Under the pieces are notes generated by a model that saw only the letters and a program-made list of their open reading frames with translations, was not told the DNA's origin and did not search any database. The position numbers were made by a program, and so were the translations under genes. From Candidatus Latescibacterota bacterium (lineage in GTDB: Bacteria > Latescibacterota > UBA2968): DNA of 64,000 bases. The stretch spans positions 352,001 to 416,000 of the forward strand of contig OZ241986.1 of assembly GCA_965204375.1 (NCBI GenBank). The letters run 5' to 3'. Shown here piece by piece: positions 1-64,000 of this stretch. How positions within the stretch are numbered: position 1 is the stretch's first letter; every line of letters starts with the position of its first letter.

Positions 1-609
1 TGTGATTTCATCCAGGTCCGTATAGCCCGTGGTCACGCCAGTCAGCGCGCCTGGTTGTTCGTGCGCGCGCTCAATCGCTACATAAGCCTCTTCAATTGCG
101 GATGCAAGGGGCATAACGCCTTTGCCCAATTCGCCTTCGGCTATTTGAAAGACCCGTTGTTCGGCACGGTCAATGAGCTCGCGCACATCCTCGGTTTCTT
201 CATAGCTTTCGGTAAGCGTTTGGGTCGCTGCGGCTATCAATCGCCGCCTCTGCGCCTTTTCCAGTACGATCTGCGCGTGGTATTCGGCATTGGCTGCTGT
301 CGCCATTTCACTGGCTAACTCAGCAATGAAAACCGCGCCGCCGACATCGTCGAGTTGTCCTCGTCGCACGAGTTCTGCGGTCAGTGTGACTTGATCGACG
401 GGATCGCCGCGCTCAGATAATTTTTGAATTGCCGCATAGACTTTTCGATGTGGCGTATGGTAAAACGCCGTTTCATCCCCCAATACTTCTACCGCGCGAT
501 TGATTGCCATATTGTCAATCAACATGGCGCCCAATACAGCGCGTTCGACTTCGAGTGCCTGAGGCTGTGCGCGTTCAGCCGTGTTCAATGTCGGATTTTG
601 GGCGGCCAT
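1..609 (-). CDS. dnaB: Replicative DNA helicase DnaB, N-terminal part (runs off window start)
   Basis: Manual translation from ATG at 609: [32 protein letters not shown]...FYHTPHRKVYAAI...GDPVDQVTL...ANAEYHAQIVLEKA...LTGVTTGYTDLDEIT, a typical DnaB N-terminal domain and linker. The start overlaps the udg stop (TGATG). Confidence 0.93.
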   Translation of the reverse strand, partial: MAAQNPTLNTAERAQPQALEVERAVLGAMLIDNMAINRAVEVLGDETAFYHTPHRKVYAAIQKLSERGDPVDQVTLTAELVRRGQLDDVGGAVFIAELASEMATAANAEYHAQIVLEKAQRRRLIAAATQTLTESYEETEDVRELIDRAEQRVFQIAEGELGKGVMPLASAIEEAYVAIERAHEQPGALTGVTTGYTDLDEIT

Positions 610-1280
610 CAGATTTCAGTCCCATCGTAAAGTTTGCGAACCAGTTTCAAGTCTTCCCATGCAGGGCGCTTCCAGTGTGCATTTCTCAACAGGGCAGCAG
701 GGTGATATGTGGGGACTAATTTCGCGCCCTGATATTCAAAAATTTGTCCTCGCAAACGCCCCATTGACTCGGTGGTCTGCAACAGGGTTTGCGCGGCAAA
801 ACGTCCCAAAGTACAGATTACAACCGGCGCAATCAAATCAATTTGTTGTAGCAGATAAGGCTGACATTCAGCAATTTCATCGGGTTTGGGATCCCGGTTA
901 TTGGGAGGCCTGCATTTGATAATGTTGGTGATATAGACGTCTTCGCGCGTCAAACCCATGGCTTCGATCATTCGCGTCAACAATTGTCCCGCAGCCCCTA
1001 CAAAAGGCAACCCCTGCCGGTCTTCTTCCGCACCGGGTGCTTCACCGACAAACATGAGGTCTGCATTAGTGCGTCCGCTTCCAAACACGACTGAGATGCG
1101 CGTTTGCGCCAATCCACATTTTTGACAGTTGCAAGCCTCTTGATCCAAAATAGTCAGGGGATCAGCGCCTGATTCCCGATTATCCATCCGCGCAACCGAG
1201 GCGGGCGCATAAGCGATTTCTCGCGATAGAAAATCGCGTGCAAGCGCGAGGGTTTCCAAGAGGTCGGGGGATTCATCCAT
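609..1280 (-). CDS. Uracil-DNA glycosylase, family 4 ([4Fe-4S])
   Basis: [32 protein letters not shown] and [10 protein letters not shown] motifs. Start taken at ATG 1280 (MDESPD). Confidence 0.92.
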
Positions 1281-2478
1281 GCGCGTTCTCCCAACGCGAC
1301 ACCAGCCAATCCAAAATGCGGTCTGCCACATCGCGTTTGGACATCAGAGGCAATGCGACAGGTTCTCGATGGGATTCTATAAAAGTCACGACATTGGTAT
1401 CGACGCCAAATCCCGCACCTTCCACATTCAATTCGTTCAGCACAATCAGGTCAAGGTTTTTCTCGTGGAGTTTTTTGCGGGCATTTTCCAGCGCGTGATC
1501 GGTTTCCATCGCAAACCCGATTACGACTCGCTCACCCTTGTTTTGTCCCAGGGAAATTAAAAAATCTTCGTTGGGTAGAAGGTGAAGCGAAAGACCGCCA
1601 TCGCGTTTTTTGATTTTTGATTTGGACACATGTTCGGGGCGAAAATCGAGTACTGCTGCGGTCATAATTAGCGCGTCGGCATGCTGATATGCGCGGACGG
1701 TTGCTACTTTTAAGTCGGCAACTGTGCGGATAGATTCGACCTGTACACCGGCGGGGGCGGTGAGTTCTGTTGGCCCGCTGATCAACGCGACATCAGCCCC
1801 TCGGCGGCACGCTTGTTCGGCAATGGCATAGCCCATTTTACCCGTTGAGCGATTGGTGATAAAACGCACGGGATCAATGGGTTGCTCGGTTCTGCCCGCT
1901 GTCACTACAATGCGTTTCCCGGCAAGTGATTGCGTCGCGCCTATCATACTACTGGCTTCATCCACAATCTCATGGGGTTCGGCCATGCGCCCCATTCCCT
2001 CGGCACCCGAGGCGAGTAATCCCGCCCCCGGCCCAACCATCCGATAGCCATCTTTTTTTAAGAGCTCGACATTTTGCCGCACAGCACCGCGTTCCCACAT
2101 TTGAGTTTCCATTGCCGGGGCGAGTAAAACAGGTGCTTCTGCAGCCAACAACGCACAGGTCAAAAGGTCGTCGGCTAATCCATGGGCCAATTTTCCCATG
2201 CAATTTGCAGTTGCTGGCGCAACAATGATTAGATCGGCCCACTTGCCCAAATGTACGTGGATAACATCGGGGTCGCCGTCTGACGGAAACAAATCCGTAT
2301 AGACGCGATGGTGTGAGAGTGCTTCAAAAGTGAGGGGCTGCACAAACTTCTGTGCAGAAGGTGTCATGACCACCCGAACCTCTGCGCCTGCATTCTGAAG
2401 GAGGCGCAATAAGAATACGCTTTTATAGGCGGCAATTCCACCGCTAACGCCCAGCAGAATCCTCTTTCCCGTCAGCAT
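1273..2478 (-). CDS. coaBC: Bifunctional phosphopantothenoylcysteine decarboxylase/synthetase
   Basis: [49 protein letters not shown] and GFAMET motifs. Confidence 0.96.
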
Positions 2479-2671
2479 AGGTCACCTGAATTTTCTTTTC
2501 TACAATTCGGTCCAGTGCAATGGTTGTTATTTTTTCTTCACCTTCGGGCACACCCGCAACCAGCCGGGCTTTATTCAACCTTCGCGCTTCTTTTGATGCC
2601 AGCAATACGGCTTTATAGGTATTCATATCCCCTTCAACTGTTAATTCCTCAGTGAAAAATACATTCGACAT
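2444..2671 (-). CDS. rpoZ: RNA polymerase omega subunit
   Basis: 75-aa ORF (NTYKAVLLASKEARRLN...KITTIAL) with RBS AAGGAG before ATG 2671, in the canonical gmk-rpoZ-coaBC order. Confidence 0.85.
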   Translation of the reverse strand: MSNVFFTEELTVEGDMNTYKAVLLASKEARRLNKARLVAGVPEGEEKITTIALDRIVEKKIQVTYADGKEDSAGR

Positions 2672-2748
2672 AACGCACTCCTTGTTAGAAATGGGCTTTC
2701 GCACTGCAATAACGGACCAGAGACAGGCCGGGAGCATAGCACGAGTTT

Positions 2749-3402
2749 TTAGAGACTCAAACGACGCAAACACATCCGCCGTGTGCGCCGTCGCTCTGCG
2801 CGAATAATAGCGAACAAATCGGCGATGGCCTGTTCCAATTTGTCATTTACGACAACGTAATCGCTGTTTTTTGCCTGGACGAGTTCAGAAACGGCATTTT
2901 CCATACGCAAGCGAAAGGCCGAAGCACTTTCAGACTGCCGCGCATTGAGGCGCTCTGCAAGCACATCGAGAGAAGGCGGCACGACAAATACGGTCACGCA
3001 GCGATCTCCCAAGACTTTTTTCCACGCGGCCACACCTTGCACATCGACGTCCATTAACATCACATGTCCACCGCACAGAGCTTCTGCAACCGCGTCGAAT
3101 GTCGCGCCGTAAAGATGTCCATGTACTTCGGCAGACTCGATAAAATCGCCTCGCGTTTGCATGGATTCAAATTGTGCAACTGTCACAAAATGACGGGCAA
3201 CACCCTGTATTTCGTCATCGCGAGGTGGTCGCGTCGTTGTCGTCACACAGCGCCGTATGCTTGAATCTGCACGCAAAACCCCCTGGCACATCGACGTTTT
3301 TCCAACTCCCGATGGCCCGGCGACGACCACGGCAAATGCGGCGGGATTATCACTCAGCTTTTGCCGAATCCATTCAACATCAGTTTCTTCTGATTTAATC
3401 AT
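2749..3402 (-). CDS. gmk: Guanylate kinase
   Basis: GPSGVGKT P-loop, TTTTRPPR..E..G, HLYG and DVDVQG motifs. Confidence 0.95.
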   Translation of the reverse strand: MIKSEETDVEWIRQKLSDNPAAFAVVVAGPSGVGKTSMCQGVLRADSSIRRCVTTTTRPPRDDEIQGVARHFVTVAQFESMQTRGDFIESAEVHGHLYGATFDAVAEALCGGHVMLMDVDVQGVAAWKKVLGDRCVTVFVVPPSLDVLAERLNARQSESASAFRLRMENAVSELVQAKNSDYVVVNDKLEQAIADLFAIIRAERRRTRRMCLRRLSL

Positions 3403-3411
3403 CCGCGATTT

Positions 3412-4284
3412 TTACTCGATGTTTTGAACCTGTTCTTTGAGTTTTTCAATTTCTTCTTTGATATCCACGACCACATGGGCTATCGTCGCATCACCCGCTT
3501 TGGATCCCATGGTATTGGCTTCCCTGAGCATTTCTTGCAGCAAAAAATTGAGACGACGGCCAACTGCTTCTTTGCGTTCGAGCATCTCGAGAAACTGCGC
3601 GTTGTGACTGTGAAAACGCACACATTCTTCTGTTATGTCGCTGCGGTCAGCCAAGAGGGCAATTTCCATCAACAACCTGCTCTCATCAATTTGTTCAGGT
3701 GTTAATAATTGCGCCAATTTTTCCTCTAACCGCGTTCGAACAGTTTCTACACGCTCGGGTGCGAGGGCTTCGACGCGTTGGAGAAAATCGTTGAGTACTG
3801 AAATGCGCGTGCAGAGATCACGGGCGAGTTTTTCACCTTCTGTTAGGCACATGGCCCGACAGGCGTCAATGGCTTGACAGAGTGCAACAGATACCACTTG
3901 CCAGAGGGCTTCAGAATCGAGTTCGGGAACTTCAAATGCGAATATTTGAGGCAATTGGGCCATTTGCATCAAATCGATATCGCCCGATATATCCGCGCGA
4001 ATTTTCTCGATCCCTTTGAGATATGCGGCCAGCACTTCGGGCTTGAGTACGGGAAGGCCCTGCTCTGATGCAGCATCCTGCAAAGTGATACTTACATCGA
4101 GTCGTCCTCTTGTAAAGACCGATAAAACGCGTTCTTTGATGCGAGGTTCAAGCTCAGACAAAGAACGGGGCATGCGTACCATCACATCGCCATAGCGTCC
4201 ATTGACCGACCGAATTTCAACAATAACGCGGCCTAATTCCCCTTCTGCAACACCCTTTCCAAAACCGGTCATGCTGGCGACCAT
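3412..4284 (-). CDS. yicC: YicC/YloC family endoribonuclease
   Basis: SMTGFG, EIRSVNGR, DITEECVRFHSH, GRRLNFLLQEMLREANTMGSK and EQVQNIE motifs; located upstream of gmk. Confidence 0.93.
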   Translation of the reverse strand: MVASMTGFGKGVAEGELGRVIVEIRSVNGRYGDVMVRMPRSLSELEPRIKERVLSVFTRGRLDVSITLQDAASEQGLPVLKPEVLAAYLKGIEKIRADISGDIDLMQMAQLPQIFAFEVPELDSEALWQVVSVALCQAIDACRAMCLTEGEKLARDLCTRISVLNDFLQRVEALAPERVETVRTRLEEKLAQLLTPEQIDESRLLMEIALLADRSDITEECVRFHSHNAQFLEMLERKEAVGRRLNFLLQEMLREANTMGSKAGDATIAHVVVDIKEEIEKLKEQVQNIE

Positions 4285-4339
4285 ACCCGCTCCCACCTGC
4301 TGGCAAATGCAGTAAAAATGTCTGAAATAATAGCCAAAA

Positions 4340-4368
4340 AAGATAGTCAATTTACATATTATTGTCAA
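4340..4368 (-). promoter_or_regulatory. Putative sigma70 promoter for the yicC-gmk-rpoZ-coaBC-udg-dnaB operon
   Basis: TTGACA-N17-TATCTT on the minus strand. Confidence 0.6.
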
Positions 4369-4469
4369 TCAAACTGGATAGAACTACGGATTTGAGGTTG
4401 TCAATCGCATTTTCTCACGTCTCGCAATTGGGGGTATCAGGTGGTGCTTTTCTACAATCAGGTCTTAGA

Positions 4470-4498
4470 TTGACTTGAACAGGGCAAGGCGGTATATT
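4470..4498 (+). promoter_or_regulatory. Putative sigma70 promoter for the lepA operon
   Basis: TTGACT-N17-TATATT. Confidence 0.55.
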
Positions 4499-4585
4499 CT
4501 CATGCTTTATAGCTTTCATTGCGCTACTGAGACAGTCAGACGCGCTTTCATACACGAATTTCCGAACTTGTTACAACACAAAAAC

Positions 4586-6385
4586 ATGAATCTCCAGAAT
4601 ATTCGAAATTTTTCCATTATCGCGCATATTGATCACGGTAAATCGACTCTGGCCGACCGGTTGCTCGAACAGACGCAAACTCTGAGCAAATTTCAAATGC
4701 AAGATCAGGTGCTCGATAGCATGGACCTCGAACGCGAGCGGGGTATTACCATCAAGTCGCACGCCATTCGCATGGATTATACAGCGCCAGATGGTCAGAT
4801 TTATGAACTCAATCTCATCGATACGCCGGGTCATGTCGATTTCTCTTATGAGGTCTCGCGCAGTCTCACCGCGTGTGAGGGGGCGTTGCTCCTCGTTGAC
4901 GCGGCGCAGGGAGTTGAAGCCCAAACCGTTAGCAATGTCCTCCTCGCCATGGAGCACGACCTGTTCATCATTCCCGTGATTAATAAAATTGACCTGCCCG
5001 GTGCCGAGGTTGATCGCGTAGTGATGCAACTTCACGATTTGCTCGGTGTCGAAGAAGAAGAAATTGTCAAAATCAGTGCTAAAGAGGGCATTGGGATCGA
5101 TAAACTTCTGACTGCCATCATCGATGAGATACCACCCCCTGAAGGGAATCCGGACGCACCGCTTAAGGCTCTCATTTTCGATTCCATTTTCGATCAATAT
5201 CGCGGTGTCGTGGCTTATGTGCGCGTGTTTGATGGTGTTTTGGAAAAAAATATGCCTATCCGCCTCTTTTCGACCCACCAAAATTACGACGCCGAAGAGA
5301 TCGGTACTCTCAAACTCAAACGCATCAAACAACAAAGCCTCAGCACGGGCGAAGTTGGGTATCTCATCGCGGGTATCAAAGATCTTGAAGACGCCCGGGT
5401 AGGCGATACCGTTACCGGCTCTGCGAATCCCGCCTCTCATCCCTTGCCCGGCTACCAGGAAGTCAAACCCATGGTCTTTGCCGGACTTTATCCCGTATCA
5501 TCAGATGACTTTGAAAACCTTCGCTCTGCGCTCGAAAAACTGCACCTTAACGATGCGTCATTGTCCTACGAACCCGAAACTTCGACAGCACTCGGTTTCG
5601 GGTTTCGATGTGGCTTTCTGGGCCTGCTTCACATGGAAATTGTCCAGGAGCGACTGGACCGCGAATTTGACATAGACATCATCACTACTGTGCCCAATGT
5701 CGAATATCGCGTGCGTCTGACCAGTGGCGAGCAAATCGATGTGCAAAATCCCGCTGAGATGCCACCTGCGGGAAATATAGAAGATATTGCCGAACCCATA
5801 CTCGATGCCCAAATTCTGGTGCCCTCTGAATATGTGGGCAATATTATGCGTATTGCACAAGATCGTCGAGGCCATTATCGGACGACCGAATACATCGATC
5901 CCACCCGTGCCCTCTTGCGCTATGATCTGCCGTTATCCGAAATTGTAATCGATTTCTACGACCGCCTCAAATCGGTCTCGCGCGGTTATGCATCGTTTGA
6001 CTACGAATACAAAAAACACCAGGCAGCGGATCTGGTCAAACTCGACCTGCTCATCAATGGCGAACCCTTAGACGCACTCTCTGCAATTGTTCACCGCGAT
6101 AAAGCCTATGAATGGGGGCGCGCGTTGAGCCAAAAACTCAAAGCACTGATCCCGCGCCAGCTCTTTGAAGTCGTTATTCAAGCGGCAATCGGTGCCAAAG
6201 TGATCTCGCGCGAAACCGTGCGTCCCTTCCGCAAGAATGTTACTGCCAAATGTTATGGCGGCGATATTACCCGCAAGCGCAAACTCCTCGAGCGTCAAAA
6301 AGAGGGCAAAAAGCGCATGAAACAAGTCGGCGCAGTAGAAATTCCTCAAGAGGCGTTTCTCGCTGTTTTGCAGATGGAAGTGTGA
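4586..6385 (+). CDS. lepA: Elongation factor 4 (LepA)
   Basis: [48 protein letters not shown] and [15 protein letters not shown] motifs. Start at ATG 4586. Confidence 0.98.
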
Positions 6386-6390
6386 GGAAA

Positions 6391-7080
6391 ATGCCCCCCC
6401 AAAAATCCGTGACTATCGAATATATCAAAGCCATCTTACTCGCGTTTGCACTCGCGCTTTTTATTCGCATATTTATCGTGCAGGCATTTCGCATTCCTTC
6501 GGGATCGATGGAAAACACTTTGCTGGTCGGGGATTTTTTGCTGGCGAACAAATTTATTTATGGCGCTCGCATTCCCCTTATCGATATTCGCCTGCCAGCG
6601 TGGCGCTCGCCAGATCTCGGCGATATTGTCATTTTTCAGTATCCCAGAGATCCGTCCCGAGATTTTATCAAACGCATTGTTGCAGGTCCCGGGCAGAAAG
6701 TTGAAATCAAAGATAAAATCCTTTATGTTGACGACAAGCGCGCGATTGATCCGTCCAGAGCCAAATATATCGATTCTGTTATTCTCCAACGGAGGTCGGC
6801 GGCCAATACGCGGGATAACTACGGACCTAAGATCGTGCCCGAAGACTGTTATTTCGTGATGGGCGATAACCGCGACAGCAGCGAAGACAGTCGATACTGG
6901 GGCTTTCTCAAGCGCGATCTCATTCGGGGGAAAGCATTTATGCTTTACTGGTCCTGGGCACCTGATGATCGCGTTCCCGCATATAGCAATATAACTTCTC
7001 TGCTCAGTATTGCGTTCTATAATCTGTTCCATTTCCCAGAGCGCGTGCGCTGGCAGCGCATTGGTATGCTCGTGGAGTGA
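6391..7080 (+). CDS. lepB: Signal peptidase I
   Basis: TM helix, IPSGSMENTL, FIKRIVA and MGDNRDSSEDSRYWG; follows lepA. Confidence 0.96.
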   Translation: MPPQKSVTIEYIKAILLAFALALFIRIFIVQAFRIPSGSMENTLLVGDFLLANKFIYGARIPLIDIRLPAWRSPDLGDIVIFQYPRDPSRDFIKRIVAGPGQKVEIKDKILYVDDKRAIDPSRAKYIDSVILQRRSAANTRDNYGPKIVPEDCYFVMGDNRDSSEDSRYWGFLKRDLIRGKAFMLYWSWAPDDRVPAYSNITSLLSIAFYNLFHFPERVRWQRIGMLVE

Positions 7081-7086
7081 AACGCT

Positions 7087-8196
7087 ATGCACCTCGGCCT
7101 TTACATTCATATCCCATTTTGTCACTCTCGCTGTCCGTATTGTGATTTTGCATTTGTCGTGGGCAAAAATTATATGGCGACGCGCTATACGGATGCGGTG
7201 ATTGTCGAAATGCAAAATCGCATACAATCTCTCGGAACGCTCCCGGTGTTCAACACGCTTTACTTTGGAGGAGGCACGCCCTCAGCAATACCACCTGGGC
7301 AATTGAATCGGATCACGGCAAGTGCGAAAAACGCGATCGCTCCCGATGCAGAGATTACGGCAGAGGCCAATCCAAATGATTGCGAACACTTTGAAAAATT
7401 ATATGAATACGGCATCAACCGCTTGAGTCTGGGCGTGCAGGCATTTACAGATCGCGCACTCAAAGCACTCGGTCGATTTCACACGGCATCAGATGCGATA
7501 GTTGCGTTTCAAGCCGCCCGTGATGTGGGGTTTAAGAACATAAGTATCGACCTTATGTACGGCGCGCCGGGGCAGACGCCTGAAGAATGGGCAACGAGTA
7601 TTCAGAGGGCCATTGAGTTATGGCCCGAACATATTTCAGTGTATGGACTCACGATTGAACCCCAGACTAATTTTGCGCGCCGCTTTCAAAAGGGGAAATT
7701 GGATGTGCCGCCTGAGACCGACCAGGCCGAGATGTATATGTATGCTATTGACCAACTCGAGGGTGCTGGATACACACATTACGAAATTTCCAATTTTGCC
7801 CGACCGGGATTTGCGTCGCGTCACAATCTCAACTACTGGCATGATCGTCCCTATCTGGGCGTTGGTTTATCTGCACATTCATATTTCGACAATCGCCGGT
7901 CCTGGAATGTGTGCGATCTCACAACTTATATGCAGCGTGTTGAGGCAACCGGATATGCAGTGGAAAGAGAAGAACAGCTTACACCGACACAACATCTGCT
8001 GGAGCGCATTATGCTGGGGTTGCGCCAGCGCCGGGGGCTTCGTGCAGAGTTTTTGAGTCATCCGAAAATCCAAAAACAGTATATCGCGATGGCAAACCAG
8101 CACTTGCTGGAACGAACTGATAACCGCGTTCGCCTGACACGGCGAGGTCTCTTGCTCGCCGACCTGGTATGCACCGAACTCGTTAGAGAACTATAG
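7087..8196 (+). CDS. hemW: Radical SAM heme chaperone HemW (HemN-like)
   Basis: LYIHIPFCHSRCPYCDF, YFGGGTPS, YEISNFA and HNLNYW motifs. Confidence 0.9.
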   Translation: MHLGLYIHIPFCHSRCPYCDFAFVVGKNYMATRYTDAVIVEMQNRIQSLGTLPVFNTLYFGGGTPSAIPPGQLNRITASAKNAIAPDAEITAEANPNDCEHFEKLYEYGINRLSLGVQAFTDRALKALGRFHTASDAIVAFQAARDVGFKNISIDLMYGAPGQTPEEWATSIQRAIELWPEHISVYGLTIEPQTNFARRFQKGKLDVPPETDQAEMYMYAIDQLEGAGYTHYEISNFARPGFASRHNLNYWHDRPYLGVGLSAHSYFDNRRSWNVCDLTTYMQRVEATGYAVEREEQLTPTQHLLERIMLGLRQRRGLRAEFLSHPKIQKQYIAMANQHLLERTDNRVRLTRRGLLLADLVCTELVREL

Positions 8197-9096
8197 ATGG
8201 AATTTCACATCCGGCTACCCGGTTCTACCGCCAATCTCGGTCCTGGTTATGATGCACTGGGCATGGCGCTGTCCATTTACAATCATGTTGTGGTAAAAAC
8301 CCGTTCCCGACCGGGTGTGTCGTTTAGCATAGAGGGTGAAGGCGAAGGTATTTTGCCCTTCGATGAGGAGAATCTCTTCTATCGCGCCGCGCAATTCACC
8401 GCCCAACACGCGGGGAAAATACTGCCCGGGATTGATATCCACATGCACAACATTGTGCCCCTCGCCCGGGGATTGGGCAGCAGTTCAACGGCCATTGTTG
8501 GCGGTGTTGTTGCAGCCAATCACCTCTTATGCGAACCCTTTTCGCAGATGGAGATGCTCGATATTGCCACCGCTATTGAAGGCCATCCCGACAATGTCTC
8601 GCCCTGCTTGCTCGGCGGCCTCACTGCTTCTACTATGGATGGCAACCGCGTTGCATGCGTGCGCGCCCTGCCGCCGAAAGAATTGCGCGCCGTGGTCGCC
8701 ATTCCCGGATTTGAACTCAAAACCGAAGACGCTCGCGATGTTTTGCCCAAGATCATTTCCCACCGTGACGCTGTTTTCAGTACAAGCCGAGCATGCATTG
8801 TTACGGCAGCGCTGATTACGGGAGATTTTGAGCATCTCGCTGTTGGCATGAAAGACCGATTGCATCACCCCTATCGGGCAAAACTCATTCCGGGTTTTGA
8901 TCAGGTACTCGCAGCAGCGGTCAAAGCTGGGGCATGGGGTGCCGCGCTTTCGGGCGCGGGGCCGACCCTCATCGCGCTTACAACCCAAAATGCCGATGCT
9001 ATCGGGCAGGCTATGATCGATATTTGGGCAAAAAAAGATATACAAGCGCGTTATCGCATCCTCGAAATTGATCCATCGGGAGCCACCGTCACATGA
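8197..9096 (+). CDS. thrB: Homoserine kinase
   Basis: STANLGPGYD, PLARGLGSSS, EGHPDN and LSGAGPT motifs. Confidence 0.95.
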   Translation: MEFHIRLPGSTANLGPGYDALGMALSIYNHVVVKTRSRPGVSFSIEGEGEGILPFDEENLFYRAAQFTAQHAGKILPGIDIHMHNIVPLARGLGSSSTAIVGGVVAANHLLCEPFSQMEMLDIATAIEGHPDNVSPCLLGGLTASTMDGNRVACVRALPPKELRAVVAIPGFELKTEDARDVLPKIISHRDAVFSTSRACIVTAALITGDFEHLAVGMKDRLHHPYRAKLIPGFDQVLAAAVKAGAWGAALSGAGPTLIALTTQNADAIGQAMIDIWAKKDIQARYRILEIDPSGATVT

Positions 9097-10811
9097 TTAT
9101 TTCTATGGCATATCCGGGACGCTATATGCGTCTTTTTTATATCGTGCTCGTGGGTTTGCTCATTTTTGACTTTGCGTTTTACCCTTTCGCTGCACACGCG
9201 CAATCTCGCCGCACTGCATCTGAAGAAAAGCCCGAACGGAAATCCCCCAGGCCCTTTACCACGCCTGTTCCCCAAAAAACAGAAGAAGAAGTCGCACCAC
9301 CGGTTGAAATCAAAAGCATTGGCAAAGCAGCCTACGATGCGGTTATTCGGTCGGGGTGCTATATTGTCGGACCGGGGGATGTTTTTGCCGTAGTTGTAAA
9401 TAGTGATGAAGGAATTGAAACCACTGAAGTGCCCGTCGGCGCGAGCGGCAGTTTGCCTTTTCCGTATATTGGACCTGTTTCCGTTGCGTTTTTATCGCTT
9501 GCAGAAGCCAATCTGGCTATCCAGAACGCTATAAAAAAACGCTTTCATCAACTCGATATCTCCATCAGCCTCGCGCGCCTTCGCACATTTCCCATCAACG
9601 TAGTTGGCGAAGTACACATGCCAGGAGCCGTTGATGTTGAAGGTGTCGAACAGGCATCGCAACTTATCACCAAAGCCGGGGGCCTCATTGATGATTTTAA
9701 CCGCAAAGGCTCCAGCCGCAATATCCAGATTATGCGTCTCGATGAAAATGGACAATGGCACAATACGGGACGCCGGATCGATCTCGAGCTATGGAACCGC
9801 ACGGGGAAAGCGCAGTACAATCCCTTTATGCTCGACGGAGAACAAATTGTAGTGCCGGTTGCTCACCGCGATTCCATCTATGTCACAGGTGCAGTACTAT
9901 ACTCGGGTAGCTATGAATTTGCGTCTGGAGATCGCGTGTCCGATCTCATTGTTCTTGGGAATGGTTTGCGTGCCCATTCCCCGCCAAAGCGCGCCCGTCT
10001 TTTGCGCCTGTCGGATGATGGTGAGTGGAGACCCATAGATATCGATCTTTCCCGTGTGCTTGCAGGTGATCCCCAGGCGAATCTCACTTTGCAGGCGGGT
10101 GATAAACTCTATGTTATTGGCGAAACAAAACGGGTTTATGTCGAAGGCGAGGTAAAATTCCCCGGTTCTTTTCCTTTTAAAGAGGGGCTTCGTCTCAAAG
10201 AATTATTACAACGGGCCGAACTTACCCCCGAAGCATCCGTGGTTCAGGCTTCTCTTATTCGAAAAGTCAATTTCGAAGAACAGACCATCGAAGATGATCC
10301 CGCGCTCAATCGATTGCTCGGCATCCCTCGCTCACAGCGCACCGATGCTGAAGAAGCCCTCATTACCCTCAAAACCCAGCAGCTTTCCGGGCGTTTGCCC
10401 ATTGATTTTGTAGCGCTCATGGCTGGTGACGAGCGGCACAATATCCTCCTGCAAGATGGCGATGTCGTCCGCATTCCGCGATTTGTGCCTTCTGTGCGCG
10501 TGACAGGTGCAGTCGTTGCGCCTGCGAATATTCCTTATGATGCGGCGCTTACGGTTGGCGATTATATTGATCTCGCTGGCGGTTTTAACACGCGCGCAAA
10601 ACGAAAAGACATCATCATAGTTGAGGGCAATACGGGCAATGCCATAGATGCCACCGCAGAATCGCTCGTGCGTCCCGGCGATGCGATTTTTGTTCCCCCA
10701 CGAGAGCCCGGGCAGGGCTACCGCATTGCGAGAGAAACTATTGCGATGCTCGGTTCTGTTGCATCGCTTGTTCTGACTATATTTTTCATCGGCAGGGAAG
10801 CGACTAACTGA
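9093..10811 (+). CDS. Polysaccharide export protein with multiple SLBB (beta-grasp) domains (Wza/KpsD-like)
   Basis: N-terminal signal/TM, YIVGPGD Poly_export motif, repeated V.V.GEV..PG / L..GD units and a C-terminal hydrophobic helix. The start may be ATG 9126. Confidence 0.85.
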   Translation: MIISMAYPGRYMRLFYIVLVGLLIFDFAFYPFAAHAQSRRTASEEKPERKSPRPFTTPVPQKTEEEVAPPVEIKSIGKAAYDAVIRSGCYIVGPGDVFAVVVNSDEGIETTEVPVGASGSLPFPYIGPVSVAFLSLAEANLAIQNAIKKRFHQLDISISLARLRTFPINVVGEVHMPGAVDVEGVEQASQLITKAGGLIDDFNRKGSSRNIQIMRLDENGQWHNTGRRIDLELWNRTGKAQYNPFMLDGEQIVVPVAHRDSIYVTGAVLYSGSYEFASGDRVSDLIVLGNGLRAHSPPKRARLLRLSDDGEWRPIDIDLSRVLAGDPQANLTLQAGDKLYVIGETKRVYVEGEVKFPGSFPFKEGLRLKELLQRAELTPEASVVQASLIRKVNFEEQTIEDDPALNRLLGIPRSQRTDAEEALITLKTQQLSGRLPIDFVALMAGDERHNILLQDGDVVRIPRFVPSVRVTGAVVAPANIPYDAALTVGDYIDLAGGFNTRAKRKDIIIVEGNTGNAIDATAESLVRPGDAIFVPPREPGQGYRIARETIAMLGSVASLVLTIFFIGREATN

Positions 10812-10813
10812 AT

Positions 10814-11995
10814 ATGGAATCTGAACGCAATATTCTCGACCACATTTACGTTCTCGTGCGCTGGCGGCGCATGATTCTCATGTGCTTTTTTGCCGTCACG
10901 CTGGTGACAGCGGGCATTTCTCTGATCTTGCCCAAAGCCTACCGCGCGTATGCCAGAGTTTATCCCCCACAAGATACCGGCGGTAGTCTCGGAGGACTAT
11001 CTACCCTTTTGCAAGAACTGCCTCTCAATTTGATGGGACTGGGTGGTGAGGTCATATCTGCCACAGAATTTGTTCCGGTCGTTGAAAGCGAAAGTGTACG
11101 TCTTTCTGTTGCCAGGCGGTTTGATCTCGCCACGCGGTATGGTGCCAGCCATCAAAGTGAATTGCTCGATATGATATCCAATCGCCTGCAAGTCGATCTT
11201 TCTCGCGAGCAATTTCTCACGATTTCCTACGAAGCCGATACCCCAGAACTGGCGGCAGAATTGACCAATGCTTTCGTTGAAGAACTCAATAACGCGCTTG
11301 AACGACGCAACCAAGATAAAACGCGTGCCTATCTGGTCTATCTCACAGAGCGACTCAAAGAAGCCGAACAGGACATGCTCAAAGCCGAGCGGCGCTATCG
11401 AGATTTTCAGAACGAGTACATGGTATTAGACGTTGAAACCCAGGCCAAAACACAGCTGGAAATATCTTCTACGCTCATCGGCTCGCTGGCAGAACTGATT
11501 GTCAAGCGCGATGTCCAATCAAAGCTGATGACCGCAGATAATCCCGAACTGAAAAAACTCGATATGGAAATCCAGACCACGCGCCAGGTGCTCGACGATT
11601 TGCTTATGGGCCAATTTCCCGATAGCCTGCGCAGCAGCGATTCGGATGGACAATTGCCAGAGGTTTTCAAACCCTTCCGACAATTGCCCGAATTGGGTCT
11701 GGCCGCGGTGGCACTCATCCGCGATGTTGAAATACAAAACGCCATCTATCAGTTTATCAAGCAGGAATACGAAAAAACGCGCTTTGAAGATGAAAAGGGC
11801 ACACACACTGTCACGGTCCTGGATTATGCGCGACCTCCCGATACGCGCAGCTATCCACGCCGCAGCCTCATGGTCGCCATTGCGGGAGGGCTTAGTCTGA
11901 TATTGAGTTGCTTGTTTGCCTTTGTATTTGAAGCTCTGAGAAATCTGACTCCGGAGAATCGGGCCAAACTCGATGCCATATCAGAGGAATTGTGA
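10814..11995 (+). CDS. Polysaccharide co-polymerase / chain-length determinant (Wzz/GumC-like, no kinase domain)
   Basis: Two TM helices flanking a coiled coil; LPKAYRA and VLDYARPPD.RSYPRR motifs. Confidence 0.85.
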   Translation: MESERNILDHIYVLVRWRRMILMCFFAVTLVTAGISLILPKAYRAYARVYPPQDTGGSLGGLSTLLQELPLNLMGLGGEVISATEFVPVVESESVRLSVARRFDLATRYGASHQSELLDMISNRLQVDLSREQFLTISYEADTPELAAELTNAFVEELNNALERRNQDKTRAYLVYLTERLKEAEQDMLKAERRYRDFQNEYMVLDVETQAKTQLEISSTLIGSLAELIVKRDVQSKLMTADNPELKKLDMEIQTTRQVLDDLLMGQFPDSLRSSDSDGQLPEVFKPFRQLPELGLAAVALIRDVEIQNAIYQFIKQEYEKTRFEDEKGTHTVTVLDYARPPDTRSYPRRSLMVAIAGGLSLILSCLFAFVFEALRNLTPENRAKLDAISEEL

Positions 11996-12012
11996 GTAAG
12001 CGAGGTATTTCC

Positions 12013-13041
12013 ATGCAAAAATTGTCCCGTGATTCTACAATTCTCACCACCACAGTTGGGTCTTATCCGCTGCCCGACTGGCTCGTGGCAGCACCGAGTG
12101 AAACCGCTGTTGTGGATGCCACGCGCGTTATCTTCGATACGCAGCGTCAGGCTGGAATTGATCTGCCTACCGATGGCGAACTCTACCGATTTGACATCAA
12201 CCATCCCGAGACCAATGGCATGATCGAATATTTTGTGCGCCCTATGGGCGGTACGCGCGTCGATTTTGGGCGTACTGAGGTCGAGACATTTCGTCAACGA
12301 CAATCCATGGACTTTCGCGCCAAACCCGCTGCTGTTGTCGATGACGCGCTCTCAGAGGGGGCACTCGACCTGTTATCCGACTGTTTGCGTGCAGCAACCG
12401 TCGCAGGTGGTTCCTTCAAATTTACGCTTACCAGCCCCTATATGCTTGCCCGCACCTTGCTCGACAACTACTACGGAGATTTTGAAGCCCTGCTCATGGG
12501 GGTGGCCGATGTGTTGGCCGATCAGGTGCGCGGCCTGCCATGCGCCTGTGTACAGGTCGATGAAGCCAATATTCCGGGTAATCCCGAGGACGGGCCTATC
12601 GCAGCGAAGGCGATTAATAGAGTACTCGACGCGGTCGATCCCGATACTGAGAAAGCTGTTCACTTTTGTTTTGGAAATTACGGTGGGCAAACCATCCAAC
12701 GCGGCACCTGGCGCGCGCTTATTGATTTCCTCAACAATCTGCACACCGATCACCTCGTTCTCGAACTCGCCCATCGCCCTGATGATGATCTGGTTGCTCT
12801 GAAAGAAATTGATCCGCGCATCAAACTCGGCATTGGCGTGGTCGATATCAAAATTAATCACGTTGAAACTGCCGAACAGATTGCCCGACGCCTCGATTAC
12901 GCCGAAAAAGAACTCGGCCCGGGGCGCATCGCATTTATTCATCCCGATTGCGGGTTCTGGATGCTCAAACGCTCGGTGGCAGACCAAAAAATCGTAGCCC
13001 TCGCGCAAGGCAGAGATCTTTATTTGGGAAGGGTGAAGTGA
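12013..13041 (+). CDS. Cobalamin-independent methionine synthase catalytic-domain-only protein (MetE C-terminal family)
   Basis: TTTVGSYP.P, TDGE, VQVDE, Zn ligands HFC..., LELA and HPDCG. About 340 aa, with no N-terminal folate-binding half. Confidence 0.82.
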   Translation: MQKLSRDSTILTTTVGSYPLPDWLVAAPSETAVVDATRVIFDTQRQAGIDLPTDGELYRFDINHPETNGMIEYFVRPMGGTRVDFGRTEVETFRQRQSMDFRAKPAAVVDDALSEGALDLLSDCLRAATVAGGSFKFTLTSPYMLARTLLDNYYGDFEALLMGVADVLADQVRGLPCACVQVDEANIPGNPEDGPIAAKAINRVLDAVDPDTEKAVHFCFGNYGGQTIQRGTWRALIDFLNNLHTDHLVLELAHRPDDDLVALKEIDPRIKLGIGVVDIKINHVETAEQIARRLDYAEKELGPGRIAFIHPDCGFWMLKRSVADQKIVALAQGRDLYLGRVK

Positions 13042-13063
13042 GAAGGGTGAAGTGAGAGGGTGG
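13029..13063 (+). repeat. Heptamer tandem array AAGGGTG/AAGTGAG at a gene end
   Basis: AAGGGTG AAGTGAG AAGGGTG AAGTGAG AGGGTGG, spanning the stop codon. Confidence 0.8.
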
Positions 13064-13130
13064 TCAACTACAGCATAGGCAGTCATGCTCGAATGACTCG
13101 CCTTCATATCCCATTCCGTACATTCTATAC

Positions 13131-16100
13131 ATGCGATATATTTATATATTCTTTTGTATTTTTCTGATCTCGGAAGCAGGTGTTTTCGCCCAGACACGCG
13201 GTGCGATTGTCACTATTGCCGGTGGTGGTCTGGAAGATGGCGATAATGTGCTGGCAACAGATGTTGTGCTCAATCGTCCGCTCGGAATTGCGCTCGATAC
13301 ACGGGGAAATCTCTATATTGCGGATACGGATAATCACCGCATTCGACGGGTGGATGCGATAACGGGTATCATCACTACAGTAGCGGGTACTGGGGAGCCG
13401 GGATTCTCGGGCGATGGCGGGCCTGCGACAATGGCATTGCTCAATACTCCCAATGCCATTGCGGTCGATAGCGCGGGCAATATTTATATCAGTAGCGGTG
13501 GCGCGAGTGAAAGTGATGTTCACAATCGACGCATTCGGCGCATTGATGCTTTTGGTATCATCACTACGGTCGCGGGTACGGGCGAAGGTGGTTTCAATGA
13601 TCTGGTACCCGCGCTGCAAGCCACGTTCCACGAAATTGTCGCACTGACGATGTTGGGCGATATAGCTCTTTTAATCTCCGATAGTCTCGATGAGAATGGA
13701 CAGGGCAACAATCGCGTGCGGCAATTTAACCTTGCGAATAATACCATAGGTACAATCGCGGGCAACGGCAGTGCTCAGACGTCGAGTATTCAGGATGGTG
13801 GGCTGGCAACTCGGGCGGGGTTGACTCCTGGACAATTGGCTGTGACGGGTAATGGCGATCTCTTGATTGCGGATTTTAATAATGGACGCATTCGCCGCAT
13901 TAGCAGGGCAACGCGAGATACGACGGTTGTTGTCGTGATCAATACTGTGGCCGGGCGGGGAGCGACCTCTGCGGAAAATCTATCAGAAGATCTCTACAAG
14001 GGCGATGGTGGGCCAGCGACAGGTGCTTTATTTTTTTCTCCTTCGGGCGTTGCTATTGATGGAGCTGGCAATATCTATATCGGCGATACGGGCAATAATC
14101 GCATTCGCGTGGTTGAAACGGAAACGGGCAATGTATTGACTATCGCGGGAACGGGTGTTGCAGGCGAGGGATCTGAAGGTACACTCGGTCTTCTGTCTGA
14201 TCTGGGGCAGCCCACACATTTGCTGATTGATGGTAATGGGGACCTCATCTTTATCGATGCTTTCAACAATCGCATCCGCAAACTGCGCGATCCCGCGTTC
14301 CGAATGCCTCTTTTCAACGCTATATCCACGGATATCATCTTTGGTAGAGTTAGCGTTGGCGATCCGGCTGTGCGCCATTTGCGCGTTGAAAATCGAGGTA
14401 ATTTGTCCGTTCGTATTGAAGCAGCTATTTCCGATAACCCCGGGTTTCGCGTTTTGTCGGAATTGCCCTTCGAAGTCGGCATCGCACAAATCGCTGAACT
14501 TGAGATTGTATTTGATCCTGTACAAACAGGTGTGGCAAGAGGTGTTATCACTATTACCACCAATGACTCGCGCATACCTTCTGCCACGGTCAATGTGCAG
14601 GGATGGGGAGATGCTGCCAATATCGGACTTTTTCCATCCGATGTTTTAATTTTTGATCGCACCTCTATTGGGCAATCTCAAACCTTGTCGGTACGCATTT
14701 CCAACCTCGGTGCTGGCGTTCTGGTGGTTCCCAATGCCACTACGACCGACTCGCAATTTGTTGTCGAACAAACCGATGTCCTCCGCATTGAATCCGGACA
14801 AAGCCAGCGACTTCCCATTATTTTCCGCCCGCAGTCCGAGGATCTCCAACAAGCCGTGTTGACCATTTTTAGCAATGCGCCAGGAACCCCTGCTGTTAGA
14901 CTTCAATTGCGGGGCATTGGGCAAAGTGCCCAGCCCGGCGGATTTGTCGATGTGGCACCCAACATGGGTTTGGGGGATACAGGTGCGGGATTTGGTGCGG
15001 CTTGGGCAGATTTTGACAACGATAATGATCCCGATTTCTATCTCGTACGCAGCAGAGAACCCAATCGGTTATATCGCAACGACGGTACGGGGTTCACAGA
15101 TATCGCGCCAGCACTGGGTATCGACGATTCCGGCGATGGCAGTGCGGGGATATGGGGGGATGTGGATGGCGATGGCGATCTCGATCTTTACGTCACCAAC
15201 TTTGGCGAATCCAATCGGTTATATCGCAATGACGGTGTGAGATTCACAGATATTGCCACCACTTTTGGGGTTGACGGCTCTGGAGATGGGTATGGCGCAG
15301 CTTGGGCAGATTATGACCGCGATGGGGATCTCGACCTCTATGTCGCTAATTTTGGCGCGAATCGCTTCTATCGGAACGATGGCAATGGTTTTTCCGAGCG
15401 TGCCGATAGTCTGGGCATAGGCGATATAGAGAGCGGGATTCAACCCGCATGGGGCGATTTCGACAATGATGGGGACCCGGATTTGTTTTTGGCGAATAGC
15501 GGACCCAACCGCCTTTTTCGAAACGATGGCGAGCAATTCACATCCGTAGAAAATATTTTTAGCCCGGTTGATACCGGGCCGAGTTTTGGCGCGACGTGGG
15601 GCGATTTCGACAACGATGGTGACCTCGACCTGTTTATCCCCTATTTTGGTGCGGATAATAGATTCTATATAAACGAAGACAATGGCGTGTTCAGAGATCG
15701 CGCACCTGAGATGATGCTCAATCACGATGGACGAGGCAGAGGTGCGGTATGGGGAGATTTTGACAGCGATGGTTTTCTCGATCTCTATGTGACAAATAGC
15801 GGTCAGCCCAATTTGTACTACCAAAATGAGGATGGGCTTTTTGTAGAGATGTCCGATTCTTTGGGCGTTGCCCTGAATGCCGATAGCCGCGGTGTTGCCC
15901 TTGCCGATTACGACAACGATGGGAAACTCGATTTGTATGTCGCAGTGCAGGATGGTCCCGATGCTCTTTTTCGCAATCGCGAAGCTGATGGCAATTGGAT
16001 CGCAATTCGGCTTCGCGGGACAGATAGCAGCACCGATGCGATTGGTACGCGCCTCAAAATTGAGTTCAAAGATGGGGATGGCAATAATCGCCAGGCCATT

Positions 16101-17828
16101 CGAGAAATTACAGGAGGTGCTTCCTTTTTATCGCAGGATGTGCTCTTGCCCACATTTGGTGTGGGCAAAGCCGAAAAAATCGAAGTGCTCTCCCTGCGCT
16201 GGCCCAGTGGTATTGTACAGCAATTTCGCAGTGATAGAGACGATTTATCGGTCAATCGCGTTATAGATATTACCGAAAAACCCTCCCTGCCCCCTGCTCG
16301 CGTTCTTTTGTTTGCAGACGCGGCCAATTTGCTGGCCAATGGTATCTCCGAAATTGAACTCACCGCACAGATCGTCACAATAGACAACAGACCTTTGCCC
16401 ACCAGCGATCAGGCGGTTAAATTCCGCATAGAGAGCGGTAGTGGTCTCATCATTTCTTCTCAGAGGTCCGAAGCCGCCGGAGATTCCGTCGCGGTGCGCG
16501 ATGGCGTGGCGTATGCGCGTTTTCGAGCAGGTCGAGACCATGGGCGCGTTGTCATGGTTGCCGAAAGTGCGGGTCTGGAATCCGGGCGCGTTGAGATAGA
16601 ACTCCTCAAACCTTTTGGAGAAGATGCCCTGACCATTCGCACTATCGCCGGTTCGGGCGATGAGGTCGGTGGGTTTCAAGGCGATGGCGGCGCAGCTATT
16701 GAGGCACTTCTTCAGCGACCACAAGGCGTATTGGTCGATCCGTTGGGCAATATTTATATTGCGGATACAGAGAATCACCGCATTCGCTTTGTGAGTGTGG
16801 AAACAGGTATTATCCAGACTATTGCAGGGACAGGATATGCGGAAGATATTAATATGCCTCGAGGTATGGTTCTTCAGGGCGATTTGCTCATCAGTCAGAT
16901 GGGCAATCACGTTGTGAGCACGGTGCAGGATGAGGTGTTGTTCGCCTTTGCAGGAATTGGAATTGGTCAGTTTGGAGGCGATGGGGGGCGTGCTTTGGAC
17001 GCCAATTTGAGAAGTCCTGCAGGGCTTGCCATTGACTCGCGAGGGAATGTCTATATCGCCGATACGGATAATCACCGCATTCGCAAAGTCGATGCCAATG
17101 GTATTATTACAACTATTGTAGGCAGCGGCGATCCGGATCAGGGCGCATTTTTGGGCGATGGTGGTGCGGCCACACAGGCGCGCTTAAATCGCCCCAGTGC
17201 GGTTGCTATTGACGCGCATGACAATATTTATATTGCGGATACGGATAATCACCGCATTCGCAAAGTCGATTCCAATGGTATTATTACGACCATTGTGGGA
17301 ATGGGAATTGGAGGATTTTCTGGCGATGGTGGTGCGGCCACACAGGCGCAACTTAATTCTCCAAAGGGTATTGCCGTTGATACACAAGGATATCTTTTTA
17401 TTGCCGATACGAATAATCATCGCATTCGCTTGCTCGATTTGAATAGCGGCTTGATCCAGACTGTGGCGGGCACGGGGTCGGGACAACTCGATTTCGAAGA
17501 AGGCAGTGCCCTCGCCGGAAGTCTCAATGCCCCACATGGTTTGGCTCTTAGTCCAACTGGCACCCTGTTAATTGCGGATGCAGCAAATCACAGAATACGA
17601 GAACTGTCTGTTCTCTTTGATTTGGCTTTTGCATTGCCTGCTGTTCCACAGGCAAAAGCCTTCGATTTCAATGCCGATGGTCGGTTCGATTTCGACGATT
17701 TTCGGATCTTTGTCAACGCTTTTGACTCCGCCGATATGCGCTTTGATCTCAATGCCGATGGTCGGGTTGGGTTCGACGATTTTTTACAATTTGCCAGGGT
17801 TTATGAAGTGAGAAGTGAGATGCCATGA
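13131..17828 (+). CDS. Large secreted repeat protein: NHL propeller, 2 choice-of-anchor-D/ASH Ig-like domains, FG-GAP/VCBS propeller + ASPIC/UnbV, Ig-like domain, NHL propeller, EF-hand/dockerin-like tail
   Basis: Signal peptide; repeated GNIYIADTDNHRIR and GDGG.A units; repeated WGDFDNDGDLDLYV and NRLYRNDG units; DAIGTR...GG.SFLSQ...FGVG...WPSG (UnbV); C-terminal DFNADGRFDFDDF...FDLNADGRVGFDDFLQF. Confidence 0.88.
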   Translation: MRYIYIFFCIFLISEAGVFAQTRGAIVTIAGGGLEDGDNVLATDVVLNRPLGIALDTRGNLYIADTDNHRIRRVDAITGIITTVAGTGEPGFSGDGGPATMALLNTPNAIAVDSAGNIYISSGGASESDVHNRRIRRIDAFGIITTVAGTGEGGFNDLVPALQATFHEIVALTMLGDIALLISDSLDENGQGNNRVRQFNLANNTIGTIAGNGSAQTSSIQDGGLATRAGLTPGQLAVTGNGDLLIADFNNGRIRRISRATRDTTVVVVINTVAGRGATSAENLSEDLYKGDGGPATGALFFSPSGVAIDGAGNIYIGDTGNNRIRVVETETGNVLTIAGTGVAGEGSEGTLGLLSDLGQPTHLLIDGNGDLIFIDAFNNRIRKLRDPAFRMPLFNAISTDIIFGRVSVGDPAVRHLRVENRGNLSVRIEAAISDNPGFRVLSELPFEVGIAQIAELEIVFDPVQTGVARGVITITTNDSRIPSATVNVQGWGDAANIGLFPSDVLIFDRTSIGQSQTLSVRISNLGAGVLVVPNATTTDSQFVVEQTDVLRIESGQSQRLPIIFRPQSEDLQQAVLTIFSNAPGTPAVRLQLRGIGQSAQPGGFVDVAPNMGLGDTGAGFGAAWADFDNDNDPDFYLVRSREPNRLYRNDGTGFTDIAPALGIDDSGDGSAGIWGDVDGDGDLDLYVTNFGESNRLYRNDGVRFTDIATTFGVDGSGDGYGAAWADYDRDGDLDLYVANFGANRFYRNDGNGFSERADSLGIGDIESGIQPAWGDFDNDGDPDLFLANSGPNRLFRNDGEQFTSVENIFSPVDTGPSFGATWGDFDNDGDLDLFIPYFGADNRFYINEDNGVFRDRAPEMMLNHDGRGRGAVWGDFDSDGFLDLYVTNSGQPNLYYQNEDGLFVEMSDSLGVALNADSRGVALADYDNDGKLDLYVAVQDGPDALFRNREADGNWIAIRLRGTDSSTDAIGTRLKIEFKDGDGNNRQAIREITGGASFLSQDVLLPTFGVGKAEKIEVLSLRWPSGIVQQFRSDRDDLSVNRVIDITEKPSLPPARVLLFADAANLLANGISEIELTAQIVTIDNRPLPTSDQAVKFRIESGSGLIISSQRSEAAGDSVAVRDGVAYARFRAGRDHGRVVMVAESAGLESGRVEIELLKPFGEDALTIRTIAGSGDEVGGFQGDGGAAIEALLQRPQGVLVDPLGNIYIADTENHRIRFVSVETGIIQTIAGTGYAEDINMPRGMVLQGDLLISQMGNHVVSTVQDEVLFAFAGIGIGQFGGDGGRALDANLRSPAGLAIDSRGNVYIADTDNHRIRKVDANGIITTIVGSGDPDQGAFLGDGGAATQARLNRPSAVAIDAHDNIYIADTDNHRIRKVDSNGIITTIVGMGIGGFSGDGGAATQAQLNSPKGIAVDTQGYLFIADTNNHRIRLLDLNSGLIQTVAGTGSGQLDFEEGSALAGSLNAPHGLALSPTGTLLIADAANHRIRELSVLFDLAFALPAVPQAKAFDFNADGRFDFDDFRIFVNAFDSADMRFDLNADGRVGFDDFLQFARVYEVRSEMP

Positions 17829-18448
17829 TCGCACTGCCAACACCTCAAAATATCAATCAGGCTGCCGATATTATTAAAAACGGCGGCCTGATTGCCTATC
17901 CGACCGAGACTGTGTATGGCCTGGGGGCAGCCCCCCATAACGATGAGGCTGTTCAGAAAATTTTCACTGCCAAAGGGCGTGCAGAGGACAAGGGGTTTAT
18001 TCTTCTGATTCGCGGTGTAGATGATCTTTCAAGGCTCGTCTGCGCTGTATCTCCGACAGCTCAAATACTTATTGAGGCATTTTGGCCGGGACCGCTCACC
18101 CTTGTTTTTCGCGCCAATCGCGATCTTTCTCCTGCCTTGCTCGGCGGACGCGATACGGTAGCTCTCCGCCATTCGAGTTCGCCCATTGCCTTCCAATTGC
18201 TCACTGCACTCGGCGGTCCCCTCACGAGTACGAGTGCCAATCGCTCTACAGAGCCTCCGGCGCGTTCGGCATCCGAAGTGCAAAACGCGCTGGGCGAGCA
18301 TCTCGATCTCATTCTCGACGGTGGGCCTTCCGACAGTACGCCCCCTTCTACACTTGTCGATGTTTCTACCGACCACGCAATTCTCCTGCGCGAAGGTGCT
18401 GTTTCTGCTCAAAAACTCAGATCGCATATTCACCTTTATAAAAAATAA
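17825..18448 (+). CDS. tsaC: L-threonylcarbamoyladenylate synthase (TsaC/Sua5/YrdC)
   Basis: AYPTETVYGLG, AKGR, FWPGPLT and TSTSANRS motifs. Confidence 0.94.
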   Translation: MIALPTPQNINQAADIIKNGGLIAYPTETVYGLGAAPHNDEAVQKIFTAKGRAEDKGFILLIRGVDDLSRLVCAVSPTAQILIEAFWPGPLTLVFRANRDLSPALLGGRDTVALRHSSSPIAFQLLTALGGPLTSTSANRSTEPPARSASEVQNALGEHLDLILDGGPSDSTPPSTLVDVSTDHAILLREGAVSAQKLRSHIHLYKK

Positions 18449-18476
18449 AAGGCGAGAAGAAAAATCTCCTCGCCTT
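18449..18476. terminator. Hairpin between convergent genes (likely terminator)
   Basis: AAGGCGAG...CTCGCCTT inverted repeat with an A-tract on the left (U-tract for the minus strand). Confidence 0.6.
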
Positions 18477-18503
18477 ATCGCGAATACGGGAAGCCATATT
18501 TGC

Positions 18504-19703
18504 TTAAAATGAAACATTGCTCATCACATAAGCCCAGTGCATGTTCTCGTTCAATCGGCCCAATGCCTTGATGGCATCTCGCGCCAGGGCAATTGTATAA
18601 CCGGTGACAAAGGTTACATTTTCGCTGTATTGATATGATAGTGTTAAATCGAGTTCATCTGCCAGATGACCCGATTCCAAATTGCCTTTTTGGGCGAGGA
18701 AGAACACATGTCCATCCGCTGCCAAACGCAACCGCTCTTCCTCATCCAGCGGTAAGGATACTTTTATCGCAAAGTCCTGAAGGCCCAGATTTTGAGTGTG
18801 GACGGGTATGTTGAGAAATAAATCGGCAAATCCGTAGTATTTGTGATTGGTTGCAAAGAGGGTGTCAAATGATTTCCATTTGCTGTCTTTCTCATTGCCA
18901 TCGCCAGACAAATAATCATACCACAGGGTCAGGCTACCACTGCCCAGTGTTGTGCCCAGTCTTCCGCCAAACATAAATGCCGAGCCGTTTGGTCCGCGTC
19001 GTTCGCCCGTTTGGAACGAGCCTTCTGCGCGGTAGATCCAGTTCGATTTTTCGCCGTAAATGCGCGCGCCGAGTGTCCATAGCCGCGTATTATCACTTCT
19101 GTTGAAGCCACTGGGGGATACGTGATGGTAGATGCTGTAAAAATCTGCGGATGTACTCGTTCCCGATGCAGTAGCATACAAAGCAGCCAGATAGGCATTG
19201 CCGCTTATACCTTCGGCTGTGGTATCGGATAGACGAACACCAACGCCTTGAACTGTACCCCATTGGGGTTTGGCGGTTACGATAACGCCATCGAATGCAC
19301 GCCCTTGTTGTGCCCATTCAACTGCGCCGATTATCCGCTGCCCGCCCAATCCTATCGCCTGTCGTCCAATGCGAAGGGATAGGGCTGTGTCGCCCATATC
19401 TTTGATATCCATATACGCCTGATGAAAGTCGAAATTGTCGGCATTATAATCGGTGAAGGTATTGGTTTCTTCACCCCACAGCCGCACATCCTGCAATTGA
19501 ATAAAGACATTTACATCCTGATCTAAAGTTGCTGTAATATTCAGCCGGGTACGCATGGATGTGAATACGTCGTGCCCATTGCCAACGGGATCTCGAAATT
19601 CCGTGCGAGGTCGAATTTGCCCTCCAAACTCGATATCTGTGGCTTCAACACCACTTGCTATAACGACAATTATCGCTATACCAACCAACCATCTCGACAG
19701 CAT
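18504..19703 (-). CDS. Alginate-export (AlgE-like) outer-membrane beta-barrel porin
   Basis: Signal peptide, GQIRPRTEFR, FIQLQDVRLWG, IGRQ....G.QRIIG..EW.Q.GRAFD, YDYLSGD, TNHKYYGFADLF and a terminal Phe. Confidence 0.82.
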   Translation of the reverse strand: MLSRWLVGIAIIVVIASGVEATDIEFGGQIRPRTEFRDPVGNGHDVFTSMRTRLNITATLDQDVNVFIQLQDVRLWGEETNTFTDYNADNFDFHQAYMDIKDMGDTALSLRIGRQAIGLGGQRIIGAVEWAQQGRAFDGVIVTAKPQWGTVQGVGVRLSDTTAEGISGNAYLAALYATASGTSTSADFYSIYHHVSPSGFNRSDNTRLWTLGARIYGEKSNWIYRAEGSFQTGERRGPNGSAFMFGGRLGTTLGSGSLTLWYDYLSGDGNEKDSKWKSFDTLFATNHKYYGFADLFLNIPVHTQNLGLQDFAIKVSLPLDEEERLRLAADGHVFFLAQKGNLESGHLADELDLTLSYQYSENVTFVTGYTIALARDAIKALGRLNENMHWAYVMSNVSF

Positions 19704-19746
19704 ATTAGCCTCCTGAATACAAATCTTTCAAATAGAGGTCACACCA

Positions 19747-19775
19747 AGTATAATATACTACAAAAGTTTAGACAA
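19747..19775 (-). promoter_or_regulatory. Putative sigma70 promoter for the porin gene
   Basis: TTGTCT-N17-TATACT on the minus strand. Confidence 0.5.
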
Positions 19776-19803
19776 TATAAGCTATCAAAAAACAATCTGC
19801 TTA

Positions 19804-21978
19804 TTACAACAAATTTCCCTGGACGGGTTCTTCGACAATTCCAACTCGAATGCGCTGGGCCAGGTTTGTGTGTCGTTCTGCAACCCGATTGTTGCGAACA
19901 GCCATCCCCAAGGCTTGTTTTGTGCCTACCAGCACGACCAGTTCTCGCGCCCGCGTAATGGCTGTGTACAACAAGTTGCGCTGTAACATCATATAGTGTT
20001 GCGTGGTCAAAGGCATTACCACGGCACGAAATTCTGCACCCTGGCTCTTGTGGACACTCATGGCATATGCCAGTACCAACTCGTCTAATTCCGAAAACTC
20101 GTATTCTATGACGCGGTCCTGAAACCGCACGCGCAATATATCATCCTCTATGCCCTGAACGCGCCCAATATCCCCATTAAAAACATCGCGGTCATAGTTA
20201 TTTCGCACCTGCATCACTTTGTCGCCTATCCGAAATCGGATACCGCCTCGCGTCATTTCCTGTCCTTTGGGATTTAACTCGTCTTGCAGGACATGGTTGA
20301 GATTGTTTGCGCCGGTCTCTCCGCGATACATCGGCACGAGTACTTGAATATCTTCAATACTGTCCAACCGATATGTGCGCGGCAAACGTGCAGCACACAA
20401 TCCACAAACCATCTCGACGACGTGATCGGGTTCCGAAACTTCGAGAAAAAAGAAATCCGCATCGCGATCATTCCGCACGTATGGCATTTCGCCGCGGTTG
20501 ATCGCGTGAGCATTGGTAACAATATGGCTCGTTTGTGCCTGTCGAAAGATTTCGTTGAGTTCCACGACTTCTACAATGCCAGACGCAATTACATCCTTCA
20601 ATACATTCCCCGCGCCAACCGATGGCAACTGATCGACATCGCCCACCAGGACTACCGAAGCGCTGATTGGAACAGCGCGCAATAGGCTGTTCATCAGAAC
20701 CGTATCGACCATGGATATTTCATCGACAATCAGAGCTTCGATCTCCAGGGGGTTCTCAAAATTTTTCTCAAACGCCATTTCAGACGGGCTAAATTTCAGC
20801 AATCTGTGGATAGTTTTTGCCTCATATCCTGTCGCCTCAGACATTCGCTTGGCTGCGCGTCCCGTTGGTGCTGCCAAGGCGATTTTTTTGTTTCGCGCCT
20901 CTAAAAGTGCGATCAGCCCTTTAATGGTTGTTGTTTTACCCGTTCCCGGGCCACCGGTCAATACCAGCAAATTGTGCGATAATGCTTTTTTCAATGCCAA
21001 TTTTTGACGGGGCGCGAATGTGACCCCGTCGCGCTGTTCTATGGCTCTGATCTCCGCTGGGATATTGCCCAGTTCAATGCGTTGCACTTGAGATAATTGA
21101 TAGCACCGCGTTGCCGCGCCCTGTTCGGCATAGTACAAATGCGGCAAATACACCCGCTCGTCATCGACGACTATCGATTCTTCGGAGAGCAATTGCGCCA
21201 CGCACGGTGGGATTGCATCGACGGGGACATCAAGTGCTTCGGCACACGATTCAATGAGCGCGTCTGCGGGCAAGAAAACATGCCCTTCTTTGTCTGCGGC
21301 TTCATTGAGTACATGCAAAAGACCGGCCTGAATGCGCCGGTTTGAATGTGCGGGTATGCCCATTTTTTGCGCGATGCGGTCTGCCGTCAAAAATCCAATC
21401 CCCCAAACATCTACCGATAGGCGATAGGGATTTTCTTGAATCAATTCAACGGCTTCATGCCCGTACCGCTTCCATATTTTTACGGCGTATCCCGTGCCCA
21501 CTTCGTGCGATTGCAAGAATAGCATTACATTGTGAATCTCGCGCTGGTCTTCCCAGGCTTTGATAATCCACTTTGCGCGTTTGGTCCCCAGTCCCTCGAC
21601 TTCGACCAGTCGTTTGGGATCTCTTTCAATGACATCGAGCGCTTCTTTGCCAAAGTGATTCACAATCCGCTTTGCCGTGACGGGTCCGATGCCTTTGATC
21701 AATCCCGAACCCAAATACCGCCGCATTCCCTCTACTGTAGATGGATGCACGGTCTGGTAGGATTCAATTTTGAACTGTGCGCCATATTGCTTATGGGTTG
21801 TCCATTCGCCTTCCAAAATCACGGTCTCGCCCGGGTTGATCGACAGCATTTCGCCCACAATGGTCGCCAGACGGTTGTTGTGTGCGGTGGATCCCTCTAC
21901 CTGCAAACGGGCAACCGTGTATCCATTCTCTTCGTTTTGAAATGTAATGCGATCTACAATTCCGCGAAGCTGAGCCAT
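19804..21978 (-). CDS. recD2: ATP-dependent RecD2-type DNA helicase
   Basis: N-terminal YG.QF / GLIKGIGP HhH region; TGGPGTGKTT, APTGRAAKR, VDEISM, VGDVDQLPSVGAG and AYAMSVHKSQGAEF motifs. Confidence 0.95.
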   Translation of the reverse strand: MAQLRGIVDRITFQNEENGYTVARLQVEGSTAHNNRLATIVGEMLSINPGETVILEGEWTTHKQYGAQFKIESYQTVHPSTVEGMRRYLGSGLIKGIGPVTAKRIVNHFGKEALDVIERDPKRLVEVEGLGTKRAKWIIKAWEDQREIHNVMLFLQSHEVGTGYAVKIWKRYGHEAVELIQENPYRLSVDVWGIGFLTADRIAQKMGIPAHSNRRIQAGLLHVLNEAADKEGHVFLPADALIESCAEALDVPVDAIPPCVAQLLSEESIVVDDERVYLPHLYYAEQGAATRCYQLSQVQRIELGNIPAEIRAIEQRDGVTFAPRQKLALKKALSHNLLVLTGGPGTGKTTTIKGLIALLEARNKKIALAAPTGRAAKRMSEATGYEAKTIHRLLKFSPSEMAFEKNFENPLEIEALIVDEISMVDTVLMNSLLRAVPISASVVLVGDVDQLPSVGAGNVLKDVIASGIVEVVELNEIFRQAQTSHIVTNAHAINRGEMPYVRNDRDADFFFLEVSEPDHVVEMVCGLCAARLPRTYRLDSIEDIQVLVPMYRGETGANNLNHVLQDELNPKGQEMTRGGIRFRIGDKVMQVRNNYDRDVFNGDIGRVQGIEDDILRVRFQDRVIEYEFSELDELVLAYAMSVHKSQGAEFRAVVMPLTTQHYMMLQRNLLYTAITRARELVVLVGTKQALGMAVRNNRVAERHTNLAQRIRVGIVEEPVQGNLL

Positions 21979-22030
21979 ATAAAACCTCGGCGAACATGTT
22001 CTCCCATCACACAATCGGAGTGGTAGAGGA

Positions 22031-22059
22031 ATTATACGACACTTGTCGCGGTTTTACAA
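22031..22059 (-). promoter_or_regulatory. Putative sigma70 promoter for recD2
   Basis: TTGTAA-N17-TATAAT on the minus strand. Confidence 0.6.
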
Positions 22060-22196
22060 GTTGTATCAAATTTGCAGTACACAAAATGTATAAAATCCGT
22101 ATATTATTGAAACACAACGTTTAACGGCTACGTCACAACGGAAAAGAGGTTGGCCCAAAAGCATTGACACACCGCATGTACCTGTCGGTGTGATCT

Positions 22197-22247
22197 GGGG
22201 TCCTCGCGCCGTCCCGCCAAGAACTCGCGCGAGGGCCTTTCTTTTTT
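22197..22247 (+). ncRNA. GC-rich hairpin with CCCGCCAAGA loop followed by a U-tract; candidate Acido-Lenti-1-like RNA motif
   Basis: 13-bp stem GGGGTCCTCGCGC/GCGCGAGGGCCTT. The loop resembles my recollection of the Acido-Lenti-1 motif and has not been checked against Rfam. Confidence 0.45.
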
Positions 22248-22510
22248 GGTACACGAGATGGTTGCCCTCGGGCCAACCATGTCACAAATTGAAATTTTCC
22301 TGAAAAACAAAAAGCACCTACCCGTCCCTCCACCAAATCGCCAAATTCGACGTAAGGAACAAGCAGGTGCCTCGTGGACTGGTATGGCAACGCTGCTGAA
22401 ACGCTGTGCGTTCCGAAAATATTGTTTTTTTCACAGGCCAGTCGGCGGAAAATATAGCCAATCTCATATTCGAGGTCAAGGTCAAAGACGAAAAAAAAGG
22501 GAGAGATGAA

Positions 22511-23128
22511 ATGAAGCGGTTTACTACCGTTATTTTGCTCGGCTTGATATGGACGGCTCATGCGGAAGAAGATCGCAAGACGATTTTGTTTTTGGGGGAT
22601 AGCCTGACCGCGGGTTATGGCCTGGATAAAACGCAGGCTTTTCCCACGTTGATTCAGGCAAAGATCGATTCGCTCGGGTGGACGTTTGATGTGGTTAATG
22701 GCGGACTGAGTGGCGAAACATCGGCAGGAGGGTTACGGCGGGTCAACTGGTTGCTGCGGCGAAAAATCGATGTGCTGTTGCTGGCATTGGGGGGCAACGA
22801 TGGCTTGCGGGGGATTCCCACGGCTGAAATGCAGCAAAATTTGCAGGGGATTATAGATCTCGCAAAAGAGAAATATCCAGATATTCAGATCATACTTATG
22901 GGTATTGAAGCACCACCGAATTTGGGAGATGCATATACGACGGCTTTCCGCGCAGTGTTCCCGGCTCTATCTGAAAAGAATCGCGTGCCTTTGATACCCT
23001 TTTTGTTAGAAGGGGTTGGCGGGATTCCCGAACTGAATCTGCCAGACCGCATTCATCCCAATGCTGCGGGACATCGGATTATCGCAGAAACCGTGTGGCG
23101 CATACTTAAACCGGCATTAAAAAAGTAA
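22511..23128 (+). CDS. Arylesterase / acyl-CoA thioesterase (TesA-like SGNH hydrolase)
   Basis: Signal peptide, GDSLTAGYG, NGGLSGETS, LGGNDGLRG and DRIHPN motifs. Confidence 0.92.
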   Translation: MKRFTTVILLGLIWTAHAEEDRKTILFLGDSLTAGYGLDKTQAFPTLIQAKIDSLGWTFDVVNGGLSGETSAGGLRRVNWLLRRKIDVLLLALGGNDGLRGIPTAEMQQNLQGIIDLAKEKYPDIQIILMGIEAPPNLGDAYTTAFRAVFPALSEKNRVPLIPFLLEGVGGIPELNLPDRIHPNAAGHRIIAETVWRILKPALKK

Positions 23129-23162
23129 GAAGTGAGAAAAAAGAGAAAGGAAGAATGTGAAA

Positions 23163-23249
23163 ATGGATTTGCCAGAACGACCATTTGAGAATGAATACAT
23201 CGCCATACTGACCAGCATCATCAAAAAAATGCAAAGCAAACAACTCTAA
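23163..23249 (+). pseudogene. 28-aa mini-ORF, probable internally deleted four-helix-bundle (23S rRNA IVP/bAvd-like) gene
   Basis: MDLPERPFE + NEYIAILTSIIKKMQSKQL resembles the N- and C-termini of four-helix-bundle proteins. It is flanked by inverted heptamer arrays. Confidence 0.55.
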
Positions 23250-23265
23250 CTTCACACTTCCTCCT

Positions 23266-25827
23266 TTACACTTCGCCTCGCAATATTTCGAGTGGTGGTC
23301 GGTCGGCGATGCCGCGACTGTTGAGCATGCCGACTAAGATGGTGAGCGCGGTGACGAGGGCAAAGACGCCGACAATGGCCGCAGTGGGCAGGGCAAAGTG
23401 GATGTCGAAAATAAAGACGGTGACAGCCCAGGCACCGCCAATAGAGAGTATGAGTCCCGTCAGGGTAGCGAGTGCGCCCAGAAAGGTGTATTCCAGCAAG
23501 AGTATGCGGCGAATCTGTTTTTGAGATGCGCCCAAAGTACGCAGCAAAACGGCTTCTTGAATGCGCTGATAGCGGCTGGTGGTGACTGCGGCAGTTAGTA
23601 CAATGAGTCCGGTAATCACACTAAAGAGTGCCATGAAGCGCACGACAAAGGCGATTTGTGAGAGTACATCGTCAACGGTTTTGAGAATGAGACCGAGGTC
23701 AACAGCCGATACATTGGGGTATTGTTGTACCAGTGTGCGTTGCAATACAGCGGATTGTCCGGTTGTGTTTATGCGCGTGGTCAAGACGTGAAACTGCGGA
23801 GCGGTTTCGAGTACGCCTTTGGGAAAGACGATAAAAAAGTTTGGCTGGATGCGCTGCCAGTCAACTTCTCGCAGGCTTTGTACTGTGGTCTGAATGGGCA
23901 CGCCCTGGACGTCGAAGGTCAGGGTATCGCCGAGCGAGACGCGAAGCGAGCGGGCAATGTCGCGCTCAAAAGAAATGGGGATGGGTTCTTCGGTCCGTTC
24001 TGTATCGATCCAGGTGCCGCCTACGAGGCGTTCTGAATCGAAGAGGTGATTGCGATAGGTCGAGCGGTATTCGCGTTGTATTGCCCAGCGCCGCACGTCG
24101 TGTATTCTGCCGTAGGAACGCGCCTCTTGACCTTTGATGCTCTTCAGACGCATGGTGACGATGGAGGCATGGTGAATGACGGGCAGATTCTGTTTGCGGA
24201 GTAACGCGCTTACGCCTTCAATCTGATCGGTTTGCACATCGACGAGCACAAAGTTGGGGCGGTTGTCGCTCCCCGCGATGGCAATTTGAGCGAGCAAGGC
24301 GTGTTGCACAATATAGAGCGTGGTGATGAGAAAGGTGCCGAGGCCCAATGCGAGCATGAGAATTACGGTCTGATTGTGTGGACGGTAGAGGTTGGCCAGG
24401 CCCTGTCGCCACACGTATTGCCAGGTTGTGGGAAAGAAGCGGCGAACGGTTTTGATGATGAGCCACGATGCGCCTATGAGGAGTCCAAAGGCAATGCCAA
24501 ACCCGATGGCAATGCCAATTCCAATGAGGATACTACTGGTTTGCACAATGCCCAATCCCGCGACAATGAGACAGATCCCGCCGATGGTCATCAGTTGTAG
24601 GGGGTCTATTTGGGATCGCGCGTTTTCAAAAGATGCCCGCAAGGTGTGTAGGGGTGATGTGCGGCGAATAGGCAACAGGGGGAGCAATGCAAAGAGTAGC
24701 GACAGACTCAGGCCAATGCCGGTACCTTGAATGATCGCCCAATAGGAAAACTGAATATCGAGTTCAATAGGCAGAATTTGTGCGAGAACACCGGGCAGGA
24801 GATACTGAATGCCCATACCGAGGAGAGAACCGCAGCCCGTGCCAATAAGACCCAGCGCGATAGCCTGGATGGCGTAAATGCAGAGGATCTGATTCGATTG
24901 CGCACCCATGCAGCGCAGGATGGCGACGGTTGTTATTTTTTGGCGCGTATAAACGTGAATGGCACTGGCAACGCCGATACATCCGAGTAAGAGGGCGGCA
25001 AAGGCGACAAGACTGAGGAAGATATAGAGATTATCCAATATGCGATTGAGGCGTCTTTGACGGCTGGCAACGGTTTCGGTACGCAAATTTTGATCCCCGC
25101 GGTAGGGGCGAAGCTCGCGCTGGATGGATCCGATTCTCGTGCTGCTATCAAACTTAAAATAGGCCGCATAAGACGCCAGACTGCCAAATTTGATGAGGCC
25201 CGTTTTATCGAGATGCGATAAGGGGATGTACACACGCGGTGCAACTGTGGCAAAGGCCATAGCCTCGCCCGATATTTTTGTGATGCGTCCGCCTATGACA
25301 AAGGTGTGGTTGCCAATTCGCACAGAATCGCCGACCTGAACCCCAAATTGGATGAGCAAGCCATCGTCGAGTAGCGCGTGATGGGTATGCTGAAAGGTCT
25401 TCGACGCTTGTAGTGGATTGGTTTCAAATGTGCCGTAATAGGGAAAGTCGCCTTGTAGTGCACGCACCTGTACCAGGCGGGTGCCGCCGTTTTTGGGAAA
25501 GAAGACCATCGAGGCAAAGCGCACTTCTCTGGATTGCTCCCCACCCCATGAGTTGAATAGGGAGTCAACCGCAGGGGCAAAAGCACGCTGGCTGCTGACG
25601 CGCAAATCAGCACCTAAAAGTGTGCGCGCTTCGTTTTCGACAACGCGTTGCAGGTTATCGCCCAGAGCGCGAACGGCCACGAGGCCACCCACGCCGAGCA
25701 ATATACAGGAAATAAAGAGTAGCAATCGGTGGCGATACGTGCGACTATCGCGCCAGGCCATGCGCCAGGTCCATGCGTTGAAGAGTGGGCTGGAGGTCTG
25801 ATTTTTAATGCTGGTGATTCGATCCAT
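23266..25827 (-). CDS. ABC transporter permease, YbbP-like (double FtsX)
   Basis: MAWRD.R, LLGADL, FPYYG, AILRCMGA, PNF.LVDVQ.DQ and E..LLRTLGAS motifs. Confidence 0.9.
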   Translation of the reverse strand: MDRITSIKNQTSSPLFNAWTWRMAWRDSRTYRHRLLLFISCILLGVGGLVAVRALGDNLQRVVENEARTLLGADLRVSSQRAFAPAVDSLFNSWGGEQSREVRFASMVFFPKNGGTRLVQVRALQGDFPYYGTFETNPLQASKTFQHTHHALLDDGLLIQFGVQVGDSVRIGNHTFVIGGRITKISGEAMAFATVAPRVYIPLSHLDKTGLIKFGSLASYAAYFKFDSSTRIGSIQRELRPYRGDQNLRTETVASRQRRLNRILDNLYIFLSLVAFAALLLGCIGVASAIHVYTRQKITTVAILRCMGAQSNQILCIYAIQAIALGLIGTGCGSLLGMGIQYLLPGVLAQILPIELDIQFSYWAIIQGTGIGLSLSLLFALLPLLPIRRTSPLHTLRASFENARSQIDPLQLMTIGGICLIVAGLGIVQTSSILIGIGIAIGFGIAFGLLIGASWLIIKTVRRFFPTTWQYVWRQGLANLYRPHNQTVILMLALGLGTFLITTLYIVQHALLAQIAIAGSDNRPNFVLVDVQTDQIEGVSALLRKQNLPVIHHASIVTMRLKSIKGQEARSYGRIHDVRRWAIQREYRSTYRNHLFDSERLVGGTWIDTERTEEPIPISFERDIARSLRVSLGDTLTFDVQGVPIQTTVQSLREVDWQRIQPNFFIVFPKGVLETAPQFHVLTTRINTTGQSAVLQRTLVQQYPNVSAVDLGLILKTVDDVLSQIAFVVRFMALFSVITGLIVLTAAVTTSRYQRIQEAVLLRTLGASQKQIRRILLLEYTFLGALATLTGLILSIGGAWAVTVFIFDIHFALPTAAIVGVFALVTALTILVGMLNSRGIADRPPLEILRGEV

Positions 25828-25895
25828 GAGGCAAATTAAAAATTAGGAATGGGGGCTGTTTGGGTGGACTGACCACTGATTTTGGGTGGCGGGGT

Positions 25896-25930
25896 ATCCT
25901 GTTCATCCTTTAATCCTGCACATCCTGATC
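25896..25930 (+). repeat. Degenerate 9-mer tandem array (ATCCTGxxC)
   Basis: ATCCTGTTC ATCCTTTA ATCCTGCAC ATCCTGATC; the opposite strand encodes the DQDVQD* tail of the ATPase. Confidence 0.7.
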
Positions 25931-26599
25931 CACTTTGCCACCTTGCAGGTGGATGATGCGCTGCGTGCGTGCGGCGATATCGTGATCGTGCGTGACGAGG
26001 ATGAGGGTTGTGCCCGCTTCGCGGTTGAGGTCAAAGAGCAGATTGGCGATGGTATGACTGCTGTCGGCGTCGAGGTTGCCCGTAGGCTCGTCGGCAAATA
26101 AGATGCGCGGTTGGTTGATAAAGGCGCGTGCAATGCCCACGCGCTGTTGTTCGCCACCCGAAAGCTGAGCGGGATAATGCGTCAAGCGGTCGCCCAATCC
26201 CACGCGGTCGAGCAATTCTCTCGCTTCGCCAAACACACCGTTTTTACCGCGTAGTTCGAGGGGAACCGCGACATTTTCAATGGCGGTGAGGGTGGGGATG
26301 AGTTGAAAGCTCTGAAAGACAAAGCCCACGTATTCATTTCGCACGGCTGCGCGTTGGTCTTCGTCGAGGCTGTCGAAGGCCATGCTGTGAAGGGTGACAG
26401 TGCCCGATGTTGGGCGATCAAGGCCGGCACATAATCCGAGTAGCGTGGTTTTTCCACTGCCCGAGGGTCCTACTATCGCACAGGTTTGGCCTTTGGGTAT
26501 GGTGAACGTGACGTTGTCTAAAACGGTGAGCGAATGTCCCCCGCTCGTGTAGGTGCGGGTGAGGTTTTGAACTGCGAGTGCTGTGTTTGAATGGCTCAA
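25910..26599 (-). CDS. ABC transporter ATP-binding protein, YbbA/LolD-like
   Basis: [26 protein letters not shown] and VTHD motifs. Confidence 0.93.
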
Positions 26600-26698
26600 C
26601 TGATTACCCCTTGCGTCTCTGGTTGTAATTCTTACCTTTGTGAGACTTCAAAACATAACATAGAGTTCCATTATGTGCAAAAAATGAGTGGAGGAGAC

Positions 26699-27883
26699 AT
26701 GCAAGCTGAGATTGTGATGATTGGAACGGAACTGTTGCTGGGTGAAATTGTAGATACCAATGCCACGATGTTTGCCAAAGCACTGCGCGATATTGGAATG
26801 GATTTGTTGTATAAAACGACTGTGGGGGACAACGAAAGTCGGATTGCCGACGTTTTGGATATCGCACTGGATCGATCAGATGTGATTCTGACATCGGGCG
26901 GTATTGGTCCTACGGTGGATGATATGACGCGGCAATGTGTGGCGCGTGCAACGGGGCGCAAGCTCGTTTACAGTAAGGTATTGGAAGATCAGATTGCGTC
27001 GCGGTTTCGCAATTTTGGTCGTGAGATGGCAGATAATAACAAACGACAGGCGTATATTCCCGAAGGCGCGATACCATTGGAAAATCCCATGGGCACAGCG
27101 CCCTGTTTTTTGAGTGAAGATGCCAAGGGGCGCGGCTGTGTGATTTCGCTTCCGGGTGTGCCGAGAGAATTGGATTATATGTTGCACAAGGTCGTGATCC
27201 CGATTTTGATCGACCGCATGGGCGGGAGCAAAATTACAAAGGTACGCGTGTTGCGGACTTGTGCGGTGGGCGAGAGCAATATTGATCGCACAATTGGGGA
27301 TTTGATGACTGAGAGCAATCCAACGGTGGGATTGGCGGCGCATGCCGGGCAGACGGATGTGCGCGTGGCGGCGAAAGCGGATACGGAGGAAGAAGCCGAT
27401 GCGTTGATTGCACCGATGGAAGCGGAGCTCAGGAAGCGGCTGGGGGTTGCGATTTACGGTACGGGAAAAGAGACTGTGGCTGAGGTTGTGGGCGGTTTGT
27501 TGAGGGAAAACGGGCTGACAATCGGAGTGGTGGATACATTGACAGACGGTCAGATCGTGCGGGAGTTCGAGGAGAATGGCGCGGGTGATGTGGTGGTCGC
27601 GCAAAGGGATGCTAATATGGATGGAAAGGATGATCCTCGTGCTTTGACTGAATCGATGGCCCGGGCGGTTGCGCCCGAAGATGGCGTGGGGCTGGCAATG
27701 GTTGGCCCTTATAATGATGGCGCGACGTTTATGGCTGTCTATGGATCTGATCCACGGTCACGAACATGTATTGAGAGTCGCCGCTTTCAGGATTCAGATC
27801 ACATCCGCCGATGGTTGGTGATTCAGGGTTTGGATCTGGTCCGCCGGGCGGTGTTGGGCAAGTTGGCCTCGCCAGCAGATTGA
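26699..27883 (+). CDS. cinA: CinA family competence/damage-inducible protein (MoCF-like N-domain, degenerate PncC C-domain)
   Basis: IGTELLLGEIVDTNA, SGGIGPTVDDMT, GTAP and LPGVPRE motifs; RBS GGAGGAG before ATG 26699. Confidence 0.88.
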   Translation: MQAEIVMIGTELLLGEIVDTNATMFAKALRDIGMDLLYKTTVGDNESRIADVLDIALDRSDVILTSGGIGPTVDDMTRQCVARATGRKLVYSKVLEDQIASRFRNFGREMADNNKRQAYIPEGAIPLENPMGTAPCFLSEDAKGRGCVISLPGVPRELDYMLHKVVIPILIDRMGGSKITKVRVLRTCAVGESNIDRTIGDLMTESNPTVGLAAHAGQTDVRVAAKADTEEEADALIAPMEAELRKRLGVAIYGTGKETVAEVVGGLLRENGLTIGVVDTLTDGQIVREFEENGAGDVVVAQRDANMDGKDDPRALTESMARAVAPEDGVGLAMVGPYNDGATFMAVYGSDPRSRTCIESRRFQDSDHIRRWLVIQGLDLVRRAVLGKLASPAD

Positions 27884-27884
27884 A

Positions 27885-28775
27885 TTAAATGAAAGAGCCT
27901 CGTTTAAGAGCAGCCTGTGGATCATACCACACTGCTTTTACAAAATTCTGTATTTCTCGCACGAATTTCCAAACTATTTTGGCATCTATTGGAAATTGTT
28001 CATGCTGGCGTTTTACTTCGTAATAATTTCCTCTTTTTCCATAAGGAAGTCTCTTTGTTTTTCGCAGCAAAAAAACATTATCAATCTCGGTTAGTCTGCA
28101 ATCTTCAGGCTCCATATCTAAGTATTCCACCAAAGCGTAATATTTCGCAATAGGGCACCCTTGTTTCAATCGGGCGGCTGTACCTGCACATTCTTGAAAC
28201 ATGGTTTTATCATAATTCACTTTGATTTCTGCCGCAAGCACGGCCAAACAAAAACTGCCAGAAGTCGTGTTTTCTACCTCAAAACTTGCACTTGGCGAAA
28301 ATCTATAATGAATTGTTTTGCCAAGTGCGAAATCTTGATCTTTATGCTTTATAACCACTTGGGGCTTTCCCCCCAAATCATTTATACTTGGTGGAACAAA
28401 AGATAGAGATAGAAATGCTGTATGCGGTCCCACTTCTAAATCATACAAAGGCAATCCGTGTAGAATTGAAGGATCTATGACATGGATGAAAAATTCTTCC
28501 AGCACTGAATTATCGAGTTTTAGTTGTCCTTTTTGTCTCTTTATAAATTCAGATCCATGTCCAGTAATCAATTCGACTTCAAGATAATTTTTGTAGTCGT
28601 TTAAAAGGCTAACCATTTCCTCAATTTTCTGTTTACCAGTTGAATTTAAGGTTCCCATACTTGAAATCCAATGCTCGTAAGCTCCATAAGCCTCTTTCAA
28701 TATTGATTTGTCATCAATACATTTTGGATTTCTCAATGCCGCCAACAATTTTTCTCTATGGGGTGTTTTTGCCAT
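27885..28775 (-). CDS. Type II restriction endonuclease, Bpu10I/DdeI-like family
   Basis: RQKGQLKLDNSVLEEF, KDQDFALGK, AAEIKVNYDKTMFQE and YYALVEYLDM motifs; AT-rich; coupled to the MTase. Confidence 0.85.
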   Translation of the reverse strand: MAKTPHREKLLAALRNPKCIDDKSILKEAYGAYEHWISSMGTLNSTGKQKIEEMVSLLNDYKNYLEVELITGHGSEFIKRQKGQLKLDNSVLEEFFIHVIDPSILHGLPLYDLEVGPHTAFLSLSFVPPSINDLGGKPQVVIKHKDQDFALGKTIHYRFSPSASFEVENTTSGSFCLAVLAAEIKVNYDKTMFQECAGTAARLKQGCPIAKYYALVEYLDMEPEDCRLTEIDNVFLLRKTKRLPYGKRGNYYEVKRQHEQFPIDAKIVWKFVREIQNFVKAVWYDPQAALKRGSFI

Positions 28776-29988
28776 TTTGAAAAACTTCCTTTGGAAAAAA
28801 TAAAGGAGATGGAAGAACACTGTAAATGTCAGAAATGACATCTTGAATTTCGGGTTTTATTCCGTCTTCAGCTTGTGAAATAGACGCTTTTAGATGCTTA
28901 CGTGCTATCTCTCTCGCTTCAATTTCTTCGGGCGGATTTCGATCTTTTTTGGCAACAATAATATCCTCTTTAATTTTAGCACCAAATCTATTGATAAAAT
29001 GTCTTTCGTAAGTTGCAATATCACAGAAGCCACCTGCTTTCAACATAAGGTCCTTTATGATTAAACCATTGTAAAATGGCACACGTCGTACACGAGATTC
29101 GCGTCCTACGACTAATACGATTATTCCATTTTTTTCTAATGTGTGCCAAAAACTCTGAAGGCTTCGATTCATTTCTAGGCAATATTGTACGACGGTTCTA
29201 AATCGATTGCTTCGATTCTTCCTATTGGAACCAATTTCACTGTGTGCAACTTTTAAGAGATCCCAACCGAGGGTTTCCATCACAGCCCTGTGATTCTGGT
29301 GATAGTTAAATACGTTGATATAAGGCGGGCTGGTTAAAATCAAATTGGCTTTAGATAGTGAATTTTTAGATAAGTATCTTGCATCCCCTAAAAATGCCCG
29401 TATAGGTGCGTCTGTAAATGGTAGACTCAGTGTCGCCTGCTTAATAAAGTTAAAAGACGACATAATGGCCGAATTTAAGTCCTTGTGTTTTCTATTTTCA
29501 GCAGAAAAAATGACATTTAAGGCAATTACCATTTCATCCTTATTTGAGGTCGAAGAGATCAACTCTTTTGAAAAGTCAATCAAATTAGCAAAGCGGATTC
29601 TATATTCGCGACTACAATTTTTGAAAAGTGGCAGACCTCCAAAAGTGTGAAGTAGATCGTGAATTTTCTTCTGTAAGTCACTGATTATCACTTCGCGGTC
29701 TTTGATACATTTATTTGACAAAGAGAAAAATTTTGACATTGCATAAGCTGCTGGATTGATTTCATAGCCATATCCGCTTAGGCCCTTGCGTGCGCAGGCT
29801 TGAAGTACCGTTCCACTACCCGAAAAAGGATCAATTACGGTGAATCCCTTTCTTGAGAATCTATCTATAATATAATCAACAAATTGAGGCGTAAATTGTC
29901 CACGCCAAGTAAATAAATTCGCCCGTTGTTTTTCTTTTACATTCAGTTTATCTTGTTCTAAAATAATTTTACTTTTTGTATTTCCCAT
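28756..29988 (-). CDS. Amino-DNA methyltransferase, probably N4-cytosine
   Basis: Motif I DPFSGSGT precedes catalytic TSPPY; AT-rich. Confidence 0.88.
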   Translation of the reverse strand: MGNTKSKIILEQDKLNVKEKQRANLFTWRGQFTPQFVDYIIDRFSRKGFTVIDPFSGSGTVLQACARKGLSGYGYEINPAAYAMSKFFSLSNKCIKDREVIISDLQKKIHDLLHTFGGLPLFKNCSREYRIRFANLIDFSKELISSTSNKDEMVIALNVIFSAENRKHKDLNSAIMSSFNFIKQATLSLPFTDAPIRAFLGDARYLSKNSLSKANLILTSPPYINVFNYHQNHRAVMETLGWDLLKVAHSEIGSNRKNRSNRFRTVVQYCLEMNRSLQSFWHTLEKNGIIVLVVGRESRVRRVPFYNGLIIKDLMLKAGGFCDIATYERHFINRFGAKIKEDIIVAKKDRNPPEEIEAREIARKHLKASISQAEDGIKPEIQDVISDIYSVLPSPLFFPKEVFQNGKNTP

Positions 29989-30087
29989 CTTCTTCTCCTA
30001 TGCTTTGCGTAGTATATGGAAATCACGAACAAATATAGTATCCATTTGTTTACCGAGCAAGGGAGAATTTGTTCCTAAATATATTTC

Positions 30088-30696
30088 TTGGTGCGCCTTA
30101 TGGTGAATGATATTAGAGACCTTGCGATAAAGTTCTTTTCTGAGCAATTCCAAGATGCTCAGACTGTGGAAAACGAACGAGGTCTGCAACTTGAATTAGG
30201 CCTGATGTTCCGCTCACGCGGCTTTGATGTTCGTTTTGAAGTGTCCTGCGCCTTACCAAGCCACGTTCAACAGACAAAACGACAAAAACGAAACATTGAC
30301 CTTCTTGTAACGGATGGGACTATGCATCTGGCCATTGAGCTAAAGGTTCCGCTCTCGGGTCGAGTTCCAGAGACAATGTACGATTTCTTCGCGGATGTAG
30401 CCTTTGTCGAGGCGGTAGTTGATTCTGGTATGGCGGACGAAGGTCTCTGCATCTTGCTCACTAGTGATCAGCATTTTTGGTCGGGCAGAGAGACTGACGG
30501 TATCTATAGTCCATTGCGCGTGCCAGGATGTCCGCTCCAGGGAGAATATGAGAAGCCGACTGGCGAACTCAAAACAACCGTCTTTGTCTCCCGGGAATAC
30601 TACCTTTCATGGTTTAACTTAGGCAATCGCCACTTGCTTTCCGACACCGGGAAGTTTGTCGTGGTGGAGGTCGAGAACGATATATCTAATATCTGA
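30088..30696 (+). CDS. Hypothetical protein, putative PD-(D/E)XK nuclease fold
   Basis: NERGLQLELG...VRFE...IDLLV....HLAIELK gives an E...D...ExK arrangement. The start may be ATG 30100. Confidence 0.65.
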   Translation: MVRLMVNDIRDLAIKFFSEQFQDAQTVENERGLQLELGLMFRSRGFDVRFEVSCALPSHVQQTKRQKRNIDLLVTDGTMHLAIELKVPLSGRVPETMYDFFADVAFVEAVVDSGMADEGLCILLTSDQHFWSGRETDGIYSPLRVPGCPLQGEYEKPTGELKTTVFVSREYYLSWFNLGNRHLLSDTGKFVVVEVENDISNI

Positions 30697-30780
30697 CAAA
30701 GAGAGCAAAATAGCGGCTCTTAGTAGGACCTTGTTTAATCAATTGAGTAAGAAAAAACGATAATATGTAGGAGGGCTGTA

Positions 30781-31824
30781 GTGCAAAACGATGTGTCTTT
30801 ATCTTATTCGAAAAGTGGCGTCAATATTGATGAAACTGATGCTGTTAAACGAGATATGGCTTCAAATATTGGGCGCGGCGATTCGAGAGTGCTCAATAAA
30901 TTGGGGGCTTTTGGAAGTCTGGTCGATGGTCGTTTTGAGGGGTATGAGCATCCCATTCTCGTGCTAAAAACCGAGGAGCCTGGTTCAAAGCAAAAGTTGG
31001 CATTTGAACACGGAAGCGTCACGTCTATTGCCTATGATCTGGTCAATCATTTGATCAATGATATTATCGTTATGGGCGCTGATCCTTTTTATGTGCAAGA
31101 TTGTATCGTTTGCGGGAAACTCGATCCTCCTGTTGTCAAAGCACTTGTCGGTGGGATTGCCGATGCTTGCGAGGCACAGGGATGTACACTGACTGGTGGA
31201 GAAACTTCTGTTCAGCCAGGGGTTGTCGAAGATGGGGTGTATATTTTAAGTGCTTCGGCTATTGGGGTTGTCGATAGGAACAATATTATTGATGGCTCTG
31301 AGATAGAGGCGGGGGACGCGATTCTCGCGCTTGCATCTAATGGACTGCATACCAATGGCTATACGCTTGTCAGGGCATTGTTGAAGAATAAGCCTGAGTT
31401 GAAAGATCGGGATATTCAGGGGGTGTCCTTTCTCGATGTGATTTTGCGTCCACACCAGTGTTATTATCGACCTCTGAAGGATCTGTTTGAGGACGAGGGA
31501 TTGAAAGGGATGGCGCATATTACCGGTGGCGGTATTCAGGATAATTTATCCCGCATTCTTCCCGAGGGATGTCAGGCTGTGATTGATCTTTCATCACTTC
31601 AAGTTCTCCCTATCTTCGAAACGATTCGCGCAGAGGGTCTGGTTCCAGAAGACGATATGCTGAGAACTTTTAATATGGGTGTGGGGATGACGCTTGTGTG
31701 CGCCCAAAATTCTGCGGCGAGGATCAACGCACATCTGCAAAGTGCGGGATGCCAGGCGTATCCAATTGGGCGTATTGCCAAAGGGGAGAAAGGCGTTGCG
31801 TTCACTGGAAAAATCAGGTGGTGA
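30781..31824 (+). CDS. purM: Phosphoribosylformylglycinamidine cyclo-ligase
   Basis: Y..SGVNID, GGET, LASNGLHTNGY, MAHITGGG and RTFNMGVG motifs. Confidence 0.93.
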   Translation: MQNDVSLSYSKSGVNIDETDAVKRDMASNIGRGDSRVLNKLGAFGSLVDGRFEGYEHPILVLKTEEPGSKQKLAFEHGSVTSIAYDLVNHLINDIIVMGADPFYVQDCIVCGKLDPPVVKALVGGIADACEAQGCTLTGGETSVQPGVVEDGVYILSASAIGVVDRNNIIDGSEIEAGDAILALASNGLHTNGYTLVRALLKNKPELKDRDIQGVSFLDVILRPHQCYYRPLKDLFEDEGLKGMAHITGGGIQDNLSRILPEGCQAVIDLSSLQVLPIFETIRAEGLVPEDDMLRTFNMGVGMTLVCAQNSAARINAHLQSAGCQAYPIGRIAKGEKGVAFTGKIRW

Positions 31825-31864
31825 GAGGATGAGATAGTGGAATAATTGAGAAAGGATATAAATC

Positions 31865-32713
31865 ATGGACACACCATATCGCACCATCGACGTGAAACCT
31901 CTATCTGGAGCACTCGGCGCTGAAATTGAAGGCGTTGACATTGCGTCGGAGACCGGTGAGGAACAATTCGCTGAAATCTATCGGGCCTTTGCAGATTACA
32001 GCGTGATTCTCTTTCGCAATCAGTCCCTCACACAGGAACAACACATTGCATTTGCCCGACGCTGGGGAGATATCAATGTCAACCGATTTTTTACGGGCGT
32101 AGCGGAAAATCCCCTCATCGCCGAGGTACGAAAAGAACCCGATCAGGAAACCAATATTGGGCGCAACTGGCATACCGATCATTCTTACGATACCATTCCC
32201 GCACTCGGCTCGATTCTTTACGCACGCGAAGTTCCCGAGTTTGGTGGTGATACGATGTTTTCCAGTATGTACAGAGCGTATGAAACCCTCTCGCCGGGGT
32301 TGCGGAAAACGCTCGAAAACTTAAATGCCCTGCATTCCAGCCGACATGTTTTTGGAGCGATGAACGGCAGAAAGCCCGATAAAAGCGGTCGTATTGGCAA
32401 TCCCGAACTCGCCACCCAGGATGCTGTCCATCCCATAATCATAAGGCACCCTATCTCAGGTCGCAAAGCACTTTACGTAAATCCCGTGTTCACCGTTCAA
32501 ATTGAGGGATGGAAAAAAGAAGAATCCCAATCTTTGCTTCAGTATTTGTACCAGCACGCTTCCCAACCGGATTTTACATGCCGCATCCGCTGGAAAAAAG
32601 ATACGCTCGCTATTTGGGACAACCGCGCGACCTGGCATTGCGCGCTCAATGATTATCAGGGACAGCGACGCCTCATGCACCGCATCACGATTGAAGGTGT
32701 GCCGTTGAATTAA
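31865..32713 (+). CDS. TauD/TfdA family Fe(II)/2-oxoglutarate dioxygenase
   Basis: LGAEIEGVD, WHTD, GGDT and WDNRATWH...R motifs. Confidence 0.93.
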   Translation: MDTPYRTIDVKPLSGALGAEIEGVDIASETGEEQFAEIYRAFADYSVILFRNQSLTQEQHIAFARRWGDINVNRFFTGVAENPLIAEVRKEPDQETNIGRNWHTDHSYDTIPALGSILYAREVPEFGGDTMFSSMYRAYETLSPGLRKTLENLNALHSSRHVFGAMNGRKPDKSGRIGNPELATQDAVHPIIIRHPISGRKALYVNPVFTVQIEGWKKEESQSLLQYLYQHASQPDFTCRIRWKKDTLAIWDNRATWHCALNDYQGQRRLMHRITIEGVPLN

Positions 32714-32732
32714 AAATTAGGAGAACCCATCG

Positions 32733-33653
32733 ATGGCATCCGTAACCTTTAAAGGCGTCTTTCCCATCCTGGTCACCCCATTCGATGACCATGGCAACCT
32801 CGATCTGGAATCTTTTGATCGAACGGTACGCTTTATGACGGATATCGGTGTAAATGGCGTTACCATCATTGGAGTACTCGGTGAATCCAACCGAATGCTG
32901 GATACCGAACGGGAACAGCTTATTAAAACCGCTGTGGGTGCTGCGGAAGGGCGCATTCCCGTTATTGTGGGTACGAGCTACAGCGGCACGGAGGCGACCC
33001 TTGAACTCAGCCGGATGGCCGAATCTCTCGGCGCTGCCGGTGTGATGGTCACCCCCTCGCGCGAATCCGTGCCCAATGAAGACCGCATCTTCGAATTTTT
33101 CCAGCAGGTGGCCGAAGGCATCTCCATTCCCATCGTTGTACAGGACCACCCCGCCTCCGCCCAGGTCCACATGTCCGTCTCTCTCATCCTGCGCCTCGTC
33201 CGCGAAATTCCGCTCGTCGCCTGCATCAAAGAAGAGGCCGTGCCCACACCGCCCAAGATCACTGCCCTTTTGAACGGCATTGGTGACCGCGCGGTCACCA
33301 TCCTTACCGGCCTCGGCGCTCTCTACGGCGCTTTTGATCTGGCCCGCGGCGCACACGGTTTTATGACCGGCTTTGCCTTTCCCGAAGTTCTGCTCGCTCT
33401 GGTCCGGGGCGCTGAAAATAAAGACTTTGACACCGTACACGATATCTATCACCGATACCTGCCGCTCATCGTGTACGAACAGCAGCCAGGGGTGGCTCTC
33501 CGCAAAGAGATTTTCCGCCAGCGCGGCCTGATCGCCAGCAGCTACGTGCGCCATCCCGGCGCAAATATTGACCCAATCACTGCCGACCACTTGAAATCAC
33601 TATTGCACAAAATGCTGCCCGGTGTAGATATTACGAGACCTATTGAAGTGTGA
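32733..33653 (+). CDS. DapA/NAL-family aldolase/dehydratase, copy 1
   Basis: PILVTPF, GVLGE, IPVIVG and Schiff-base IKEE motifs. Confidence 0.9.
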   Translation: MASVTFKGVFPILVTPFDDHGNLDLESFDRTVRFMTDIGVNGVTIIGVLGESNRMLDTEREQLIKTAVGAAEGRIPVIVGTSYSGTEATLELSRMAESLGAAGVMVTPSRESVPNEDRIFEFFQQVAEGISIPIVVQDHPASAQVHMSVSLILRLVREIPLVACIKEEAVPTPPKITALLNGIGDRAVTILTGLGALYGAFDLARGAHGFMTGFAFPEVLLALVRGAENKDFDTVHDIYHRYLPLIVYEQQPGVALRKEIFRQRGLIASSYVRHPGANIDPITADHLKSLLHKMLPGVDITRPIEV

Positions 33654-33688
33654 ATGGCAGGATTTAGGCTTTAGAAGAGGATTCGATC

Positions 33689-34903
33689 ATGAAAATCATC
33701 GACATCGACATCATCCCCATCTACCCCAAAATCGCCGACCGAAATGCCGATCAGAAAGCCCGGTTTTTCAACATAAACCATCGTACCATTTTTAAAATTA
33801 CGACTGACAATGGCATTGTCGGCTATGGCGATGCACGCTGCGAGGCCCCTCTCGAATCCACTGTAAAACACCTGATCGACCGCGATCCTTTTGACTTTAT
33901 CAACGCCGATCTCAACAGCGGCCTGATGGGCGCGCTCTACGATACCATGGGCAAATACCTTGAAATTCCCGCGTACAAACTCATGGGTCAGAAAATACGC
34001 GACCGCGTACCCGTAGCTGCCTGGACCCGCCCGGCCTCCCCGGAAGACCTGGCCAAAGAGGTTCAGCGAGCCGTAGAAGAAGGGTATATGATCTTTAAAA
34101 TCCACACCTGCGCCTATTACGATGTGTACGAACAAACCAGAGCCGTTGAGGAGGTTGCCCCGCCCGGTTTCAAAATGCACTACGACTTCAATCACAACCG
34201 GCCGCTTGCCGCTGTCCTGCGCATCTTGCAGGAGCTGGAGAAGTCCCCCGTCGTAGGTATGATCGAAGATCCTTTGGTCTTATCCGATGTCGAAGGCTGG
34301 CGCCTTCTGAGGGAAAAAACCAGTTTGCCGCTGCTCATGCATGTTCCTCAACTCGGCGGTGGTCAGGAGATTATTCGCGGTTGCGCCGATGCCTACATGA
34401 TCGGCGAAGGCGGCATTGGCCCTACCCTCGTGCGTGGATTTGCTGCTGCCCTGGCCAATGTCTCCTCTGTCATCCAGCTCACAGGTGGTACCCTCACCAA
34501 AGCCATGGCTCTGCATATGGGTGCTGTAATTCCCAACGTGGCTCATTCCACCAACCTGGACGACCAGTACGGTGAAGACGTTGTCAAACAGCGCATCGAA
34601 GTCGCAGGCGGTTCCTCTCCGGTACCCAAAAGCCCCGGCCTCGGTGTAGAAGTCGACGAAGACGCGCTGACCAGATGCGCCGCCAACAAACCCACTGTTA
34701 TTCCTCTCACTATTGGCATCCTGCATCTACCCGGCGGTCACAAGCTCTATACCAGAGGATTCCCGAACGTTGCCCGCCTCACTGGTTTTCCCGAAGGCAA
34801 CATCCGGGGCATTCGTCTGGATGTTTGGGAAGACGACGGTTCCGACAAGTTCAAACAAATCCTGCAACGCATCGAACAGCAGGGCCCGTTTATGGAAAAA
34901 TAG
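33689..34903 (+). CDS. Mandelate racemase/muconate lactonizing (enolase superfamily) protein
   Basis: ITTDNGIVGYG, ALYD..GK....P.YKLMG, FKIH, DFN, IEDP and PGLGVEVD motifs. Confidence 0.88.
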   Translation: MKIIDIDIIPIYPKIADRNADQKARFFNINHRTIFKITTDNGIVGYGDARCEAPLESTVKHLIDRDPFDFINADLNSGLMGALYDTMGKYLEIPAYKLMGQKIRDRVPVAAWTRPASPEDLAKEVQRAVEEGYMIFKIHTCAYYDVYEQTRAVEEVAPPGFKMHYDFNHNRPLAAVLRILQELEKSPVVGMIEDPLVLSDVEGWRLLREKTSLPLLMHVPQLGGGQEIIRGCADAYMIGEGGIGPTLVRGFAAALANVSSVIQLTGGTLTKAMALHMGAVIPNVAHSTNLDDQYGEDVVKQRIEVAGGSSPVPKSPGLGVEVDEDALTRCAANKPTVIPLTIGILHLPGGHKLYTRGFPNVARLTGFPEGNIRGIRLDVWEDDGSDKFKQILQRIEQQGPFMEK

Positions 34904-34947
34904 ATGTTCCGTGTGGTGGTTTTAACCTTTCTATCAAGTCTCTTATT

Positions 34948-35706
34948 ATGCACACCAGCACCCTATTAGTCTCTCGGGACTTTGAATACTGGCAATCTGG
35001 CGAAAACGGCCTCACTCGTGTCGATTTTGAGACCTTCTGTCCGGACTACCACGAATTGGACCGTACGGGTGTCATCTCTCCCCATCTCGAAGACGGCATA
35101 CTGCACACCGGGTATGCGCTTCTGGCACTGACCACCGCCTTTTACGATATCTGGCGCGCACGCACAGATGATTTTTTTATTTATCCCCAGCACTTTGCTA
35201 TCCTGGACATCACCAGAGCAGGCGTCAATACGGGATGCGGACGCCTGCCGCTTGAGAAAAGTACGCTGGGCGGTCCCTGGAGCAATTTAGACGTCTGGCC
35301 CGACTCAAAATGGATTCCCGCCCACGGCAGCGTTTCCGGCATGCTCAAGAAAGCGTTTGACCTCCAGATCAACCGCCTGTTCTGGCCCGAAACCTTTCGC
35401 CCAAACCGCAAAGAAAAATCTCTACCTGCTTACGCGGTCAAAATGCTCCGTACCCACCTGAAAGCTGTCTATTATTACAACACCTCCGAACCCAATATCG
35501 AAATCCATACCGCTCAAAACGTTCAAGATCTCCTTCAGACGAGTCTCAACAGACTGTCGGACATAGATGGTCTATCAATACAAAACTTTCTTCAACGACA
35601 TGTTCTCGAAAACCCACAGACCGATCATCGTTATGTCGAACAGTATCGCAAAGTAGATCTGGATCATTTTCTCAACGACATGGCGGATTGCTTTGAAAAT
35701 GTCTGA
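34948..35706 (+). CDS. Hypothetical protein (about 252 aa)
   Basis: Long ORF filling the operon gap with host-like codon usage; no family recognised. Start taken at ATG 34948. Confidence 0.7.
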   Translation: MHTSTLLVSRDFEYWQSGENGLTRVDFETFCPDYHELDRTGVISPHLEDGILHTGYALLALTTAFYDIWRARTDDFFIYPQHFAILDITRAGVNTGCGRLPLEKSTLGGPWSNLDVWPDSKWIPAHGSVSGMLKKAFDLQINRLFWPETFRPNRKEKSLPAYAVKMLRTHLKAVYYYNTSEPNIEIHTAQNVQDLLQTSLNRLSDIDGLSIQNFLQRHVLENPQTDHRYVEQYRKVDLDHFLNDMADCFENV

Positions 35707-35742
35707 TTGAGCCTCTCATAATTATATCTTGCGGAGAATCTT

Positions 35743-37104
35743 TTGGCTAACGGTCAACTCTTACACCTGCTAACCGCCCGCGCCGAGTCTAAAAATCCCC
35801 TTCGCGTGGGCCTTATCGGTGCTGGAAAGTTCGGCACCATGTTCCTGGCTCAAGCCCGTCGCGTTGCGGGGTTGCACGTTCTGGGTGTGGCTGATCTATC
35901 CCTGAATCGGGCGCGTGAAGCCCTCACGCGTGCTGAGTGGCCGCCCGAACAATTTGCCGCAACCCACTTTGATCACGCCCTCAAAACCGGCGCCACCCAT
36001 CTTACCGATGACAGCGATGCCCTCATCCAGGCGGACGGTCTGGACGTTCTGGTCGAAGCCACGGGCAATCCTCTCGCAGGCATCCACCACGCCCTTCAAG
36101 CCATCGAATACGGACGCCACCTGGTCATGGTAAATGTGGAAGCAGACGTCCTGGTCGGTCCCATCCTGGCCCAACGTGCAGCATCTGCAGGCCTCGTGTA
36201 CTCCCTCGCCTATGGCGACCAACCCGCTCTGATCTGTGAACTGGTGGAATGGGCTAAGACCAATGGCTTGGACATTGTCTGCGCCGGCAAAGGCACCAAA
36301 TACCGGCCCGCGTACCACACATCTACCCCTGATACTGTATGGGAACACTATGGTTTTGATGCTGAAACCGCTGCAAAAGGCGGTCTGAACCCCCGTATGT
36401 TCAACTCCTTTTTGGACGGTACAAAATCCGCCATTGAAATGGCCGCTGTCTCAAATGCCACTGGCCTGAATCCCCAGCCCGAAGGCCTGAAATTCCCGCC
36501 CTGCGGCATTGACCAGCTATCCGATATTTGCCGGCCTCATAGCGACGGGGGACAACTTTCCCACAAAGGAACCGTCGAAGTCGTCTCCAGCCTGCAACCA
36601 GACGGAACCCCTGTAGATCGGGATCTGCGCTGGGGTGTTTACGTCACCATCGAAGCCCCTGGCGACTACATCCGCCGCTGCTTCTCCGAATACGGCCTTC
36701 CCACTGATTCCACGGGACGTTACACGGCCATCTATCGCCCCTACCACCTGGTTGGCATGGAACTCACCACCAGTGTCTTGCGCGCTGGCTTGCGCGGCGA
36801 AGCCAGCGGCGCACCTGTTGTTTTTAATGCAGACGTTGTTGCCACTGCAAAACGCGATCTCTCCCAGGGAGAAGTCCTGGACGGCGAAGGCGGATATTGC
36901 GTGTACGGCAAACTCAGGCCGGCTGATCAAGCTCTTATGTCTAACACCCTGCCCATCGGTCTGGCTCACAATCTCAAGCTGAAACACAAAATCGCCGCGG
37001 GGCAACCCATACGCCAATCCGACGTTGAATTGGACGAAAACAACGCCATTCTCCGCCTCCGCCGGGAAATGGTACAACGCTTTGCGGAACCTCTGCGCCG
37101 TTAA
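35743..37104 (+). CDS. NAD(P)-dependent oxidoreductase, homoserine-dehydrogenase-like with C-terminal SAF domain (COG4091-type)
   Basis: GLIGAGKFG, MVNVEAD, YGDQPA, FNSFLDGTKSAIEM, YRPYHL and AKRDL..GE.LDGEGGY motifs. Confidence 0.9.
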   Translation: MANGQLLHLLTARAESKNPLRVGLIGAGKFGTMFLAQARRVAGLHVLGVADLSLNRAREALTRAEWPPEQFAATHFDHALKTGATHLTDDSDALIQADGLDVLVEATGNPLAGIHHALQAIEYGRHLVMVNVEADVLVGPILAQRAASAGLVYSLAYGDQPALICELVEWAKTNGLDIVCAGKGTKYRPAYHTSTPDTVWEHYGFDAETAAKGGLNPRMFNSFLDGTKSAIEMAAVSNATGLNPQPEGLKFPPCGIDQLSDICRPHSDGGQLSHKGTVEVVSSLQPDGTPVDRDLRWGVYVTIEAPGDYIRRCFSEYGLPTDSTGRYTAIYRPYHLVGMELTTSVLRAGLRGEASGAPVVFNADVVATAKRDLSQGEVLDGEGGYCVYGKLRPADQALMSNTLPIGLAHNLKLKHKIAAGQPIRQSDVELDENNAILRLRREMVQRFAEPLRR

Positions 37105-37132
37105 ATTAAAAATTAGGAAAGGGAGCAAAACA

Positions 37133-37453
37133 ATGAACAATGAACAATCGCTTTTGCCACCGAAAATTTCATTTTTTGAAAAACGATTGACAATAATTCT
37201 TGCTCGAGATGATGCGATGGTATGCGCTTTCTGTCCCGAATTGGATTTGGTGACTGAAATGGCAACGCCCGATGAAGCACTGGAAGATATGCTGGAAGCC
37301 ATGCAGGATTATGCTGAGGAATATTTAGAGGACTTAGAAATTTATCAAAACAGTCCCAATTGCGCCCATCATTTGCCTTATATCCAGGCGATTGCTGAGT
37401 GTAAAGATGTCTGGGATATAGGAGAACCCCTCGATGGCATCCATAACCTTTAA
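37133..37453 (+). CDS. HicB-like antitoxin-fold small protein, possibly C-terminally truncated
   Basis: AFCPELDLVTEMATPDEALEDMLEAMQDY is a HicB-type motif. The last codons are read from the dapA copy 2 leader. No hicA is nearby. Confidence 0.65.
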   Translation: MNNEQSLLPPKISFFEKRLTIILARDDAMVCAFCPELDLVTEMATPDEALEDMLEAMQDYAEEYLEDLEIYQNSPNCAHHLPYIQAIAECKDVWDIGEPLDGIHNL

Positions 37454-38354
37454 AGGTGTCTTTCCCATCCTCGTCACTCCATTTGATGACCATGGCAACC
37501 TCGATCTGGAATCCTTTGATCGAACGGTACGCTTTATGGCGGATATCGGTGTAAACGGCGTTACCATCATTGGTGTACTCGGTGAATCCAATCGAATGCT
37601 GGATACCGAACGGGAGCAGATTATTAAAACCGCTGTGGGTGCTGCAGGCGGGTGCATCCCCGTTATCGTGGGCACGAGCTACAGCGGCACACGGGCGACC
37701 CTTGAACTCAGCCAGATGGCCGAATCTCTCGGCGCCGCCGGTGTGATGGTCACTCCTTCGCGCGAATCCGTGCCCAACGAAGACCGCATCTTCGAATTTT
37801 TCCAGCAGGTGGCCGAAGGCATCTCCATTCCCATCGTCGTACAGGACCACCCCGCCTCCACCCAGGTTCACATGTCCGTCCCTCTCATCTTGCGTCTCAT
37901 CCGCGAAATTCCGCTCGTCGCCTGTATCAAAGAAGAGGCTGTGCCTACCCCGCCCAAGATTACCGCCCTTTTGAACGGCATTGGGGACCGTGAGGTCACC
38001 ATCCTCACTGGCCTCGGCGCTCTCTACGGTGCCTTTGACCTTGCCCGCGGCGCACACGGTTTTATGACCGGCTTTGCCTTTCCCGAAGTTCTGCTCGCCC
38101 TGGTTCGGTGCGCTCAAAATAAAGACTTTGACACCGTACACGATATCTATCACCGATACCTGCCGCTCATCGTGTACGAACAACAGCCGGGGGTGGCCAT
38201 CCGCAAAGAGATCTTCCGCCTGCGCGGCCTTATCGCCAGCAGCTACGTGCGCCATCCCGGCGCAAATATCGATCCAATCACTGCCGATCACTTGAAATCA
38301 CTCTTGCACAAAATGTTGCCCGGCGTGGATATTACGAGACCTATCGAGGTTTGA
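37434..38354 (+). CDS. DapA/NAL-family aldolase/dehydratase, copy 2
   Basis: 306 aa, with 15 substitutions relative to copy 1 by manual comparison. Confidence 0.9.
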   Translation: MASITFKGVFPILVTPFDDHGNLDLESFDRTVRFMADIGVNGVTIIGVLGESNRMLDTEREQIIKTAVGAAGGCIPVIVGTSYSGTRATLELSQMAESLGAAGVMVTPSRESVPNEDRIFEFFQQVAEGISIPIVVQDHPASTQVHMSVPLILRLIREIPLVACIKEEAVPTPPKITALLNGIGDREVTILTGLGALYGAFDLARGAHGFMTGFAFPEVLLALVRCAQNKDFDTVHDIYHRYLPLIVYEQQPGVAIRKEIFRLRGLIASSYVRHPGANIDPITADHLKSLLHKMLPGVDITRPIEV

Positions 38355-38688
38355 GATGTGGTTTCGTGTTATTTAAAACCTTTACTGATAAGATCATCAT
38401 AACTAACAGGTTCTTGGATAGCCTCAGCGAACTCTCTTGCTTCGTTATGAGAAGGAAATTTCTTAACTAAATAACCACGACCACTAAAACAATCAACTTC
38501 TACTATATGATCGTCTGGTGGATCTTTAAATCCATATATTGTAATTTTACATTTGTCGGCATCTGAAGCATCCCCATTAGGCCAATCATCTTTTATCGGT
38601 AAGGGAGGAGAAGGGTGACAGTAACTAAATCTCCGAGCTTGTGCTCTTTTCCGATTAACTTCCGAATCAAAAAATCTTGCTTTTCTAA

Positions 38689-40399
38689 CCTGAAAAATTC
38701 ATAAAAAAGGTAGTTTCCTTATTCAAGTTATTGTATTATTATAGGTTATGGCAATAACCATTGAACAATAAACTTGGAGGAAACTACCGTGGGTTCCCAA
38801 GATAATCATCACAAGGTTCCTTTGGCAAGCATTTTCGGCAAACGTGTCAATATCGCCTTTGATGGGGGCATCCTCACCAGTGATAGCGGCGCCTTATTGC
38901 TTCGAGAGGTGGAGGCCAGATCAGGTCTATTAGCACGCATCGGTGATGCCATCACGGATCGCCGGCATAAAAGTTATGTGGCTCATCGTGTGGCAGAGTT
39001 GATTAAACAGCGCGTGTTCCAGATTGCCTGCGGGTATGAAGATGCCAATGATTGCAATGCCTTACGCAGTGATCCCGGCATCAAGGCTGCCTGTGGTGTC
39101 TTGCCCCTTTCAGGTGCCGACTTAGCCAGTCAACCGACGATGAGTCGTTTTGAGAACCAGATCAGGCGAAGCGAGTTGTATCGCATTGCCTGTGCCTTCC
39201 TCGATTGTTTTATCGCCTCTTATGCCCAGCCCCCTGCTGCGATTATCTTAGATATCGATGATACACAGGATACAGTTTATGGGACACAGCAGTTGTCCCT
39301 ATTCAATGGGTATTTGGGTGCCTATTGCTATCAGCCCTTGCACATTTATGAAGGACAAACCGGCAAGTTGATCACCACAGTTTTGCGTCCCGGTGTGCGA
39401 CCAACAGGCCAACAGATTGTCGCCATACTCAAGCGTTTGGTGGCCTATCTGCGTCAGGCTTGGCCTGATGTGGCGATCATCTTGCGGGGTGATGCCCACT
39501 TTTCTTGTCCACAAGTCCATCAGTTGTGTGCCGATAGTGACCTGTATTTTATCCTTGGACAGACCAGCAATGCGAAGTTGAGACAGTTGGCAAAGCCCCT
39601 GATTGAGCAGGCGAAAAGGCTTTATGCACATACAAAGAAGCCTGTGCGTCTTTTTACCTCGTTTTGCTATCAAGCAAAGAGTTGGAACAAGGCACAACGC
39701 ATCGTATGCAAGGTAGAAATCAGTGACCGAGGCCAAAACACCCGCTTTGTCGTGACCAACCTTGAAAGTTCACAAGCCTCCTTTATCTACCAAAGCGTGT
39801 ATTGTGCGCGCGGACAGATGGAAAACTTCATTAAAAATCACAAAACCTTTCTCCACTCTGACCGCACATCCTGTCACAGCTTTACTGCCAATCAGTTCCG
39901 TCTCTTCCTCCATTCGGCTGCCTATGTCCTGATACAGACATTGGCGCAAATCGGATTGAAAGGCACAACGTGGACAAACGCGCAGGTCAATACCATACAA
40001 AATCGCTTTCTCAAAGTCGCCGGACGCATCTGTGAATTGAAAACGAAGATTACGTTCCATTTGCCTGCGTCCTTTCCAGTGCAACATCTGTATCATAAAA
40101 TCCTACACAATCTGGCAAAGGCTTTCCCCTAACGCAAAATACGGGGGAGGGGAGGCAGACACCATCACTTGCTGACTGGACACGACACATACACCGCCTT
40201 GTGCAAAGACGCGGCAGGCAAGGGGCGTGTCTGTCCTTTTTGCCAACCACAGGCACGCACACCCGATGAAATGGACCAAACAGACCCCTGTAAAGACCCA
40301 ATCGAGTCCGACAAGAACAGAAAAACAATGAACGAGAGCTTGGAACACCGAAATGATTACATAATTATCCTATTCTTCAACTTTCATGAATTAGTCGGG
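38689..40399 (+). mobile_element. IS1380-family insertion sequence (1711 bp)
   Basis: IRL CCTGAAAAATTCATAAAA, IRR (reverse complement) CCCGACTAATTCATGAAA, and a 4-bp target duplication CTAA at 38685-38688 and 40400-40403. Confidence 0.93.
38789..40132 (+). CDS. IS1380-family DDE transposase
   Basis: FDGG.LTSDSG, GYEDAND...LR.DP, LASQPTMSRFEN, LDIDDT, LRGDAHF and YCARGQMENFIK motifs; GTG start after GGAGG. Confidence 0.95.
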   Translation: MGSQDNHHKVPLASIFGKRVNIAFDGGILTSDSGALLLREVEARSGLLARIGDAITDRRHKSYVAHRVAELIKQRVFQIACGYEDANDCNALRSDPGIKAACGVLPLSGADLASQPTMSRFENQIRRSELYRIACAFLDCFIASYAQPPAAIILDIDDTQDTVYGTQQLSLFNGYLGAYCYQPLHIYEGQTGKLITTVLRPGVRPTGQQIVAILKRLVAYLRQAWPDVAIILRGDAHFSCPQVHQLCADSDLYFILGQTSNAKLRQLAKPLIEQAKRLYAHTKKPVRLFTSFCYQAKSWNKAQRIVCKVEISDRGQNTRFVVTNLESSQASFIYQSVYCARGQMENFIKNHKTFLHSDRTSCHSFTANQFRLFLHSAAYVLIQTLAQIGLKGTTWTNAQVNTIQNRFLKVAGRICELKTKITFHLPASFPVQHLYHKILHNLAKAFP

Positions 40400-40556
40400 C
40401 TAAATCTATTATCAACGCGTCGTCCAATACGAGAATAAGAACTTCTTCTAGCCACGAGAGAACCCCCTTTTCAAATTTTATGTCGTCAATCAATCTGCAC
40501 ATTTTCACGGTTGAATCTGCTGTCTCCAATTTACATTGGAGCCTCTAATATTTCAA

Positions 40557-41465
40557 CTAAGATGGGCATAATACCCTCGTGCGGAATAGGGGGCGAAGTT
40601 TTGCGAGGATGGCGTCGAGTTCTCGGTGGTCGTCGTCGTCCATTTTTGTGCTGCCGGGCGCGCGCATGCCGCTCGTTTTGAAGATGCCTCGGCGAATGAG
40701 TACTTCTTTGACCAGGCGGAGACCGAGGATTTGGATCAGGTTGGTGAGTGGCAGGAGTTGATCGAAAAGATCGCGTGCCCTGTCTTCATCGCCTGATTGA
40801 AAGGCATCCCAGATATCAACGTGAATATCGACAACCGGGGCACCGGGCATAAAGCCACTGGCACCTCGTCGCATTTCTGATATCATCCAGCGGCACCACG
40901 CTCCACCAAAAACGCCCTGACAGTGATCACCTGCTTCGGCGACAATGGCGCTGATGTGATGTGCGCTGGGATTGGCCTCTTCTTTGACGTAGATGAGATG
41001 CTCGACTTCGGTGAGCAGGCGAACGAGTGCGGGAGGTTGCATGCCTGCACCTGCGTTCTGGATAAAAATGGGCACTTGTCCCGCGCTGGAAATGGCCTCG
41101 AAGTAGCGAAGATTTTCATCTGGTCCTCCGCTACCCATATAGGGGGGCATGGCGATGACAGCATCGGCTCCTATGCGTCCGGCATGGGCGGCGTGTTCTG
41201 TGGCCGTGGAGATATTGGTGCCGGCCACACCGACGATGACGGGGATGCGTTTATCGGTTTTTTTGACGACGATTTCGACGAGGGTTTGCCGCTCGCGGTC
41301 AGAGAGATATTGAAATTCACCTCCGAGCACGGGAAAGACCAGGCCGCCTGCTCCGGCGGCGATGCAGAAGTCGATTTGCCGTTCAAGGCTTTCGATGTCG
41401 AAGTCGCCGGATTCGGCAACGGGTGTTTGTAATACGGGCAAGATTCCGCGGATGGGGTCGCTCAA
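40557..41465 (-). CDS. DapA/NAL-family aldolase/dehydratase (third, divergent paralog)
   Basis: GILPVLQTP, VLGGEF, IPVIVGV and YVKEE motifs. Confidence 0.88.
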   Translation of the reverse strand: MSDPIRGILPVLQTPVAESGDFDIESLERQIDFCIAAGAGGLVFPVLGGEFQYLSDRERQTLVEIVVKKTDKRIPVIVGVAGTNISTATEHAAHAGRIGADAVIAMPPYMGSGGPDENLRYFEAISSAGQVPIFIQNAGAGMQPPALVRLLTEVEHLIYVKEEANPSAHHISAIVAEAGDHCQGVFGGAWCRWMISEMRRGASGFMPGAPVVDIHVDIWDAFQSGDEDRARDLFDQLLPLTNLIQILGLRLVKEVLIRRGIFKTSGMRAPGSTKMDDDDHRELDAILAKLRPLFRTRVLCPS

Positions 41466-41495
41466 GGTGGTCTCCTGTGTTAGGACTGCTGACTG

Positions 41496-44165
41496 CTAAT
41501 AATCGTACGATAGCGAAATATTCCAGCGACGTGATAGGCCGAGGAATACGCGGGCGCTTGCTGCGTCGTGATTGTTGCCATCATCTGCATCGGACACGTA
41601 GCGTTCGTCGAGCAAATTGAAGACGTGCAGTTGGAGTTTTACTTTGCCATTTCCAAATGTATTGCCGGGCAGGGTGTAGCCCGCATGCAGATTTATCAGG
41701 TTGTAATTTGGAAGTTGCCAGGATTGTTCTCGGTCGCTGACATCTGTTCGGTTGGCGGGATCAAATTTGGCGTAGTGATCCATAAATCGCCGCAGGTTCA
41801 GCGAGGCGTAGAGGCCGCGTGCGGGAAATATTGTACCGCTCAGCGCAAGGGTTTTTTGCGCCGAATCGCCCACTTTTAGCCCTTTGGCATAGACTTGAAA
41901 GTTGCCGATAACCGATGGGTCTTCTTCAGGGGAAAATGTGACATTGGCATCGTTGAGCCATTCCCAGTTGCCAAGTGATAACATGCCGCGCACTTCCAGC
42001 ATGGAATGGGGACGGGCTTTCAGGTCAAACTCTATACCTGTATGCCGCGCGTCAATGCCGTTTAGCAAAAATCGGAAGCTCTGGTCGAGCTTTGCGCTGT
42101 AAATGCTCTTGGGCCATGAGCGGTCTATCCATCTGGTGTAATAGAAATTTGTGTTTGCTGTCACTACGCCGCGTTTGAAATAACCGGCACCCAACTCAAA
42201 GGCGGCGACTTTTTCATTGAATGTGGGGTCGTAGAGGCTGTTGTCGTAGTGATAAACGGAGTCGAATTTGGGGGCTGTTGAAAGCCAGCCTATGTTGGCA
42301 TATATATTGATTGCGGGGGTTGCATTGTAGTTGCCGCCCACTTTTGCGGTGTAGCCTTTGAAGTTTTCCCAATCTGTCTGATCCCATTCGCCATTGACCT
42401 TTGCGCGGAAATAGTCGATGCGTTTATAACCGGTTATGGATCCCGATGTACTCAAAAATGCCGTAAAGTCGTTAAACCGGCCTTCGAGTTGTGCAAAACC
42501 ACCACCCCAGCGCGTAAGGCCGTCGTTGTGGTAGGAGACTTTGTCTCCGAGTCGCTTGACGGAGGTCGTGGCGTTGTTGTCCCAGGGGAAGACGTAATAA
42601 TCGGCACCGAGCAGATTGCGTACTTCGCGCCAATGCTGCCCTCTGTAATAGCGCAAATCTATGCCAAAGGCCAGCGTGTAGATTTCGCTCAAATGGTATT
42701 CGGCCGTGCTCAAATAACCATACCAGAAGTGTTGGTTGACCGAGTTTCGGATGACGGTTCTTGCCGCAATTTCATTGGCACCTACTTCGCCTGCGCCTAC
42801 CAGGTCGGGATGGGATTCCGACGCTGTTTGGGTGTTCAATTCATCGGCAACGCGTTGCCAGTTGATGCTGCCATCGGGTAGCGAGCGCGGGTTGGTACCC
42901 AAACGCCCTGTGCCGCCGCCTTTGCCGCGCGAAAAATAAAATACATTGGACAAGATGAATTGCTCGTTGGGTGTCCAGTACCAGTTCAAATTGATCTGGG
43001 GTTTGTGGTAAAAATTCTCGCGTTCCATAATGATTTCGCTGTCGCGCGCGTCGTGTATCTGGCCGTTGTAGTACTCCTGATAGGATGAGAATGGGGAGCG
43101 TCCCCAGTTGGGGTTGTAATCGATGCCGTAGTTTATAGCCTCCGTGACATCAATGCCCAGAGATCGGGCGTAATCGGCATCAAAGGTTGCGATGGATTGC
43201 TTGTAGAGGCGATGTCCGTGGCGTTGCGGTGCGCCTACGACAAACAGGTCAATTTTGTGTGTCTCAGAAGCGAAATAGCTCAGTGCGCCAAAATAGGACC
43301 ACGCCGATGTCCATGCTTGATCGGGCAGGCCGTCGCCGATTTTGCGGGTGAGACCCAGAGTGAAAGCGGTTTTGTCGTTTATTAAACCCGATGAAAAATT
43401 GACTGTGGTTTTGTAAAAGGCATTGTTCCCTGCCTCCTGTTTGATTTTGAACCCGCGCTGTTGACGGGCGATGTCGGTGACAATGTTCATGGTGCCACCC
43501 ACTGAGGCTATTGCCAGATTTGAGGCACCCAATCCGCGCTGTACCTGGATAGATGATGTGACATCGCTCAGGCCATCCCAGTTGGACCAATAGACCCAGC
43601 CGTTTTCCATATCGTTGACTGGCACGCCATTGACCATGACGGCGACGTTGCGCTGGTCAAATCCCCTCACATTGATGCGAGAATCACCAGGGCCTCCACC
43701 TTGCTCGGTTGCGTAAACGCCCGGTGTATCATTCAAAATCATCGGGAGATCACGCGAGCCGAGCTTGCGCTGCATATCGGCTTTTGGAACGTCTGAGAAG
43801 GCAACGGGCGTTTCGCGCAATTTGGCGCGGTCGGCAACGATGGTGACTTCTTTGCCTCGAAATGCCTCGGGTATGAGTTCTACAATTAACTCAGCAGCAT
43901 CCGCTTTTACAATGATAGAACTGCGATACTCTTTGTATCCTACAAAACTTATGACGAGTGTATAGTTGCCTTCGCCGATTCTGGTGATCTCAAATTGTCC
44001 ATCGAGATCTGTAGCAGTTCCTCGCCCAACATCTTCTAAATACACGTTTGCGCCCGGCAGAGCTTCTCCGGTCTCTGCATCGCGTACTTTGCCTTTTAAC
44101 TCGGCGGCAGACAGGGTGGAGTGGGCCAGGAACAACAAGGATAACACCATAACAATTTGTTTCAT
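41496..44165 (-). CDS. TonB-dependent receptor with N-terminal carboxypeptidase-regulatory-like domain
   Basis: GKVRDAETGEALPGANV, plug RINVRGFDQRNVAVMVNGVPVNDMENG.VYWSNW, IQVQRGLGAS, FNLLDE.Y and a terminal aromatic residue. Confidence 0.93.
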   Translation of the reverse strand: MKQIVMVLSLLFLAHSTLSAAELKGKVRDAETGEALPGANVYLEDVGRGTATDLDGQFEITRIGEGNYTLVISFVGYKEYRSSIIVKADAAELIVELIPEAFRGKEVTIVADRAKLRETPVAFSDVPKADMQRKLGSRDLPMILNDTPGVYATEQGGGPGDSRINVRGFDQRNVAVMVNGVPVNDMENGWVYWSNWDGLSDVTSSIQVQRGLGASNLAIASVGGTMNIVTDIARQQRGFKIKQEAGNNAFYKTTVNFSSGLINDKTAFTLGLTRKIGDGLPDQAWTSAWSYFGALSYFASETHKIDLFVVGAPQRHGHRLYKQSIATFDADYARSLGIDVTEAINYGIDYNPNWGRSPFSSYQEYYNGQIHDARDSEIIMERENFYHKPQINLNWYWTPNEQFILSNVFYFSRGKGGGTGRLGTNPRSLPDGSINWQRVADELNTQTASESHPDLVGAGEVGANEIAARTVIRNSVNQHFWYGYLSTAEYHLSEIYTLAFGIDLRYYRGQHWREVRNLLGADYYVFPWDNNATTSVKRLGDKVSYHNDGLTRWGGGFAQLEGRFNDFTAFLSTSGSITGYKRIDYFRAKVNGEWDQTDWENFKGYTAKVGGNYNATPAINIYANIGWLSTAPKFDSVYHYDNSLYDPTFNEKVAAFELGAGYFKRGVVTANTNFYYTRWIDRSWPKSIYSAKLDQSFRFLLNGIDARHTGIEFDLKARPHSMLEVRGMLSLGNWEWLNDANVTFSPEEDPSVIGNFQVYAKGLKVGDSAQKTLALSGTIFPARGLYASLNLRRFMDHYAKFDPANRTDVSDREQSWQLPNYNLINLHAGYTLPGNTFGNGKVKLQLHVFNLLDERYVSDADDGNNHDAASARVFLGLSRRWNISLSYDY

Positions 44166-44215
44166 AGAAACCCCCTTGATAGTAGAAATTGGGGTATGTA
44201 TTGGATCATATATAC

Positions 44216-45115
44216 TTAGAGTTCGCGATCTGGTACTTTCCAGTTGGCGTACCAGACAGAGTCTTCCGGGAGCGTGGCGTCGTCCGACCAGGCTGTTTGC
44301 ATGGTGCGGAAGTTGGGCAGTTCGGGGCGGATAACGGTTTCCCAGATGTGTTCGACCTGGTCAAAGGTGCGTAGTTTTTGTGTGGGTTTTTCCGATTCAT
44401 ACGCGGCGAGTAATTCCCTGACTTTGTTGCCGAGCCACTCGGTTTCATCATTGACCATGCGTTCGCCAATTTGGCGATTGGATTCGCGGACGTTTTTGCC
44501 CATGGCAAAGTGCGGACCGGGTTCGCTTTCGGGTGGTAAACGGGAGATATCGACACAGTCGGGTTCAATGGCCCAAAGAAGAGAGGTTTCGACTTTTCCC
44601 GCATGGTCGCCACCGCTGTTGTTGTCATTGTCAAAGCCGGGTTGGTTGGCTTCAAAGTCTGGCAGGCTATACAGGCGTGTGCCCACATGGGGTTGGATGA
44701 GTTCGCACAGGGTTTTCAGGTCTTGCCAGTTGGGGCCGTAGTGCCCGGTGAGGAAGATGGCCGCGTGAAAGCCGAGGGCGTCGGCCTGGCGGATGTGATA
44801 GCAGATGTTTTTGAAGTGTTGCCAGGGCGGCATACAGGTTAGCCAGGAGCGTTCGGGTTGGCCGACTGAGCGTTCTGACCAGAGGGCATAGCCCCCAATT
44901 TCGTGGATATGCCAGTAGTCGGGCGGGGCGACAATGCCGCCGTGTTTGTGTGCGGTGTGAACGGCAATGCCGTGGGCTTTGAGGGCATCGAGTCCCACAG
45001 CATTTTGCGGGCCGTGCGGTTCGCACAGGCCATAGGGGAAATAGACGACTGGACAGGCTTTGAATGCGGCTTCGAGTTCATCGGGGAACATGCGCTCCCA
45101 GCGTACGTCTCTCAC
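44216..45115 (-). CDS. Creatininase (creatinine amidohydrolase) family protein
   Basis: EPHG....G.D, TGHYG and DHAGKVETS motifs. Confidence 0.85.
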   Translation of the reverse strand: MRDVRWERMFPDELEAAFKACPVVYFPYGLCEPHGPQNAVGLDALKAHGIAVHTAHKHGGIVAPPDYWHIHEIGGYALWSERSVGQPERSWLTCMPPWQHFKNICYHIRQADALGFHAAIFLTGHYGPNWQDLKTLCELIQPHVGTRLYSLPDFEANQPGFDNDNNSGGDHAGKVETSLLWAIEPDCVDISRLPPESEPGPHFAMGKNVRESNRQIGERMVNDETEWLGNKVRELLAAYESEKPTQKLRTFDQVEHIWETVIRPELPNFRTMQTAWSDDATLPEDSVWYANWKVPDREL

Positions 45116-45158
45116 GGCGGAGTACTCCTTTTAAAAGTTGGTTTATTGCAAAATTAAG

Positions 45159-47522
45159 CTACGATTCCAAATCGTGGTGCAGTTTTAGTTGGGCGATAAA
45201 TTCTGGTGTGAGTGTGGTTCCCGAGTTTTTGAGATGGTTTATGACATCGTTGCCGAGTGTTGTGTTGAGATGGTAGTGCTGTACAGATTCGTTGATTTTG
45301 ATGAAGCCCAGGCGGTTCATCAGGTCCGGGTTCATTGTGCCGTTGACGATGGGGGCGTGAAGGGTGCAGTTGGTGAAGCGCGTGCCCAACGTGCTTTGCA
45401 GAATGTAAAATTGTTCTGGTACTTTTTTTACGTCGGGTTGGAGACGGCACTCGGTAAATACGAGTTCGCCCCGCAAATTGGGTGCGGTTATGGTGTTCAG
45501 GCTGCACCGTTCAAAAGTCGCACTGGCAATGCAGTTGCCCAGGTATGCGCTAATATTTTCACAATCGGTAAATCGCATTTTGGGATAGAGGGCGAGTGCA
45601 TCGGCATAGTCAACCGTTGATTCTCCGCCGATCAGGATGTGTACCTGTTCGTCATCGTCGGCAATTTCCTGAGTGAATTTTTCGAGTTGGACATTGTCGC
45701 AGATGAGGGTGCTGTTGGCGTGGAGTTGCGTGCCATCATAACCGCCATTACCGCGCAGGTCGTAGTGGTTTGGATCGGGTATGCGGATGAGGCGAACGCC
45801 CTGTTTTCTGCCTTCGACGGCGATGTTTCGAAATTCAATGCGATGGGGAAAGAAGAGGCGGGCATTGTTTTTGGTTTTGGAAAAGGGGACGGTGTCCATT
45901 AGCCAGCACGATGCATTCGATTTGGATGCAGCACTATAATCGATGAGCAGGTCTTCGATTGTGACAGTGCGTGCAAAGCCGATGGGATACTGGTAATCGA
46001 AATCGGACGGATGATAGGATAGGACAGAAACGCGGCCATTGCCACTTGGCATTAACCGACAGCCGCGAATGCGTATGTGTCCATCCCATTTGGCACCATA
46101 GTCGCGTCTGAAATTGACGAATTGGTTGCCGTGGCGCGTGGTGTTTTCAATCACCAATTCACCGCCACCTGTAAGCGCGATGCCTTTGAAGCCAATGGTG
46201 CAGTTGCTGATGTAGAGGTTCCAGCAGTGAAAATGCACATCGATGCGGTTGAGACGGCAGTTTTCAAAGCGGAAGTTTTTGTTGAGGTTGGTGCCAAAAA
46301 CACCCCAGGCGACCCAGCCACCTTCTGCTGTGATGTTGCGAAAGGTGCAATTGAGCATCCGCGCACCGCCAATGCCATAGGTGCCCGCACCGAGTACTCT
46401 GTCTTTTTCTTTGCGATTTTTCTCCCAGGGCATTGCGCGGATATTTTCCAATGTGACGTCGTAAACACCGCTGAATACGTAAAAGCCGCGACGGGGGTGC
46501 ATGGAGATATCTCGTTTCCCTTTTTCCAGGCCCATCCATTGTTCACGGATGATGGTTCGGCTGCGTTTTATGGAGATGCCGTGGTGGTGATACCGCCAGG
46601 AACTACCGCTTCCGCTGTCGCCAGAAAAATAAAATCCGCCGCCTTCGACGATGAGGTAATTGTCGTTGCAGGGTATGGCGGTGATGTCGGTGAAGTTTTG
46701 GAATTCCCAGGCTATATCGCCAATGATGCGGCCCTCTTCTTCAATATAGAATAGTTCTTCGCGCCCCCATCCCGCCTTTGAATAATTACCTGCCCGAATG
46801 CCAATGCGGTCATCGTCATCTTCAGCGATGATAAGATGGCCTGCATATTGTGCCAGTTCGGGAATGAGTTGCACGCCGGGTTTTAATTTTTCCAATAGAG
46901 CCGCTTTGATGGTTTCGTCTCGCGTGAGTTTTTTTGATGGGTGATCGTTGAGAATTTCAAATCGCGGCTCCCTTTGGCTGTTGTACTGTTCATCGATGTG
47001 AAAAATTGTTTGTCCCCATGAGACGTTGGTTTTGATGGGTATGTCATTGGTTTGCAAGATCCAATATTCGCCGCTTAAATTCACAATTGGGACTTTGCGC
47101 GCATTGGCGTATTTATGTGCCAGGGTGATTTGAACGCCGTCGTCGTTTTTACCGTCGCCAATCGCGCCAAACATTTTGTAGTTCACGGCTTTGTTTTCGT
47201 GCAAGATGGCGACTGTGCCATTGTCCAATGCGATGATGTCGGCATCATTTGGCTGGCTATTTGCATCTGTTTTTTCGATGTGATACAGGGCTGCGCCGCC
47301 GTCGCCGGGAACGTAAAAGCCCGCGGTTTCTACCCAGTCGCCTTCGCGGATTTCGGACGCGGATTTCATAGCTTGAACGGTGGCGTAGCGCGTTATGGTT
47401 GCACTGTTTGTTGTGTTCACGGCGATCTCCTGAGACAATGCGTGCTGTGTAAGGACAATGCCACTGATACCAATGCCAGCGATTGCTTTGCGTCTGGATA
47501 ATTTATGTGGTTGTTTGGACAT
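45159..47522 (-). CDS. Tat-exported parallel beta-helix (pectate-lyase-3/tailspike-like) protein
   Basis: SRRKAI twin-arginine leader, TAGFYVPGDGGAALY, VNYKMFGAIGDGKNDD and repeated F.NC/I.NC rungs. Confidence 0.7.
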   Translation of the reverse strand: MSKQPHKLSRRKAIAGIGISGIVLTQHALSQEIAVNTTNSATITRYATVQAMKSASEIREGDWVETAGFYVPGDGGAALYHIEKTDANSQPNDADIIALDNGTVAILHENKAVNYKMFGAIGDGKNDDGVQITLAHKYANARKVPIVNLSGEYWILQTNDIPIKTNVSWGQTIFHIDEQYNSQREPRFEILNDHPSKKLTRDETIKAALLEKLKPGVQLIPELAQYAGHLIIAEDDDDRIGIRAGNYSKAGWGREELFYIEEEGRIIGDIAWEFQNFTDITAIPCNDNYLIVEGGGFYFSGDSGSGSSWRYHHHGISIKRSRTIIREQWMGLEKGKRDISMHPRRGFYVFSGVYDVTLENIRAMPWEKNRKEKDRVLGAGTYGIGGARMLNCTFRNITAEGGWVAWGVFGTNLNKNFRFENCRLNRIDVHFHCWNLYISNCTIGFKGIALTGGGELVIENTTRHGNQFVNFRRDYGAKWDGHIRIRGCRLMPSGNGRVSVLSYHPSDFDYQYPIGFARTVTIEDLLIDYSAASKSNASCWLMDTVPFSKTKNNARLFFPHRIEFRNIAVEGRKQGVRLIRIPDPNHYDLRGNGGYDGTQLHANSTLICDNVQLEKFTQEIADDDEQVHILIGGESTVDYADALALYPKMRFTDCENISAYLGNCIASATFERCSLNTITAPNLRGELVFTECRLQPDVKKVPEQFYILQSTLGTRFTNCTLHAPIVNGTMNPDLMNRLGFIKINESVQHYHLNTTLGNDVINHLKNSGTTLTPEFIAQLKLHHDLES

Positions 47523-47543
47523 GATTGTTTCCTAAATGCCAAT

Positions 47544-48590
47544 TTATTGCACTTTTCCACGTCCGGCAACTTTCCATATATGTTCTACATTGCCATTTCG
47601 CACGGCATAGACTTCGTCGTGGAGGTTGGTGGTCATGCCCTGGTGCAGGGGGATGACAGAGAGGCGGTCGCCTACGGTGAAGGTGTGATTGCATTCCGAA
47701 ACATCGACGTGACCGTGTTCGACGGACATGCCGTAGATTTTGGCATGGGGATGTTCAACGATGTACCCATAAGGTGTGGGGGCATAACTGGTGAATGTTT
47801 TTTGCCCACCATCGATGATGACGCGGTCAGGTGTGGGTGTGCTGACGATGGTGACAATCATGCGTTCGGCACAGGTGATGGGGTTGGGCGGGTTGTGTTC
47901 GCGGTTGATGCGGCGCAGACCTTCAAAGACGTAGGATCCAATGCGGGTTTCGGTGCAACTTATGGCTTTGGAAACTTCGGCAGTGCCCGTGCCACCTCCG
48001 CTGATGGTGTTGAGCGCGATGCCCGCGCTTTGGAGCAGGTCGCGCGTTTGGTCGATGAAGGCTTTGGCGCGTTCGTGACTGGGATAGGTCATGATGCCCT
48101 GGAACTGAAGGCCGGGCATGGTTGTCACTTTTCGCGCGAGTTCAAGCGCGGCTTTGGGCGATTGTACGCCGCAGCGATTGCCACCGGTGTCGCATTCGAT
48201 GAGGATGTTGACGGTGACGTCGTTTTCTATTGCGCCATCGGATAGACCACGCGCGGTGATTTCCGAATCGACTGCAACGGTCATAGTGGCGCGTTTACAC
48301 AGTTTGGCGAGGCGTTTGACTTTGATGGGGCCGACGATATTGTAGGGAATGAGGATGTCGGAAATGCCCGCTTCAACCATGGCTTCGGCTTCGCCCACTT
48401 TTTGGCAGACAATACCAATGGCTCCCGCAGCGAGTTGCATTTTGGCGATTTCGGGGATTTTGTGCGTTTTGGTGTGTACGCGCAGGGGAATGTCGCATTC
48501 GTCGCACGCCTCCTGAGTTTCTCGAATATTTTTTTCGAGGATATCGAGGTCGATGGTGAGCGCAGGTGTGTCGAGGTCGTGTATGGTCAT
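47544..48590 (-). CDS. D-threonine aldolase/DSD1-like PLP-dependent enzyme (alanine racemase fold)
   Basis: LDTPAL.ID, RVHTKTHK, CQKVGEAE, RCGV, SGGGT, DGGQK and SVEHG motifs. Confidence 0.9.
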   Translation of the reverse strand: MTIHDLDTPALTIDLDILEKNIRETQEACDECDIPLRVHTKTHKIPEIAKMQLAAGAIGIVCQKVGEAEAMVEAGISDILIPYNIVGPIKVKRLAKLCKRATMTVAVDSEITARGLSDGAIENDVTVNILIECDTGGNRCGVQSPKAALELARKVTTMPGLQFQGIMTYPSHERAKAFIDQTRDLLQSAGIALNTISGGGTGTAEVSKAISCTETRIGSYVFEGLRRINREHNPPNPITCAERMIVTIVSTPTPDRVIIDGGQKTFTSYAPTPYGYIVEHPHAKIYGMSVEHGHVDVSECNHTFTVGDRLSVIPLHQGMTTNLHDEVYAVRNGNVEHIWKVAGRGKVQ

Positions 48591-48808
48591 GGCAATATCT
48601 GTTATTACAAGGTGAAAGATGGTGTTGTGCAGGAATAGGCAATGTACGTTGGTCAGGGAAGGGCGTCAAGCGGTTGTGGCGTGTTGAATCTTGCCAATAG
48701 TGAAAGACGGTCTGCGTTGACAATGTGTAAGGTGTTGTGTTATTTATGTGGTCAGATTTACTGGCGTTGTAATGCTGGGTTGATCGTTAACTTAATCGAG
48801 GAGGCAAA

Positions 48809-49894
48809 ATGGCAGATAAATTGAAGGTGGGTATTGTCGGAGTAGGAGGTATTGCGCGGACGCATATTCCGGGTTGGCAGGCTTCGGAACATGCCGAATT
48901 GGTGGCTGGAAGCGATATTAGCGAAGATGTGTTGAAGGATTGGGGTGAACAATACGGGATCAAAAAACTGTATGTAAATCCGGAAGATTTGTTTGCCGAT
49001 CCAGAGATAGATATTGTGGATGTGTGTACACCAAATAATTATCACGCGCCTCTATCTATTGGCGCGCTGGATGCGGGTAAACACGTGATTTGTGAAAAAC
49101 CTCTGGCACCCAGTCCTCAATTGGTGAAAGATATGATTGCTGCGCGCGACTCGTCGGGCAAGTTGTTGATGTGCGCGCAGTCGTCGCGGTTTGCGGGATC
49201 ATCTCTGGCGATGAAGCGGGAATTGGATACCGGGGTGTTGGGAAATGTGTATCACGCGCGGTGCTGGATGTTGCGGCGGTCGGGTGTGCCCGCGCGGCCG
49301 GGTTTTATTATGAAAAAACACAGTGGTGGCGGGCCGTGTATTGATATTGGCGTTCACGTTTTGGATTTGACGCTGTGGTTGATGGGCAATCCCAATCCCG
49401 TAGCTGTAACGGGGGTGGCGAAGGCGGAGTTGGCACATCAGGAGGGTGCTTTCAGTACGATGGGGCGCAGTGGTGGCGCGATTCCCGAAGAGTTTGATGT
49501 GGAGGATTTTGCAGCGGCTTTTGTGCGGTTTGAAAATGGGGCTTCCCTTATTCTGGAGACGAGCTGGATGTTGCATCAAGGTCCCCCGTCAGAACGGCAA
49601 ATATGGCTTTACGGCACAAAGGGTGGGGCACACTTGCCCAGTTGTGAGATTTATTATTCGGATTCCAATACGCAGCAACATCACAAATACGCATTGCAAG
49701 ATACGGGCGATATCGCCAGAGCACACGCGCTGGAATGCATGACGTTTGCCGAGGCGATTACAGAGGGCAAACCGTCGCCAGTGCCGGCTGAACAGTCGCT
49801 ACAGGTGATGGCGATTTTGGATGGGATTTATCGCAGTGAAGAGGAAGGGCAGGAAGTGGATATAGCGCGAGATGCAAAAATAATTAAGAATTAA
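48809..49894 (+). CDS. Gfo/Idh/MocA family oxidoreductase
   Basis: GIVGVGGIA, GKHVICEKP and GGGPCIDIGVH motifs. Confidence 0.93.
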   Translation: MADKLKVGIVGVGGIARTHIPGWQASEHAELVAGSDISEDVLKDWGEQYGIKKLYVNPEDLFADPEIDIVDVCTPNNYHAPLSIGALDAGKHVICEKPLAPSPQLVKDMIAARDSSGKLLMCAQSSRFAGSSLAMKRELDTGVLGNVYHARCWMLRRSGVPARPGFIMKKHSGGGPCIDIGVHVLDLTLWLMGNPNPVAVTGVAKAELAHQEGAFSTMGRSGGAIPEEFDVEDFAAAFVRFENGASLILETSWMLHQGPPSERQIWLYGTKGGAHLPSCEIYYSDSNTQQHHKYALQDTGDIARAHALECMTFAEAITEGKPSPVPAEQSLQVMAILDGIYRSEEEGQEVDIARDAKIIKN

Positions 49895-49952
49895 GAATTG
49901 GCCCCGCCCCGCCTTTCCAATTTTTAATTTCTAATTTTTAATTCCTAATTGA
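49882..49952. repeat. Inverted pair of heptamer arrays between convergent genes
   Basis: AATTAAG AATTAAG AATTGGC, a GC spacer, then CAATTTT TAATTTC TAATTTT TAATTCC TAATTGA. Confidence 0.8.
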
Positions 49953-51266
49953 TTAATAAACTTTATCGTCTTTGTTTTTCTTTTCAAGGGTATTTTCCCA
50001 TCGGCGTTCAGGAGATTGGGGAGCGCGATCGATGAGTTTGTTGGGTTTGCCCATCTGTTTTACCAGATCAAAAGCATCGTAGAGTTCACCCACAACGGTC
50101 ATTGCGCGGTACTGTAAGGTGTCACCTGATACAGTAATGACCTGATAAAGCTGTGTGTTTTCACCACCGCGCGTCATCCAGCGATCTTTTCTGAGTTTGA
50201 GTTGTTTGGGTCCGCTGACCGATACGACGTACACAGTGCCTTTGGTAGTATCGCGCACGGTTACGCCGCTGCCGATGTTATTCCCTCTGGCATACGTATG
50301 GTTATGTCCCTGGAGTACCAGATCGACGGCGTATTTGTCAAAAAGAGGTTTCCAGGCTTCGCGCTGGTCTTTATTTGCGAGGCCCTGTGTTGCGGCATAG
50401 ATGGGATGATGGAATGTGACAAAGGTCCATTTATTGGGGTTGTTTTCGAGTATTTTTTCCAACCAGGGCGCCTGTTCTTTGTGGCGTTCATTGGAATTGA
50501 GTGAGATAATGCGTGCGCCCTGATAGTCTGTGTAATAGGTTGTTTCCACAAAGCCTTCGGGACCATTTTCAGGTAGGGTGAATTGCGGACGCCATAGAAC
50601 AGATGGACGGAGCGTGTCCCCATCTTTATAGTATTCGTTATTCCCCGGCGTAGGAATGCTGGGGATTTTTGCATGGATCCAGTTACCAGATTCAAACCAT
50701 TCATGCCAGTCGCTATCTTTGTTGGGATAATCGACGAGGTCGCCTGCGTGGAGGATAAAGTCGGCGTGGGGTGCGTCGAGCACAGCGGTCCGGATGGTGC
50801 GTGCCCACAGGGACAGCAGGTTGTTTTGTGCATCGCCAAGGTAGATAAAGGTGAATTTATCCGGCTCGGCAGAGGCCGTGCGAAATTGATACCAAGAACT
50901 CCAGATTTTGTCGCTGCCCACGCGGTAGGCATAGAGGGTATTGGGTTTGAGACCCTTGAATGTGACCGAATGGAAGTGGGCGACAAGTCTATTGCGTTTC
51001 CATTTTTCAGTGCGCGCGTTTTCGCTCCTGGCCCATGTGGTAAAATTGGCTGAGGCATTGGCTTCTGCGATCTGTCCTTCGGCCTGTGCGATGCTCGTAT
51101 CTGTGCGCCAGGTGACCGATGCCGTGGTGGCGGGATCTCCCGACCAGGTGAGTACAATGCGGTCGGGGATTTTTTTAGGAGCGCGATCTACGGCAGCACG
51201 GTGATACTCGTTTGCATAAGCCGGGGTTGTGGATAGGAACAGAAGGATGAGGCAAATCGGGCGCAT
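49953..51266 (-). CDS. Secreted purple-acid-phosphatase-like metallophosphoesterase (FN3 + MPP), copy A
   Basis: GDAQ, AGDLV, GNNE (variant), FHHP and GHNH (variant) motifs. Confidence 0.88.
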   Translation of the reverse strand: MRPICLILLFLSTTPAYANEYHRAAVDRAPKKIPDRIVLTWSGDPATTASVTWRTDTSIAQAEGQIAEANASANFTTWARSENARTEKWKRNRLVAHFHSVTFKGLKPNTLYAYRVGSDKIWSSWYQFRTASAEPDKFTFIYLGDAQNNLLSLWARTIRTAVLDAPHADFILHAGDLVDYPNKDSDWHEWFESGNWIHAKIPSIPTPGNNEYYKDGDTLRPSVLWRPQFTLPENGPEGFVETTYYTDYQGARIISLNSNERHKEQAPWLEKILENNPNKWTFVTFHHPIYAATQGLANKDQREAWKPLFDKYAVDLVLQGHNHTYARGNNIGSGVTVRDTTKGTVYVVSVSGPKQLKLRKDRWMTRGGENTQLYQVITVSGDTLQYRAMTVVGELYDAFDLVKQMGKPNKLIDRAPQSPERRWENTLEKKNKDDKVY

Positions 51267-51299
51267 GGGGTTCCCCGGGTGAGAATTTTTAAAAGACCA

Positions 51300-52613
51300 C
51301 TAAAAAACTTTATCGTCTTTGTTTTTCTTTTCAAGGGTATTTTCCCATCGGCGTTCGGGGGATTGAGGCGCGCGATCGATGAGTTTGTTGGGTTTGTCCA
51401 TCTGTTTTACCAGATCAAAGGCATCGTAGAGTTCACCCACAACGGTCATTGCGCGGTAGTGCAAGGTGTCGCCTGATACAGTAATGATCTGATAGAGCTG
51501 TGTGTTTTCCCCACCGCGCGTCATCCAGCGGTCTTTTCTAAGTTTGTATTGCTTGGGACCACTGACCGATACGACATAAACTGTGCCTTTGGTTGTGTCG
51601 CGCACGGTTACGCCGCTGCCGATGTTATTCCCTCTGGCATACGTGTGGTCGTGACCCTGAAGTACCAGATCGACAGCGTATTTGTCAAAGAGAGGTTTCC
51701 ACGCTTCGCGCAGGTCTTTGTTGTCGCGGCCTTCAGACGCCGAATAGACGGGATGATGGAATGTGACAAAGGTCCATTTATTGGGGTTGTTTTTGAGCAC
51801 TTGTTCCAACCAGGGCACCTGTTCTTCACGACCTTCATTGGAATTGAGTGAGATGATGCGTGCGCCCTGATAGTCTATGTAATAGGTCGTTTCCTCAAAG
51901 CCTTTGGGGCCATTTTCTGGCAGGGTGAAATGCGGACGCCATAGAACAGATAGGCGGCGTGTGACCCCATTTTTATAGTATTCGTGATTCCCCGGTGTAG
52001 AAATGCTGGGGATTTTTGCATGGATCCAGTCGCCAGATTCAAACCATTCCTGCCATTCGCTGTCTCTGTTTGCACGATTGACGAGGTCGCCTGCGTGGAG
52101 GATAAAGTCGGCATGGGGTGCGTCGAGCACGGCGGTTCGAATGGTGCGTGCCCAGAGAGCGAGCAAATTATTTTGTGCATCGCCAAAGTAGATGAAGGTG
52201 AATTCATCTGGTTCGGCAGAGGCTGTGCGAAATTGATACCAGGAACTCCAGATGTCACCGCTGCCCACGCGATAGGCGTAGAGGGTGTTGGGTTTGAGGC
52301 CCTTAAATGTGACCGAATGAAAATGGGCAGTATTTTTATTGTGTTCCCATTTTTCAGTGCGCGCTGTTTCGCTTCTGGCCCAGGTGGTAAAATTGGCCGA
52401 GGCATCGGCTTCTGCGATCTGTCCTTCGGCCTGTGCGATGCTCGTGTCGGTGCGCCAGGTGATCGATGCTGTGGTGGTGGGGTCTCCCGACCAGTTAAGT
52501 ATAATACGGTCGGGAATTTGTGAGGGAATGGAATCTACGGCAGCGCGGTAATGCTCGTTTGCATAAGCCGGGGCTGTGAATAGGAGCAGAAGGATGAGAC
52601 AGATCGGACGCAT
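51300..52613 (-). CDS. Secreted purple-acid-phosphatase-like metallophosphoesterase (FN3 + MPP), copy B
   Basis: Canonical GDAQ, AGDLV, GNHE, FHHP and GHDH motifs. Confidence 0.9.
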   Translation of the reverse strand: MRPICLILLLLFTAPAYANEHYRAAVDSIPSQIPDRIILNWSGDPTTTASITWRTDTSIAQAEGQIAEADASANFTTWARSETARTEKWEHNKNTAHFHSVTFKGLKPNTLYAYRVGSGDIWSSWYQFRTASAEPDEFTFIYFGDAQNNLLALWARTIRTAVLDAPHADFILHAGDLVNRANRDSEWQEWFESGDWIHAKIPSISTPGNHEYYKNGVTRRLSVLWRPHFTLPENGPKGFEETTYYIDYQGARIISLNSNEGREEQVPWLEQVLKNNPNKWTFVTFHHPVYSASEGRDNKDLREAWKPLFDKYAVDLVLQGHDHTYARGNNIGSGVTVRDTTKGTVYVVSVSGPKQYKLRKDRWMTRGGENTQLYQIITVSGDTLHYRAMTVVGELYDAFDLVKQMDKPNKLIDRAPQSPERRWENTLEKKNKDDKVF

Positions 52614-52703
52614 GGTGGTCTCCTGGTGTGGATGTGGAATTGATGTTTTGCTTATAAAGATACAATGTGTTCCAAATGAATAAAGACGAAATACAACTTT
52701 TAT

Positions 52704-53453
52704 TTAATCGATTTCAAGGGAGATTTCGTTGTTGAGTTGTTCGCGTTCGGAGCGCGAATCGGTTGTGGCGTAGTGGAGTATGAGTGCTTTGCGCCATGTG
52801 TTTGTGTGGTTTATTTCGCTGTGGTGCAGGGTGCATCCGTGGTGAAAAATGACAGATCCTGCTGGCACGGGACAGGCGACGGATTCGGGGAGAGCGATAT
52901 TTCTCGTATCGGGTATGTGATGCACGGGACGGTCTGGATCATGGGCGATGTCGAAGATGCCGTGTCTGTGTGAGCCGGGCACATAACGCATACAGCCATT
53001 GGTATCTGTGGCCTCGTCTAAGGCAATCCAGGCGGTGACGAGACCGTCGATGGGTTGTACGCGAAAATAGCTCTGGTCCTGGTGCGCTGGTTTGGCCTGA
53101 CCGCCTGGGGGCTTGAGCAGCATCTGGTCACGAAAAACGCGAATACGCGGCCCGATTAAGCCGCGCACGAGTGCGAGTAATTTGGGATGTCTGGCAATGG
53201 GGTGATAGGCGGGATCAAAGCGCACGACAAATGCGAGAACGCGCACACTTTGGTTTTGCGCTTCTGGATTTGATTTGTCTGTTACGGTATTGCCTTCAAG
53301 GCCTATTGAGACGCCCTCAGGTGCGCGATCCGGGTTGGCTACAATCTCGTCGGTGCGATGAATAACGCCAGCGAGTTCTTCTTTTTCAAAGAGGTTTTTT
53401 ACGACGAGGTAGCCGTGGGTGTCGTAAAATGTTTTCATACGGGGTTCAAACAC
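52704..53453 (-). CDS. Phytanoyl-CoA dioxygenase (PhyH) family protein
   Basis: GYLVV, KPP....K.AHQD, WIALD, NGC...VPGSH and FHHG.TLH.S...R motifs. Confidence 0.92.
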   Translation of the reverse strand: MFEPRMKTFYDTHGYLVVKNLFEKEELAGVIHRTDEIVANPDRAPEGVSIGLEGNTVTDKSNPEAQNQSVRVLAFVVRFDPAYHPIARHPKLLALVRGLIGPRIRVFRDQMLLKPPGGQAKPAHQDQSYFRVQPIDGLVTAWIALDEATDTNGCMRYVPGSHRHGIFDIAHDPDRPVHHIPDTRNIALPESVACPVPAGSVIFHHGCTLHHSEINHTNTWRKALILHYATTDSRSEREQLNNEISLEID

Positions 53454-53538
53454 GGTGTTCTCCTTTGACGCGGAAAATACGGTTTTGAACCCAGTATGTC
53501 AAGTGTGTGGGCAGAAGCAGGCTTTCACCTCTGCGTCT

Positions 53539-55920
53539 TTACTCATACCGCAATGCATCCACGGGATTTGCTCGCGCAGCTTTGATGGCTTGATAGCTTA
53601 CGGTCAGAAGCGCGATGAGTAAGGCGATGAGGCCGCTCAGGATAAATGTGCTGATGTCCAGGTTGATGCGGTAAGCGAAGCTCTGGAGCCACTGATTCAT
53701 TGCGTAGTATGCGACAGGCCAGGCGATGAGATTGGCGATGAGGACGAGTTTGAGAAAATTTTTAGAGAGCAGGCATACAATGTTCGGGATAGAGGCTCCG
53801 AGGATTTTGCGAATGCCGATTTCCTTGGTGCGCTGTTGGGTAGTAAACGCAGCCAGACCAAAGAGTCCGAGGCAGGCGATGAGGATGGCGAGGCCGGAAA
53901 AGATTTGGAAGACGTGGGACATTTGTTGTTCCCGGTTGTAGAGCCTGGCGTAATCCTGGTCTAAGAATGTGTAGTTGAAGGGCTGATTTGGAGCGAATTT
54001 TTTCCAGGTTTCTTCAACCGCAGATATAGCTTCTGCGACATTGCCGAGGTGGAGACGAATGGCAATATACATTGGAAACCGGTGCAGATAGGGCAATACG
54101 AGCGGTTTAATTTCCTGTTTGAGTGAGCCGATGTGGAAATCGGATACGACACCGATTATTGTTCCTTCGATTCCGCTGGCTCTTTTGATTTTTTTGCCGA
54201 GTGCGGTTTGCCACCCCAGTGCTTTGACTGCAGATTGGTTGACGAGAAATGCAGAGACATCTGTTGCATGTTCTGTGGGGGCAAAGTTGCGGCCTTCTAC
54301 AATTTCTATATTCAGGGCTTCGACGTATTTTTCATCTACCAATGTGTATGTGAGGGATGTTTTTTCATAATTTGCCGGTTGTTCGGGTATGAAGATCATG
54401 GAATCAAAATCACGCCCTGGTACGCCTGTATTGAGTGAGGCAGTAGCTACTTGCGGCAGTGTTTCAAATTGGTTTCTGAATGTCATGGCTTGTCTGGGAG
54501 AGGTCAGGGTACGCGGTATCCCCTGGAGAACGAGGACGTGTTCTTTGTCAAATCCGAGGTGTTTATTTTGTGCGAAATGAAGCTGGTTGCGGACGACGAA
54601 GGTGCCGGCCAATAGACTGATGGAAATGCAAAACTGTGCGATGACCAGCCCATTGCGAAGATAGGCTTTGCCCGATGATATATATCCTTTGAGCGCTGTA
54701 ACAGGCCAGAATGAGGAGAGGTAAAGTGCCGGATACATGCCGGATAGGAGGCTGACGACGATGATGAGGGCAAATAATCCGATGAGCACGTGGGGCGCGA
54801 TCAGACTGCCCATTGTGAGGTGTTTGTTGGCAAGACTATTGAGGAGTGGCAGTCCCAATTCGCACATACCAATTGCGAGAAGACTCGAAAGGACGACGCA
54901 GATGGTGGATTCTGAGAAGAATTGGCGAATGAGTTGCGAGCGGTGAGAGCCGAGGACTTTTCGCACGCCGACTTCTCGGGCGCGGGTTGATGAACGCGCT
55001 GTGGAGAGGTTGACGAAGTTGATGCAGGCGAGTAGCAGGACAAAAATGGCGATGAGTGAAAAGATATAGACATATATGATGTTGCTATTTGCAGTGATTT
55101 CATATCTGAGGTTCGAATGTAAATGGATGTCTGTGAGGGGTTGTATGAGATAGTTAGTGTGGTAGCCGGGCATGGGAGGCATTTTGCTCAAGATGTGTTC
55201 GCGAACATAAGTTGTAAATTTGGTTTGCAATTCAGAGGCAGATGCCCCGTCTTTTAACACGAGGTACGTATAAACAGTGGCCGATCCCCAGGATGATTTT
55301 CTGCGCTCGATAATGGGGAGTGTTTTGAGGGGGGCGAGAAAGTCGAAGTGAAAGTGGGACTGGGGTGGAAATTCTTTGACCACGCCCGTGACTTGAAGCG
55401 ATTTGCCATCGTTGAGTTCAAGGGTTTGTCCCATTGGATCGCGATTGGGAAAGTAACGCTGCGCGCTTTGTGCGGTGAGGATGACGGCGTTGGGCGAATT
55501 GAGTGCTGTTGTGGGATCTCCCGCGATGAAGGGGACGGTAAAGACATCGAAAAAGCTGCTTTCTGTGTAGTAGAAATTTTTCTCGATGACATAATTCGAT
55601 TCTCGGCGGATAGTTTGATTTTCTCGTCTCAATCGCGTGCTGTGGACTACTTCTGGAAATTTTTCTTTCAGTGTTTCAGATATGGGAACTTCAACATAGG
55701 GAATGGTCCATTCGTTGTCGCCGTATCGGGCGTTCCACAAAACGCGATGAATCCGGTCGGCATTTTTGTGAAATCGATCGTAGCTCAGTTCGTCCTGTAC
55801 AAAGAGCATGATCAACATGCAGCACGCTATACCAACGGCGAGTCCAGAGATGTTGACAAAAGAATAGACTTTGTGACGCAAGAGTGTGCGGATGGCGACG
55901 GTGATGTGGTTTTTGAACAT
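53539..55920 (-). CDS. ABC transporter permease (MacB/FtsX-like, duplicated)
   Basis: MFKNH...A.R.L, LACINFVNLSTAR...RAREVGVRK, LGFDKE, RTKEIGIRK.LGA and AARANPVDALRYE motifs; RBS AGGAGG before ATG 55920. Confidence 0.92.
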   Translation of the reverse strand: MFKNHITVAIRTLLRHKVYSFVNISGLAVGIACCMLIMLFVQDELSYDRFHKNADRIHRVLWNARYGDNEWTIPYVEVPISETLKEKFPEVVHSTRLRRENQTIRRESNYVIEKNFYYTESSFFDVFTVPFIAGDPTTALNSPNAVILTAQSAQRYFPNRDPMGQTLELNDGKSLQVTGVVKEFPPQSHFHFDFLAPLKTLPIIERRKSSWGSATVYTYLVLKDGASASELQTKFTTYVREHILSKMPPMPGYHTNYLIQPLTDIHLHSNLRYEITANSNIIYVYIFSLIAIFVLLLACINFVNLSTARSSTRAREVGVRKVLGSHRSQLIRQFFSESTICVVLSSLLAIGMCELGLPLLNSLANKHLTMGSLIAPHVLIGLFALIIVVSLLSGMYPALYLSSFWPVTALKGYISSGKAYLRNGLVIAQFCISISLLAGTFVVRNQLHFAQNKHLGFDKEHVLVLQGIPRTLTSPRQAMTFRNQFETLPQVATASLNTGVPGRDFDSMIFIPEQPANYEKTSLTYTLVDEKYVEALNIEIVEGRNFAPTEHATDVSAFLVNQSAVKALGWQTALGKKIKRASGIEGTIIGVVSDFHIGSLKQEIKPLVLPYLHRFPMYIAIRLHLGNVAEAISAVEETWKKFAPNQPFNYTFLDQDYARLYNREQQMSHVFQIFSGLAILIACLGLFGLAAFTTQQRTKEIGIRKILGASIPNIVCLLSKNFLKLVLIANLIAWPVAYYAMNQWLQSFAYRINLDISTFILSGLIALLIALLTVSYQAIKAARANPVDALRYE

Positions 55921-55969
55921 GTCTCCTCCTGTTGAAATATACGATAGACGATCAAGTGGTATTTTTAGA

Positions 55970-55986
55970 AGCAATAACCGTGCCAA
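55970..55986 (-). promoter_or_regulatory. Sigma54 (-24/-12) promoter for the ABC permease
   Basis: The minus strand reads TTGGCACGGTTATTGCT, matching TGGCACG-N4-TTGC(W). Confidence 0.85.
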
Positions 55987-56048
55987 AAACTATTTGTGTA
56001 TATTTTTCAACAGGTTAAGTAAAAATAGGGATTTGATAGCCGCATGCA

Positions 56049-56089
56049 AGTGTCCGATAATGATACAGTAGTGTCCGTTTTCGGACACT
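56049..56089. promoter_or_regulatory. Tandem palindromic upstream activator sites (bacterial enhancer-binding protein)
   Basis: AGTGTCCG-TTTT-CGGACACT (56070-56089) and a degenerate copy AGTGTCCG-ATAA-TGATACAG 21 bp away. Confidence 0.7.
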
Positions 56090-56189
56090 TGACACACAAA
56101 TAATCTATGCCTTGAAACTGAACTATTTTGGAGGATAGTTCCAAAATGGTACACTATTCTCGAGGTTTAAGAATCGGTTTGTCCAACCG

Positions 56190-57542
56190 TTAGATACGCG
56201 GTGGGCGCAGGCTTCCCAGTTGAAATTTGCGGGGATCGCCGAGGCGTTTGTCCAGGGTTTCGGGTGTCCAGTTGGTGTGGGTGAGTGCCCAGTCGATTTC
56301 GCTGGCGAGCGGGCTGTCGAAGATGCCGGGGTCGTCTGCGCCGATGACGAGATTGACGTTTGATTTGAGGAATGTGTGGATGGGGTGATGAGCGGGATCG
56401 GGCACGCCGCCTATGCGGAGATTGGAGGTGGGGCACGTTTCGATGACTGTGCCGAGTTGGGTGAGGCGGTTGAGAACAAATTGCTGTCGGTTGCGGATTT
56501 CTTCGAGGCGTTGGGGATTGTAAGGGCGCTCGACTATTTCGTCGGGCGCTCGATTTTTCAGGATTTGTCGTTCGGTTTGGAGTGCGCTGGCGTTCACTTC
56601 GATATCGTAAGCCGAAAGCTCTGAGGCGTGGGTGAGATCGTAAGCGATCTGGTCGAGGCGTTCGCTGACCCGTTCTCCCACATGTGCATCGGGACGACGC
56701 GCAATCGCGACTGCCGGATCGAGGCCGAGTGCTATGGCATGGCCCAATCGTCTGGCGCCCATTTCGGCGACTTCGTGACACCAGCGTATCGCGCTTTCGA
56801 GGGATTTGTCAAAATAGCTTTCGCCTACGTGATAGGTGATTTCGAGGGCGCGTTCGGGGTGTTGTTGGTTATCTTTGTGCAGGCGTTGGAAGAGTTCACG
56901 GTTGTCTTTGGGGGGATAACCTTCTTCGATGTCGGCAAAGTCAATGCCGACGATGGTGGGTATGAGTTCGGGGTTTTCGTCCAGGAGTTCTTGCACCCAT
57001 TCGTAGTCTTGTTGTGCGGTCTGGCGGTGCAGGGTGATGATGTAGCGCGCGGTTGTGTCGTTTTGCGATGCGTTTGAGAGGATTTGGGCATTTGTGCGGT
57101 GAAAGTCGATGAATCCCTCTCGAGTTTCCCCACCGCCGCTGGTACGGTATTCGATAAAGGTGATACCTTCTTTGCGATGTCGGTCATGTGCTTTGAAAAA
57201 CGCCTTGATCAGGAGTTCTTGGCTTTTGGGCGGGTGTCTCAAAAGGCTGCTGATGAGGTTGAATTTGGCTTTAAACCGGCCAAAGTCGCCCCCGTCTTTT
57301 TCGGTGTAGATGTAGTGTTCTTTAAATTTGGCAAGTCCTGTGGTTGGATTGGATATGGCATCGCGATAGAGCGCGATGGGATCCGGGCGAATACCATAAG
57401 CTTCTTCATAGGCGTCTGTAAAAAGCGTCCAGTCAATGTCTTCGTAAAGGTCTTTGCCGAGTTCTATGAGGTCTTCGGCGGTCAAGCATCCGCCAGGGTG
57501 GACGTGGAGTTCACAGGTTTTGGCTAAGTGGAGTGGGGACAT
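56190..57542 (-). CDS. Adenosine deaminase-like amidohydrolase with internal insertion
   Basis: ELHVH.GG, HVGE, RLGHA, IETCPTSN and ADDPGIF motifs. Confidence 0.85.
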   Translation of the reverse strand: MSPLHLAKTCELHVHPGGCLTAEDLIELGKDLYEDIDWTLFTDAYEEAYGIRPDPIALYRDAISNPTTGLAKFKEHYIYTEKDGGDFGRFKAKFNLISSLLRHPPKSQELLIKAFFKAHDRHRKEGITFIEYRTSGGGETREGFIDFHRTNAQILSNASQNDTTARYIITLHRQTAQQDYEWVQELLDENPELIPTIVGIDFADIEEGYPPKDNRELFQRLHKDNQQHPERALEITYHVGESYFDKSLESAIRWCHEVAEMGARRLGHAIALGLDPAVAIARRPDAHVGERVSERLDQIAYDLTHASELSAYDIEVNASALQTERQILKNRAPDEIVERPYNPQRLEEIRNRQQFVLNRLTQLGTVIETCPTSNLRIGGVPDPAHHPIHTFLKSNVNLVIGADDPGIFDSPLASEIDWALTHTNWTPETLDKRLGDPRKFQLGSLRPPRI

Positions 57543-57678
57543 AGGGTATTCCTCTGAGATTTTGTCGGGCCGAGTTCTTATACATAAAAAAGTTAAGAGA
57601 ATTCACAGAGTGAGACAATAAGGAAAGATGTACCTATTTTCAGATTGAAAAATGTCTTAAATGAAGGCAATTCACCAC

Positions 57679-57707
57679 TTGACGCGGCTTGTTATTTGTG
57701 ATATTTT
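57679..57707 (+). promoter_or_regulatory. Putative sigma70 promoter
   Basis: TTGACG-N17-TATTTT with an extended TG. Confidence 0.5.
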
Positions 57708-57729
57708 ATGAAGTGAGGTAATCGCGCAA

Positions 57730-57972
57730 ATGGAGGCTTACATGACCCTACAGTTGTTGATTTTTATCGCTGCAATGATTTATCTGTGTTGGGTATCCGT
57801 TCGGTATTGGAAACGTCGCAATCGCAAAGATGGTCCGCTTATTGAAGTGGTTGAAAATAAGCCGGTGAGTAAGCCGTATAGACAGAGACGTGTGCAAAAG
57901 AAAAAAGAGTCCGATGCCGACCGCGAGTGGCGCAAGCGCGTGCAGGACGAAATTGAAGATATGACAAAATAA
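57730..57972 (+). CDS. Small single-pass membrane protein, hypothetical
   Basis: N-terminal TM helix and basic tail, with its own promoter, RBS and terminator. Confidence 0.7.
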   Translation: MEAYMTLQLLIFIAAMIYLCWVSVRYWKRRNRKDGPLIEVVENKPVSKPYRQRRVQKKKESDADREWRKRVQDEIEDMTK

Positions 57973-58016
57973 AGTCGCGGGTCGAAAATCATTTATTTTC
58001 AGCGTTTAGGTATAAC

Positions 58017-58046
58017 AAAAACCTCATCCTATTGGATGGGGTTTTT
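58017..58046. terminator. Intrinsic terminator (bidirectional-type)
   Basis: AAAAACCTCATCC-TATT-GGATGGGGTTTTT. Confidence 0.75.
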
Positions 58047-58121
58047 ATTATGCTTGCACTTGAGCGATTTGCTTGCTACGTTACTCGTGAGCGAGCAAAC
58101 CCTTTGAATGGGATATTGGAT

Positions 58122-59249
58122 ATGCGAGAATATTTGATTATCGATGGTCATCTCGATATGGCGTTTAACGCGCTGTTTTATCGCCGGGATCTCACGCAGT
58201 CTGTATATGTGTTGCGCGAGCGCGAAGACAGTATGGTGGGAGGATTGTCAAACCATCCGGATTCGCTGGAGAAACGACGGGGACCACAACCCAAGCGGTT
58301 TACGCCAACTGTTTGTTTGCCCGAGATGCGCAAAGGGCGTGTGGGGATTATGCTTTCGACCATTATGTGTCGCGTGCAAAATCCACAGGACAATACGCAC
58401 AATGCGGTGCGCACACAGGATGTGGCTTATGCACGGGGGCAATCTCATCTGGCGTATTATCGGGCACTGGAACGGTGTGGAGAAATTCGGTTTATCAAGT
58501 CTGTTGCAGATCTCAATGCCTGTGTTGCTGACTGGGAAGATCCATCTGAAGATACGCCCGTAGGGCTTATTTTGTCGATGGAAAGTGCCGATCCGATTCT
58601 GGGTCCCGATCAGGTGGGTGAATGGTATGAAGCGGGGCTGAGATCGGTGTCTTTGACGCATTTTGGCGCCAATACGTATGGGCATGGCACGGGTACAGTG
58701 GGTGGGCTATATCCACCGGCTTACGCGCTGATGGATGCGCTGTCTGAGACCGATATTGCGCTGGATCTGACTCATGCGGCAGACCTCACTTTCTGGCATA
58801 TTCTCGATTATTGGAAGGGACCAGTGCATGCCAGCCATTGCAATTGTCGCGCATTGGTGCCGGGGCAGCGGCATTTGTCGGATGATATGATTCGTGCGAT
58901 CACGGACCGGGGTGGCGTAATTGGGATGGTTTTTGCCGAGCAGATGCTGTCTCCTGCCTGGAATTGGGACGATCCGAGTACACATTATACCACGGCAACC
59001 CGACCGATGAAGGCAGTGCTCGAACATATCGATCACATCTGCGAACTGACTGGCAGTACGGATCACGTGGCTTATGGCACGGATCTGGACGGTGGTTTTG
59101 GGTTGGAGCTTTCGCCCACAGATTATCATACGATTGACGATTTGCAGCGCTTTCTAAATCTCATGCGCGATCACGGCTATGGAGAAGACGACGTGAAGGG
59201 TTTTGCGCATGGGAATTTGGTTCGATTTTTTAATATAGCCTGGGGATGA
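58122..59249 (+). CDS. Membrane dipeptidase (peptidase M19) family protein 1
   Basis: DGHLD, SMESAD, DLTH, ASHCN, GGVIG and GTDLDGG motifs. Start taken at ATG 58122. Confidence 0.9.
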   Translation: MREYLIIDGHLDMAFNALFYRRDLTQSVYVLREREDSMVGGLSNHPDSLEKRRGPQPKRFTPTVCLPEMRKGRVGIMLSTIMCRVQNPQDNTHNAVRTQDVAYARGQSHLAYYRALERCGEIRFIKSVADLNACVADWEDPSEDTPVGLILSMESADPILGPDQVGEWYEAGLRSVSLTHFGANTYGHGTGTVGGLYPPAYALMDALSETDIALDLTHAADLTFWHILDYWKGPVHASHCNCRALVPGQRHLSDDMIRAITDRGGVIGMVFAEQMLSPAWNWDDPSTHYTTATRPMKAVLEHIDHICELTGSTDHVAYGTDLDGGFGLELSPTDYHTIDDLQRFLNLMRDHGYGEDDVKGFAHGNLVRFFNIAWG

Positions 59250-59250
59250 C

Positions 59251-60336
59251 ATGGCCGATCATACTTACTTCATTGTCGATAGCCACTTAGATCTCGCCTT
59301 TTGCGCTATTCAGGTCAATCGCGATCTCACGCAACCCGCGGCAACCGTACGGGTACACGATTCGGAACTGACTACGCGCAGTTTTGGGTCGTGTACGACT
59401 ACGTTTCCCGAGTTGCACAAGGGGCGTGTGGGGATTGTGTTTGGCACTGTGATGTCGCGTATTGATACCAATGATCGCTGGACGCGCACGGGGATGTGGG
59501 ATCAGACGCAGTGTTATGGTGTCGGGAGGGGACATTACGCCTTTTATAAGGCGATGGAGCGACGGGGGATTATTCGGCAGATTCATACGGTTGAGGATTT
59601 GGACGCCTGTGTTGCGGCGTGGACGCAGCCTTCGGCAGATACTCCGATTGGGCTGGTGCTGGCGATGGAAAGCGCCGATCCGATTCTCGATCCCGATCAG
59701 GTACCCGAATGGCGCGATTTGGGGTTGAAAATGGTGAGTATTTCGCATTATGGCGTGAGTTCTTATTGCCACGGAACAGGGACGGAAGGGGGATTGCTGG
59801 ATCGGGGCAGGCCATTGCTCGACGCGCTCAAAGCCGCGGGGATTATCGTGGATATGACACATACGACCGATCAGGCTTTCTGGGAAATTCTCGATTATTA
59901 CGATGGACCGGTGGCTGCAAGCCATCACAATTGTCGGGCATTGACGCCCGGGCAGCGGCAGTTGACTGATGATATGATCCGCGCGATTGTTGAACGCGGT
60001 GGAGTTATTGGCGCGGCTTTTGATGTGTGGATGCTTGATCCAGAGTGGGAGCGGGGGGTGCCGTGTTATGAACAGACCACAAAGGCGACGCTCGATACTG
60101 TGGTTGATCACATTGATCATGTGTGTCAGCTTGCTGGCAATGCCAATCATTCGGGCATTGGGACGGATCTGGATGGGGGGTATGGCCAGGAACAGTCGCC
60201 GCGAGATTTAAATACAATTGCCGATTTGCAGAATCTGGTACCCATTTTTGAACGGCGCGGATATTCAGAAGAAGATATTCAAAAGGTGTTGTCGGGAAAT
60301 TGGGTGCGGTTGTTGAAATCGGTGTGGGAAAAGTGA
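59251..60336 (+). CDS. Membrane dipeptidase (peptidase M19) family protein 2
   Basis: DSHLD, AMESAD, DMTH, ASHHN and GTDLDGG motifs; paralog of the upstream gene. Confidence 0.9.
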   Translation: MADHTYFIVDSHLDLAFCAIQVNRDLTQPAATVRVHDSELTTRSFGSCTTTFPELHKGRVGIVFGTVMSRIDTNDRWTRTGMWDQTQCYGVGRGHYAFYKAMERRGIIRQIHTVEDLDACVAAWTQPSADTPIGLVLAMESADPILDPDQVPEWRDLGLKMVSISHYGVSSYCHGTGTEGGLLDRGRPLLDALKAAGIIVDMTHTTDQAFWEILDYYDGPVAASHHNCRALTPGQRQLTDDMIRAIVERGGVIGAAFDVWMLDPEWERGVPCYEQTTKATLDTVVDHIDHVCQLAGNANHSGIGTDLDGGYGQEQSPRDLNTIADLQNLVPIFERRGYSEEDIQKVLSGNWVRLLKSVWEK

Positions 60337-60348
60337 GAGGATACAAAA

Positions 60349-61806
60349 ATGTCAGAGCGACCTAATTTGTTGTTGATTACAACAGATCAACAGCGCGGAG
60401 ATTGCCTCGGGTGTGATGGACATCCGGCACTGGAGACGCCGTATCTCGATGAAATGGCCGAGCGGGGAGCGCATTTCCCCCACGCCTATACGTCGGTGCC
60501 GTCGTGTACGCCTGCACGCGCGGGGATTATCACGGGGATGGATCAATGGAATCACGGGCGGTTGACAATGACGGGAAGCCATCCGCTGGAATATCCGGCG
60601 ACATTGCCGGGAGAACTTGCAGCGGCGGGGTATCACACGCAGGCCGTGGGTAAGATGCACCATGCCCCGCAACGCAGATTATATGGTTTTCACCACATGG
60701 TGCTGGATGAAAGTGGACGGCGGATGGGAAATTTTATCAGCGATTATCATTTGTTTTTTGATCAGCACAAGGAAGGTGCTTACGGGTATCGGGATCACAG
60801 TATCGATTGGAATTCATGGATGGCACGGCCCAGTCATTTGCCCGAGCATTTGCATCCGACGCACTGGACGGCGAGCGAGGGGATTAAATTTTTGCAGCAA
60901 CGCGATCCGACCAAACCGTTTTTTATGTGGCTTTCATTTGCGCGTCCCCATTCGCCTTATGATGCGCCTCAGGCGTATTGGGATATGTATATCAATAATG
61001 ACAATATCCCCAAAGCCGCTGTGGGAGACTGGGCAGCAGAGTTCGATAAAAAGGTCGCGGATGTCAATGCGCCGCGTTCGCACCGTTCCGATGCCGAAAC
61101 GCACAGGGGACGCGCGGGATATTACGGCAATATTACATTTATTGATCACCAGATTGGGCGCGTGCTGTACGAGTTGCGCCGCCACGACCCGCAAACATAC
61201 GGCAATACTCTGATTATTTTTACATCTGATCACGGCGATATGATGGGCGACCATCACCACTGGCGGAAAACCTACGCTTACGAAGGGTCTGCGCGCATTC
61301 CGTTTATCGTGAAGTATCCCGATACATGGCGCGATATGGCGCGAGGGGTAAAGTATGATCATCCCGTGGAGTTGCGCGATGTGATGCCCACATTGCTCGA
61401 TGCCGCCGGAGTCGAGATACCAGAGTCTGTGGATGGGCGGTCTCTTCTGGATATTGCGCGGGGGGATGACGAGGGATGGCGCGCGTTTGTGCAGGGCGAG
61501 CATACGTCGTGTTATACAAGAGAACACGGTATGCAATATGTCACCGATGGGCACGAGAAGTATATCTGGTTTCATCACACGGGAGAAGAACAGTTTTTTA
61601 ATCTGGATGACGATCCATTGGAATGCTGCGAATTGTCAAAAGATCCGGCGTATGAAACGCGCATCGCGATGTGGCGCAGGCGATTGGCAGAGGTGAATGA
61701 GAATCGGGGCGATCCGAGGGGTCAAAATGGAGAACTCGTGCCGCAGTTCGATGGCGCGCTGAGTCTGTCGCCAAATTATCAGAGATGGAAAGACGCCGCG
61801 CAATAA
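60349..61806 (+). CDS. Cys-type (formylglycine) sulfatase
   Basis: RPNLLLITTDQQR, CTPAR, GKMH, PHSPY and TSDHG motifs. Confidence 0.94.
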   Translation: MSERPNLLLITTDQQRGDCLGCDGHPALETPYLDEMAERGAHFPHAYTSVPSCTPARAGIITGMDQWNHGRLTMTGSHPLEYPATLPGELAAAGYHTQAVGKMHHAPQRRLYGFHHMVLDESGRRMGNFISDYHLFFDQHKEGAYGYRDHSIDWNSWMARPSHLPEHLHPTHWTASEGIKFLQQRDPTKPFFMWLSFARPHSPYDAPQAYWDMYINNDNIPKAAVGDWAAEFDKKVADVNAPRSHRSDAETHRGRAGYYGNITFIDHQIGRVLYELRRHDPQTYGNTLIIFTSDHGDMMGDHHHWRKTYAYEGSARIPFIVKYPDTWRDMARGVKYDHPVELRDVMPTLLDAAGVEIPESVDGRSLLDIARGDDEGWRAFVQGEHTSCYTREHGMQYVTDGHEKYIWFHHTGEEQFFNLDDDPLECCELSKDPAYETRIAMWRRRLAEVNENRGDPRGQNGELVPQFDGALSLSPNYQRWKDAAQ

Positions 61807-61819
61807 CTGTGAGGATGCT

Positions 61820-62299
61820 ATGGCCCAAAAATACTGGCTTGTAAAGTGCGAGTACGATGTGTGCTCTTTTGAAGAATTGAGCAATCGGCCCAGTGGGATT
61901 GGGTACTGGCGAGGCGTGCGCAATTATCAAGCGCGTAATTTTATCCGCGACGAAATGCAAAAAGGCGATCAGGCACTTTTCTATCAGTCGAATTGTAAAA
62001 ATCCCGGTGTTGCCGGTATTGCCAATATTGTGCGTGCGGGATATCCTGACCCCTCTCAATTCGATGCGCAGCATGAGTACTACGACGAGAAGGCTTCCAG
62101 AGAAGAGCCGCGCTGGTTTTCCTTTGATGTGCAATGGTCAAAAGCATTTGAGCCTTATGTCAGTCTGCAAGATCTCAAGAACAATCCCAAGCTCAAAGAT
62201 ATGAAGGTGGTTCAGCGCGGGCAGCGGTTGTCAATTCAGCCGGTGACAAAGGAGGAGTTTGAGATTGTGTGCGAGATGGGTGGACATTTGGCGAGATGA
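61820..62299 (+). CDS. EVE domain protein
   Basis: YWLVKCE, W.GVRNYQARNFIRD.M..GD...FY.S and RLSIQPVT motifs. Confidence 0.93.
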   Translation: MAQKYWLVKCEYDVCSFEELSNRPSGIGYWRGVRNYQARNFIRDEMQKGDQALFYQSNCKNPGVAGIANIVRAGYPDPSQFDAQHEYYDEKASREEPRWFSFDVQWSKAFEPYVSLQDLKNNPKLKDMKVVQRGQRLSIQPVTKEEFEIVCEMGGHLAR

Positions 62300-62316
62300 G
62301 AAGGCAAAGGTATATC

Positions 62317-62802
62317 ATGCCGCGTAAAAACAAGGTTCTCAGCATCGGCGATATCGCCCCCTTATTTACTCTCCCCTCACACGAGGGGCGATATATCTCA
62401 CTTGTGGCGTATCGAAAAAAGAAACATGTCGTTTTGATCTTTTTTAGGGGAACATGGTGACTGAATAGCCGTCGTCAGTTGGCGGCAGTGCAAGAGTATT
62501 TCTCCGCTTATGTCGAATGCGATGCGACTCTACTCGCCATAGCTGCGCAGAGGCCCCGCGCACTGATCAAATACATTGAGCGCAAGGGGATAACCTATCC
62601 GTTACTGGCTGATAGAAAACGGCGCACGATCAAAAGCTATGGGGTCTATCACGGGCTCGGGCTAACCTCTTACAAACTTGCCCGCCCGGCGACGTTTATC
62701 GTCGATAAACTCGGCATTATTAGATATATGTATATTGGTTCGAATCAGTATGATTTTGCCGAACAGGAAGAAATTCTCGAGCACTTGAAATTGCTAAAAT
62801 AG
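62317..62802 (+). CDS. Peroxiredoxin-like (AhpC/TSA) selenoprotein with in-frame TGA at 62458-62460
   Basis: ORF-track pieces 62269-62460 and 62479-62802 are in the same frame. Joined: GDIAPLFTLPS...VVLIFFRGTW-U-LNSRRQL...YPLLAD...ARPATFIVDK.G.IRY. A hairpin follows the TGA. Confidence 0.82.
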
Positions 62803-63008
62803 TTCAGATTGATGAGCAAGACTTGAAATATAATTACTTCAGACTTACTCAATCTCTGATTAGCGGACATTTGACGAGATGAGGTAGTCAAACGACAAAA
62901 AAAAGAAATAAGACTTGACAAAAAATAGGTAGTGTTCAAATATTTTTTAGTTTAAGCAGGTGTTTCGCTAACTAACCTCGAGAATTTGGCTTAAAATGAG
63001 GTGCTGAA

Positions 63009-64000
63009 TTGCAGATCCCTTCTTCATATCAACCCGGGTACGAAGAGGCCCTTCTGACTGATCCAGATTTCGCCAAAACGTACATCCAGCACACGCTCAT
63101 CGGCGATCCCGATGCCGATGCTCTGATCAATGGATTAGCCGGTATTGACGAGAAGCAACAGGGCGTATTTATCAGGGCTGGAATGGATCAGGATGAGGAA
63201 AAACTGCGTGATGCGCCTCAGGCAGTACGGGCGTTTTTTGAGAAGATTGGGACGCCGCCCGCGTGGTTTGATCCCGAGTCAGTATATCCCGGATGCCGTG
63301 GCTTCCAAGCCTATTCAGATCTGTTTCTCACCTCGTTTGTCGTGGATATTATTGTACAGGGTTTCACTACGCTGATCAGCCAATCGTTTTTCACCACAGG
63401 AAGGCTGACCGATCAGGGGGTGCGGCGGTTAAAGCAAAATATACTTCATCTCTTAGAGATTATGTTGCCGGGTGGCCTGGAGCGACATGGCGAGGGCTGG
63501 AAATTGTCTGTCCGTCTGCGGCTGGTGCATGCACAGGTCAGGCGGCATCTTCTCGCTTCTGAGGAGTGGGACCATGAAGCCCACGGCATGCCGATCAGTG
63601 CTGCCCACATCGCGCTCGCGTCCTGTAATTTCTCCGGGATGCTGTTGCGGTCAGCCACGCGAATTGGCGCACGTCTAAACGATGAAGAACGCGATAGTTT
63701 TATGCAGATATGGCGCTATACCGCTCATCTGATGGGTGTGCCCGAGGCACTCTTGTTCAGCAATGAGACCGAAGCCTGTGAAATATACCGCGTGGGTTAT
63801 ATCTGCGAGCCGCCTCCTGGTCTGGAAGCTATTGCTATGGCAAACTCGGTGATTGCCTCGGCTCCTTACGTGATCGGTATTAAAGACGAGAAAGAGCGAG
63901 ATAATCTATCTGGTTTTGGGTACCGCCTTTCCCGAGCGTTGATTGGAGACGAACTCGCCGATCAACTCATGTTCCCCAAAAGTCGGACATCTGGGCCTGG
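63009..64000 (+). CDS. Oxygenase MpaB/DUF2236 (rubber-oxygenase-like) family protein, runs off window end
   Basis: Manual translation from TTG 63009 (RBS GAGGTG): GDPDAD, PAWFD, TGRL...RRL, GWKLSVRLRLVHAQVRR, WD....G.PIS and WRY..HLMGV motifs. Confidence 0.85.
   Translation, partial: MQIPSSYQPGYEEALLTDPDFAKTYIQHTLIGDPDADALINGLAGIDEKQQGVFIRAGMDQDEEKLRDAPQAVRAFFEKIGTPPAWFDPESVYPGCRGFQAYSDLFLTSFVVDIIVQGFTTLISQSFFTTGRLTDQGVRRLKQNILHLLEIMLPGGLERHGEGWKLSVRLRLVHAQVRRHLLASEEWDHEAHGMPISAAHIALASCNFSGMLLRSATRIGARLNDEERDSFMQIWRYTAHLMGVPEALLFSNETEACEIYRVGYICEPPPGLEAIAMANSVIASAPYVIGIKDEKERDNLSGFGYRLSRALIGDELADQLMFPKSRTSGP

Follow-up and report, generated by a model that had tools for sequence, protein, structure and literature searches.

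The window analysed here is a stretch of 64,000 nt from the genome of a sponge-associated bacterium, a single contig of 6.34 Mb (G000 in the comparisons below) whose close relatives are Candidatus Latescibacterota MAGs. Seven sites in it, lettered A (13028), B (17805), C (23122-23277), D (25834), E (32708), F (37104), and G (49882), carry short repeats at gene boundaries (Table 1). An earlier note on this DNA had taken the repeats for 7-bp and 9-bp arrays that delimit exchangeable micro-cassettes, and every sequence it quoted lies where it was placed. TRF was run on the window at score 30. Three degenerate arrays (23123-23160, 23244-23278, and 25896-25930) fall below that score and were read directly from the sequence.

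Table 1. Positions in the window of the repeats and the features that belong to them.
Feature	Position	Strand	Description
Site A, one-sided arm	13028-13062	+	five GAAGGGT/GAAGTGA heptads; TRF period 14, 2.6 copies, 95% matches
Site B	17805-17820	+	TRF: GAAGTGA x2.3, 100% matches
Site C, left arm and leader	23122-23156	+	AAGTAA GAAGTGA GAAAAAA GAGAAAG GAAGAAT
Site C, PF05635 gene remnant	23157-23249	+	28-aa ORF at 23163-23249; about the first 20 and last 18 codons kept, about 265 nt deleted
Site C, right arm	23250-23277	-	CTTCACA CTTCCTC CTTTACA CTTCGCC
Site D, AATTARR/YTAATTT heptads including the 14-mer	25834-25850	-	directly upstream of the FtsX start (25827, minus strand)
Site D, core-like C-rich centre (CCCCGCCACCCAAAATCAGTGG...)	25851-25895	-	by-eye likeness to the canonical core; unscored by the core profile
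AGGAT-box element	25896-25930	-	four AGGAT boxes, 9/8/9-nt spacing
Site E, 14-mer AATTAAAAATTAGG	32708-32721	+	overlaps the TauD stop (32711-32713) and the ribosome site of a DHDPS-family gene (start 32733)
Site F, 14-mer	37104-37117	+	just past the DRL oxidoreductase stop, upstream of a PHD_like antitoxin-family gene (37133-37453)
Site G, AATT-flavour hairpin	49882-49950		AATTAAG x2.6 (TRF 49882-49899), then GGCCCCGCCCCGCC centre, then inverted arm (TRF 49914-49950, period 7, 5.3 copies)

Several of these repeats are read as part of the neighbouring genes. At site A, a Meth_synt_2-family gene (11992-13041) ends within the arm, which encodes its last codons and TGA stop (13039-13041), and the site B heptads are the last codons of a 1565-aa NHL/FG-GAP gene, immediately 5' of the overlapping Sua5/YrdC start. 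The left arm of site C contains the TAA stop (23126-23128) of a GDSL lipase gene, and its right arm the stop (23266-23268) of a minus-strand FtsX/MacB permease gene. Site G, between convergent genes, supplies the terminal KIIKN and stop of gene 48809-49894, just as the AGGAT-box element provides DQDVQD and stop to an ABC ATPase gene (25910-26599). These two endings and a third, EVRSEMP and stop, had been attributed to the arrays before, and all three follow from the sequence and the ORF ends. In the metatranscriptome run X8 (assembled contigs), the genes flanking the sites are covered on both sides.

Orthologous junctions were compared across 8-17 genomes (16 sister species). Site A has two to five heptads in 10 of 17 genomes, while the other seven have no heptads and a different C-terminus. 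At site B, two to five GARGNNN heptads occur in 13 of 17 genomes and one genome (G015) has GAATTAA x4 in their place; at site D, two to four AATT heptads with differing units occur in 11 of 17. Arm flavours can mismatch, as at site D of G016, where one side carries AATT heptads and the opposite side CTTCACA. The site G element is found in one of eight genomes, five being empty (46-57 nt between anchors) and two holding another repeat. The junction measures 60-209 nt at site C; for site G the range is 46-193 nt. At the same junctions, sister species show empty, armed (short), and core-filled alleles, which bears out the proposal that the sites exist in different states.

Sites E and F are of another kind. 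The 14-mer AATTAAAAATTAGG occurs four times in the 6.34-Mb genome, always on the plus strand, and three of the four copies are the identical ones reported earlier at 25834, 32708, and 37104. The site E sequence is identical in G014; elsewhere the junction reads AATTAAAGTTAGGAG or contains 1.3-6.6 kb of additional genes. At site F the 14-mer is shared only with G016 and G018, and six species have a U-tract terminator instead. Both sites are ordinary operon junctions of stop codon and ribosome site that hold two-unit tracts, and neither lies between arrays. The gene at 37133, formerly called HicB-like, matches the PHD_like antitoxin family in Pfam.

The supposed 9-mer array at 25896-25930 turned out not to be a variable tandem array. 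It is a copy of an AGGAT element, fixed in its four boxes, that has 75 matches genome-wide. Seventeen matches abut a sense stop and 13 lie 11-50 nt after one, against 0 and 4 on the flipped strand. Such repeats break short-read assemblies: run X2 shows a depth spike and many loose contig ends exactly at 25895/25929. Binding of the boxes by CsrA, considered on its site consensus, was rejected, there being no CsrA gene among 25 candidates.

Predicted folding differs between the sites. Site G folds with z -3.36 on the plus strand and z -1.43 on the minus strand, and 23118-23285, around site C, reaches -30.3 kcal/mol (z -2.68). Site D (z +1.73) and the stretch 13064-13130 at site A (z -0.22), the latter once described as hairpin-filled, fold no better than shuffles. 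No Rfam family reaches its gathering score in the window, nor were tRNA or tmRNA targets found there. In a 13-kb stretch with four canonical elements, Rfam gave a single microRNA match below threshold (21 bits where the cut-off is 73 bits, E 0.77), which was regarded as chance.

Paired arms and their centres across the genome

Period-7 GAAGNNN arrays of at least three units number 192 genome-wide (92 + 100), against a median of 1 over all 256 tetramers. GAAG is fixed in each unit and three positions vary, with copy number running from 2 to about 30. Tracts of only two GAAGNNN units are at chance level (about 200 against about 194 expected, an estimate from array counts). The placement at gene ends is likewise general: with gene ends from a crude ORF and codon-usage heuristic caller, which underlies all gene-end statistics given here, 101 of the 192 arrays have the stop of a sense gene inside them or at most 10 nt upstream, where about 11 would be expected for random intergenic placement. 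Strict period-7 arrays are intergenic in 39 of 46 cases in a genome with 12% intergenic DNA, and convergent gaps are enriched (42 arrays in 103 kb, against 80 in 526 kb of tandem gaps).

Pairing has a strict polarity. Among neighbours at most 400 nt apart, GAAG is followed by CTTC 64 times and CTTC by GAAG twice, with 8 and 9 pairs in the two direct orientations, and 116 of the 192 arrays have an inverted partner within 150 nt. The spacer is shorter than 150 nt in 52 of the 54 GAAG-to-CTTC pairs whose arrays have at least three units. On either DNA strand the layout reads 5'-(GAAGNNN)n - centre - (NNNCTTC)m-3', with arms up to 15-31 units long. Arms can also be built of AATTARR heptads, ACGAATNN octamers, GCAGATGNNN decamers, or AGGAT boxes, all of them minor flavours.

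The usual centre is a conserved, C-rich, non-coding mini-hairpin core of about 35 nt, and sometimes another small repeat. Spacers align to a single core (51 aligned), and a profile of it finds 67 copies in the genome at E<=1 and 62 at E<=0.01, with no match within the window; the 62 core-type copies contain no ORF. Outside the genus, core-pattern counts are at control level. In the arm 5' of the C-rich core, 77% of 256 units end in A (TGA/TTA/TAA), whereas 96% of 427 units of the opposite arm, read on the purine strand, end in T or G. Arms and centre are one oriented unit: the flavour of an arm follows the orientation of the core. For canonical copies, predicted folding reaches z -6.0 and -5.4, a level that none of 200 shuffles attained.

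A five-unit pattern of GAAGNNN repeats occurs in 18 of the genus's 20 other genomes and, across the order, in 13 of 32 others; the pattern reads the same backwards, which leaves its built-in control uninformative. G000 ranks highest, with 441 overlapping matches against 0-77 in other species.

Taken together, these features make it reasonably probable that the heptamer arrays serve as paired arms in small composite hairpin elements, a lineage-specific family that occupies gaps between genes. The earlier suggestion of footprints of an uncharacterised mobile element comes close to this reading. Against the reading stand the lack of a core-profile match in the window and the folding of sites A and D, which is no better than that of shuffles. 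No target-site duplication is visible between the filled and empty alleles at sites C and G, where the arms, being repeats, could hide one. The statement that no responsible enzyme is at hand also stands, in that the genome has no Y1 transposase and a search of it for a long, arm-bounded autonomous copy found none.

The PF05635 cassette and a putative mechanism

In one intact and one collapsed copy, the centre is a four-helix-bundle gene of PF05635, the family of the 23S-rRNA intervening-sequence (IVS) protein. The intact gene (4542442-4542798; 118 aa; E 6.6e-25 and 9.6e-26) is the sole intact gene cargo in the genome and lies between arms in a cassette spanning 4542389-4542897. Judged by alignment, site C is evidently a deleted copy of this cassette: its left end is 85% identical to the intact left end (genome 4542404-4542474), and its remnant matches the intact gene by tblastn at 89% over 18 aa, with no Pfam match for the 28-aa ORF itself. 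The same cassette and leader stand at two unlinked loci, in keeping with the description of the 23163 filler as a collapsed four-helix-bundle ORF. This filler is absent from site C in the other species compared.

The association extends beyond this genome. At PF05635 loci across the phylum, tandem arrays stand beside the gene in 21 of 29 cases and on both sides in 12 of 29, and 24 of 33 such arrays have period 7; displaced controls have arrays on both sides in 0 of 54 cases and on any side in 11 of 54. These are TRF counts, used in place of the duplex energy of the gene flanks, which gave no separation from controls (median -68 against -65 kcal/mol). Since one intact and one collapsed cargo are present and the gene occurs in only 7 of 21 genomes of the genus, the proposed link of the gene-less cores to the gene cassette is through shared arms, not through centre sequence. 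The single 23S rRNA gene contains no tandem arrays and no GAAG/CTTC arrays. The genome has two RVT_1 genes (1.65 and 3.94 Mb), both away from the cassette at 4.54 Mb; this decides nothing about a reverse transcriptase as partner of the Avd-like gene.

A mechanism can be outlined on these grounds. Gene-less copies would be non-autonomous relatives of the gene-bearing cassette. Replication slippage may change arm length, while centres may be gained, lost, or swapped by recombination between arm arrays at separate loci or by some form of transposition. Tolerance of the elements at the 3' ends of genes is probably explained by the stop codon that most purine-strand units (GAAGTGA, GAAGTAA, GAAGTTA-G, GAAGTGT-GA) carry: with a period of 7, three units close every frame, and a gene that reads into an arm would lose or swap only a few residues. 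The arms rewrite the final few codons of ordinary genes and will mislead the annotation of gene ends in Latescibacterota MAGs. At the RNA level, the long stem, in which GAAGUGA faces ACACUUC with a periodic A·A mismatch, would likely be an RNase III or 3'-end structure.

A bolder extension, offered tentatively as a possibility of modest weight, is that the arms act as transferable modules for recognition or homology in a mobile system of the IVS type. The Avd-like PF05635 gene would be that system's own, the gene-less cores would be its non-autonomous progeny, and anything enclosed by two arms could be copied into another such pair with no need of a dedicated integrase.

Alternative explanations

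The arrays could be plain simple-sequence repeats, heptamer tracts grown in place by polymerase slippage with neither a mobile unit nor a link to genes, which is the explanation offered for Xanthomonas and Nostoc repeats in PMC4692102. Copy number varies widely and differs between species at one junction, and flavour can switch in place, GAAGTGA at site B in most species being replaced by GAATTAA in G015. Native gene ends, as in the minimal site C allele, already hold GAAG-type words. Slippage by itself would leave several observations aside, namely the dominance of a single motif family, the strict pairing polarity, a 35-nt centre conserved in 62 copies whose orientation predicts arm flavour, and one gene cassette with its leader at two unlinked loci. 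As a full account it is unlikely.

REP/BIME elements have been proposed as terminators, mRNA 3'-end stabilisers, or RNase III sites, and the elements here might be RNA signals of the same kinds, bidirectional in the case of terminators, and kept by host selection rather than spreading. Their position directly past stop codons, their enrichment between convergent genes, the strong predicted hairpins, and the fact that most species of the genus keep arrays at sites A, B, and D would all agree with such a role. Against it, the genus uses ordinary U-tract terminators, as after the DRL gene in six species, and many orthologous junctions lack the element and any visible replacement, five of eight being empty at site G. 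The load is also uneven among sister species, and core orientation relative to transcription in tandem gaps is random (13:13), which counts against a strand-specific RNA role of the centre. Selection of this sort is quite improbable as the primary explanation, and an RNA role is compatible with the hairpin elements as a secondary effect.

Integron-like swapping of small protein-coding cassettes (four-helix-bundle, toxin-antitoxin, and others) at the arrays without an integrase, the idea put forward in the earlier note, has some facts on its side. The four-helix-bundle gene holds the centre position at two loci, whole genes are gained and lost between the TauD and DHDPS genes at the 32708 junction, and the PHD-like gene is at site E in G016 and at site F in G000. 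Thirteen CTTC-to-GAAG pairs bracket one to four called genes at 400-5000 nt, but these are simply genes with an element at each end. Centres of the canonical polarity are nearly always too short for genes: only four such pairs of arrays with at least three units have spacers of 150-5000 nt, the four-helix-bundle copy included, and 6.34 Mb hold a single intact gene cargo. The gene turnover at 32708 and 37104 occurs at two-unit tracts over a stop and a ribosome site, which in most species are AATTAAAGTTAGGAG or absent. No toxin-antitoxin association is seen. The gene-exchange interpretation is partly supported: contents do differ between arms of the same kind, but the fillings are almost always the non-coding core. 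Protein-coding cassette exchange as the general function of the arrays is decidedly doubtful.

Inverted doublets that form hairpins in extragenic space, with singlets like decayed remnants, recall the REPIN pattern described in PMC3116915, yet movement by the RAYT (Y1 transposase) mechanism of Pseudomonas and E. coli is extremely improbable, since PF01797 Y1_Tnp is absent from the single-contig genome (none of 7 candidates scored; 6 control genomes were positive) and the arms consist of tandem heptads where a REP would have a fixed palindrome. A MITE with a full-length, transposase-encoding parent finds no support, in that no such parent and no transposase was identified among the called genes inside the four long-spacer pairs.

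Comparison with known systems

Heptanucleotide repeats of cyanobacteria go by the name STRR. PMC4692102 describes (GGGANTN)n repeats in Xanthomonas and GGGGAYT repeats in Nostoc, with four or five fixed positions per 7-nt unit, 2-26 units, and about 186 arrays per genome, 89-93% of them intergenic at a mean of 28 nt from the upstream ORF, with 70-75 convergent inverted pairs. Their length and sequence differ between sister species, their role is still to be elucidated, and heptameric repeats are over-represented in many bacterial genomes (PMC4692102). The arrays studied here share with these repeats and STRR a 7-nt unit with a conserved sub-motif, variable copy number, intergenic bias, proximity to the upstream ORF, convergent inverted pairs, and lineage-specific variation. 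Unlike the Xanthomonas and Nostoc repeats, GAAGNNN is not G-quadruplex-forming. The 35-nt centre with orientation-linked arm flavour and the PF05635 gene as a centre are features that the accessible part of PMC4692102 does not report.

The helix-45 IVS of Coxiella burnetii has a 28-bp terminal stem with two to three tandem heptamers, strain-variable in number, in its 5' stem region, and is cut by RNase III (PMC4990558). Its S23p ORF is under reductive evolution, and 23S-rRNA intervening sequences are called selfish there, of unknown origin and way of moving (PMC4990558). ORF-bearing 23S-rRNA intervening sequences of Coxiella burnetii, Leptospira, and others share with the present elements a PF05635/S23p gene in the loop, a terminal-inverted-repeat stem, and tandem heptamers. 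The elements here differ in that they lie between or at the ends of protein genes and not in rRNA, that their arms are far longer, and that the gene is missing from nearly every copy, whether through loss or from the outset.

Like REP/BIME and REPIN sequences (PMC3116915), they are short inverted doublets outside genes that fold into hairpins, tend to follow genes in clusters, and differ from strain to strain. They differ in having no RAYT gene and in arms that are variable tandem arrays, not one palindrome. The SDR elements of Nostoc punctiforme, reportedly described by Elhai and co-workers in 2008, are said to be hairpin-like units of tens of nt seemingly inserted into other repeats; by that account they resemble the core of about 35 nt between heptamer arms, a likeness that serves as a lead. 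One architecture here unites heptameric repeats and 23S-rRNA-type intervening sequences. Were the IVS-like mobile system to prove true, it would also account for the lineage-specific heptanucleotide repeats of Xanthomonas, Nostoc, and other bacteria.

An abundant, oriented heptamer repeat

The genome (G000) is a single contig of 6.34 Mb with 50.8% G+C, of which the window covers bases 352001-416000; MAGs under the name Candidatus Latescibacterota are close relatives. TRF reports 430 period-7 rows genome-wide, the longest array having 29.9 copies; the leading units, counted with rotations, are GAAGTGT (82), GAAGTGA (41), GAAGTAA (25), and GAAGGGT (14). A strict lag scan finds no arrays at period 5 or 6, 46 at period 7 (39 intergenic), 32 at period 8 (26 intergenic), and 17 at period 10 (16 intergenic), where ORF-based gene calls leave 12% of the genome intergenic. 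At 7-nt spacing and at least three units, GAAG forms 92 + 100 arrays and AATT 13, against a median of 1 over all 256 tetramers. Two-unit GAAGNNN tracts alone occur at about chance level, and it is solely the cross-species context that gives the 2.3-unit tract at 17805 any weight. The 4.1-4.6 Mb region (e.g., locus L064) has 2-4 times the average array density, and a coding density of 84% vs 88%.

All sequences quoted in the earlier note are found in their places, beside ordinary metabolic and transport genes. TRF recovers part of its arrays, and the degenerate tracts are recognized by eye (see table).

The inverted pairing previously noticed at single sites is a genome-wide property. Among 392 arrays of at least two units, with neighbours at most 400 nt apart, a GAAG array precedes a CTTC array 64 times, the reversed order occurs twice, and 17 pairs lie on the same strand. 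Aligned spacers of 51 GAAG-to-CTTC pairs yield one C-rich core, GAAGG-CCCCGCCCAACCACCCAAAGGCTGGTGCTTCATCCCA-CTTCACA, whose profile finds 67 genome copies at E<=1 and no copy in the window. A cut-off of E<=0.01 leaves 62 copies. In these, the arm on the 5' side of the core is built of GAAGTGA/TTA/TAA (A at position 7 in 77% of 256 units), and the opposite arm, read on its purine strand, of GAAGTGT/TAG/GAG/GGT (96% of 427 units have T or G at that position). Because arm flavour depends on core orientation, arms and centre constitute one oriented unit. Arms have a median of 4 units (maxima 15 and 31), and the stem, as we read these units, would be mismatched at each seventh position. Two canonical copies have fold z-scores of -6.0 and -5.4.

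Features of the window and of the related cassette locus (junction counts include G000)
Feature	Position	Content	Genus junctions	Fold z-score
Site A	13028-13062	TRF array	17 genomes: 2-5 heptads in 10, none in 7	-0.22
Repeat gene	17060-17238	run X2, otherwise identical, skips 177 nt within 1565-aa NHL/FG-GAP repeat gene		
Site B	17805-17820	TRF array	17 genomes: 2-5 heptads in 13	
Site C	23122-23277	tracts 23123-23160 and 23244-23278, by eye	17 genomes: junction 60-209 nt	-2.68
Site D	from 25834	AATT heptads	17 genomes: 2-4 AATT heptads in 11	+1.73
AGGAT element	25896-25930	by eye		
37% G+C island	27884-30769	Bpu10I-like restriction endonuclease, DNA methylase	absent from most sister species; 13-nt joint in runs X4, X8 (metatranscriptome), X6	
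Site E	32708	14-mer		
DHDPS-family genes	32733-33653, 37434-38354	92% identical over 940 nt		
Site F	37104	14-mer		
AACAATG x2.9	37129-37148	perfect; first codons (MNNEQ) of PHD-like gene	kept in several species	
Insertion sequence	38683-40409	452-aa DDE_Tnp_1_4 transposase, E 1.6e-154	many copies at ~81% in G006, G015, G031	
Site G	49882-49899, 49914-49950	TRF arrays	8 genomes: 5 empty (46-57 nt, convergent genes abut), AATT hairpin in G000 only, another repeat in 2	-3.36 (+ strand), -1.43 (- strand)
Phosphatase genes	49953-51266, 51300-52613	tandem, 437 aa, purple-acid-phosphatase-like	1-3 tandem copies	
Cassette locus	genome 4542404-4542474, 4542739-4542824	pieces of site C filler		

Gene ends and orthologous junctions

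The arrays, described earlier as sitting at gene ends, do so across the genome: a sense-strand stop codon lies inside the array or at most 10 nt upstream in 101 of 192 cases, about 11 being expected from random intergenic placement (gene ends in all stop-codon statistics come from a home-made ORF-based caller). Convergent gaps hold 42 arrays in 103 kb, tandem gaps 80 in 526 kb, and divergent gaps 28 in 146 kb; core orientation relative to transcription in tandem gaps is 13:13. A TGA, TAA, or TAG triplet is present in most units read on the purine strand and absent from the complementary strand, and three units at period 7 close all three reading frames. This would let the elements overlap the ends of genes, which lose only a few residues at the C-terminus. 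The Meth_synt_2 protein ends in YLGRVK-stop in G000 vs YLGKATTA-stop in array-less species, and the tails EVRSEMP-stop, KIIKN-stop, and DQDVQD-stop are indeed the outcome of ORF ends.

Twenty same-genus genomes keep the window's gene order at ~70-95% DNA identity, and BLAST segments against relatives break at the earlier note's sites. Junctions, taken as the DNA between coding anchors in syntenic stretches from 16 of the 20, differ among these relatives, which are different species and not strains; heptads are present in some and absent from others. The minimal allele of site C (G007, G008, G016) reads ...GAAGTGA-gaaaa-TCACACTTC..., with both stop codons inside its two heptads. G015 has four heptads, the canonical core, and a decamer array there, G006 a core variant plus an additional hairpin, and G031 and G003 carry GAAGGCC...TCACACTTC without a core. 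At site D, G016 has the canonical core with AATT heptads on one side and CTTCACA heptads on the other. Site G rows with >600 nt between anchors were left out, as they are tandem copies of the phosphatase gene; the 1.4-2.8-kb 'inserts' of several genomes reflect this varying copy number.

Other small hairpin repeats (e.g., gtaggggcga…tcgcccc and gtacaactggcc…ggccagttcac) fill the same junctions in G002, G009, G010, G014, and G018, and are sometimes nested within a core. Several repeat families compete for the same junction slots.

The 14-mer AATTAAAAATTAGG has 4 copies genome-wide, all on the + strand, 3 of them inside one 12-kb stretch of the window. Sites E and F lie within an operon, each where a stop codon adjoins a ribosome site. 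Most species have TGAATTAAAGTTAGGAG at site E, and in eight an additional 1.3-6.6 kb of genes separates TauD from the DHDPS gene. At site F G000 shares the 14-mer with G016 and G018 only, with a U-tract terminator instead in six species; the DHDPS-family duplication begins after the 14-mer. Genes do come and go at these sites, but nothing in the sister-species comparison points to the two-unit tracts as the cause. The gene content of this operon varies among nearly all sister species. The nearby insertion sequence has 4 further copies at ~100% identity and 9 at ~85% in G000. Upstream, the 177-nt skip is a repeat-unit deletion allele, since its joint shares 33 nt of sequence.

Four-helix-bundle cassettes and other arm flavours

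The intact cassette at 4.54 Mb has a left arm (GAAGTGT GAAGGTA GAAGTTA x2) followed by a leader rich in purines; next come an ORF of 118 aa that matches PF05635 (23S_rRNA_IVP; E 6.6e-25 and 9.6e-26) and, on the right, ~20 CTTCACA-type heptads. Alignment and tblastn against this locus identify site C as the same cassette, leader included, minus ~265 nt, so that the collapsed four-helix-bundle ORF was correctly recognized. The intact cassette has an ortholog in G002 and is decayed in G009.

Seven of the 21 genus genomes and 52 of the 168 phylum genomes have PF05635 genes. Flanks were surveyed at 31 loci (1-2 per genome, chosen by best score), two being excluded by contig ends that cut a flank. 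A tandem array (period 5-10, within 130 nt) lies on at least one side in 21 of 29 loci and on both in 12; control positions shifted by 900 nt, with unchanged geometry, gave 11/54 and 0/54, respectively. Period 7 accounts for 24 of the 33 arrays, and TRF misses some degenerate arms visible by eye. Units vary by lineage (GGCATAA, GGGGTCA, CAGTGGC, AAGTGACA, and others). From the shared arms we infer that the gene cassette gave rise to the gene-less cores; any account of how the elements move is likewise inferential.

Cassettes with CAGTGGC-type arms lie at one point in an apparently single conserved gene (…FGEPDI / VHGVDVF…) in G001, G017, G038, G123, G091, and G130 (loci L068, L069, L077, L079, L081, and L082), representing at least four genera. 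They look like intervening sequences in a protein gene.

Further arrays also adjoin sense stops, with the stop-containing strand: 17 of 35 ACGAATNN octamer arrays and 10 of 26 GCAGATGNNN decamer arrays. The supposed 9-mer array is instead one fixed four-box AGGAT element with 75 genome-wide matches (17 adjoining a sense stop, 13 within 11-50 nt, again with the stop-containing strand). Four public runs confirm that it is multi-copy, since read depth spikes there and numerous loose ends coincide exactly with its borders. AATTARR pairs occur at ~20 loci (28 overlapping matches) vs 0-3 for non-rotational permutations, several continuing into GAATTGG and a G-rich centre, and site B of G015 has GAATTAA x4 where other species carry GAAGTGA. 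From these sequences we conclude that AATT arrays are a minor flavour of the GAAG-arm system.

Distribution and known relatives

The five-unit GAAGNNN pattern occurs in 18 of 20 other genus genomes and 13 of 32 other order genomes, with 441 overlapping matches in G000 vs at most 77 in any other. Only inside the genus does the core pattern outnumber its reversed control (G000 30 vs 0; G009 14 vs 0; G012 13 vs 2). Rfam searches assign the element to no family. Neither a RAYT nor a CsrA gene was found in the G000 genome, nor a long arm-bounded parent element among its array pairs, and its 23S rRNA gene has no arrays inside. Its two reverse-transcriptase genes both lie far from the cassette. RNA data were assembled contigs.

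Among titles and abstract openings, with subscription journals mostly outside the search, none linked intergenic heptamer repeats in general with PF05635 genes. Xanthomonas (GGGANTN)n repeats are reported to number ~186 arrays per genome with 2-26 units, form 70-75 convergent inverted pairs, are 89-93% intergenic, lie on average 28 nt past the upstream ORF, and differ between sister species, their function being unknown (PMC4692102). The Coxiella IVS has a 28-bp terminal stem with the S23p gene within the loop, carries 2-3 tandem GACAGAT heptamers in strain-variable number, and is excised by RNase III, its ORF decaying (PMC4990558).

Follow-up and report, generated by a model that had tools for sequence, protein, structure and literature searches.

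Tandem heptamers between bacterial genes have been reported since 1990. The STRR heptamers of Calothrix and other heterocystous cyanobacteria, attributed to Mazel et al. in 1990, are reportedly dispersed in non-coding DNA, and to our knowledge no polarity rule, core or cargo gene has been described for them. REP/BIME and REPIN sequences are short palindromic intergenic repeats with RAYT transposases, and in integron cassettes imperfect attC hairpins bracket small, often unannotated genes, with a content that differs between strains. The arrays in the window (the whole stretch of 64,000 nucleotides that was analysed) and in the 6.34-Mb genome from which it comes (G000) are like STRR in forming families of tandem heptamers dispersed through non-coding DNA, and like REP/BIME and REPIN elements in having tens to hundreds of intergenic copies, mosaics with other motifs and variation between strains. 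Unlike the latter, their arms are tandem arrays and not a fixed palindrome, and the genome has no RAYT gene (0 matches to the Y1/RAYT transposase PF01797 in G000, in comparison to hits in 6 of 14 reference genomes in the control search). Unlike in integrons, the sites are scattered among housekeeping genes with no single unidirectional array, and most elements enclose no gene; by alignment reading only, the conserved core described below holds one GCCCAAC-like (RYYYAAC) heptamer and no same-strand GTTRRRY as attC partner.

Rehm et al. 2015 (PMC4692102) described intergenic heptamer SSRs, GGGAATC in Xanthomonas and GGGGAYT in Nostoc, for which they report neither a link to known mobile elements nor a known function. 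The present arrays share with them an intergenic bias, a position close to an ORF on the array's own 5' side whatever the ORF orientation, stop-codon overlap, convergent inverted pairs and large interspecies variation in length and sequence. They differ from them in their units (GAAGTGN, AATTARR, octamers and decamers), in arms that are not G-quadruplex formers, and in divergent gaps, which are under-represented there and not here; the conserved 38-nt core and the four-helix-bundle link found here are not mentioned in the available portion of PMC4692102. MacGregor 2015 (PMC4679880) reported TAACTGA direct repeats in Beggiatoaceae, cyanobacteria and Bacteroidetes, with a patchy distribution across phyla that suggests horizontal spread without an evident mechanism. 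These repeats too are intergenic tandem heptamers, and the forward ones give three-frame stops, so that only ORF ends are overlapped, but 169 of the sets were direct and 1 indirect and translational regulation was proposed, whereas facing pairs dominate here. Both papers close with function and spread mechanism unknown.

The Coxiella 23S IVS (PMC4990558) is regarded as selfish and of unknown origin; RNase III cuts its 28-bp terminal stem, its loop contains an S23p ORF, and two to three tandem heptamers, variable between strains, lie upstream of this ORF. Terminal inverted repeats, a loop ORF of the PF05635 family, purine-rich heptamers upstream of it and decay of that ORF are found here as well. 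IVS elements of the Coxiella type are inserted at helix 25 or 45 of 23S rRNA and have been proven to be cleaved by RNase III, whereas the present elements lie between genes, or inside one in three relatives; most of them are without an ORF, and their cleavage by RNase III would be expected only by analogy. The single 23S gene of the genome (3031 nt, aligned to a 2925-position model) contains no TRF array and no GAAGTGN array. This kind of repeat is known already, both as intergenic heptamer repeats and as IVS elements; a connection of the one with the other may be new.

Array families and their placement relative to genes

The 7-bp and 9-bp arrays cited for the window in the original prediction were all confirmed by a sequence check (Table 1). 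They belong to a larger set of tandem arrays, with periods of 7, 8, 9 and 10 bases, that is spread over the genome. In a k-mer count of the genome, GAAGTGT arrays gave the most frequent 16-mers (236 occurrences), and TRF returned 430 rows of period-7 arrays, with AAGTGTG (82) and AAGTGAG (41) at the head of the list, together with octamer and decamer families. As expected of long-unit SSRs, which have units of 6-11 nt, the units lie head to tail and the same ones recur at many loci. Inside the window TRF called 13028-13062 (period 14/7), 17805-17820 (GAAGTGA x2.3), 49882-49899 (AATTAAG x2.6) and 49914-49950 (period 7/14), while 23123-23160, 23244-23278 and the nonamer array at 25896-25930, which were not called at a score of at least 30, are degenerate and detected by eye only. 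A scan for (GAAGTGT)x3 also matched Nostoc, Calothrix and Rivularia.

Using a crude gene model made for this analysis from ORFs and codon usage, 66% of period-7 array bases lie outside genes in comparison to 10.8% of the genome. The array's own 5' side was the side nearer an ORF in 117 of the 151 intergenic GAAGTGN arrays (median 13 nt vs 90 nt), and the same rule holds for the octamer, decamer and AATTAAG families, as well as for the AACGAATC family, which by eye inspection of its unit carries no stop on that strand. In 68 of these 151 arrays the 5' end overlaps the neighbouring ORF or lies no more than 10 nt from it, in comparison to 22.8 +/- 3.7 for random placement in the same gaps (maximum 39 in 1000 trials), and the location at gene ends claimed earlier is thus non-random. 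Stops lie inside arrays at 13039, 17826, 23126, 25910 and 49892, and the endings EVRSEMP*, KIIKN* and DQDVQD*, which had been read as last codons and stops supplied by arrays, are all correct. That arrays supply stops is a mechanical consequence of TGA or TAA recurring in their units with a period that is no multiple of 3, as PMC4679880 has already explained for the TAACTGA repeats.

Table 1. Array elements, shared 14-mers and associated genes in the window
Feature	Positions	Strand	Remarks
Purine-rich left arm, (GAAGGGT GAAGTGA) x2.5	13028..13062	+	Called by TRF; contains stop 13039-13041 of Meth_synt_2-like gene 11992-13041
Variable filling, from arm to NHL-repeat gene start (13131)	13063..13130		Short local stem at about 13079-13103; degenerate pyrimidine-rich tail
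(GAAGTGA) x2.3 array	17805..17820	+	Encodes EVRSEMP* of 1565-aa NHL/FG-GAP protein; stop of this gene overlaps Sua5/YrdC start at 17825
Degenerate purine-rich left arm	23123..23160	+	Starts in last codons and stop of GDSL-lipase gene (22406-23128); continues as 5' leader of collapsed four-helix-bundle ORF
Collapsed four-helix-bundle gene, 28 codons	23163..23249	+	Internally deleted
Pyrimidine-rich right arm, ACTTCAC-type units on + strand	23244..23278	-	Holds stop and last codons (..GEV*) of FtsX/MacB-type permease gene (23266-25827, minus strand)
Two AATTARR units (14-mer), left arm of mosaic element	25834..25847	+	Begins 7 nt from permease start codon
G-rich core (..TTTGGGTGG..TTTTGGGTGGCGGGG..) of mosaic element	25848..25895	+	Related to module flanking the genome's GxxExxY gene
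Nonamer array ATCCTGNNN x4, right arm	25896..25930	+	Minus strand encodes DQDVQD* and stop of ABC ATPase gene 25910-26599
14-mer in 19-nt spacer, TauD-family gene to DHDPS-family copy 1	32708..32721	+	Ordinary spacer with ribosome-binding AGGAG
14-mer in 28-nt spacer upstream of antitoxin-like gene	37104..37117	+	Conserved
PHD_like antitoxin gene	37133..37453	+	Partner of HicA toxin gene in G016
Hairpin element, 71 nt, between convergent genes	49879..49952		Left arm 49882-49899 (AATTAAG x2.6), supplying KIIKN* of GFO/IDH/MocA gene; GC-rich loop 49900-49913; right arm 49914-49950 (TTTCTAA/TTTTTAA x5.3)

The 14-mer AATTAAAAATTAGG occurs exactly at 25834, 32708 and 37104, as had been claimed, and at up to 2 mismatches the window holds 6 matches, whereas 100 shuffles averaged 0.56 and gave at most 3; 3 of its 4 occurrences in the genome are inside the window. 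The copies at 32708 and 37104, however, are conserved spacers in sister species. The spacer orthologous to 32708 reads GGATTAAAGTTAGG in G018 and GAATTAAAGTTAGG in G010, and that at 37104 is identical in G016 and differs in G018 by one base, outside the 14-mer. The toxin-antitoxin gene starting at 37133, said earlier to follow an array, was rejected as part of an array element: it has no flanking arrays, and its 3' end is cut at 37419, where a 940-bp duplication that carries DHDPS copy 2 has its breakpoint. The modules that flank the GxxExxY gene are direct and not inverted.

Arm polarity, core and four-helix-bundle genes

Over all families and at distances up to 150 nt, 66 pairs have the purine-rich array before the pyrimidine-rich one in comparison to 2 in the reverse order, and the arrays do occur as inverted pairs, as predicted. 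The 234 oriented GAAGTGN arrays include 50 neighbouring facing pairs, 43 of them enclosing at most 100 nt, and no opposite-order neighbours within 300 nt; the enclosed stretch is 29-67 nt in most pairs. Between 151 and 1500 nt the preference is gone (9 purine-then-pyrimidine, 10 reverse). Seven of these 9 long pairs bracket an ORF of 166-476 aa, and the other two are the four-helix-bundle cassette and a pair without an ORF above 38 aa.

A conserved 38-nt core, often between the arms, gave 67 profile matches in the genome. A fold with a stem of the IVS type was found for complete core elements (z -2.5 to -6.0 in comparison to shuffles), for the 49879 element (z -3.9, a value reached by 1 of 200 shuffles) and for the full four-helix-bundle cassette, where the arms pair and the ORF is in the loop (z -3.1, reached by none of 100 shuffles), but not for the other 4 of the 5 folded window sites (13027, 17801, 23118 and 25828), which were no better than shuffles (z -0.3 to -1.6). 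The filling at 13064-13130, previously described as a hairpin, does not fold above shuffles (z -1.2), and a 25-29-nt part of it recurs 3 more times in the genome. A MITE would have terminal inverted repeats, a target-site duplication and a related autonomous element; here arm-like inverted ends are present, and no parent element was identified. Many arm pairs are non-complementary, such as an AATTAAR left arm with an CATCTGCGTT or ACTGACA right arm, and in a weak test of own against foreign arm duplexes the own pair ranked first at 8 of 28 loci.

The ORF at 23163, recognised earlier as a collapsed four-helix-bundle ORF, is a deletion derivative of the gene at G000:4542442-4542798 (PF05635 9.6e-26, TIGR02436 6.5e-32), which has (GAAGTTA)n on one side and (CACTTCA)n x20 on the other. 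Of the 118-aa TIGR02436/PF05635 protein the collapsed ORF retains DLPERPFE at the N-terminus and NEYIAILTSIIKKMQSKQL at the C-terminus, and the homology with the full cassette runs into the arrays on both sides, the arm at 23123-23160 matching the left flank at G000:4542401-4542460. The collapsed ORF is absent from the same junction in all 15 other species compared. Gene cargo in this genome amounts to one intact and one collapsed copy, and a PF05635 gene is present, at one per genome, in 7 of 21 congeners; since arrays are still abundant in the 14 without it, the gene is cargo and not cause. Exchangeable micro-cassettes, as originally proposed, agree with the filled and empty junctions and the collapsed cargo, but not with cargo being rare and with 43 of 50 facing pairs enclosing at most 100 nt.

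The four-helix-bundle family is related to the Avd protein of diversity-generating retroelements. In a phylum sample that was not selected for arrays, a period 5-14 array was found in 44 of 57 windows flanking PF05635 genes in comparison to 27 of 108 control windows. In five genomes picked for having GAAGTGT arrays (two Nostoc, a Calothrix, a Wenzhouxiangella and a Thermoanaerobaculia), the count was 52 of 54 flanks in comparison to 35 of 106 controls, and 25 of the 27 genes had arrays on either side. The anticipated association with four-helix-bundle genes was therefore confirmed: in four phyla, almost all PF05635 genes have inverted arrays of this kind on their flanks. Both arms have changed in concert at a junction that is orthologous between two genera (GTGACA/TGTCAC vs GTGCCA/TGGCAC), and in three other genomes the cassette is inside a DNA methylase gene that is uninterrupted in this genome.

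Variation between sister species and populations

Among 16 loci compared, junction 23129-23265 ranges from 11 to 160 nt and junction 25828-25909 from 44 to 319 nt, while neighbouring array-free junctions are mostly constant in length (701, 391, 36, 30, 21 and 187 nt). Depending on the species, the same junction contains nothing, a 38-nt-core element, decamer arrays, hairpin modules or the collapsed four-helix-bundle cassette, and elements are gained, lost and resized while the flanking genes are 90-95% identical; filled, empty and short alleles at orthologous junctions, as had been foreseen, are thus seen across sister species. Even the shortest alleles have their outermost units at conserved gene ends. 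AATTARR at the 25834 junction has 2-4 varying units in 12 of 16 loci and is missing in L005, L009, L014 and L016. The 13028 array differs in unit and copy number in 5 sister species, with no array in G002, and the 17805 junction has either one additional unit (31 vs 24 nt) or GAGGTGA arrays with hairpin modules (95-135 nt).

The site at 49882, taken to be empty in the original prediction, is actually an insertion of 71 nt at a junction that measures 6 nt in 4 of 5 sister species; the element is absent in G018, G008, G010 and the paralogous junction of G016, and G002 has a different 124-nt filling. No clear target-site duplication was found at 49879, the one clean filled/empty pair. In metagenome data, an independent contig (run X4) carries 14 extra bases, equal to two units, at 23267, and the core at 25848-25895 is missing in a contig of run X7 as well as in some sister species. 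The 25896-25930 stretch behaves as a high-copy dispersed module, with a depth spike and many loose ends at 25895/25929 in 4 runs, and is also present at G000:3.83 Mb.

An IVS-like reading and its rivals

With some confidence, we regard the arrays as the arms of small IVS-like stem-loop elements between genes. Such an element would be made up of a purine-rich array with a unit of 7, 8 or 10 nt, a loop and a pyrimidine-rich array, each array adjoining one gene and the purine-rich one touching its gene with its own 5' end, and the loop would range from about 10 nt through the conserved 38-nt core to a complete TIGR02436/PF05635 ('S23p') gene. Replication slippage would change the arm length. As TGA or TAA recurs in the purine-rich units with a period indivisible by 3, these units would stop every frame, and the arrays could therefore creep onto and replace the dispensable last codons of their neighbours. 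By analogy with the 23S rRNA IVS, the arms of the transcript may pair and be cut by RNase III, a gene for which is encoded in this genome. Spread to new junctions might proceed by recombination or gene conversion between arrays, or by a trans-acting factor. The elements are probably selfish or neutral, and they are not a host system for swapping genes. The earlier suggestion of footprints of an uncharacterised mobile element is close to this reading. No enzyme or spread mechanism was found. Fixed arm polarity across unit families and phyla, the conserved core and the four-helix-bundle genes almost always between arms provide a testable basis, and the resulting claims would be that the arms are RNase III substrates, that loop content moves by array recombination and that ORF-less arrays descend from gene-bearing elements.

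A broader reading, which we hold as possible but doubtful, would join these elements in one widespread selfish IVS-like class, whose full form is an S23p/Avd-like gene between arms and whose ORF-less or decayed arms are the intergenic heptamers of cyanobacteria (STRR), Xanthomonas, Beggiatoaceae and many uncultured phyla. Since different loci would have homologous arms, ordinary recombination could copy loop content between junctions without an integrase, and insertion inside a protein-coding gene, as in the methylase of the three relatives, would leave selection on both halves.

The IVS-like reading has to be weighed against plain SSRs, which would change by local slippage and be tolerated outside genes as their period is not a multiple of 3, with no element identity and no gene link. 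Unit-step copy changes between species and populations agree with this explanation, as do outermost units at conserved gene ends even in the shortest alleles, and heptamer over-representation is ascribed to slippage in PMC4692102. Arrays are also found in every type of gap, with the 255 intergenic ones among 467 divided approximately in proportion to gap length (54 divergent, 49 convergent and 152 tandem). Plain SSRs are nevertheless unlikely given one unit at hundreds of loci, the 66 to 2 polarity and 67 copies of a 38-nt core, and slippage would hardly insert a whole 71-nt hairpin into a 6-nt junction, enrich PF05635 genes between arrays or make two arms co-vary.

The model originally offered, in which the arrays are recombination sites for an integrase-free gain and loss of small genes (four-helix-bundle, GxxExxY and toxin-antitoxin), we consider very unlikely. 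The same junction is differently filled across species, the four-helix-bundle cassette is at two loci with homology into the arrays on both sides, and three genomes have it inside the methylase gene that is uninterrupted here, all of which favour such a model. However, most facing pairs enclose at most 100 nt and polarity is lost at gene-size distances, and only one intact PF05635 gene is present here, as in a third of the congeners. The GxxExxY gene with its direct modules, the antitoxin gene without arrays and two of the three 14-mers in conserved spacers also speak against it, and no excision joint was seen in the assembled contigs.

Host regulatory elements under selection (terminators, mRNA-stabilising 3' hairpins, translation leaders, G-quadruplexes or all-frame backstop stops) are similarly improbable, for although arrays lie directly at stop and start codons, some strong hairpins lie between convergent genes, purine-rich arms give stops in all three frames (as in PMC4679880) and cores are G-rich on one strand, complete core elements have no orientation preference (16 sense and 13 antisense in tandem gaps; 13 in divergent and 15 in convergent gaps), elements come and go beside genes that are 90-95% identical, the AACGAATC family obeys the placement rule without a stop on that strand, and an Rfam search gave no family matching the array elements.

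In annotating such genomes, it matters that repeats provide many genes with their final codons and stop, which differ between close relatives, and that small ORFs between arms may be decayed remnants.

Array families and their placement at gene ends

The features cited in the original prediction were all found at their window positions by direct inspection, and translation bore out that the arrays encode the peptide tails EVRSEMP*, KIIKN* and DQDVQD*. The genes adjoining the arrays are ordinary ones, namely a Meth_synt_2-like enzyme, a 1565-aa NHL/FG-GAP protein, Sua5/YrdC, a GDSL lipase, an FtsX/MacB permease with its ABC ATPase, TauD, two DHDPS-family paralogs, a DRL-type oxidoreductase, a GFO/IDH/MocA oxidoreductase and a metallophosphatase. 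The 14-mer AATTAAAAATTAGG has three exact copies in the window and four in the entire genome, and allowing up to 2 mismatches gave 6 window matches in comparison to a shuffle mean of 0.56. A search of window positions 12000-51000 against Rfam returned no family at gathering score.

Tandem arrays and mosaic element of the window (window coordinates)
Position	Feature	Detection
13028-13062	array	called by TRF
17805-17820	array	called by TRF
23123-23160	array	below TRF score 30 through degeneracy; evident by eye
23244-23278	array	below TRF score 30 through degeneracy; evident by eye
25834-25930	mosaic element	
25896-25930	nonamer array	below TRF score 30 through degeneracy; evident by eye
49882-49899	array	called by TRF
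49914-49950	array	called by TRF

The genome holding the window (G000) is a single contig of 6.34 Mb with a G+C content of 50.8%, and its genus comprises at least 20 sister species. The permease is encoded at 96-97% identity in public Candidatus Latescibacterota records, and DNA near-identical to that of the window was found in coral and sponge metagenome runs. The commonest 10- to 16-mers of the genome are tandem GAAGTGT (one 16-mer occurring 236 times), the octamer TAGACGAA, the decamer CGCAGATGAA and three CRISPR repeats; these CRISPR-like repeats, starting with GTTTCAATACCCCAGTA, CAGGAAGGATTACCCG and GTTTCAATCCTTGTTGTGGTGGAATACCTC in about 76, 71 and 55 copies, respectively, have no copy in the window. 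TRF called 2893 arrays in the genome, including 430 of period 7 (AAGTGTG 82, AAGTGAG 41, AAGAAGT 25, AAGGGTG 14), 293 of period 8 (AATAGACG 51, AACGAATC 23) and 331 of period 10 (AACGCAGATG 46, ACGCAGATGG 35).

Gene coordinates were taken from our own crude ORF model (5149 ORFs, 89.2% coding), by which 66% of the period-7 array bases are intergenic, and 180 of the 430 period-7 arrays lie wholly between genes, 93 across a gene end and 157 within genes, while arrays of period 6, 12 and 15 lie nearly all within genes. Intergenic arrays occur in tandem (152), divergent (54) and convergent (49) gaps, and are thus not specific to 3' ends. The ORF on the array's own 5' side was the nearer one for 117 of 151 arrays, at a median distance of 13 nt in comparison to 90 nt, and 68 of the 151 overlapped that ORF or lay within 10 nt of it, in comparison to 22.8 +/- 3.7 under random placement in the same gaps; in the octamer, decamer and AATTAAG families the ORF adjoins the own 5' side likewise. 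This rule has already been published for the heptamers GGGAATC of Xanthomonas and GGGGAYT of Nostoc, which are also described as overlapping stop codons, forming inverted pairs and varying in length between species (PMC4692102). Forward repeats of TAACTGA are reported to carry a stop triplet and to stop all three frames, so that their overlap is limited to the very end of the ORF (PMC4679880).

Polarity, pairing and hairpin fold

The 234 GAAGTGN arrays were given an orientation according to which strand carries GAAGTG. Relative to the nearer gene they are sense in convergent gaps (20 vs 3 and 28 vs 5) and antisense in divergent ones (19 vs 5 and 21 vs 7), so the left and right arrays both read toward the middle of the gap. 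Among neighbours within 2 kb there are 50 facing pairs and 6 of the opposite order, none of the latter within 300 nt. The polarity is fixed across families as well: when 598 mostly intergenic arrays of period 7-10 and 14 were labelled by purine content alone, adjacent pairs within 150 nt were purine-then-pyrimidine in 66 cases and the reverse in 2. At 119 loci from a GAAGTGT scan, a facing NNNCTTC array was present within 200 nt downstream in 20 of 108 cases and upstream in 0 of 115. Duplex energies of own and foreign arms, a noisy comparison to which we give little weight, were best for the own arm in 8 of 28 cases.

What lies between the arms is in most cases short. As a general account, the proposal that the arrays delimit exchangeable cassettes of small genes fails, for 43 of the 50 facing pairs enclose 100 nt or less, with modes at 38-39, 46 and 53 nt, and at the gene-sized spacings of 151-1500 nt neither polarity prevails (9 purine-then-pyrimidine vs 10 reverse); 7 of those 9 bracket an ORF of 166-476 aa. 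The GxxExxY gene of the genome has direct copies of the nonamer module at its sides in place of inverted arms, and the toxin-antitoxin gene at 37133 has no arrays bracketing it. The single clear GxxExxY/PDDEXK_3 gene of the genome (L180, G000:C1:3830132-3833473; PF13366, 6.4e-38) sits among four direct modules made up of a G-rich core, ATCCTGNNN nonamers and TCAGACA, as at window positions 25848-25930. The PHD_like antitoxin gene at 37133-37453 is cut at 37419 by the abutting second copy of a 940-bp duplication (32718-33656 and 37419-38358; 92% DNA and 95% protein identity) that carries the DHDPS-family gene, while in the sister genome G016 the antitoxin gene has its full length and a HicA toxin gene comes after it; the gene content of the TauD-DHDPS interval varies by 1.4-2.7 kb among sister species.

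The spacers of facing pairs have in common a conserved 38-nt core, GAAGGCCCCGCCCAACCGCCCAAAGGCTGGTGCCTCATC, with (GAAGTNA)n before it and (ACACTTC)n after it, up to about 30 units. Searching the genome with a profile built from the core gave 67 copies, of which the crude gene model places 13 in divergent, 15 in convergent and 29 in tandem gaps (16 sense, 13 antisense) and 10 'inside' ORFs. The copies are clustered, with 16 of the 67 inside 0.39 Mb (G000:C1 4.12-4.52 Mb). By hand count, the C-rich strand of 47 of the 67 coincides with the strand richer in C according to local GC skew (genome minimum at 5.19 Mb, maximum at 1.71 Mb), which is compatible with many explanations.

Complete core elements fold into long imperfect hairpins (z -2.5, -4.0 and -6.0), and 12 of them searched against Rfam gave no family and only sub-threshold generic matches to miRNA precursors. 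Other elements are mosaic: an AATTAAR left arm is joined to a G-rich core, and the right arm, which is not complementary to the left one, belongs to a different family (CATCTGCGTT decamers, ACTGACA heptamers or ATCCTGNNN nonamers). In the window, four of the five sites that were folded score no better than shuffles, and the sole significant hairpin is that at 49879-49955 (z -3.9). No RAYT/IS200 transposase (PF01797) was found in the genome. On balance we favour, with some reserve, a reading of the arrays as the arms of hairpin elements that are both MITE-like and similar to the intervening sequences (IVS) of 23S rRNA.

Variation of the junctions between species

Gene order around the permease is conserved at 16 loci of the genus, and the junction at 23129-23265, which measures 137 nt in G000, measures 11, 11, 11, 13, 18, 35, 39, 52, 76, 90, 98, 100, 133, 142 and 160 nt in the other 15. 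The shortest alleles hold one AAGTGAG, which provides the lipase stop, and one TCACACTTC, which provides the last permease codons, while the longer ones hold extra units, decamer arrays, an element with the 38-nt core (locus L013) or other hairpin modules. The junction at 25828-25909 ranges from 44 to 319 nt across the 16 loci; at 12 of them it has 2-4 AATTARR units, which vary in sequence, and at 4 it has none.

The whole syntenic window was further compared in five sister species. The junction at 49879 consists of 6 nt (CGTTGA) in four of the five and of an unrelated 124-nt filling in the other, which indicates that the 71-nt hairpin was inserted there and took the place of the oxidoreductase's last codons. 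One extra unit is present at 17805 in two species, the other three having GAGGTGA arrays with inserted modules; at 13028, unit number and filling vary among the five, one of which is without array. Array-free junctions are mostly constant in length (701, 391, 36, 30, 21, ~218, ~90 and ~187 nt), and a few carry gene or MITE insertions. A MITE-like insertion of 150-200 nt, with terminal inverted repeats CTGA[CT]GT..ACATCAG and an internal hairpin containing GTCAT[TG]CTGAGCGGAG, was seen in sister species at L003 (the ortholog of 25828-25909) and at the G002 ortholog of 52614-52703, and is absent from G000 at both sites.

The 14-mers at 32708 and 37104, by comparison with G016 and G018, are ordinary spacers with ribosome-binding sites and not polymorphic junction sites: the spacer at 37104 is identical in G016 and differs in G018 by one base outside the 14-mer, and the G018 counterpart at 32708 is GGATTAAAGTTAGG. 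Duplication of the DHDPS-family gene was rejected as the cause of these two 14-mers, since the duplicated block starts after them (32718, 37419).

In public sequencing runs, compared as assembled contigs, independent metagenome contigs contain the 23123-23278 element with two extra units at 23267, a contig of another run has a 25828-25895 allele without the core, and the nonamer module is a high-copy repeat. No joint precisely skipping the element at 17805 or at 23123-23278 was seen in these contigs. In run X8, RNA contigs exist for the genes flanking 23060-23272 on either side but leave the gap unbridged, and are uninformative either way. The repeat region of the large NHL/FG-GAP protein is itself variable in length; 177 bases within 17060-17238 are missing from a contig of run X2, and the gene part at 16262-17825 aligns poorly with the sister species.

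Changes by single unit steps could be caused by slippage, and arrays that bear stops may 'creep' into dispensable C-termini. The arms would be putative substrates of RNase III, which is encoded in the genome, and the elements may have spread through recombination between arrays or through a factor of another kind.

Four-helix-bundle genes between array arms

Part of the 83-nt interior at 23161-23243 recurs once elsewhere in the genome, at 4542747-4542792 beside a 140-nt ACTTCAC array, where a 118-aa ORF matches TIGR02436 ('four helix bundle protein', 6.5e-32) and PF05635 ('23S rRNA-intervening sequence protein', 9.6e-26); it is the sole PF05635 gene of G000. Judged by its sequence, the window ORF MDLPERPFENEYIAILTSIIKKMQSKQL* is this gene minus its middle, and the homology extends via a purine-rich leader into the array at either end. 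In the fold of the full cassette, the left arm pairs with the right one and the loop contains the ORF (z -3.1, with 0 of 100 shuffles as good).

This arrangement recalls the 23S rRNA IVS of Coxiella, which is described as selfish, with a 28-bp terminal stem cut by RNase III and a loop that contains a decaying S23p (four-helix-bundle) ORF; upstream of this ORF stand tandem heptamers (GACAGAT), two or three depending on the strain (PMC4990558). The anatomy of the G000 elements appears to be the same as in that description, while they differ from it in lying between protein genes and, for the most part, in having no ORF. An IVS with such arms was looked for in the 23S rRNA gene of G000 and none was found. 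The open-licence papers and preprints that we searched contained no description of four-helix-bundle/S23p genes linked to flanking tandem repeats outside rRNA, which is not proof that it is unpublished.

Seven of 21 genomes in the genus have one PF05635 gene each, flanked by inverted arrays of other units (GGGGCTG/CCAGCCC or CAGTGGC/GCCACTG), and from the adjacent reverse-transcriptase motif we read one of these genes as Avd-like and part of a diversity-generating retroelement. At L179 (G009:C2:3198427-3201696), a weak PF05635 match is followed directly, by eye, by a reverse-transcriptase-like ORF of such a retroelement (containing RIVSAAPFRDRVVHH), and this match is probably an Avd gene and not an array-flanked cassette.

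The association with PF05635 extends beyond the genus. From 101 genomes of the phylum drawn regardless of repeats, 36 had PF05635 genes and 30 loci were returned, in which an array of period 5-14 was present in 44 of 57 flanking windows in comparison to 27 of 108 controls 580-1160 nt away; the upstream array was usually purine-rich and the downstream one pyrimidine-rich with a complementary unit. Outside the phylum, two Nostoc, a Calothrix, a Wenzhouxiangella and a Thermoanaerobaculia genome, which were reached via the GAAGTGT scan and are hence array-rich, have 4-10 PF05635 genes each. Of their 33 matches 27 were analysed (three were without locus, and L228, L235 and L238 were partial or broken), and arrays were found in 52 of 54 flanking windows in comparison to 35 of 106 controls, and on both sides of 25 of the 27 genes at a permissive TRF threshold that the controls offset. 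A Thermoanaerobaculia record from the pattern scan was rejected as a member of the window's genus, only the repeat itself having matched. At one orthologous junction between microcompartment-type genes, a cassette is present in two genera with both octamer arms changed together, to AAGTGACA and its complement in one genus and AAGTGCCA and its complement in the other.

The four-helix-bundle cassette also lies inside a DNA methylase gene (N6_N4_Mtase) in three genomes, of which two belong to the window's genus and the third to another family (L174 of G001, 1109-3314; L175 of G017; L186 of G094). It is placed between ..GEPDI and GVDVFHPNTGEVRS, where it replaces a 15-residue linker that is continuous in the uninterrupted methylase of G000 (L239, C1:5504492-5505391). 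The left arm stops the N-terminal part, and after the right arm follows a 113-aa open frame without obvious start. This frame is 88-90% identical among the split-gene genomes and G000, and both halves thus appear to be under selection; the cassette is here an intervening sequence in a protein-coding gene.

Follow-up and report, generated by a model that had tools for sequence, protein, structure and literature searches.

Heptamer arrays at gene ends in a Candidatus Latescibacterota genus as probable parts of a small hairpin-forming repeat family

Introduction

The stretch of DNA considered here (the window, 64,000 nt of contig OZ241986.1 from a Candidatus Latescibacterota bacterium) raises the question of why short tandem heptamers lie at the very ends of its genes. 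A first-pass annotation of the window read these arrays as borders of exchangeable micro-cassettes, by which small genes are gained and lost through an integrase-free mechanism, or else as footprints of a mobile element. Latescibacterota are uncultured, and a full-text literature search returned no description of intergenic repeats in them; searches on heptanucleotide or STRR repeats and on 23S rRNA intervening-sequence four-helix bundles likewise returned no paper on such elements. The genomic and comparative evidence set out below favors the interpretation that the arrays are either arms or solitary fragments belonging to a multi-copy family of small, hairpin-forming repeats within one Latescibacterota genus, which we consider the probable explanation.

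Results

The arrays reported for the window are all present, offset by at most 1-2 nt, and they belong to a population that extends across the source genome. This genome (G000; relatives are numbered likewise) is a 6.34-Mb Latescibacterota MAG, 95.98% complete and 88.8% coding, in which genes were called with a simple ("crude") custom ORF caller. Scanning it identified 192 period-7 GAAGNNN arrays of three or more units at 137 loci, 108 of which lie mostly outside called genes, while twelve control 4-mers, none of them a sub-word of the heptamer unit, gave 0-6 period-7 arrays each. The word GAAGTGAGAAG occurs 51+72 times, compared with 1.5 expected per strand. The units include GAAGTGT, GAAGTGA, GAAGTAG and others, and the commonest of them were also confirmed by TRF at a low score threshold, at which the output was swamped by coding-repeat matches.

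The anatomy of these arrays is regular. Among them are about 52 composite palindromes in which (GAAGTRA)n, a C-rich core of ~38 nt and (CTTCACA)n follow one another, with a core consensus of approximately GCCCCGCCCAACCACCCAAAGGCTGGTGCYTCATC common to the 52 oriented elements. Arm length varies from 2 to 32 heptamer units per array, and the family also takes the form of solo arms and of an AT-type variant, (AATTAAG)n, which includes the site at 49882. Within 500 nt, 54 arm pairs run plus then minus and one runs minus then plus, with 46 of the 54 spaced by less than 70 nt; within 70 nt the corresponding counts are 60 and 1. The 52 elements, with a median length of 88 nt, form long hairpins when folded, the median energy being -24.5 kcal/mol for one strand and -32.6 kcal/mol for the other (z of about -3.8 and about -4.0), and RNAalifold returned no consensus structure for the core from 46 aligned cores, six atypical members having been left out before alignment. 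Mosaic nesting also occurs: for 23 of the 137 array loci, another module family is present no more than 80 nt away (null 5.7 +/- 2.2). Orientation follows the replichore: of the 52 elements, 39 have the G-rich core strand as the leading strand (p 4e-4; p 0.0015 in a Fisher test by replichore), and of 85 solo arrays, 60 have their purine strand leading (p 1.9e-4). This replichore bias could be ordinary G-over-C strand skew.

The family is found genus-wide in Candidatus Latescibacterota. An 18-nt array pattern occurs in 14 of 20 same-genus genomes, in one of four others of the family and in none of 16 from the sister family, and the arm-core junction pattern matched 13 stretches of public genome sequence, and 12 of these belong to Latescibacterota MAGs.

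The relationship of the arrays to gene ends follows from their units, every one of which contains TGA, TAA or TAG on the strand read by the inward-running neighbor gene. Because period 7 cycles through all three frames with a stop in each unit, any ORF entering an arm ends within 21 nt, and owing to these stops in all frames an arm can overlie a gene's 3' end or take its place, and the final codons and stop then seem to come from the arm. The stop of a co-oriented gene is held or touched by 91 of the 192 arrays, far above the 18.0 +/- 3.9 (maximum 30) of 200 runs of random non-coding placement, which bears out the annotated association with gene ends; stops of anti-oriented genes inside arrays number 0 of 192. 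Solo arrays beside tandem neighbor genes are co-oriented in 45 cases and opposed in 14 (p 6.5e-5). The three C-terminal tails attributed to the arrays, EVRSEMP*, KIIKN* and DQDVQD* (asterisk, stop), are indeed all read from repeats. The location of insertions exactly between stop and start may reflect purifying selection, as the only tolerated position, rather than targeting.

At site A (13028..13063, plus strand) the array reads GAAGGGT GAAGTGA GAAGGGT GAAGTGA plus a partial unit and includes the TGA (13039-13041) of a MetE-like ORF (11992..13041). The orthologous junction measures 127-293 nt across 17 genomes, with arrays of unequal length or absent, and a hairpin in the adjoining spacer (13078..13102, GGCAGTCAT..ATGACTCGCC) is an indel between species, being present in G000 and G004 and missing from G002, G005, G006 and G014, which read ..ataggcagttatatccc... 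Site B (17805..17819, plus strand) consists of GAAGTGA twice between the end of an NHL/FG-GAP ORF and the start of an overlapping Sua5/YrdC ORF, and encodes the tail ..EVRSEMP*. Its junction spans 39-227 nt in 14 genomes, with (GAATTAA)n there in G015 and hairpin modules in others. Most relatives shown share the V-Y-E codons ahead of the tail, and the sequence after VYE varies, with VYE then ELRIKN in G015 and VYEA or VYEV in G005, G012, G018 and G009.

Site C comprises two arms in inverted orientation. The left arm (23123..23160, plus strand), a degenerate purine heptamer array, holds the TAA of a GDSL-lipase ORF (22406..23128), and its inverted partner on the right (23244..23278), made of CTTCACA-type units whose purine strand is the minus strand, holds the stop of a minus-strand FtsX-permease ORF (23266..25827). 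The junction has arms in the 15 more closely related of 16 species, and the most distant, G001, has neither. A contig from a coral-labeled run of another study carries 14 additional nt (two units) at 23267, within the right arm. ARAGORN returned no match at 21900-22500. Contigs from RNA run X8 end at 23059 and restart at 23273, and a DNA contig from the same sample, in the same single study, spans site C; this gap could be an assembly break at the repeat, and nothing is drawn from it.

Site D and the sites that resemble it proved more heterogeneous than first described. The 14-mer AATTAAAAATTAGG, reported as identical at 25834, 32708 and 37104, does occur at all three positions and has four copies in the 6.34-Mb genome, three of them in the window (0.02 expected per strand). 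The three window copies differ in kind. The first copy is an AT-type heptamer arm (AATTAAA AATTAGG, 25834..25847, plus strand), represented in relatives by 2-5 units of AATTAAG/AATTAGG. The copies at 32708 and 37104 are stop-plus-Shine-Dalgarno linkers within one variable operon: the second (32708..32721, plus strand) links TauD (stop 32711-32713) to DHDPS-1 (ATG 32733), carrying the TauD stop and an AGGAG ribosome-binding site where relatives read TGAATTAAAGTTAGGAG, and ten relatives have 1.3-6.6 kb of additional genes between these two ORFs. The third (37104..37117, plus strand) links the stop of a DRL-oxidoreductase (37102-37104) to an ORF of 100 aa (37133..37432, plus strand) that had been called HicB-like and that Pfam assigns instead to the PHD_like antitoxin family (PF12910, E 2e-17). 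This gene follows the DRL gene in eight genomes (G000, G003, G004, G010, G012, G016, G018 and, after a remnant, G008) and is missing there in eight others, with additional copies elsewhere in G016 and G020. The third 14-mer stands at this junction in G000, G016 and G018 only, and the other five genomes use different linkers.

Next to the site D arm, a core-like insert (25848..25893, ..GCTGTTTGGGTGGACTGACCACTGATTTTGGGTGGC..) resembles a reversed composite core and is present in G000, G003, G004, G008 and G015 and missing from G005, G007, G010 and G014, which read AATGGGGAGGGGTATCC. The neighboring sequence at 25896..25930, previously described as a 9-mer array, belongs instead to a dispersed 35-nt repeat that the genome carries 52 times, 42 of these copies being mostly intergenic, and supplies ..DQDVQD* and TAA to a minus-strand ABC-ATPase ORF (25910..26599). 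Its edges (25895/25929) show a depth spike and many loose ends in all four runs examined as Logan contigs. Contigs of X4 and X6, from two other studies, carry alleles of their own at both site A and site D, with the short allele at site D in X6; site C is crossed by X4 only.

Site G (49882..49952) is an AT-type composite palindrome consisting of (AATTAAG)n, GGCCCCGCCCCGCC and the inverse arm, located between convergent GFO/IDH/MocA and purple-acid-phosphatase ORFs, where it supplies ..KIIKN*. The annotation had regarded this site as empty, yet comparison with 14 relatives reveals the opposite: nine have 27-33 nt (..GATGCAACCGTTGATTAA..) where G000 carries an insertion of ~68 nt, three have a different two-hairpin module of 145-172 nt and two have a variant of 33-35 nt. 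Relatives that lack the element at sites D and G have other C-termini, as at site G, where DATVD* corresponds to DAKIIKN* with the element.

Alignment of orthologous junctions across species uncovered distinct filled and empty alleles, which fit a mobile-element footprint. Across 14-18 species, junctions are hypervariable and range from empty alleles of 18-50 nt up to mosaics of multiple hairpin modules of 100-390 nt, and the window junctions A-D show 10-15 distinct lengths in 14-17 genomes between flanking genes that are 85-94% identical. The junction of element 4187780 is a bare stop-N-start sequence of 18-24 nt in nine genomes, to which G000 adds 116 nt, and at element 4194388 the sequence is CATA|TCACACC in eight genomes, with several fill types at the same point in the others. 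Empty alleles occur in 9 of 15 relatives (4187780), 8 of 17 (4194388) and 9 of 14 (site G). The fills read in these junction comparisons are mostly non-coding hairpin modules. Mapped on a local tree of 18 genomes, the empty and filled states need no fewer than 5-6 and no fewer than 4-5 changes, and they are no more clustered than shuffled labels. Several fills at the 4187780 junction have a common right end (..CCCTACGGAGACCTC..ATG), and part of this scatter may come from allele exchange between lineages or shared ancestry rather than repeated insertion. Array-free control junctions at times gain modules as well (5 of 15 at 19703|19804; 3 of 17 exceeding 150 nt at 11995|11992). Three filled-versus-empty comparisons by eye (site G, 4187780 and 4194388) yielded no clean case of a target-site duplication or terminal inverted repeat, so transposition in the usual sense is not established.

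Small genes are found at these junctions in a few places. The window contains a collapsed four-helix-bundle (23S_rRNA_IVP) gene at site C (23154..23243, plus strand), which the annotation had recognized as an ORF at 23163 and which tblastn against the intact 126-aa copy confirms. It retains residues ~8-19 and ~108-125 (75% and 89% identity), with ~264 nt of the interior deleted. The copy as a whole, arm and leader included, is 85-87% identical to the intact copy, and the left arm of site C matches the left arm and leader of that intact element (G000 4542404-4542474, 85%). The intact gene (PF05635, E 1.3e-25, 126 aa) occupies the usual core position, between (GAAGTNN)4 and (CTTCACA)16+. Eight of the 54 arm pairs are spaced by 70 nt or more: six at 72-235 nt, and two whose contents were inspected, of which the 407-nt pair encloses this gene and the 70-nt pair, 4194388, has a non-coding fill. 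PF05635 is a single gene in G000 and is present in 2 of 21 genus genomes at one orthologous locus; four-helix-bundle genes are accordingly rejected as a general partner of the arrays, the genome holding one intact gene and one remnant. Elsewhere this locus contains PIN plus antitoxin (G004, G016), antitoxin only (G015, G006), two DUF488 genes (G020), a remnant (G009) or non-coding modules of 63-160 nt (G012, G013, G014, G018). Its left border, ..CTTGAA(GT), is common to 10 of 12 genomes, with CTTAAA in G013 and G018, and its right border is a CTTCACA-type array, often degenerate, in most genomes and absent from G018 and G009. With gene content varying in this way between array borders, one or more array-bordered junctions do undergo turnover of small genes.

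Discussion

Our comparison places the arrays within a REP/BIME- or STRR-like repeat system. Of the two readings offered by the first-pass annotation, the mobile-element footprint is supported, in that this is a multi-copy, single-lineage repeat family with filled and empty alleles between species, and the gene micro-cassette is supported weakly. REP sequences are described as short, imperfectly palindromic, multi-copy and extragenic, clustered in mosaics and located after genes or between convergent genes (PMC5317091). The heptamer family shares with REP/BIME its imperfect palindromes, high copy number, extragenic location, mosaics and differences between related genomes, and differs in that its arms are variable-length tandem heptamer microsatellites around an asymmetric core. 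Strand or replication bias has been reported for single-strand transposition systems, and the heptamer family resembles REP/BIME in this respect also. Cyanobacterial STRRs are tandem 7-bp intergenic units, potentially forming hairpins between operon genes, with several unit families per genome, and the description of them consulted mentions no composite arm-core-arm architecture (PMC2670836). Tandem intergenic 7-bp units able to form hairpins are thus common to both systems, whereas the Latescibacterota host, the different units, the inverted pairs around a conserved core and the stop in each unit set the heptamer family apart. We know of no composite arm-core-arm architecture among STRRs.

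MITEs such as Correia/CREE, ERIC and RUP are small non-autonomous insertions with inverted ends that lie near genes and sometimes alter gene ends. Presence and absence at orthologous sites is a feature the heptamer family has in common with them, but the three comparisons gave no target-site duplication and the ends are tandem arrays rather than IS-like inverted repeats. The insertion sequence in the window (DDE_Tnp_1_4, 38683-40406) was considered as a parent of the modules and rejected, its ends being unrelated to arms or core; the end 60-mers of this one IS have matches at only 17-18 places. Integron cassettes, whose cargo is typically toxin-antitoxin and small genes of unknown function, likewise have an imperfect hairpin immediately behind a small ORF that lacks a promoter, and vary in cargo between relatives. 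Unlike them, the heptamer elements are dispersed singly or in small nests with no ORF-attC tandem arrays, and, compared by eye, the arms show no apparent attC core sites (R''/R'). Profile searches of G000 with PF01797 and TIGR02249 found no dedicated mobilizing enzyme, in agreement with the annotation, which had identified none in the window: neither a Y1/RAYT gene nor an integron integrase scoring above cut-off was recovered. A RAYT/IS200 mobilizer was rejected on zero PF01797 matches, with control genomes positive in 6 of 14, and an integron on a best TIGR02249 score of 88.6 bits against a cut-off of 265, from matches that look like generic tyrosine recombinases.

We infer that arm length shifts by slipped-strand mispairing, and that the same tight junctions between genes may acquire whole elements and other hairpin modules, nest them, exchange them for others and lose them again. 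This turnover is probably tied to replication and single-stranded hairpins, or to recombination between repeated arms. Small accessory genes occasionally caught between arms would then be by-products of fragile junctions and not the purpose of the system.

Several other explanations merit consideration alongside this repeat family. Chance low-complexity sequence or an assembly artefact would suit the short, purine-rich units and the degeneracy of some window copies (23123-23160), but it is exceedingly improbable and we regard it as refuted by the word counts, control words, related genomes and independent contigs: enrichment is ~30- to 80-fold or more over expectation and control words, the core is conserved and the topology strict, the array pattern is in 15 of 24 related genomes (14/20 in the genus, 1/4 in the rest of the family), and the X4 and X6 contigs cover some of the same junctions. 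It is unlikely, if conceivable, that these are functional RNA or DNA elements kept by selection as transcript 3'-end stabilizers, attenuators, translational-coupling devices or protein-binding sites on DNA. Their positions at gene 3' ends and within operons, between stop and start, their stable hairpins on both strands and a modest excess between convergent genes (11 of 52 elements, compared with 11.5% of all junctions) would agree with such roles, and REP sequences have been associated with the stabilization of mRNA and with Pol I, gyrase and IHF binding (PMC5317091). Against this, core orientation shows no relation to the direction of neighbor genes (n=52: anti/anti 18, co/co 15, convergent 11, divergent 8), and the same junctions are empty in about half of close relatives, so no individual site needs its element. 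The core yields no consensus structure, and a known RNA family was discarded on zero Rfam 15 matches at E <= 0.1 in window 11000-52000. The hairpins also have no T-run; as intrinsic terminators, sites A-C went unflagged and site D received one weak 5-bp call (scan total 20, shuffles 16.1 +/- 3.9), with canonical terminators nearby at other junctions.

That the heptamer arms are instead borders for integrase-free swapping of small genes at junctions we judge to be quite unlikely. It is similarly doubtful that four-helix-bundle, toxin-antitoxin and DUF488 genes are their cargo, with gene conversion as a possible route and the arms as portable homology, and that the stop-rich arms insulate neighbor ORFs. 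In this account, arm-flanked content (core, module or small gene) would be copied to other armed junctions by arm-to-arm gene conversion, independently of any enzyme or by one still unknown, a proposal to which we attach a low probability; its corollaries, that arms guarantee termination of both neighbor ORFs and that the replichore bias marks a hairpin-dependent step at the replication fork, seem improbable to a like degree. What speaks for gene swapping is the intact PF05635 gene at the core position between arms, the collapsed second copy with arm and leader at the armed site C junction, the exchange of PIN/antitoxin, DUF488, remnant or non-coding fill within largely common borders at the intact-copy locus, and the PHD-like gene that follows the DRL gene in eight genomes and is missing there in eight. 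Weighing on the other side are the 46 of 54 arm pairs less than 70 nt apart, with one of two examined wider pairs enclosing an intact gene, the restriction of PF05635 to a single gene in the genome and to one orthologous locus in the genus, and the mostly non-coding fills. The 14-mer, moreover, is kept at 3 of 8 PHD-like junctions, no tandem cassette arrays were seen and the IntI score falls well below its cut-off. Toxin-antitoxin and other small accessory genes often vary at hot spots that lack special borders.

The repeat family that we favor is unusual in design, its conserved core being framed by microsatellite arms in which each of the three reading frames meets a stop. This design lets the repeats lie directly on gene ends and rewrite C-termini harmlessly. 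The elements mark the junctions at which genomes of the genus diverge fastest, and annotation at array sites should allow for C-terminal tails that derive from the elements and for broken assemblies. If arms do mediate movement of small genes, they would represent a cassette system without an integrase. The arrays may also offer markers for strain typing in this genus, which occurs in sequencing runs labeled coral and sponge.

Stop-bearing heptamer arrays at gene ends

The GAAGTGA-type arrays reported in the first-pass annotation are present in the window at 13028-13063, 17805-17819 and 23123-23160, with an inverted partner at 23244-23278, and our genome-wide scan places them in an abundant repeat family of the source genome (G000; 6,340,849 bp in one contig, 50.8% GC, with the window at 352001-416000). 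The scan returned 192 period-7 GAAG runs of at least three units (92 + 100), compared with 0-6 runs for each of twelve control 4-mers, none of which is a sub-word of the unit; AATT at period 7 gave 13 runs. The most frequent units are GAAGTGT (498), GAAGTGA (126), GAAGTAG (76), GAAGTAA (60) and GAAGTTA (58), and GAAGTGAGAAG occurs in 51 + 72 copies versus 1.5 expected per strand. The 192 arrays resolve into 137 loci, 108 of which lie mostly outside called genes although 88.8% of the genome is coding, both figures being those of our own crude ORF caller. ORFs adjoining the window arrays encode ordinary enzymes and transporters (MetE-like, an NHL/FG-GAP giant, Sua5, GDSL lipase, FtsX/ABC), and those at further window sites encode TauD, DHDPS, DRL oxidoreductase, GFO/IDH/MocA and purple acid phosphatases. 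Array loci are unevenly distributed in G000, with 29, 17 and 21 per 0.5 Mb across 4.0-5.5 Mb and 0-11 elsewhere, and the crowded part is on the side of the GC-skew minimum, a putative origin at 5.19 Mb.

On the purine strand, the one reading GAAG, every unit carries TGA, TAA or TAG, and with one stop per unit and a period of 7 any three units cover all three frames; the complementary strand (TCACTTC, ACACTTC) is stop-free. The earlier proposal that arrays often supply the neighbouring gene's stop codon holds genome-wide: in 91 of the 192, the stop codon of a gene that reads the purine strand lies within the array or touches it, against 18.0 +/- 3.9 (maximum 30) in 200 runs of random non-coding placement. 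For genes that read the other strand, none of the 192 contains the stop. Solo arrays, which lack a partner, when they lie between tandem genes, are co-oriented with those genes in 45 cases versus 14 (p 6.5e-5).

Architecture of the composite element

Paired arrays keep a nearly invariant order: in 60 cases a pyrimidine-strand array comes after a purine-strand array at a distance of up to 70 nt, and the opposite order occurs once (54 versus 1 when the same pairing is counted out to 500 nt). Alignment of the spacers revealed, in 52 elements, a conserved, asymmetric, C-rich core of ~38 nt, about GCCCCGCCCAACCACCCAAAGGCTGGTGCYTCATC, and this core together with the array topology gives the full element the form (GAAGTRA)n, core, (CTTCACA)n. 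Its arms comprise 2 to 32 units, and both show the stop-bearing strand to an inward-reading ORF. The core points one way in 32 elements and the other way in 20, unrelated to the orientation of the neighbouring genes (anti/anti 18, co/co 15, convergent 11, divergent 8). The 52 elements (median 88 nt) are predicted to form long imperfect hairpins on both strands, with median folding energies of -24.5 and -32.6 kcal/mol and z-scores of about -3.8 and -4.0 (30 shuffles per element); RNAalifold returned no consensus structure for 46 aligned cores, six atypical members having been dropped.

Two window sites extend this design. The AT-rich inverted pair noted earlier spans 49882-49952 (site G) as claimed and has the same plan, with AT-type arms (AATTAAG)n flanking GGCCCCGCCCCGCC. 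Site D (25834-25930) is a three-part mosaic of an AT-type arm (the 14-mer AATTAAAAATTAGG), a core-like 36-nt insert and a 35-nt dispersed repeat; what had been described there as a 9-mer array is instead a single copy of this repeat, of which the genome holds 52.

Filled and empty junction alleles

The window is syntenic in most genomes of the genus at 85-94% identity, and comparison between species of the stretches bounded by conserved anchors (14-17 genomes), with borders judged by eye, revealed filled and empty alleles at array-bearing junctions. Site C (23123-23278, between convergent GDSL and FtsX genes) ranges from 50 to 199 nt with 15 distinct lengths over 17 genomes: the 50-nt form of G016, G007 and G008 (..GAAAAGAAGTGAgaaaaTCACACTTCGC..) keeps a single unit per side, G015 carries a complete composite element plus a CATCTGCGT 9-mer module, and G012, G005, G014 and G018 carry other modules. 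Site B (17805-17819) spans 39 to 227 nt over 14 genomes, with (GAATTAA)n in G015 at the position of the (GAAGTGA)2 of G000; site A (13028-13063) spans 127 to 293 nt, with an indel between genomes formed by the 13078-13102 hairpin; and site D spans 62 to 338 nt across the genomes compared. Site G, taken for an empty site in the first-pass annotation, is filled, since nine relatives have 27-33 nt (..GATGCAACCGTTGATTAA..) and G000 is ~68 nt longer; G002, G007 and G014 hold an unrelated two-hairpin module at the identical position.

Array-free control junctions of the same stretch were steadier in length: 12 of 16 genomes fall within 96-107 nt at 18448/18504, 10 of 15 within 137-140 nt at 19703/19804, 14 of 16 within 170-173 nt at 22014/22166, 16 of 17 within 171-188 nt at 22246/22406 and 14 of 17 within 49-70 nt at 11995/11992, with eight of 16 at exactly 49 nt at 26599/26591. 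Controls also change, as 19703/19804 is longer by 12-111 nt in five genomes, the three largest inserts (G008, G012, G018) carrying a GTAGGGGCG hairpin module, and genes have been gained at 18448/18504 in four genomes.

A second region (G000 4,184,001-4,199,000) offers two particularly clear cases: a composite element at 4187780 sits exactly between stop and start codons where nine relatives have GGAAGAGGCGTGACATGG or a near variant (18-24 nt), and a further element, at 4194388, is bounded by CATA and TCACACC, a junction of 37-46 nt in eight relatives that in others holds several fill types at the same point. On a local tree (18 genomes, 8,276 coding columns from this single 15-kb region, G011, G013 and G019 left out), the "empty" label changes at least six times for 4194388 (at least five forced by well-supported branches) and at least five times for 4187780 (at least four), with no clustering beyond shuffled labels (288 of 500 shuffles as low for the former, 104 of 500 for the latter). 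Several of the fills at 4187780 have a common right end, so part of this scatter may reflect allele exchange or shared ancestry instead of fresh insertion, and the repeated use of the stop-start position may mark the sole place that selection permits.

The arrays share junctions with other module families, of which G000 holds 138 copies of GTAGGGGCR hairpins, 65 of AACTGG..CCAGTT hairpins, 117 of CATCTGC tandem repeats, 52 of GGATCGCGGC..GCCGCGAT hairpins and, again, 52 of the 35-nt repeat. One of the first four lies within 80 nt of 23 of the 137 array loci, compared with 5.7 +/- 2.2 (maximum 13) in 300 null runs; the scan pattern for the 35-nt repeat matched only 2 places. Junction modules and arrays together are a mosaic of the BIME kind.

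Small genes between arms and around the 14-mer

The collapsed four-helix-bundle ORF recognized earlier at site C was confirmed by tblastn as a copy of a 23S_rRNA_IVP gene: window 23154-23189 and 23190-23243 match residues 8-19 and 108-125 of a 126-aa ORF at G000 4542418-4542795 (PF05635, E 1.3e-25), otherwise the sole copy in the genome. The intact gene is flanked by four GAAGTNN units and at least 16 CTTCACA units, and among the 21 genus genomes two have it, G000 and G002; the locus is orthologous and the arm lengths differ. Elsewhere this locus holds a PIN gene plus a 78-aa antitoxin-like ORF (G004, G016), the antitoxin-like ORF alone (G015, G006), two DUF488 ORFs (G020), a remnant of the four-helix-bundle gene (G009) or non-coding modules of 63-160 nt (G012, G013, G014, G018), and a CTTCACA-type array, often degenerate, precedes the downstream ATG in most of these genomes (none in G018 and G009). 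Given this varied content and the array border, small genes do turn over at this array-bordered junction. The wider proposal of gene micro-cassettes is a less likely reading genome-wide, where 46 of the 54 arm pairs counted within 500 nt are less than 70 nt apart; of two examined among the eight wider pairs, one encloses the intact four-helix-bundle gene and one is non-coding.

The 14-mer was correctly located at 25834, 32708 and 37104, three of its four genomic copies (expectation 0.02 per strand). The first is the AT-type arm of site D; the other two are intercistronic linkers (stop + AGGA(G)) of the same variable operon (31865-38354), where relatives have TGAATTAAAGTTAGGAG before the DHDPS gene. 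The TauD-DHDPS gap is 49 nt in three genomes (G000, G014, G018) and contains 1.3-6.6 kb of extra genes in ten, sulfatase-like and others. The gene following the 37104 copy exists as annotated, but its family is PHD-like (PF12910, E 2e-17) rather than HicB-like; downstream of the DRL gene this ORF is present in eight genomes and absent in eight, and the 14-mer precedes it only in G000, G016 and G018. A DHDPS duplicate also begins after the 14-mer, the two family members being 92% identical (32718-33017 / 37419-37718), and relatives with one copy at either position indicate that the operon has been rearranged between species. Just past the second copy, an IS at 38683-40406 encodes a 452-aa DDE_Tnp_1_4 transposase (PF13701, E 1.6e-154), with four other G000 copies at 100% and about ten at 85-86%, and many copies each in G006, G015 and G020 at about 80-81%.

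Origin and distribution of the family

A comparison with known systems sets the family apart from several of them. No Y1/RAYT gene was found in the G000 genome, which separates it from REPINs; no integron integrase scored above cut-off and no cassette array was found, as integron membership would require; and a MITE assignment failed on target duplication in three filled-versus-empty comparisons made by eye. The ends of the one IS examined (38683-40406) are unrelated to the elements. Rfam gave no matches at E <= 0.1 in window 11000-52000, and a terminator scan did not flag the arrays. The nearest analogues are REP/BIME mosaics, as characterized in PMC5317091, and cyanobacterial 7-bp STRR hairpins, as presented in PMC2670836; literature searches on repeats in Latescibacter gave no description of the array family.

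At site C, the right arm is exactly two units longer in a contig of another study. Of the 52 elements, 39 have the G-rich core strand leading (p 4e-4; Fisher p 0.0015); of 85 solo arrays, 60 have the purine strand leading (p 1.9e-4), above the prediction from gene orientation alone. Together these point to replication-linked, hairpin- or slippage-driven change, with ordinary strand skew as an alternative source of the replichore bias. On balance we lean towards a repeat family that is selfish or neutral and whose lining of stops makes it tolerable at gene ends; its arms would grow and shrink through slippage, and its presence would render junctions fragile and prone to nesting.

The family is concentrated in this lineage. 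An 18-nt pattern, GAAGTGAGAAGTRAGAAG, occurs in 14 of the 20 other genus genomes, one of four in the rest of the family and none of 16 in the sister family, its reversed control matching nowhere, and its count per genome reaches 35 in G000 and 29 in G001 but is zero in six genomes. An arm-core junction pattern matched 13 stretches in about 185,000 species genomes; 12 belong to MAGs with Candidatus Latescibacterota or Latescibacteria titles and the other to a Limnocylindrales MAG. Close relatives of the window occur in contigs, the form in which public-run data were used, from coral- and sponge-labelled metagenomes, and an association of the genus with animal hosts is possible. Contigs of three such runs (X4, X6 and X8, one an RNA library) are 90-99% identical to the window and carry alleles differing from G000 at sites A and D; only the X4 contig crosses site C, with G000's fill plus 14 nt.

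Additional features of the window

A low-GC island at 27885-29988 (37% versus about 51%) carries Bpu10I-family restriction endonuclease and N6/N4 DNA methylase ORFs and is probably an acquired restriction-modification system. An 80-nt stretch at 22166-22246, about 90% conserved, starts with TTGACA, ends in a GC-rich hairpin and T-run, and has a second copy in nearly every genus genome (G000 2546309-2546386); it matches neither a tRNA nor Rfam and may represent a small RNA or a leader. At 17060-17238, a contig of public run X2, elsewhere identical to the window, lacks 177 nt in the NHL-repeat region of a 1565-aa ORF, one repeat spacing (family D1), so that NHL repeat number varies between close strains. 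Tandem purple-acid-phosphatase paralogues at 49953-52613 are 92% identical over 300 nt compared, and three overlapping matches in some relatives indicate that their copy number varies.
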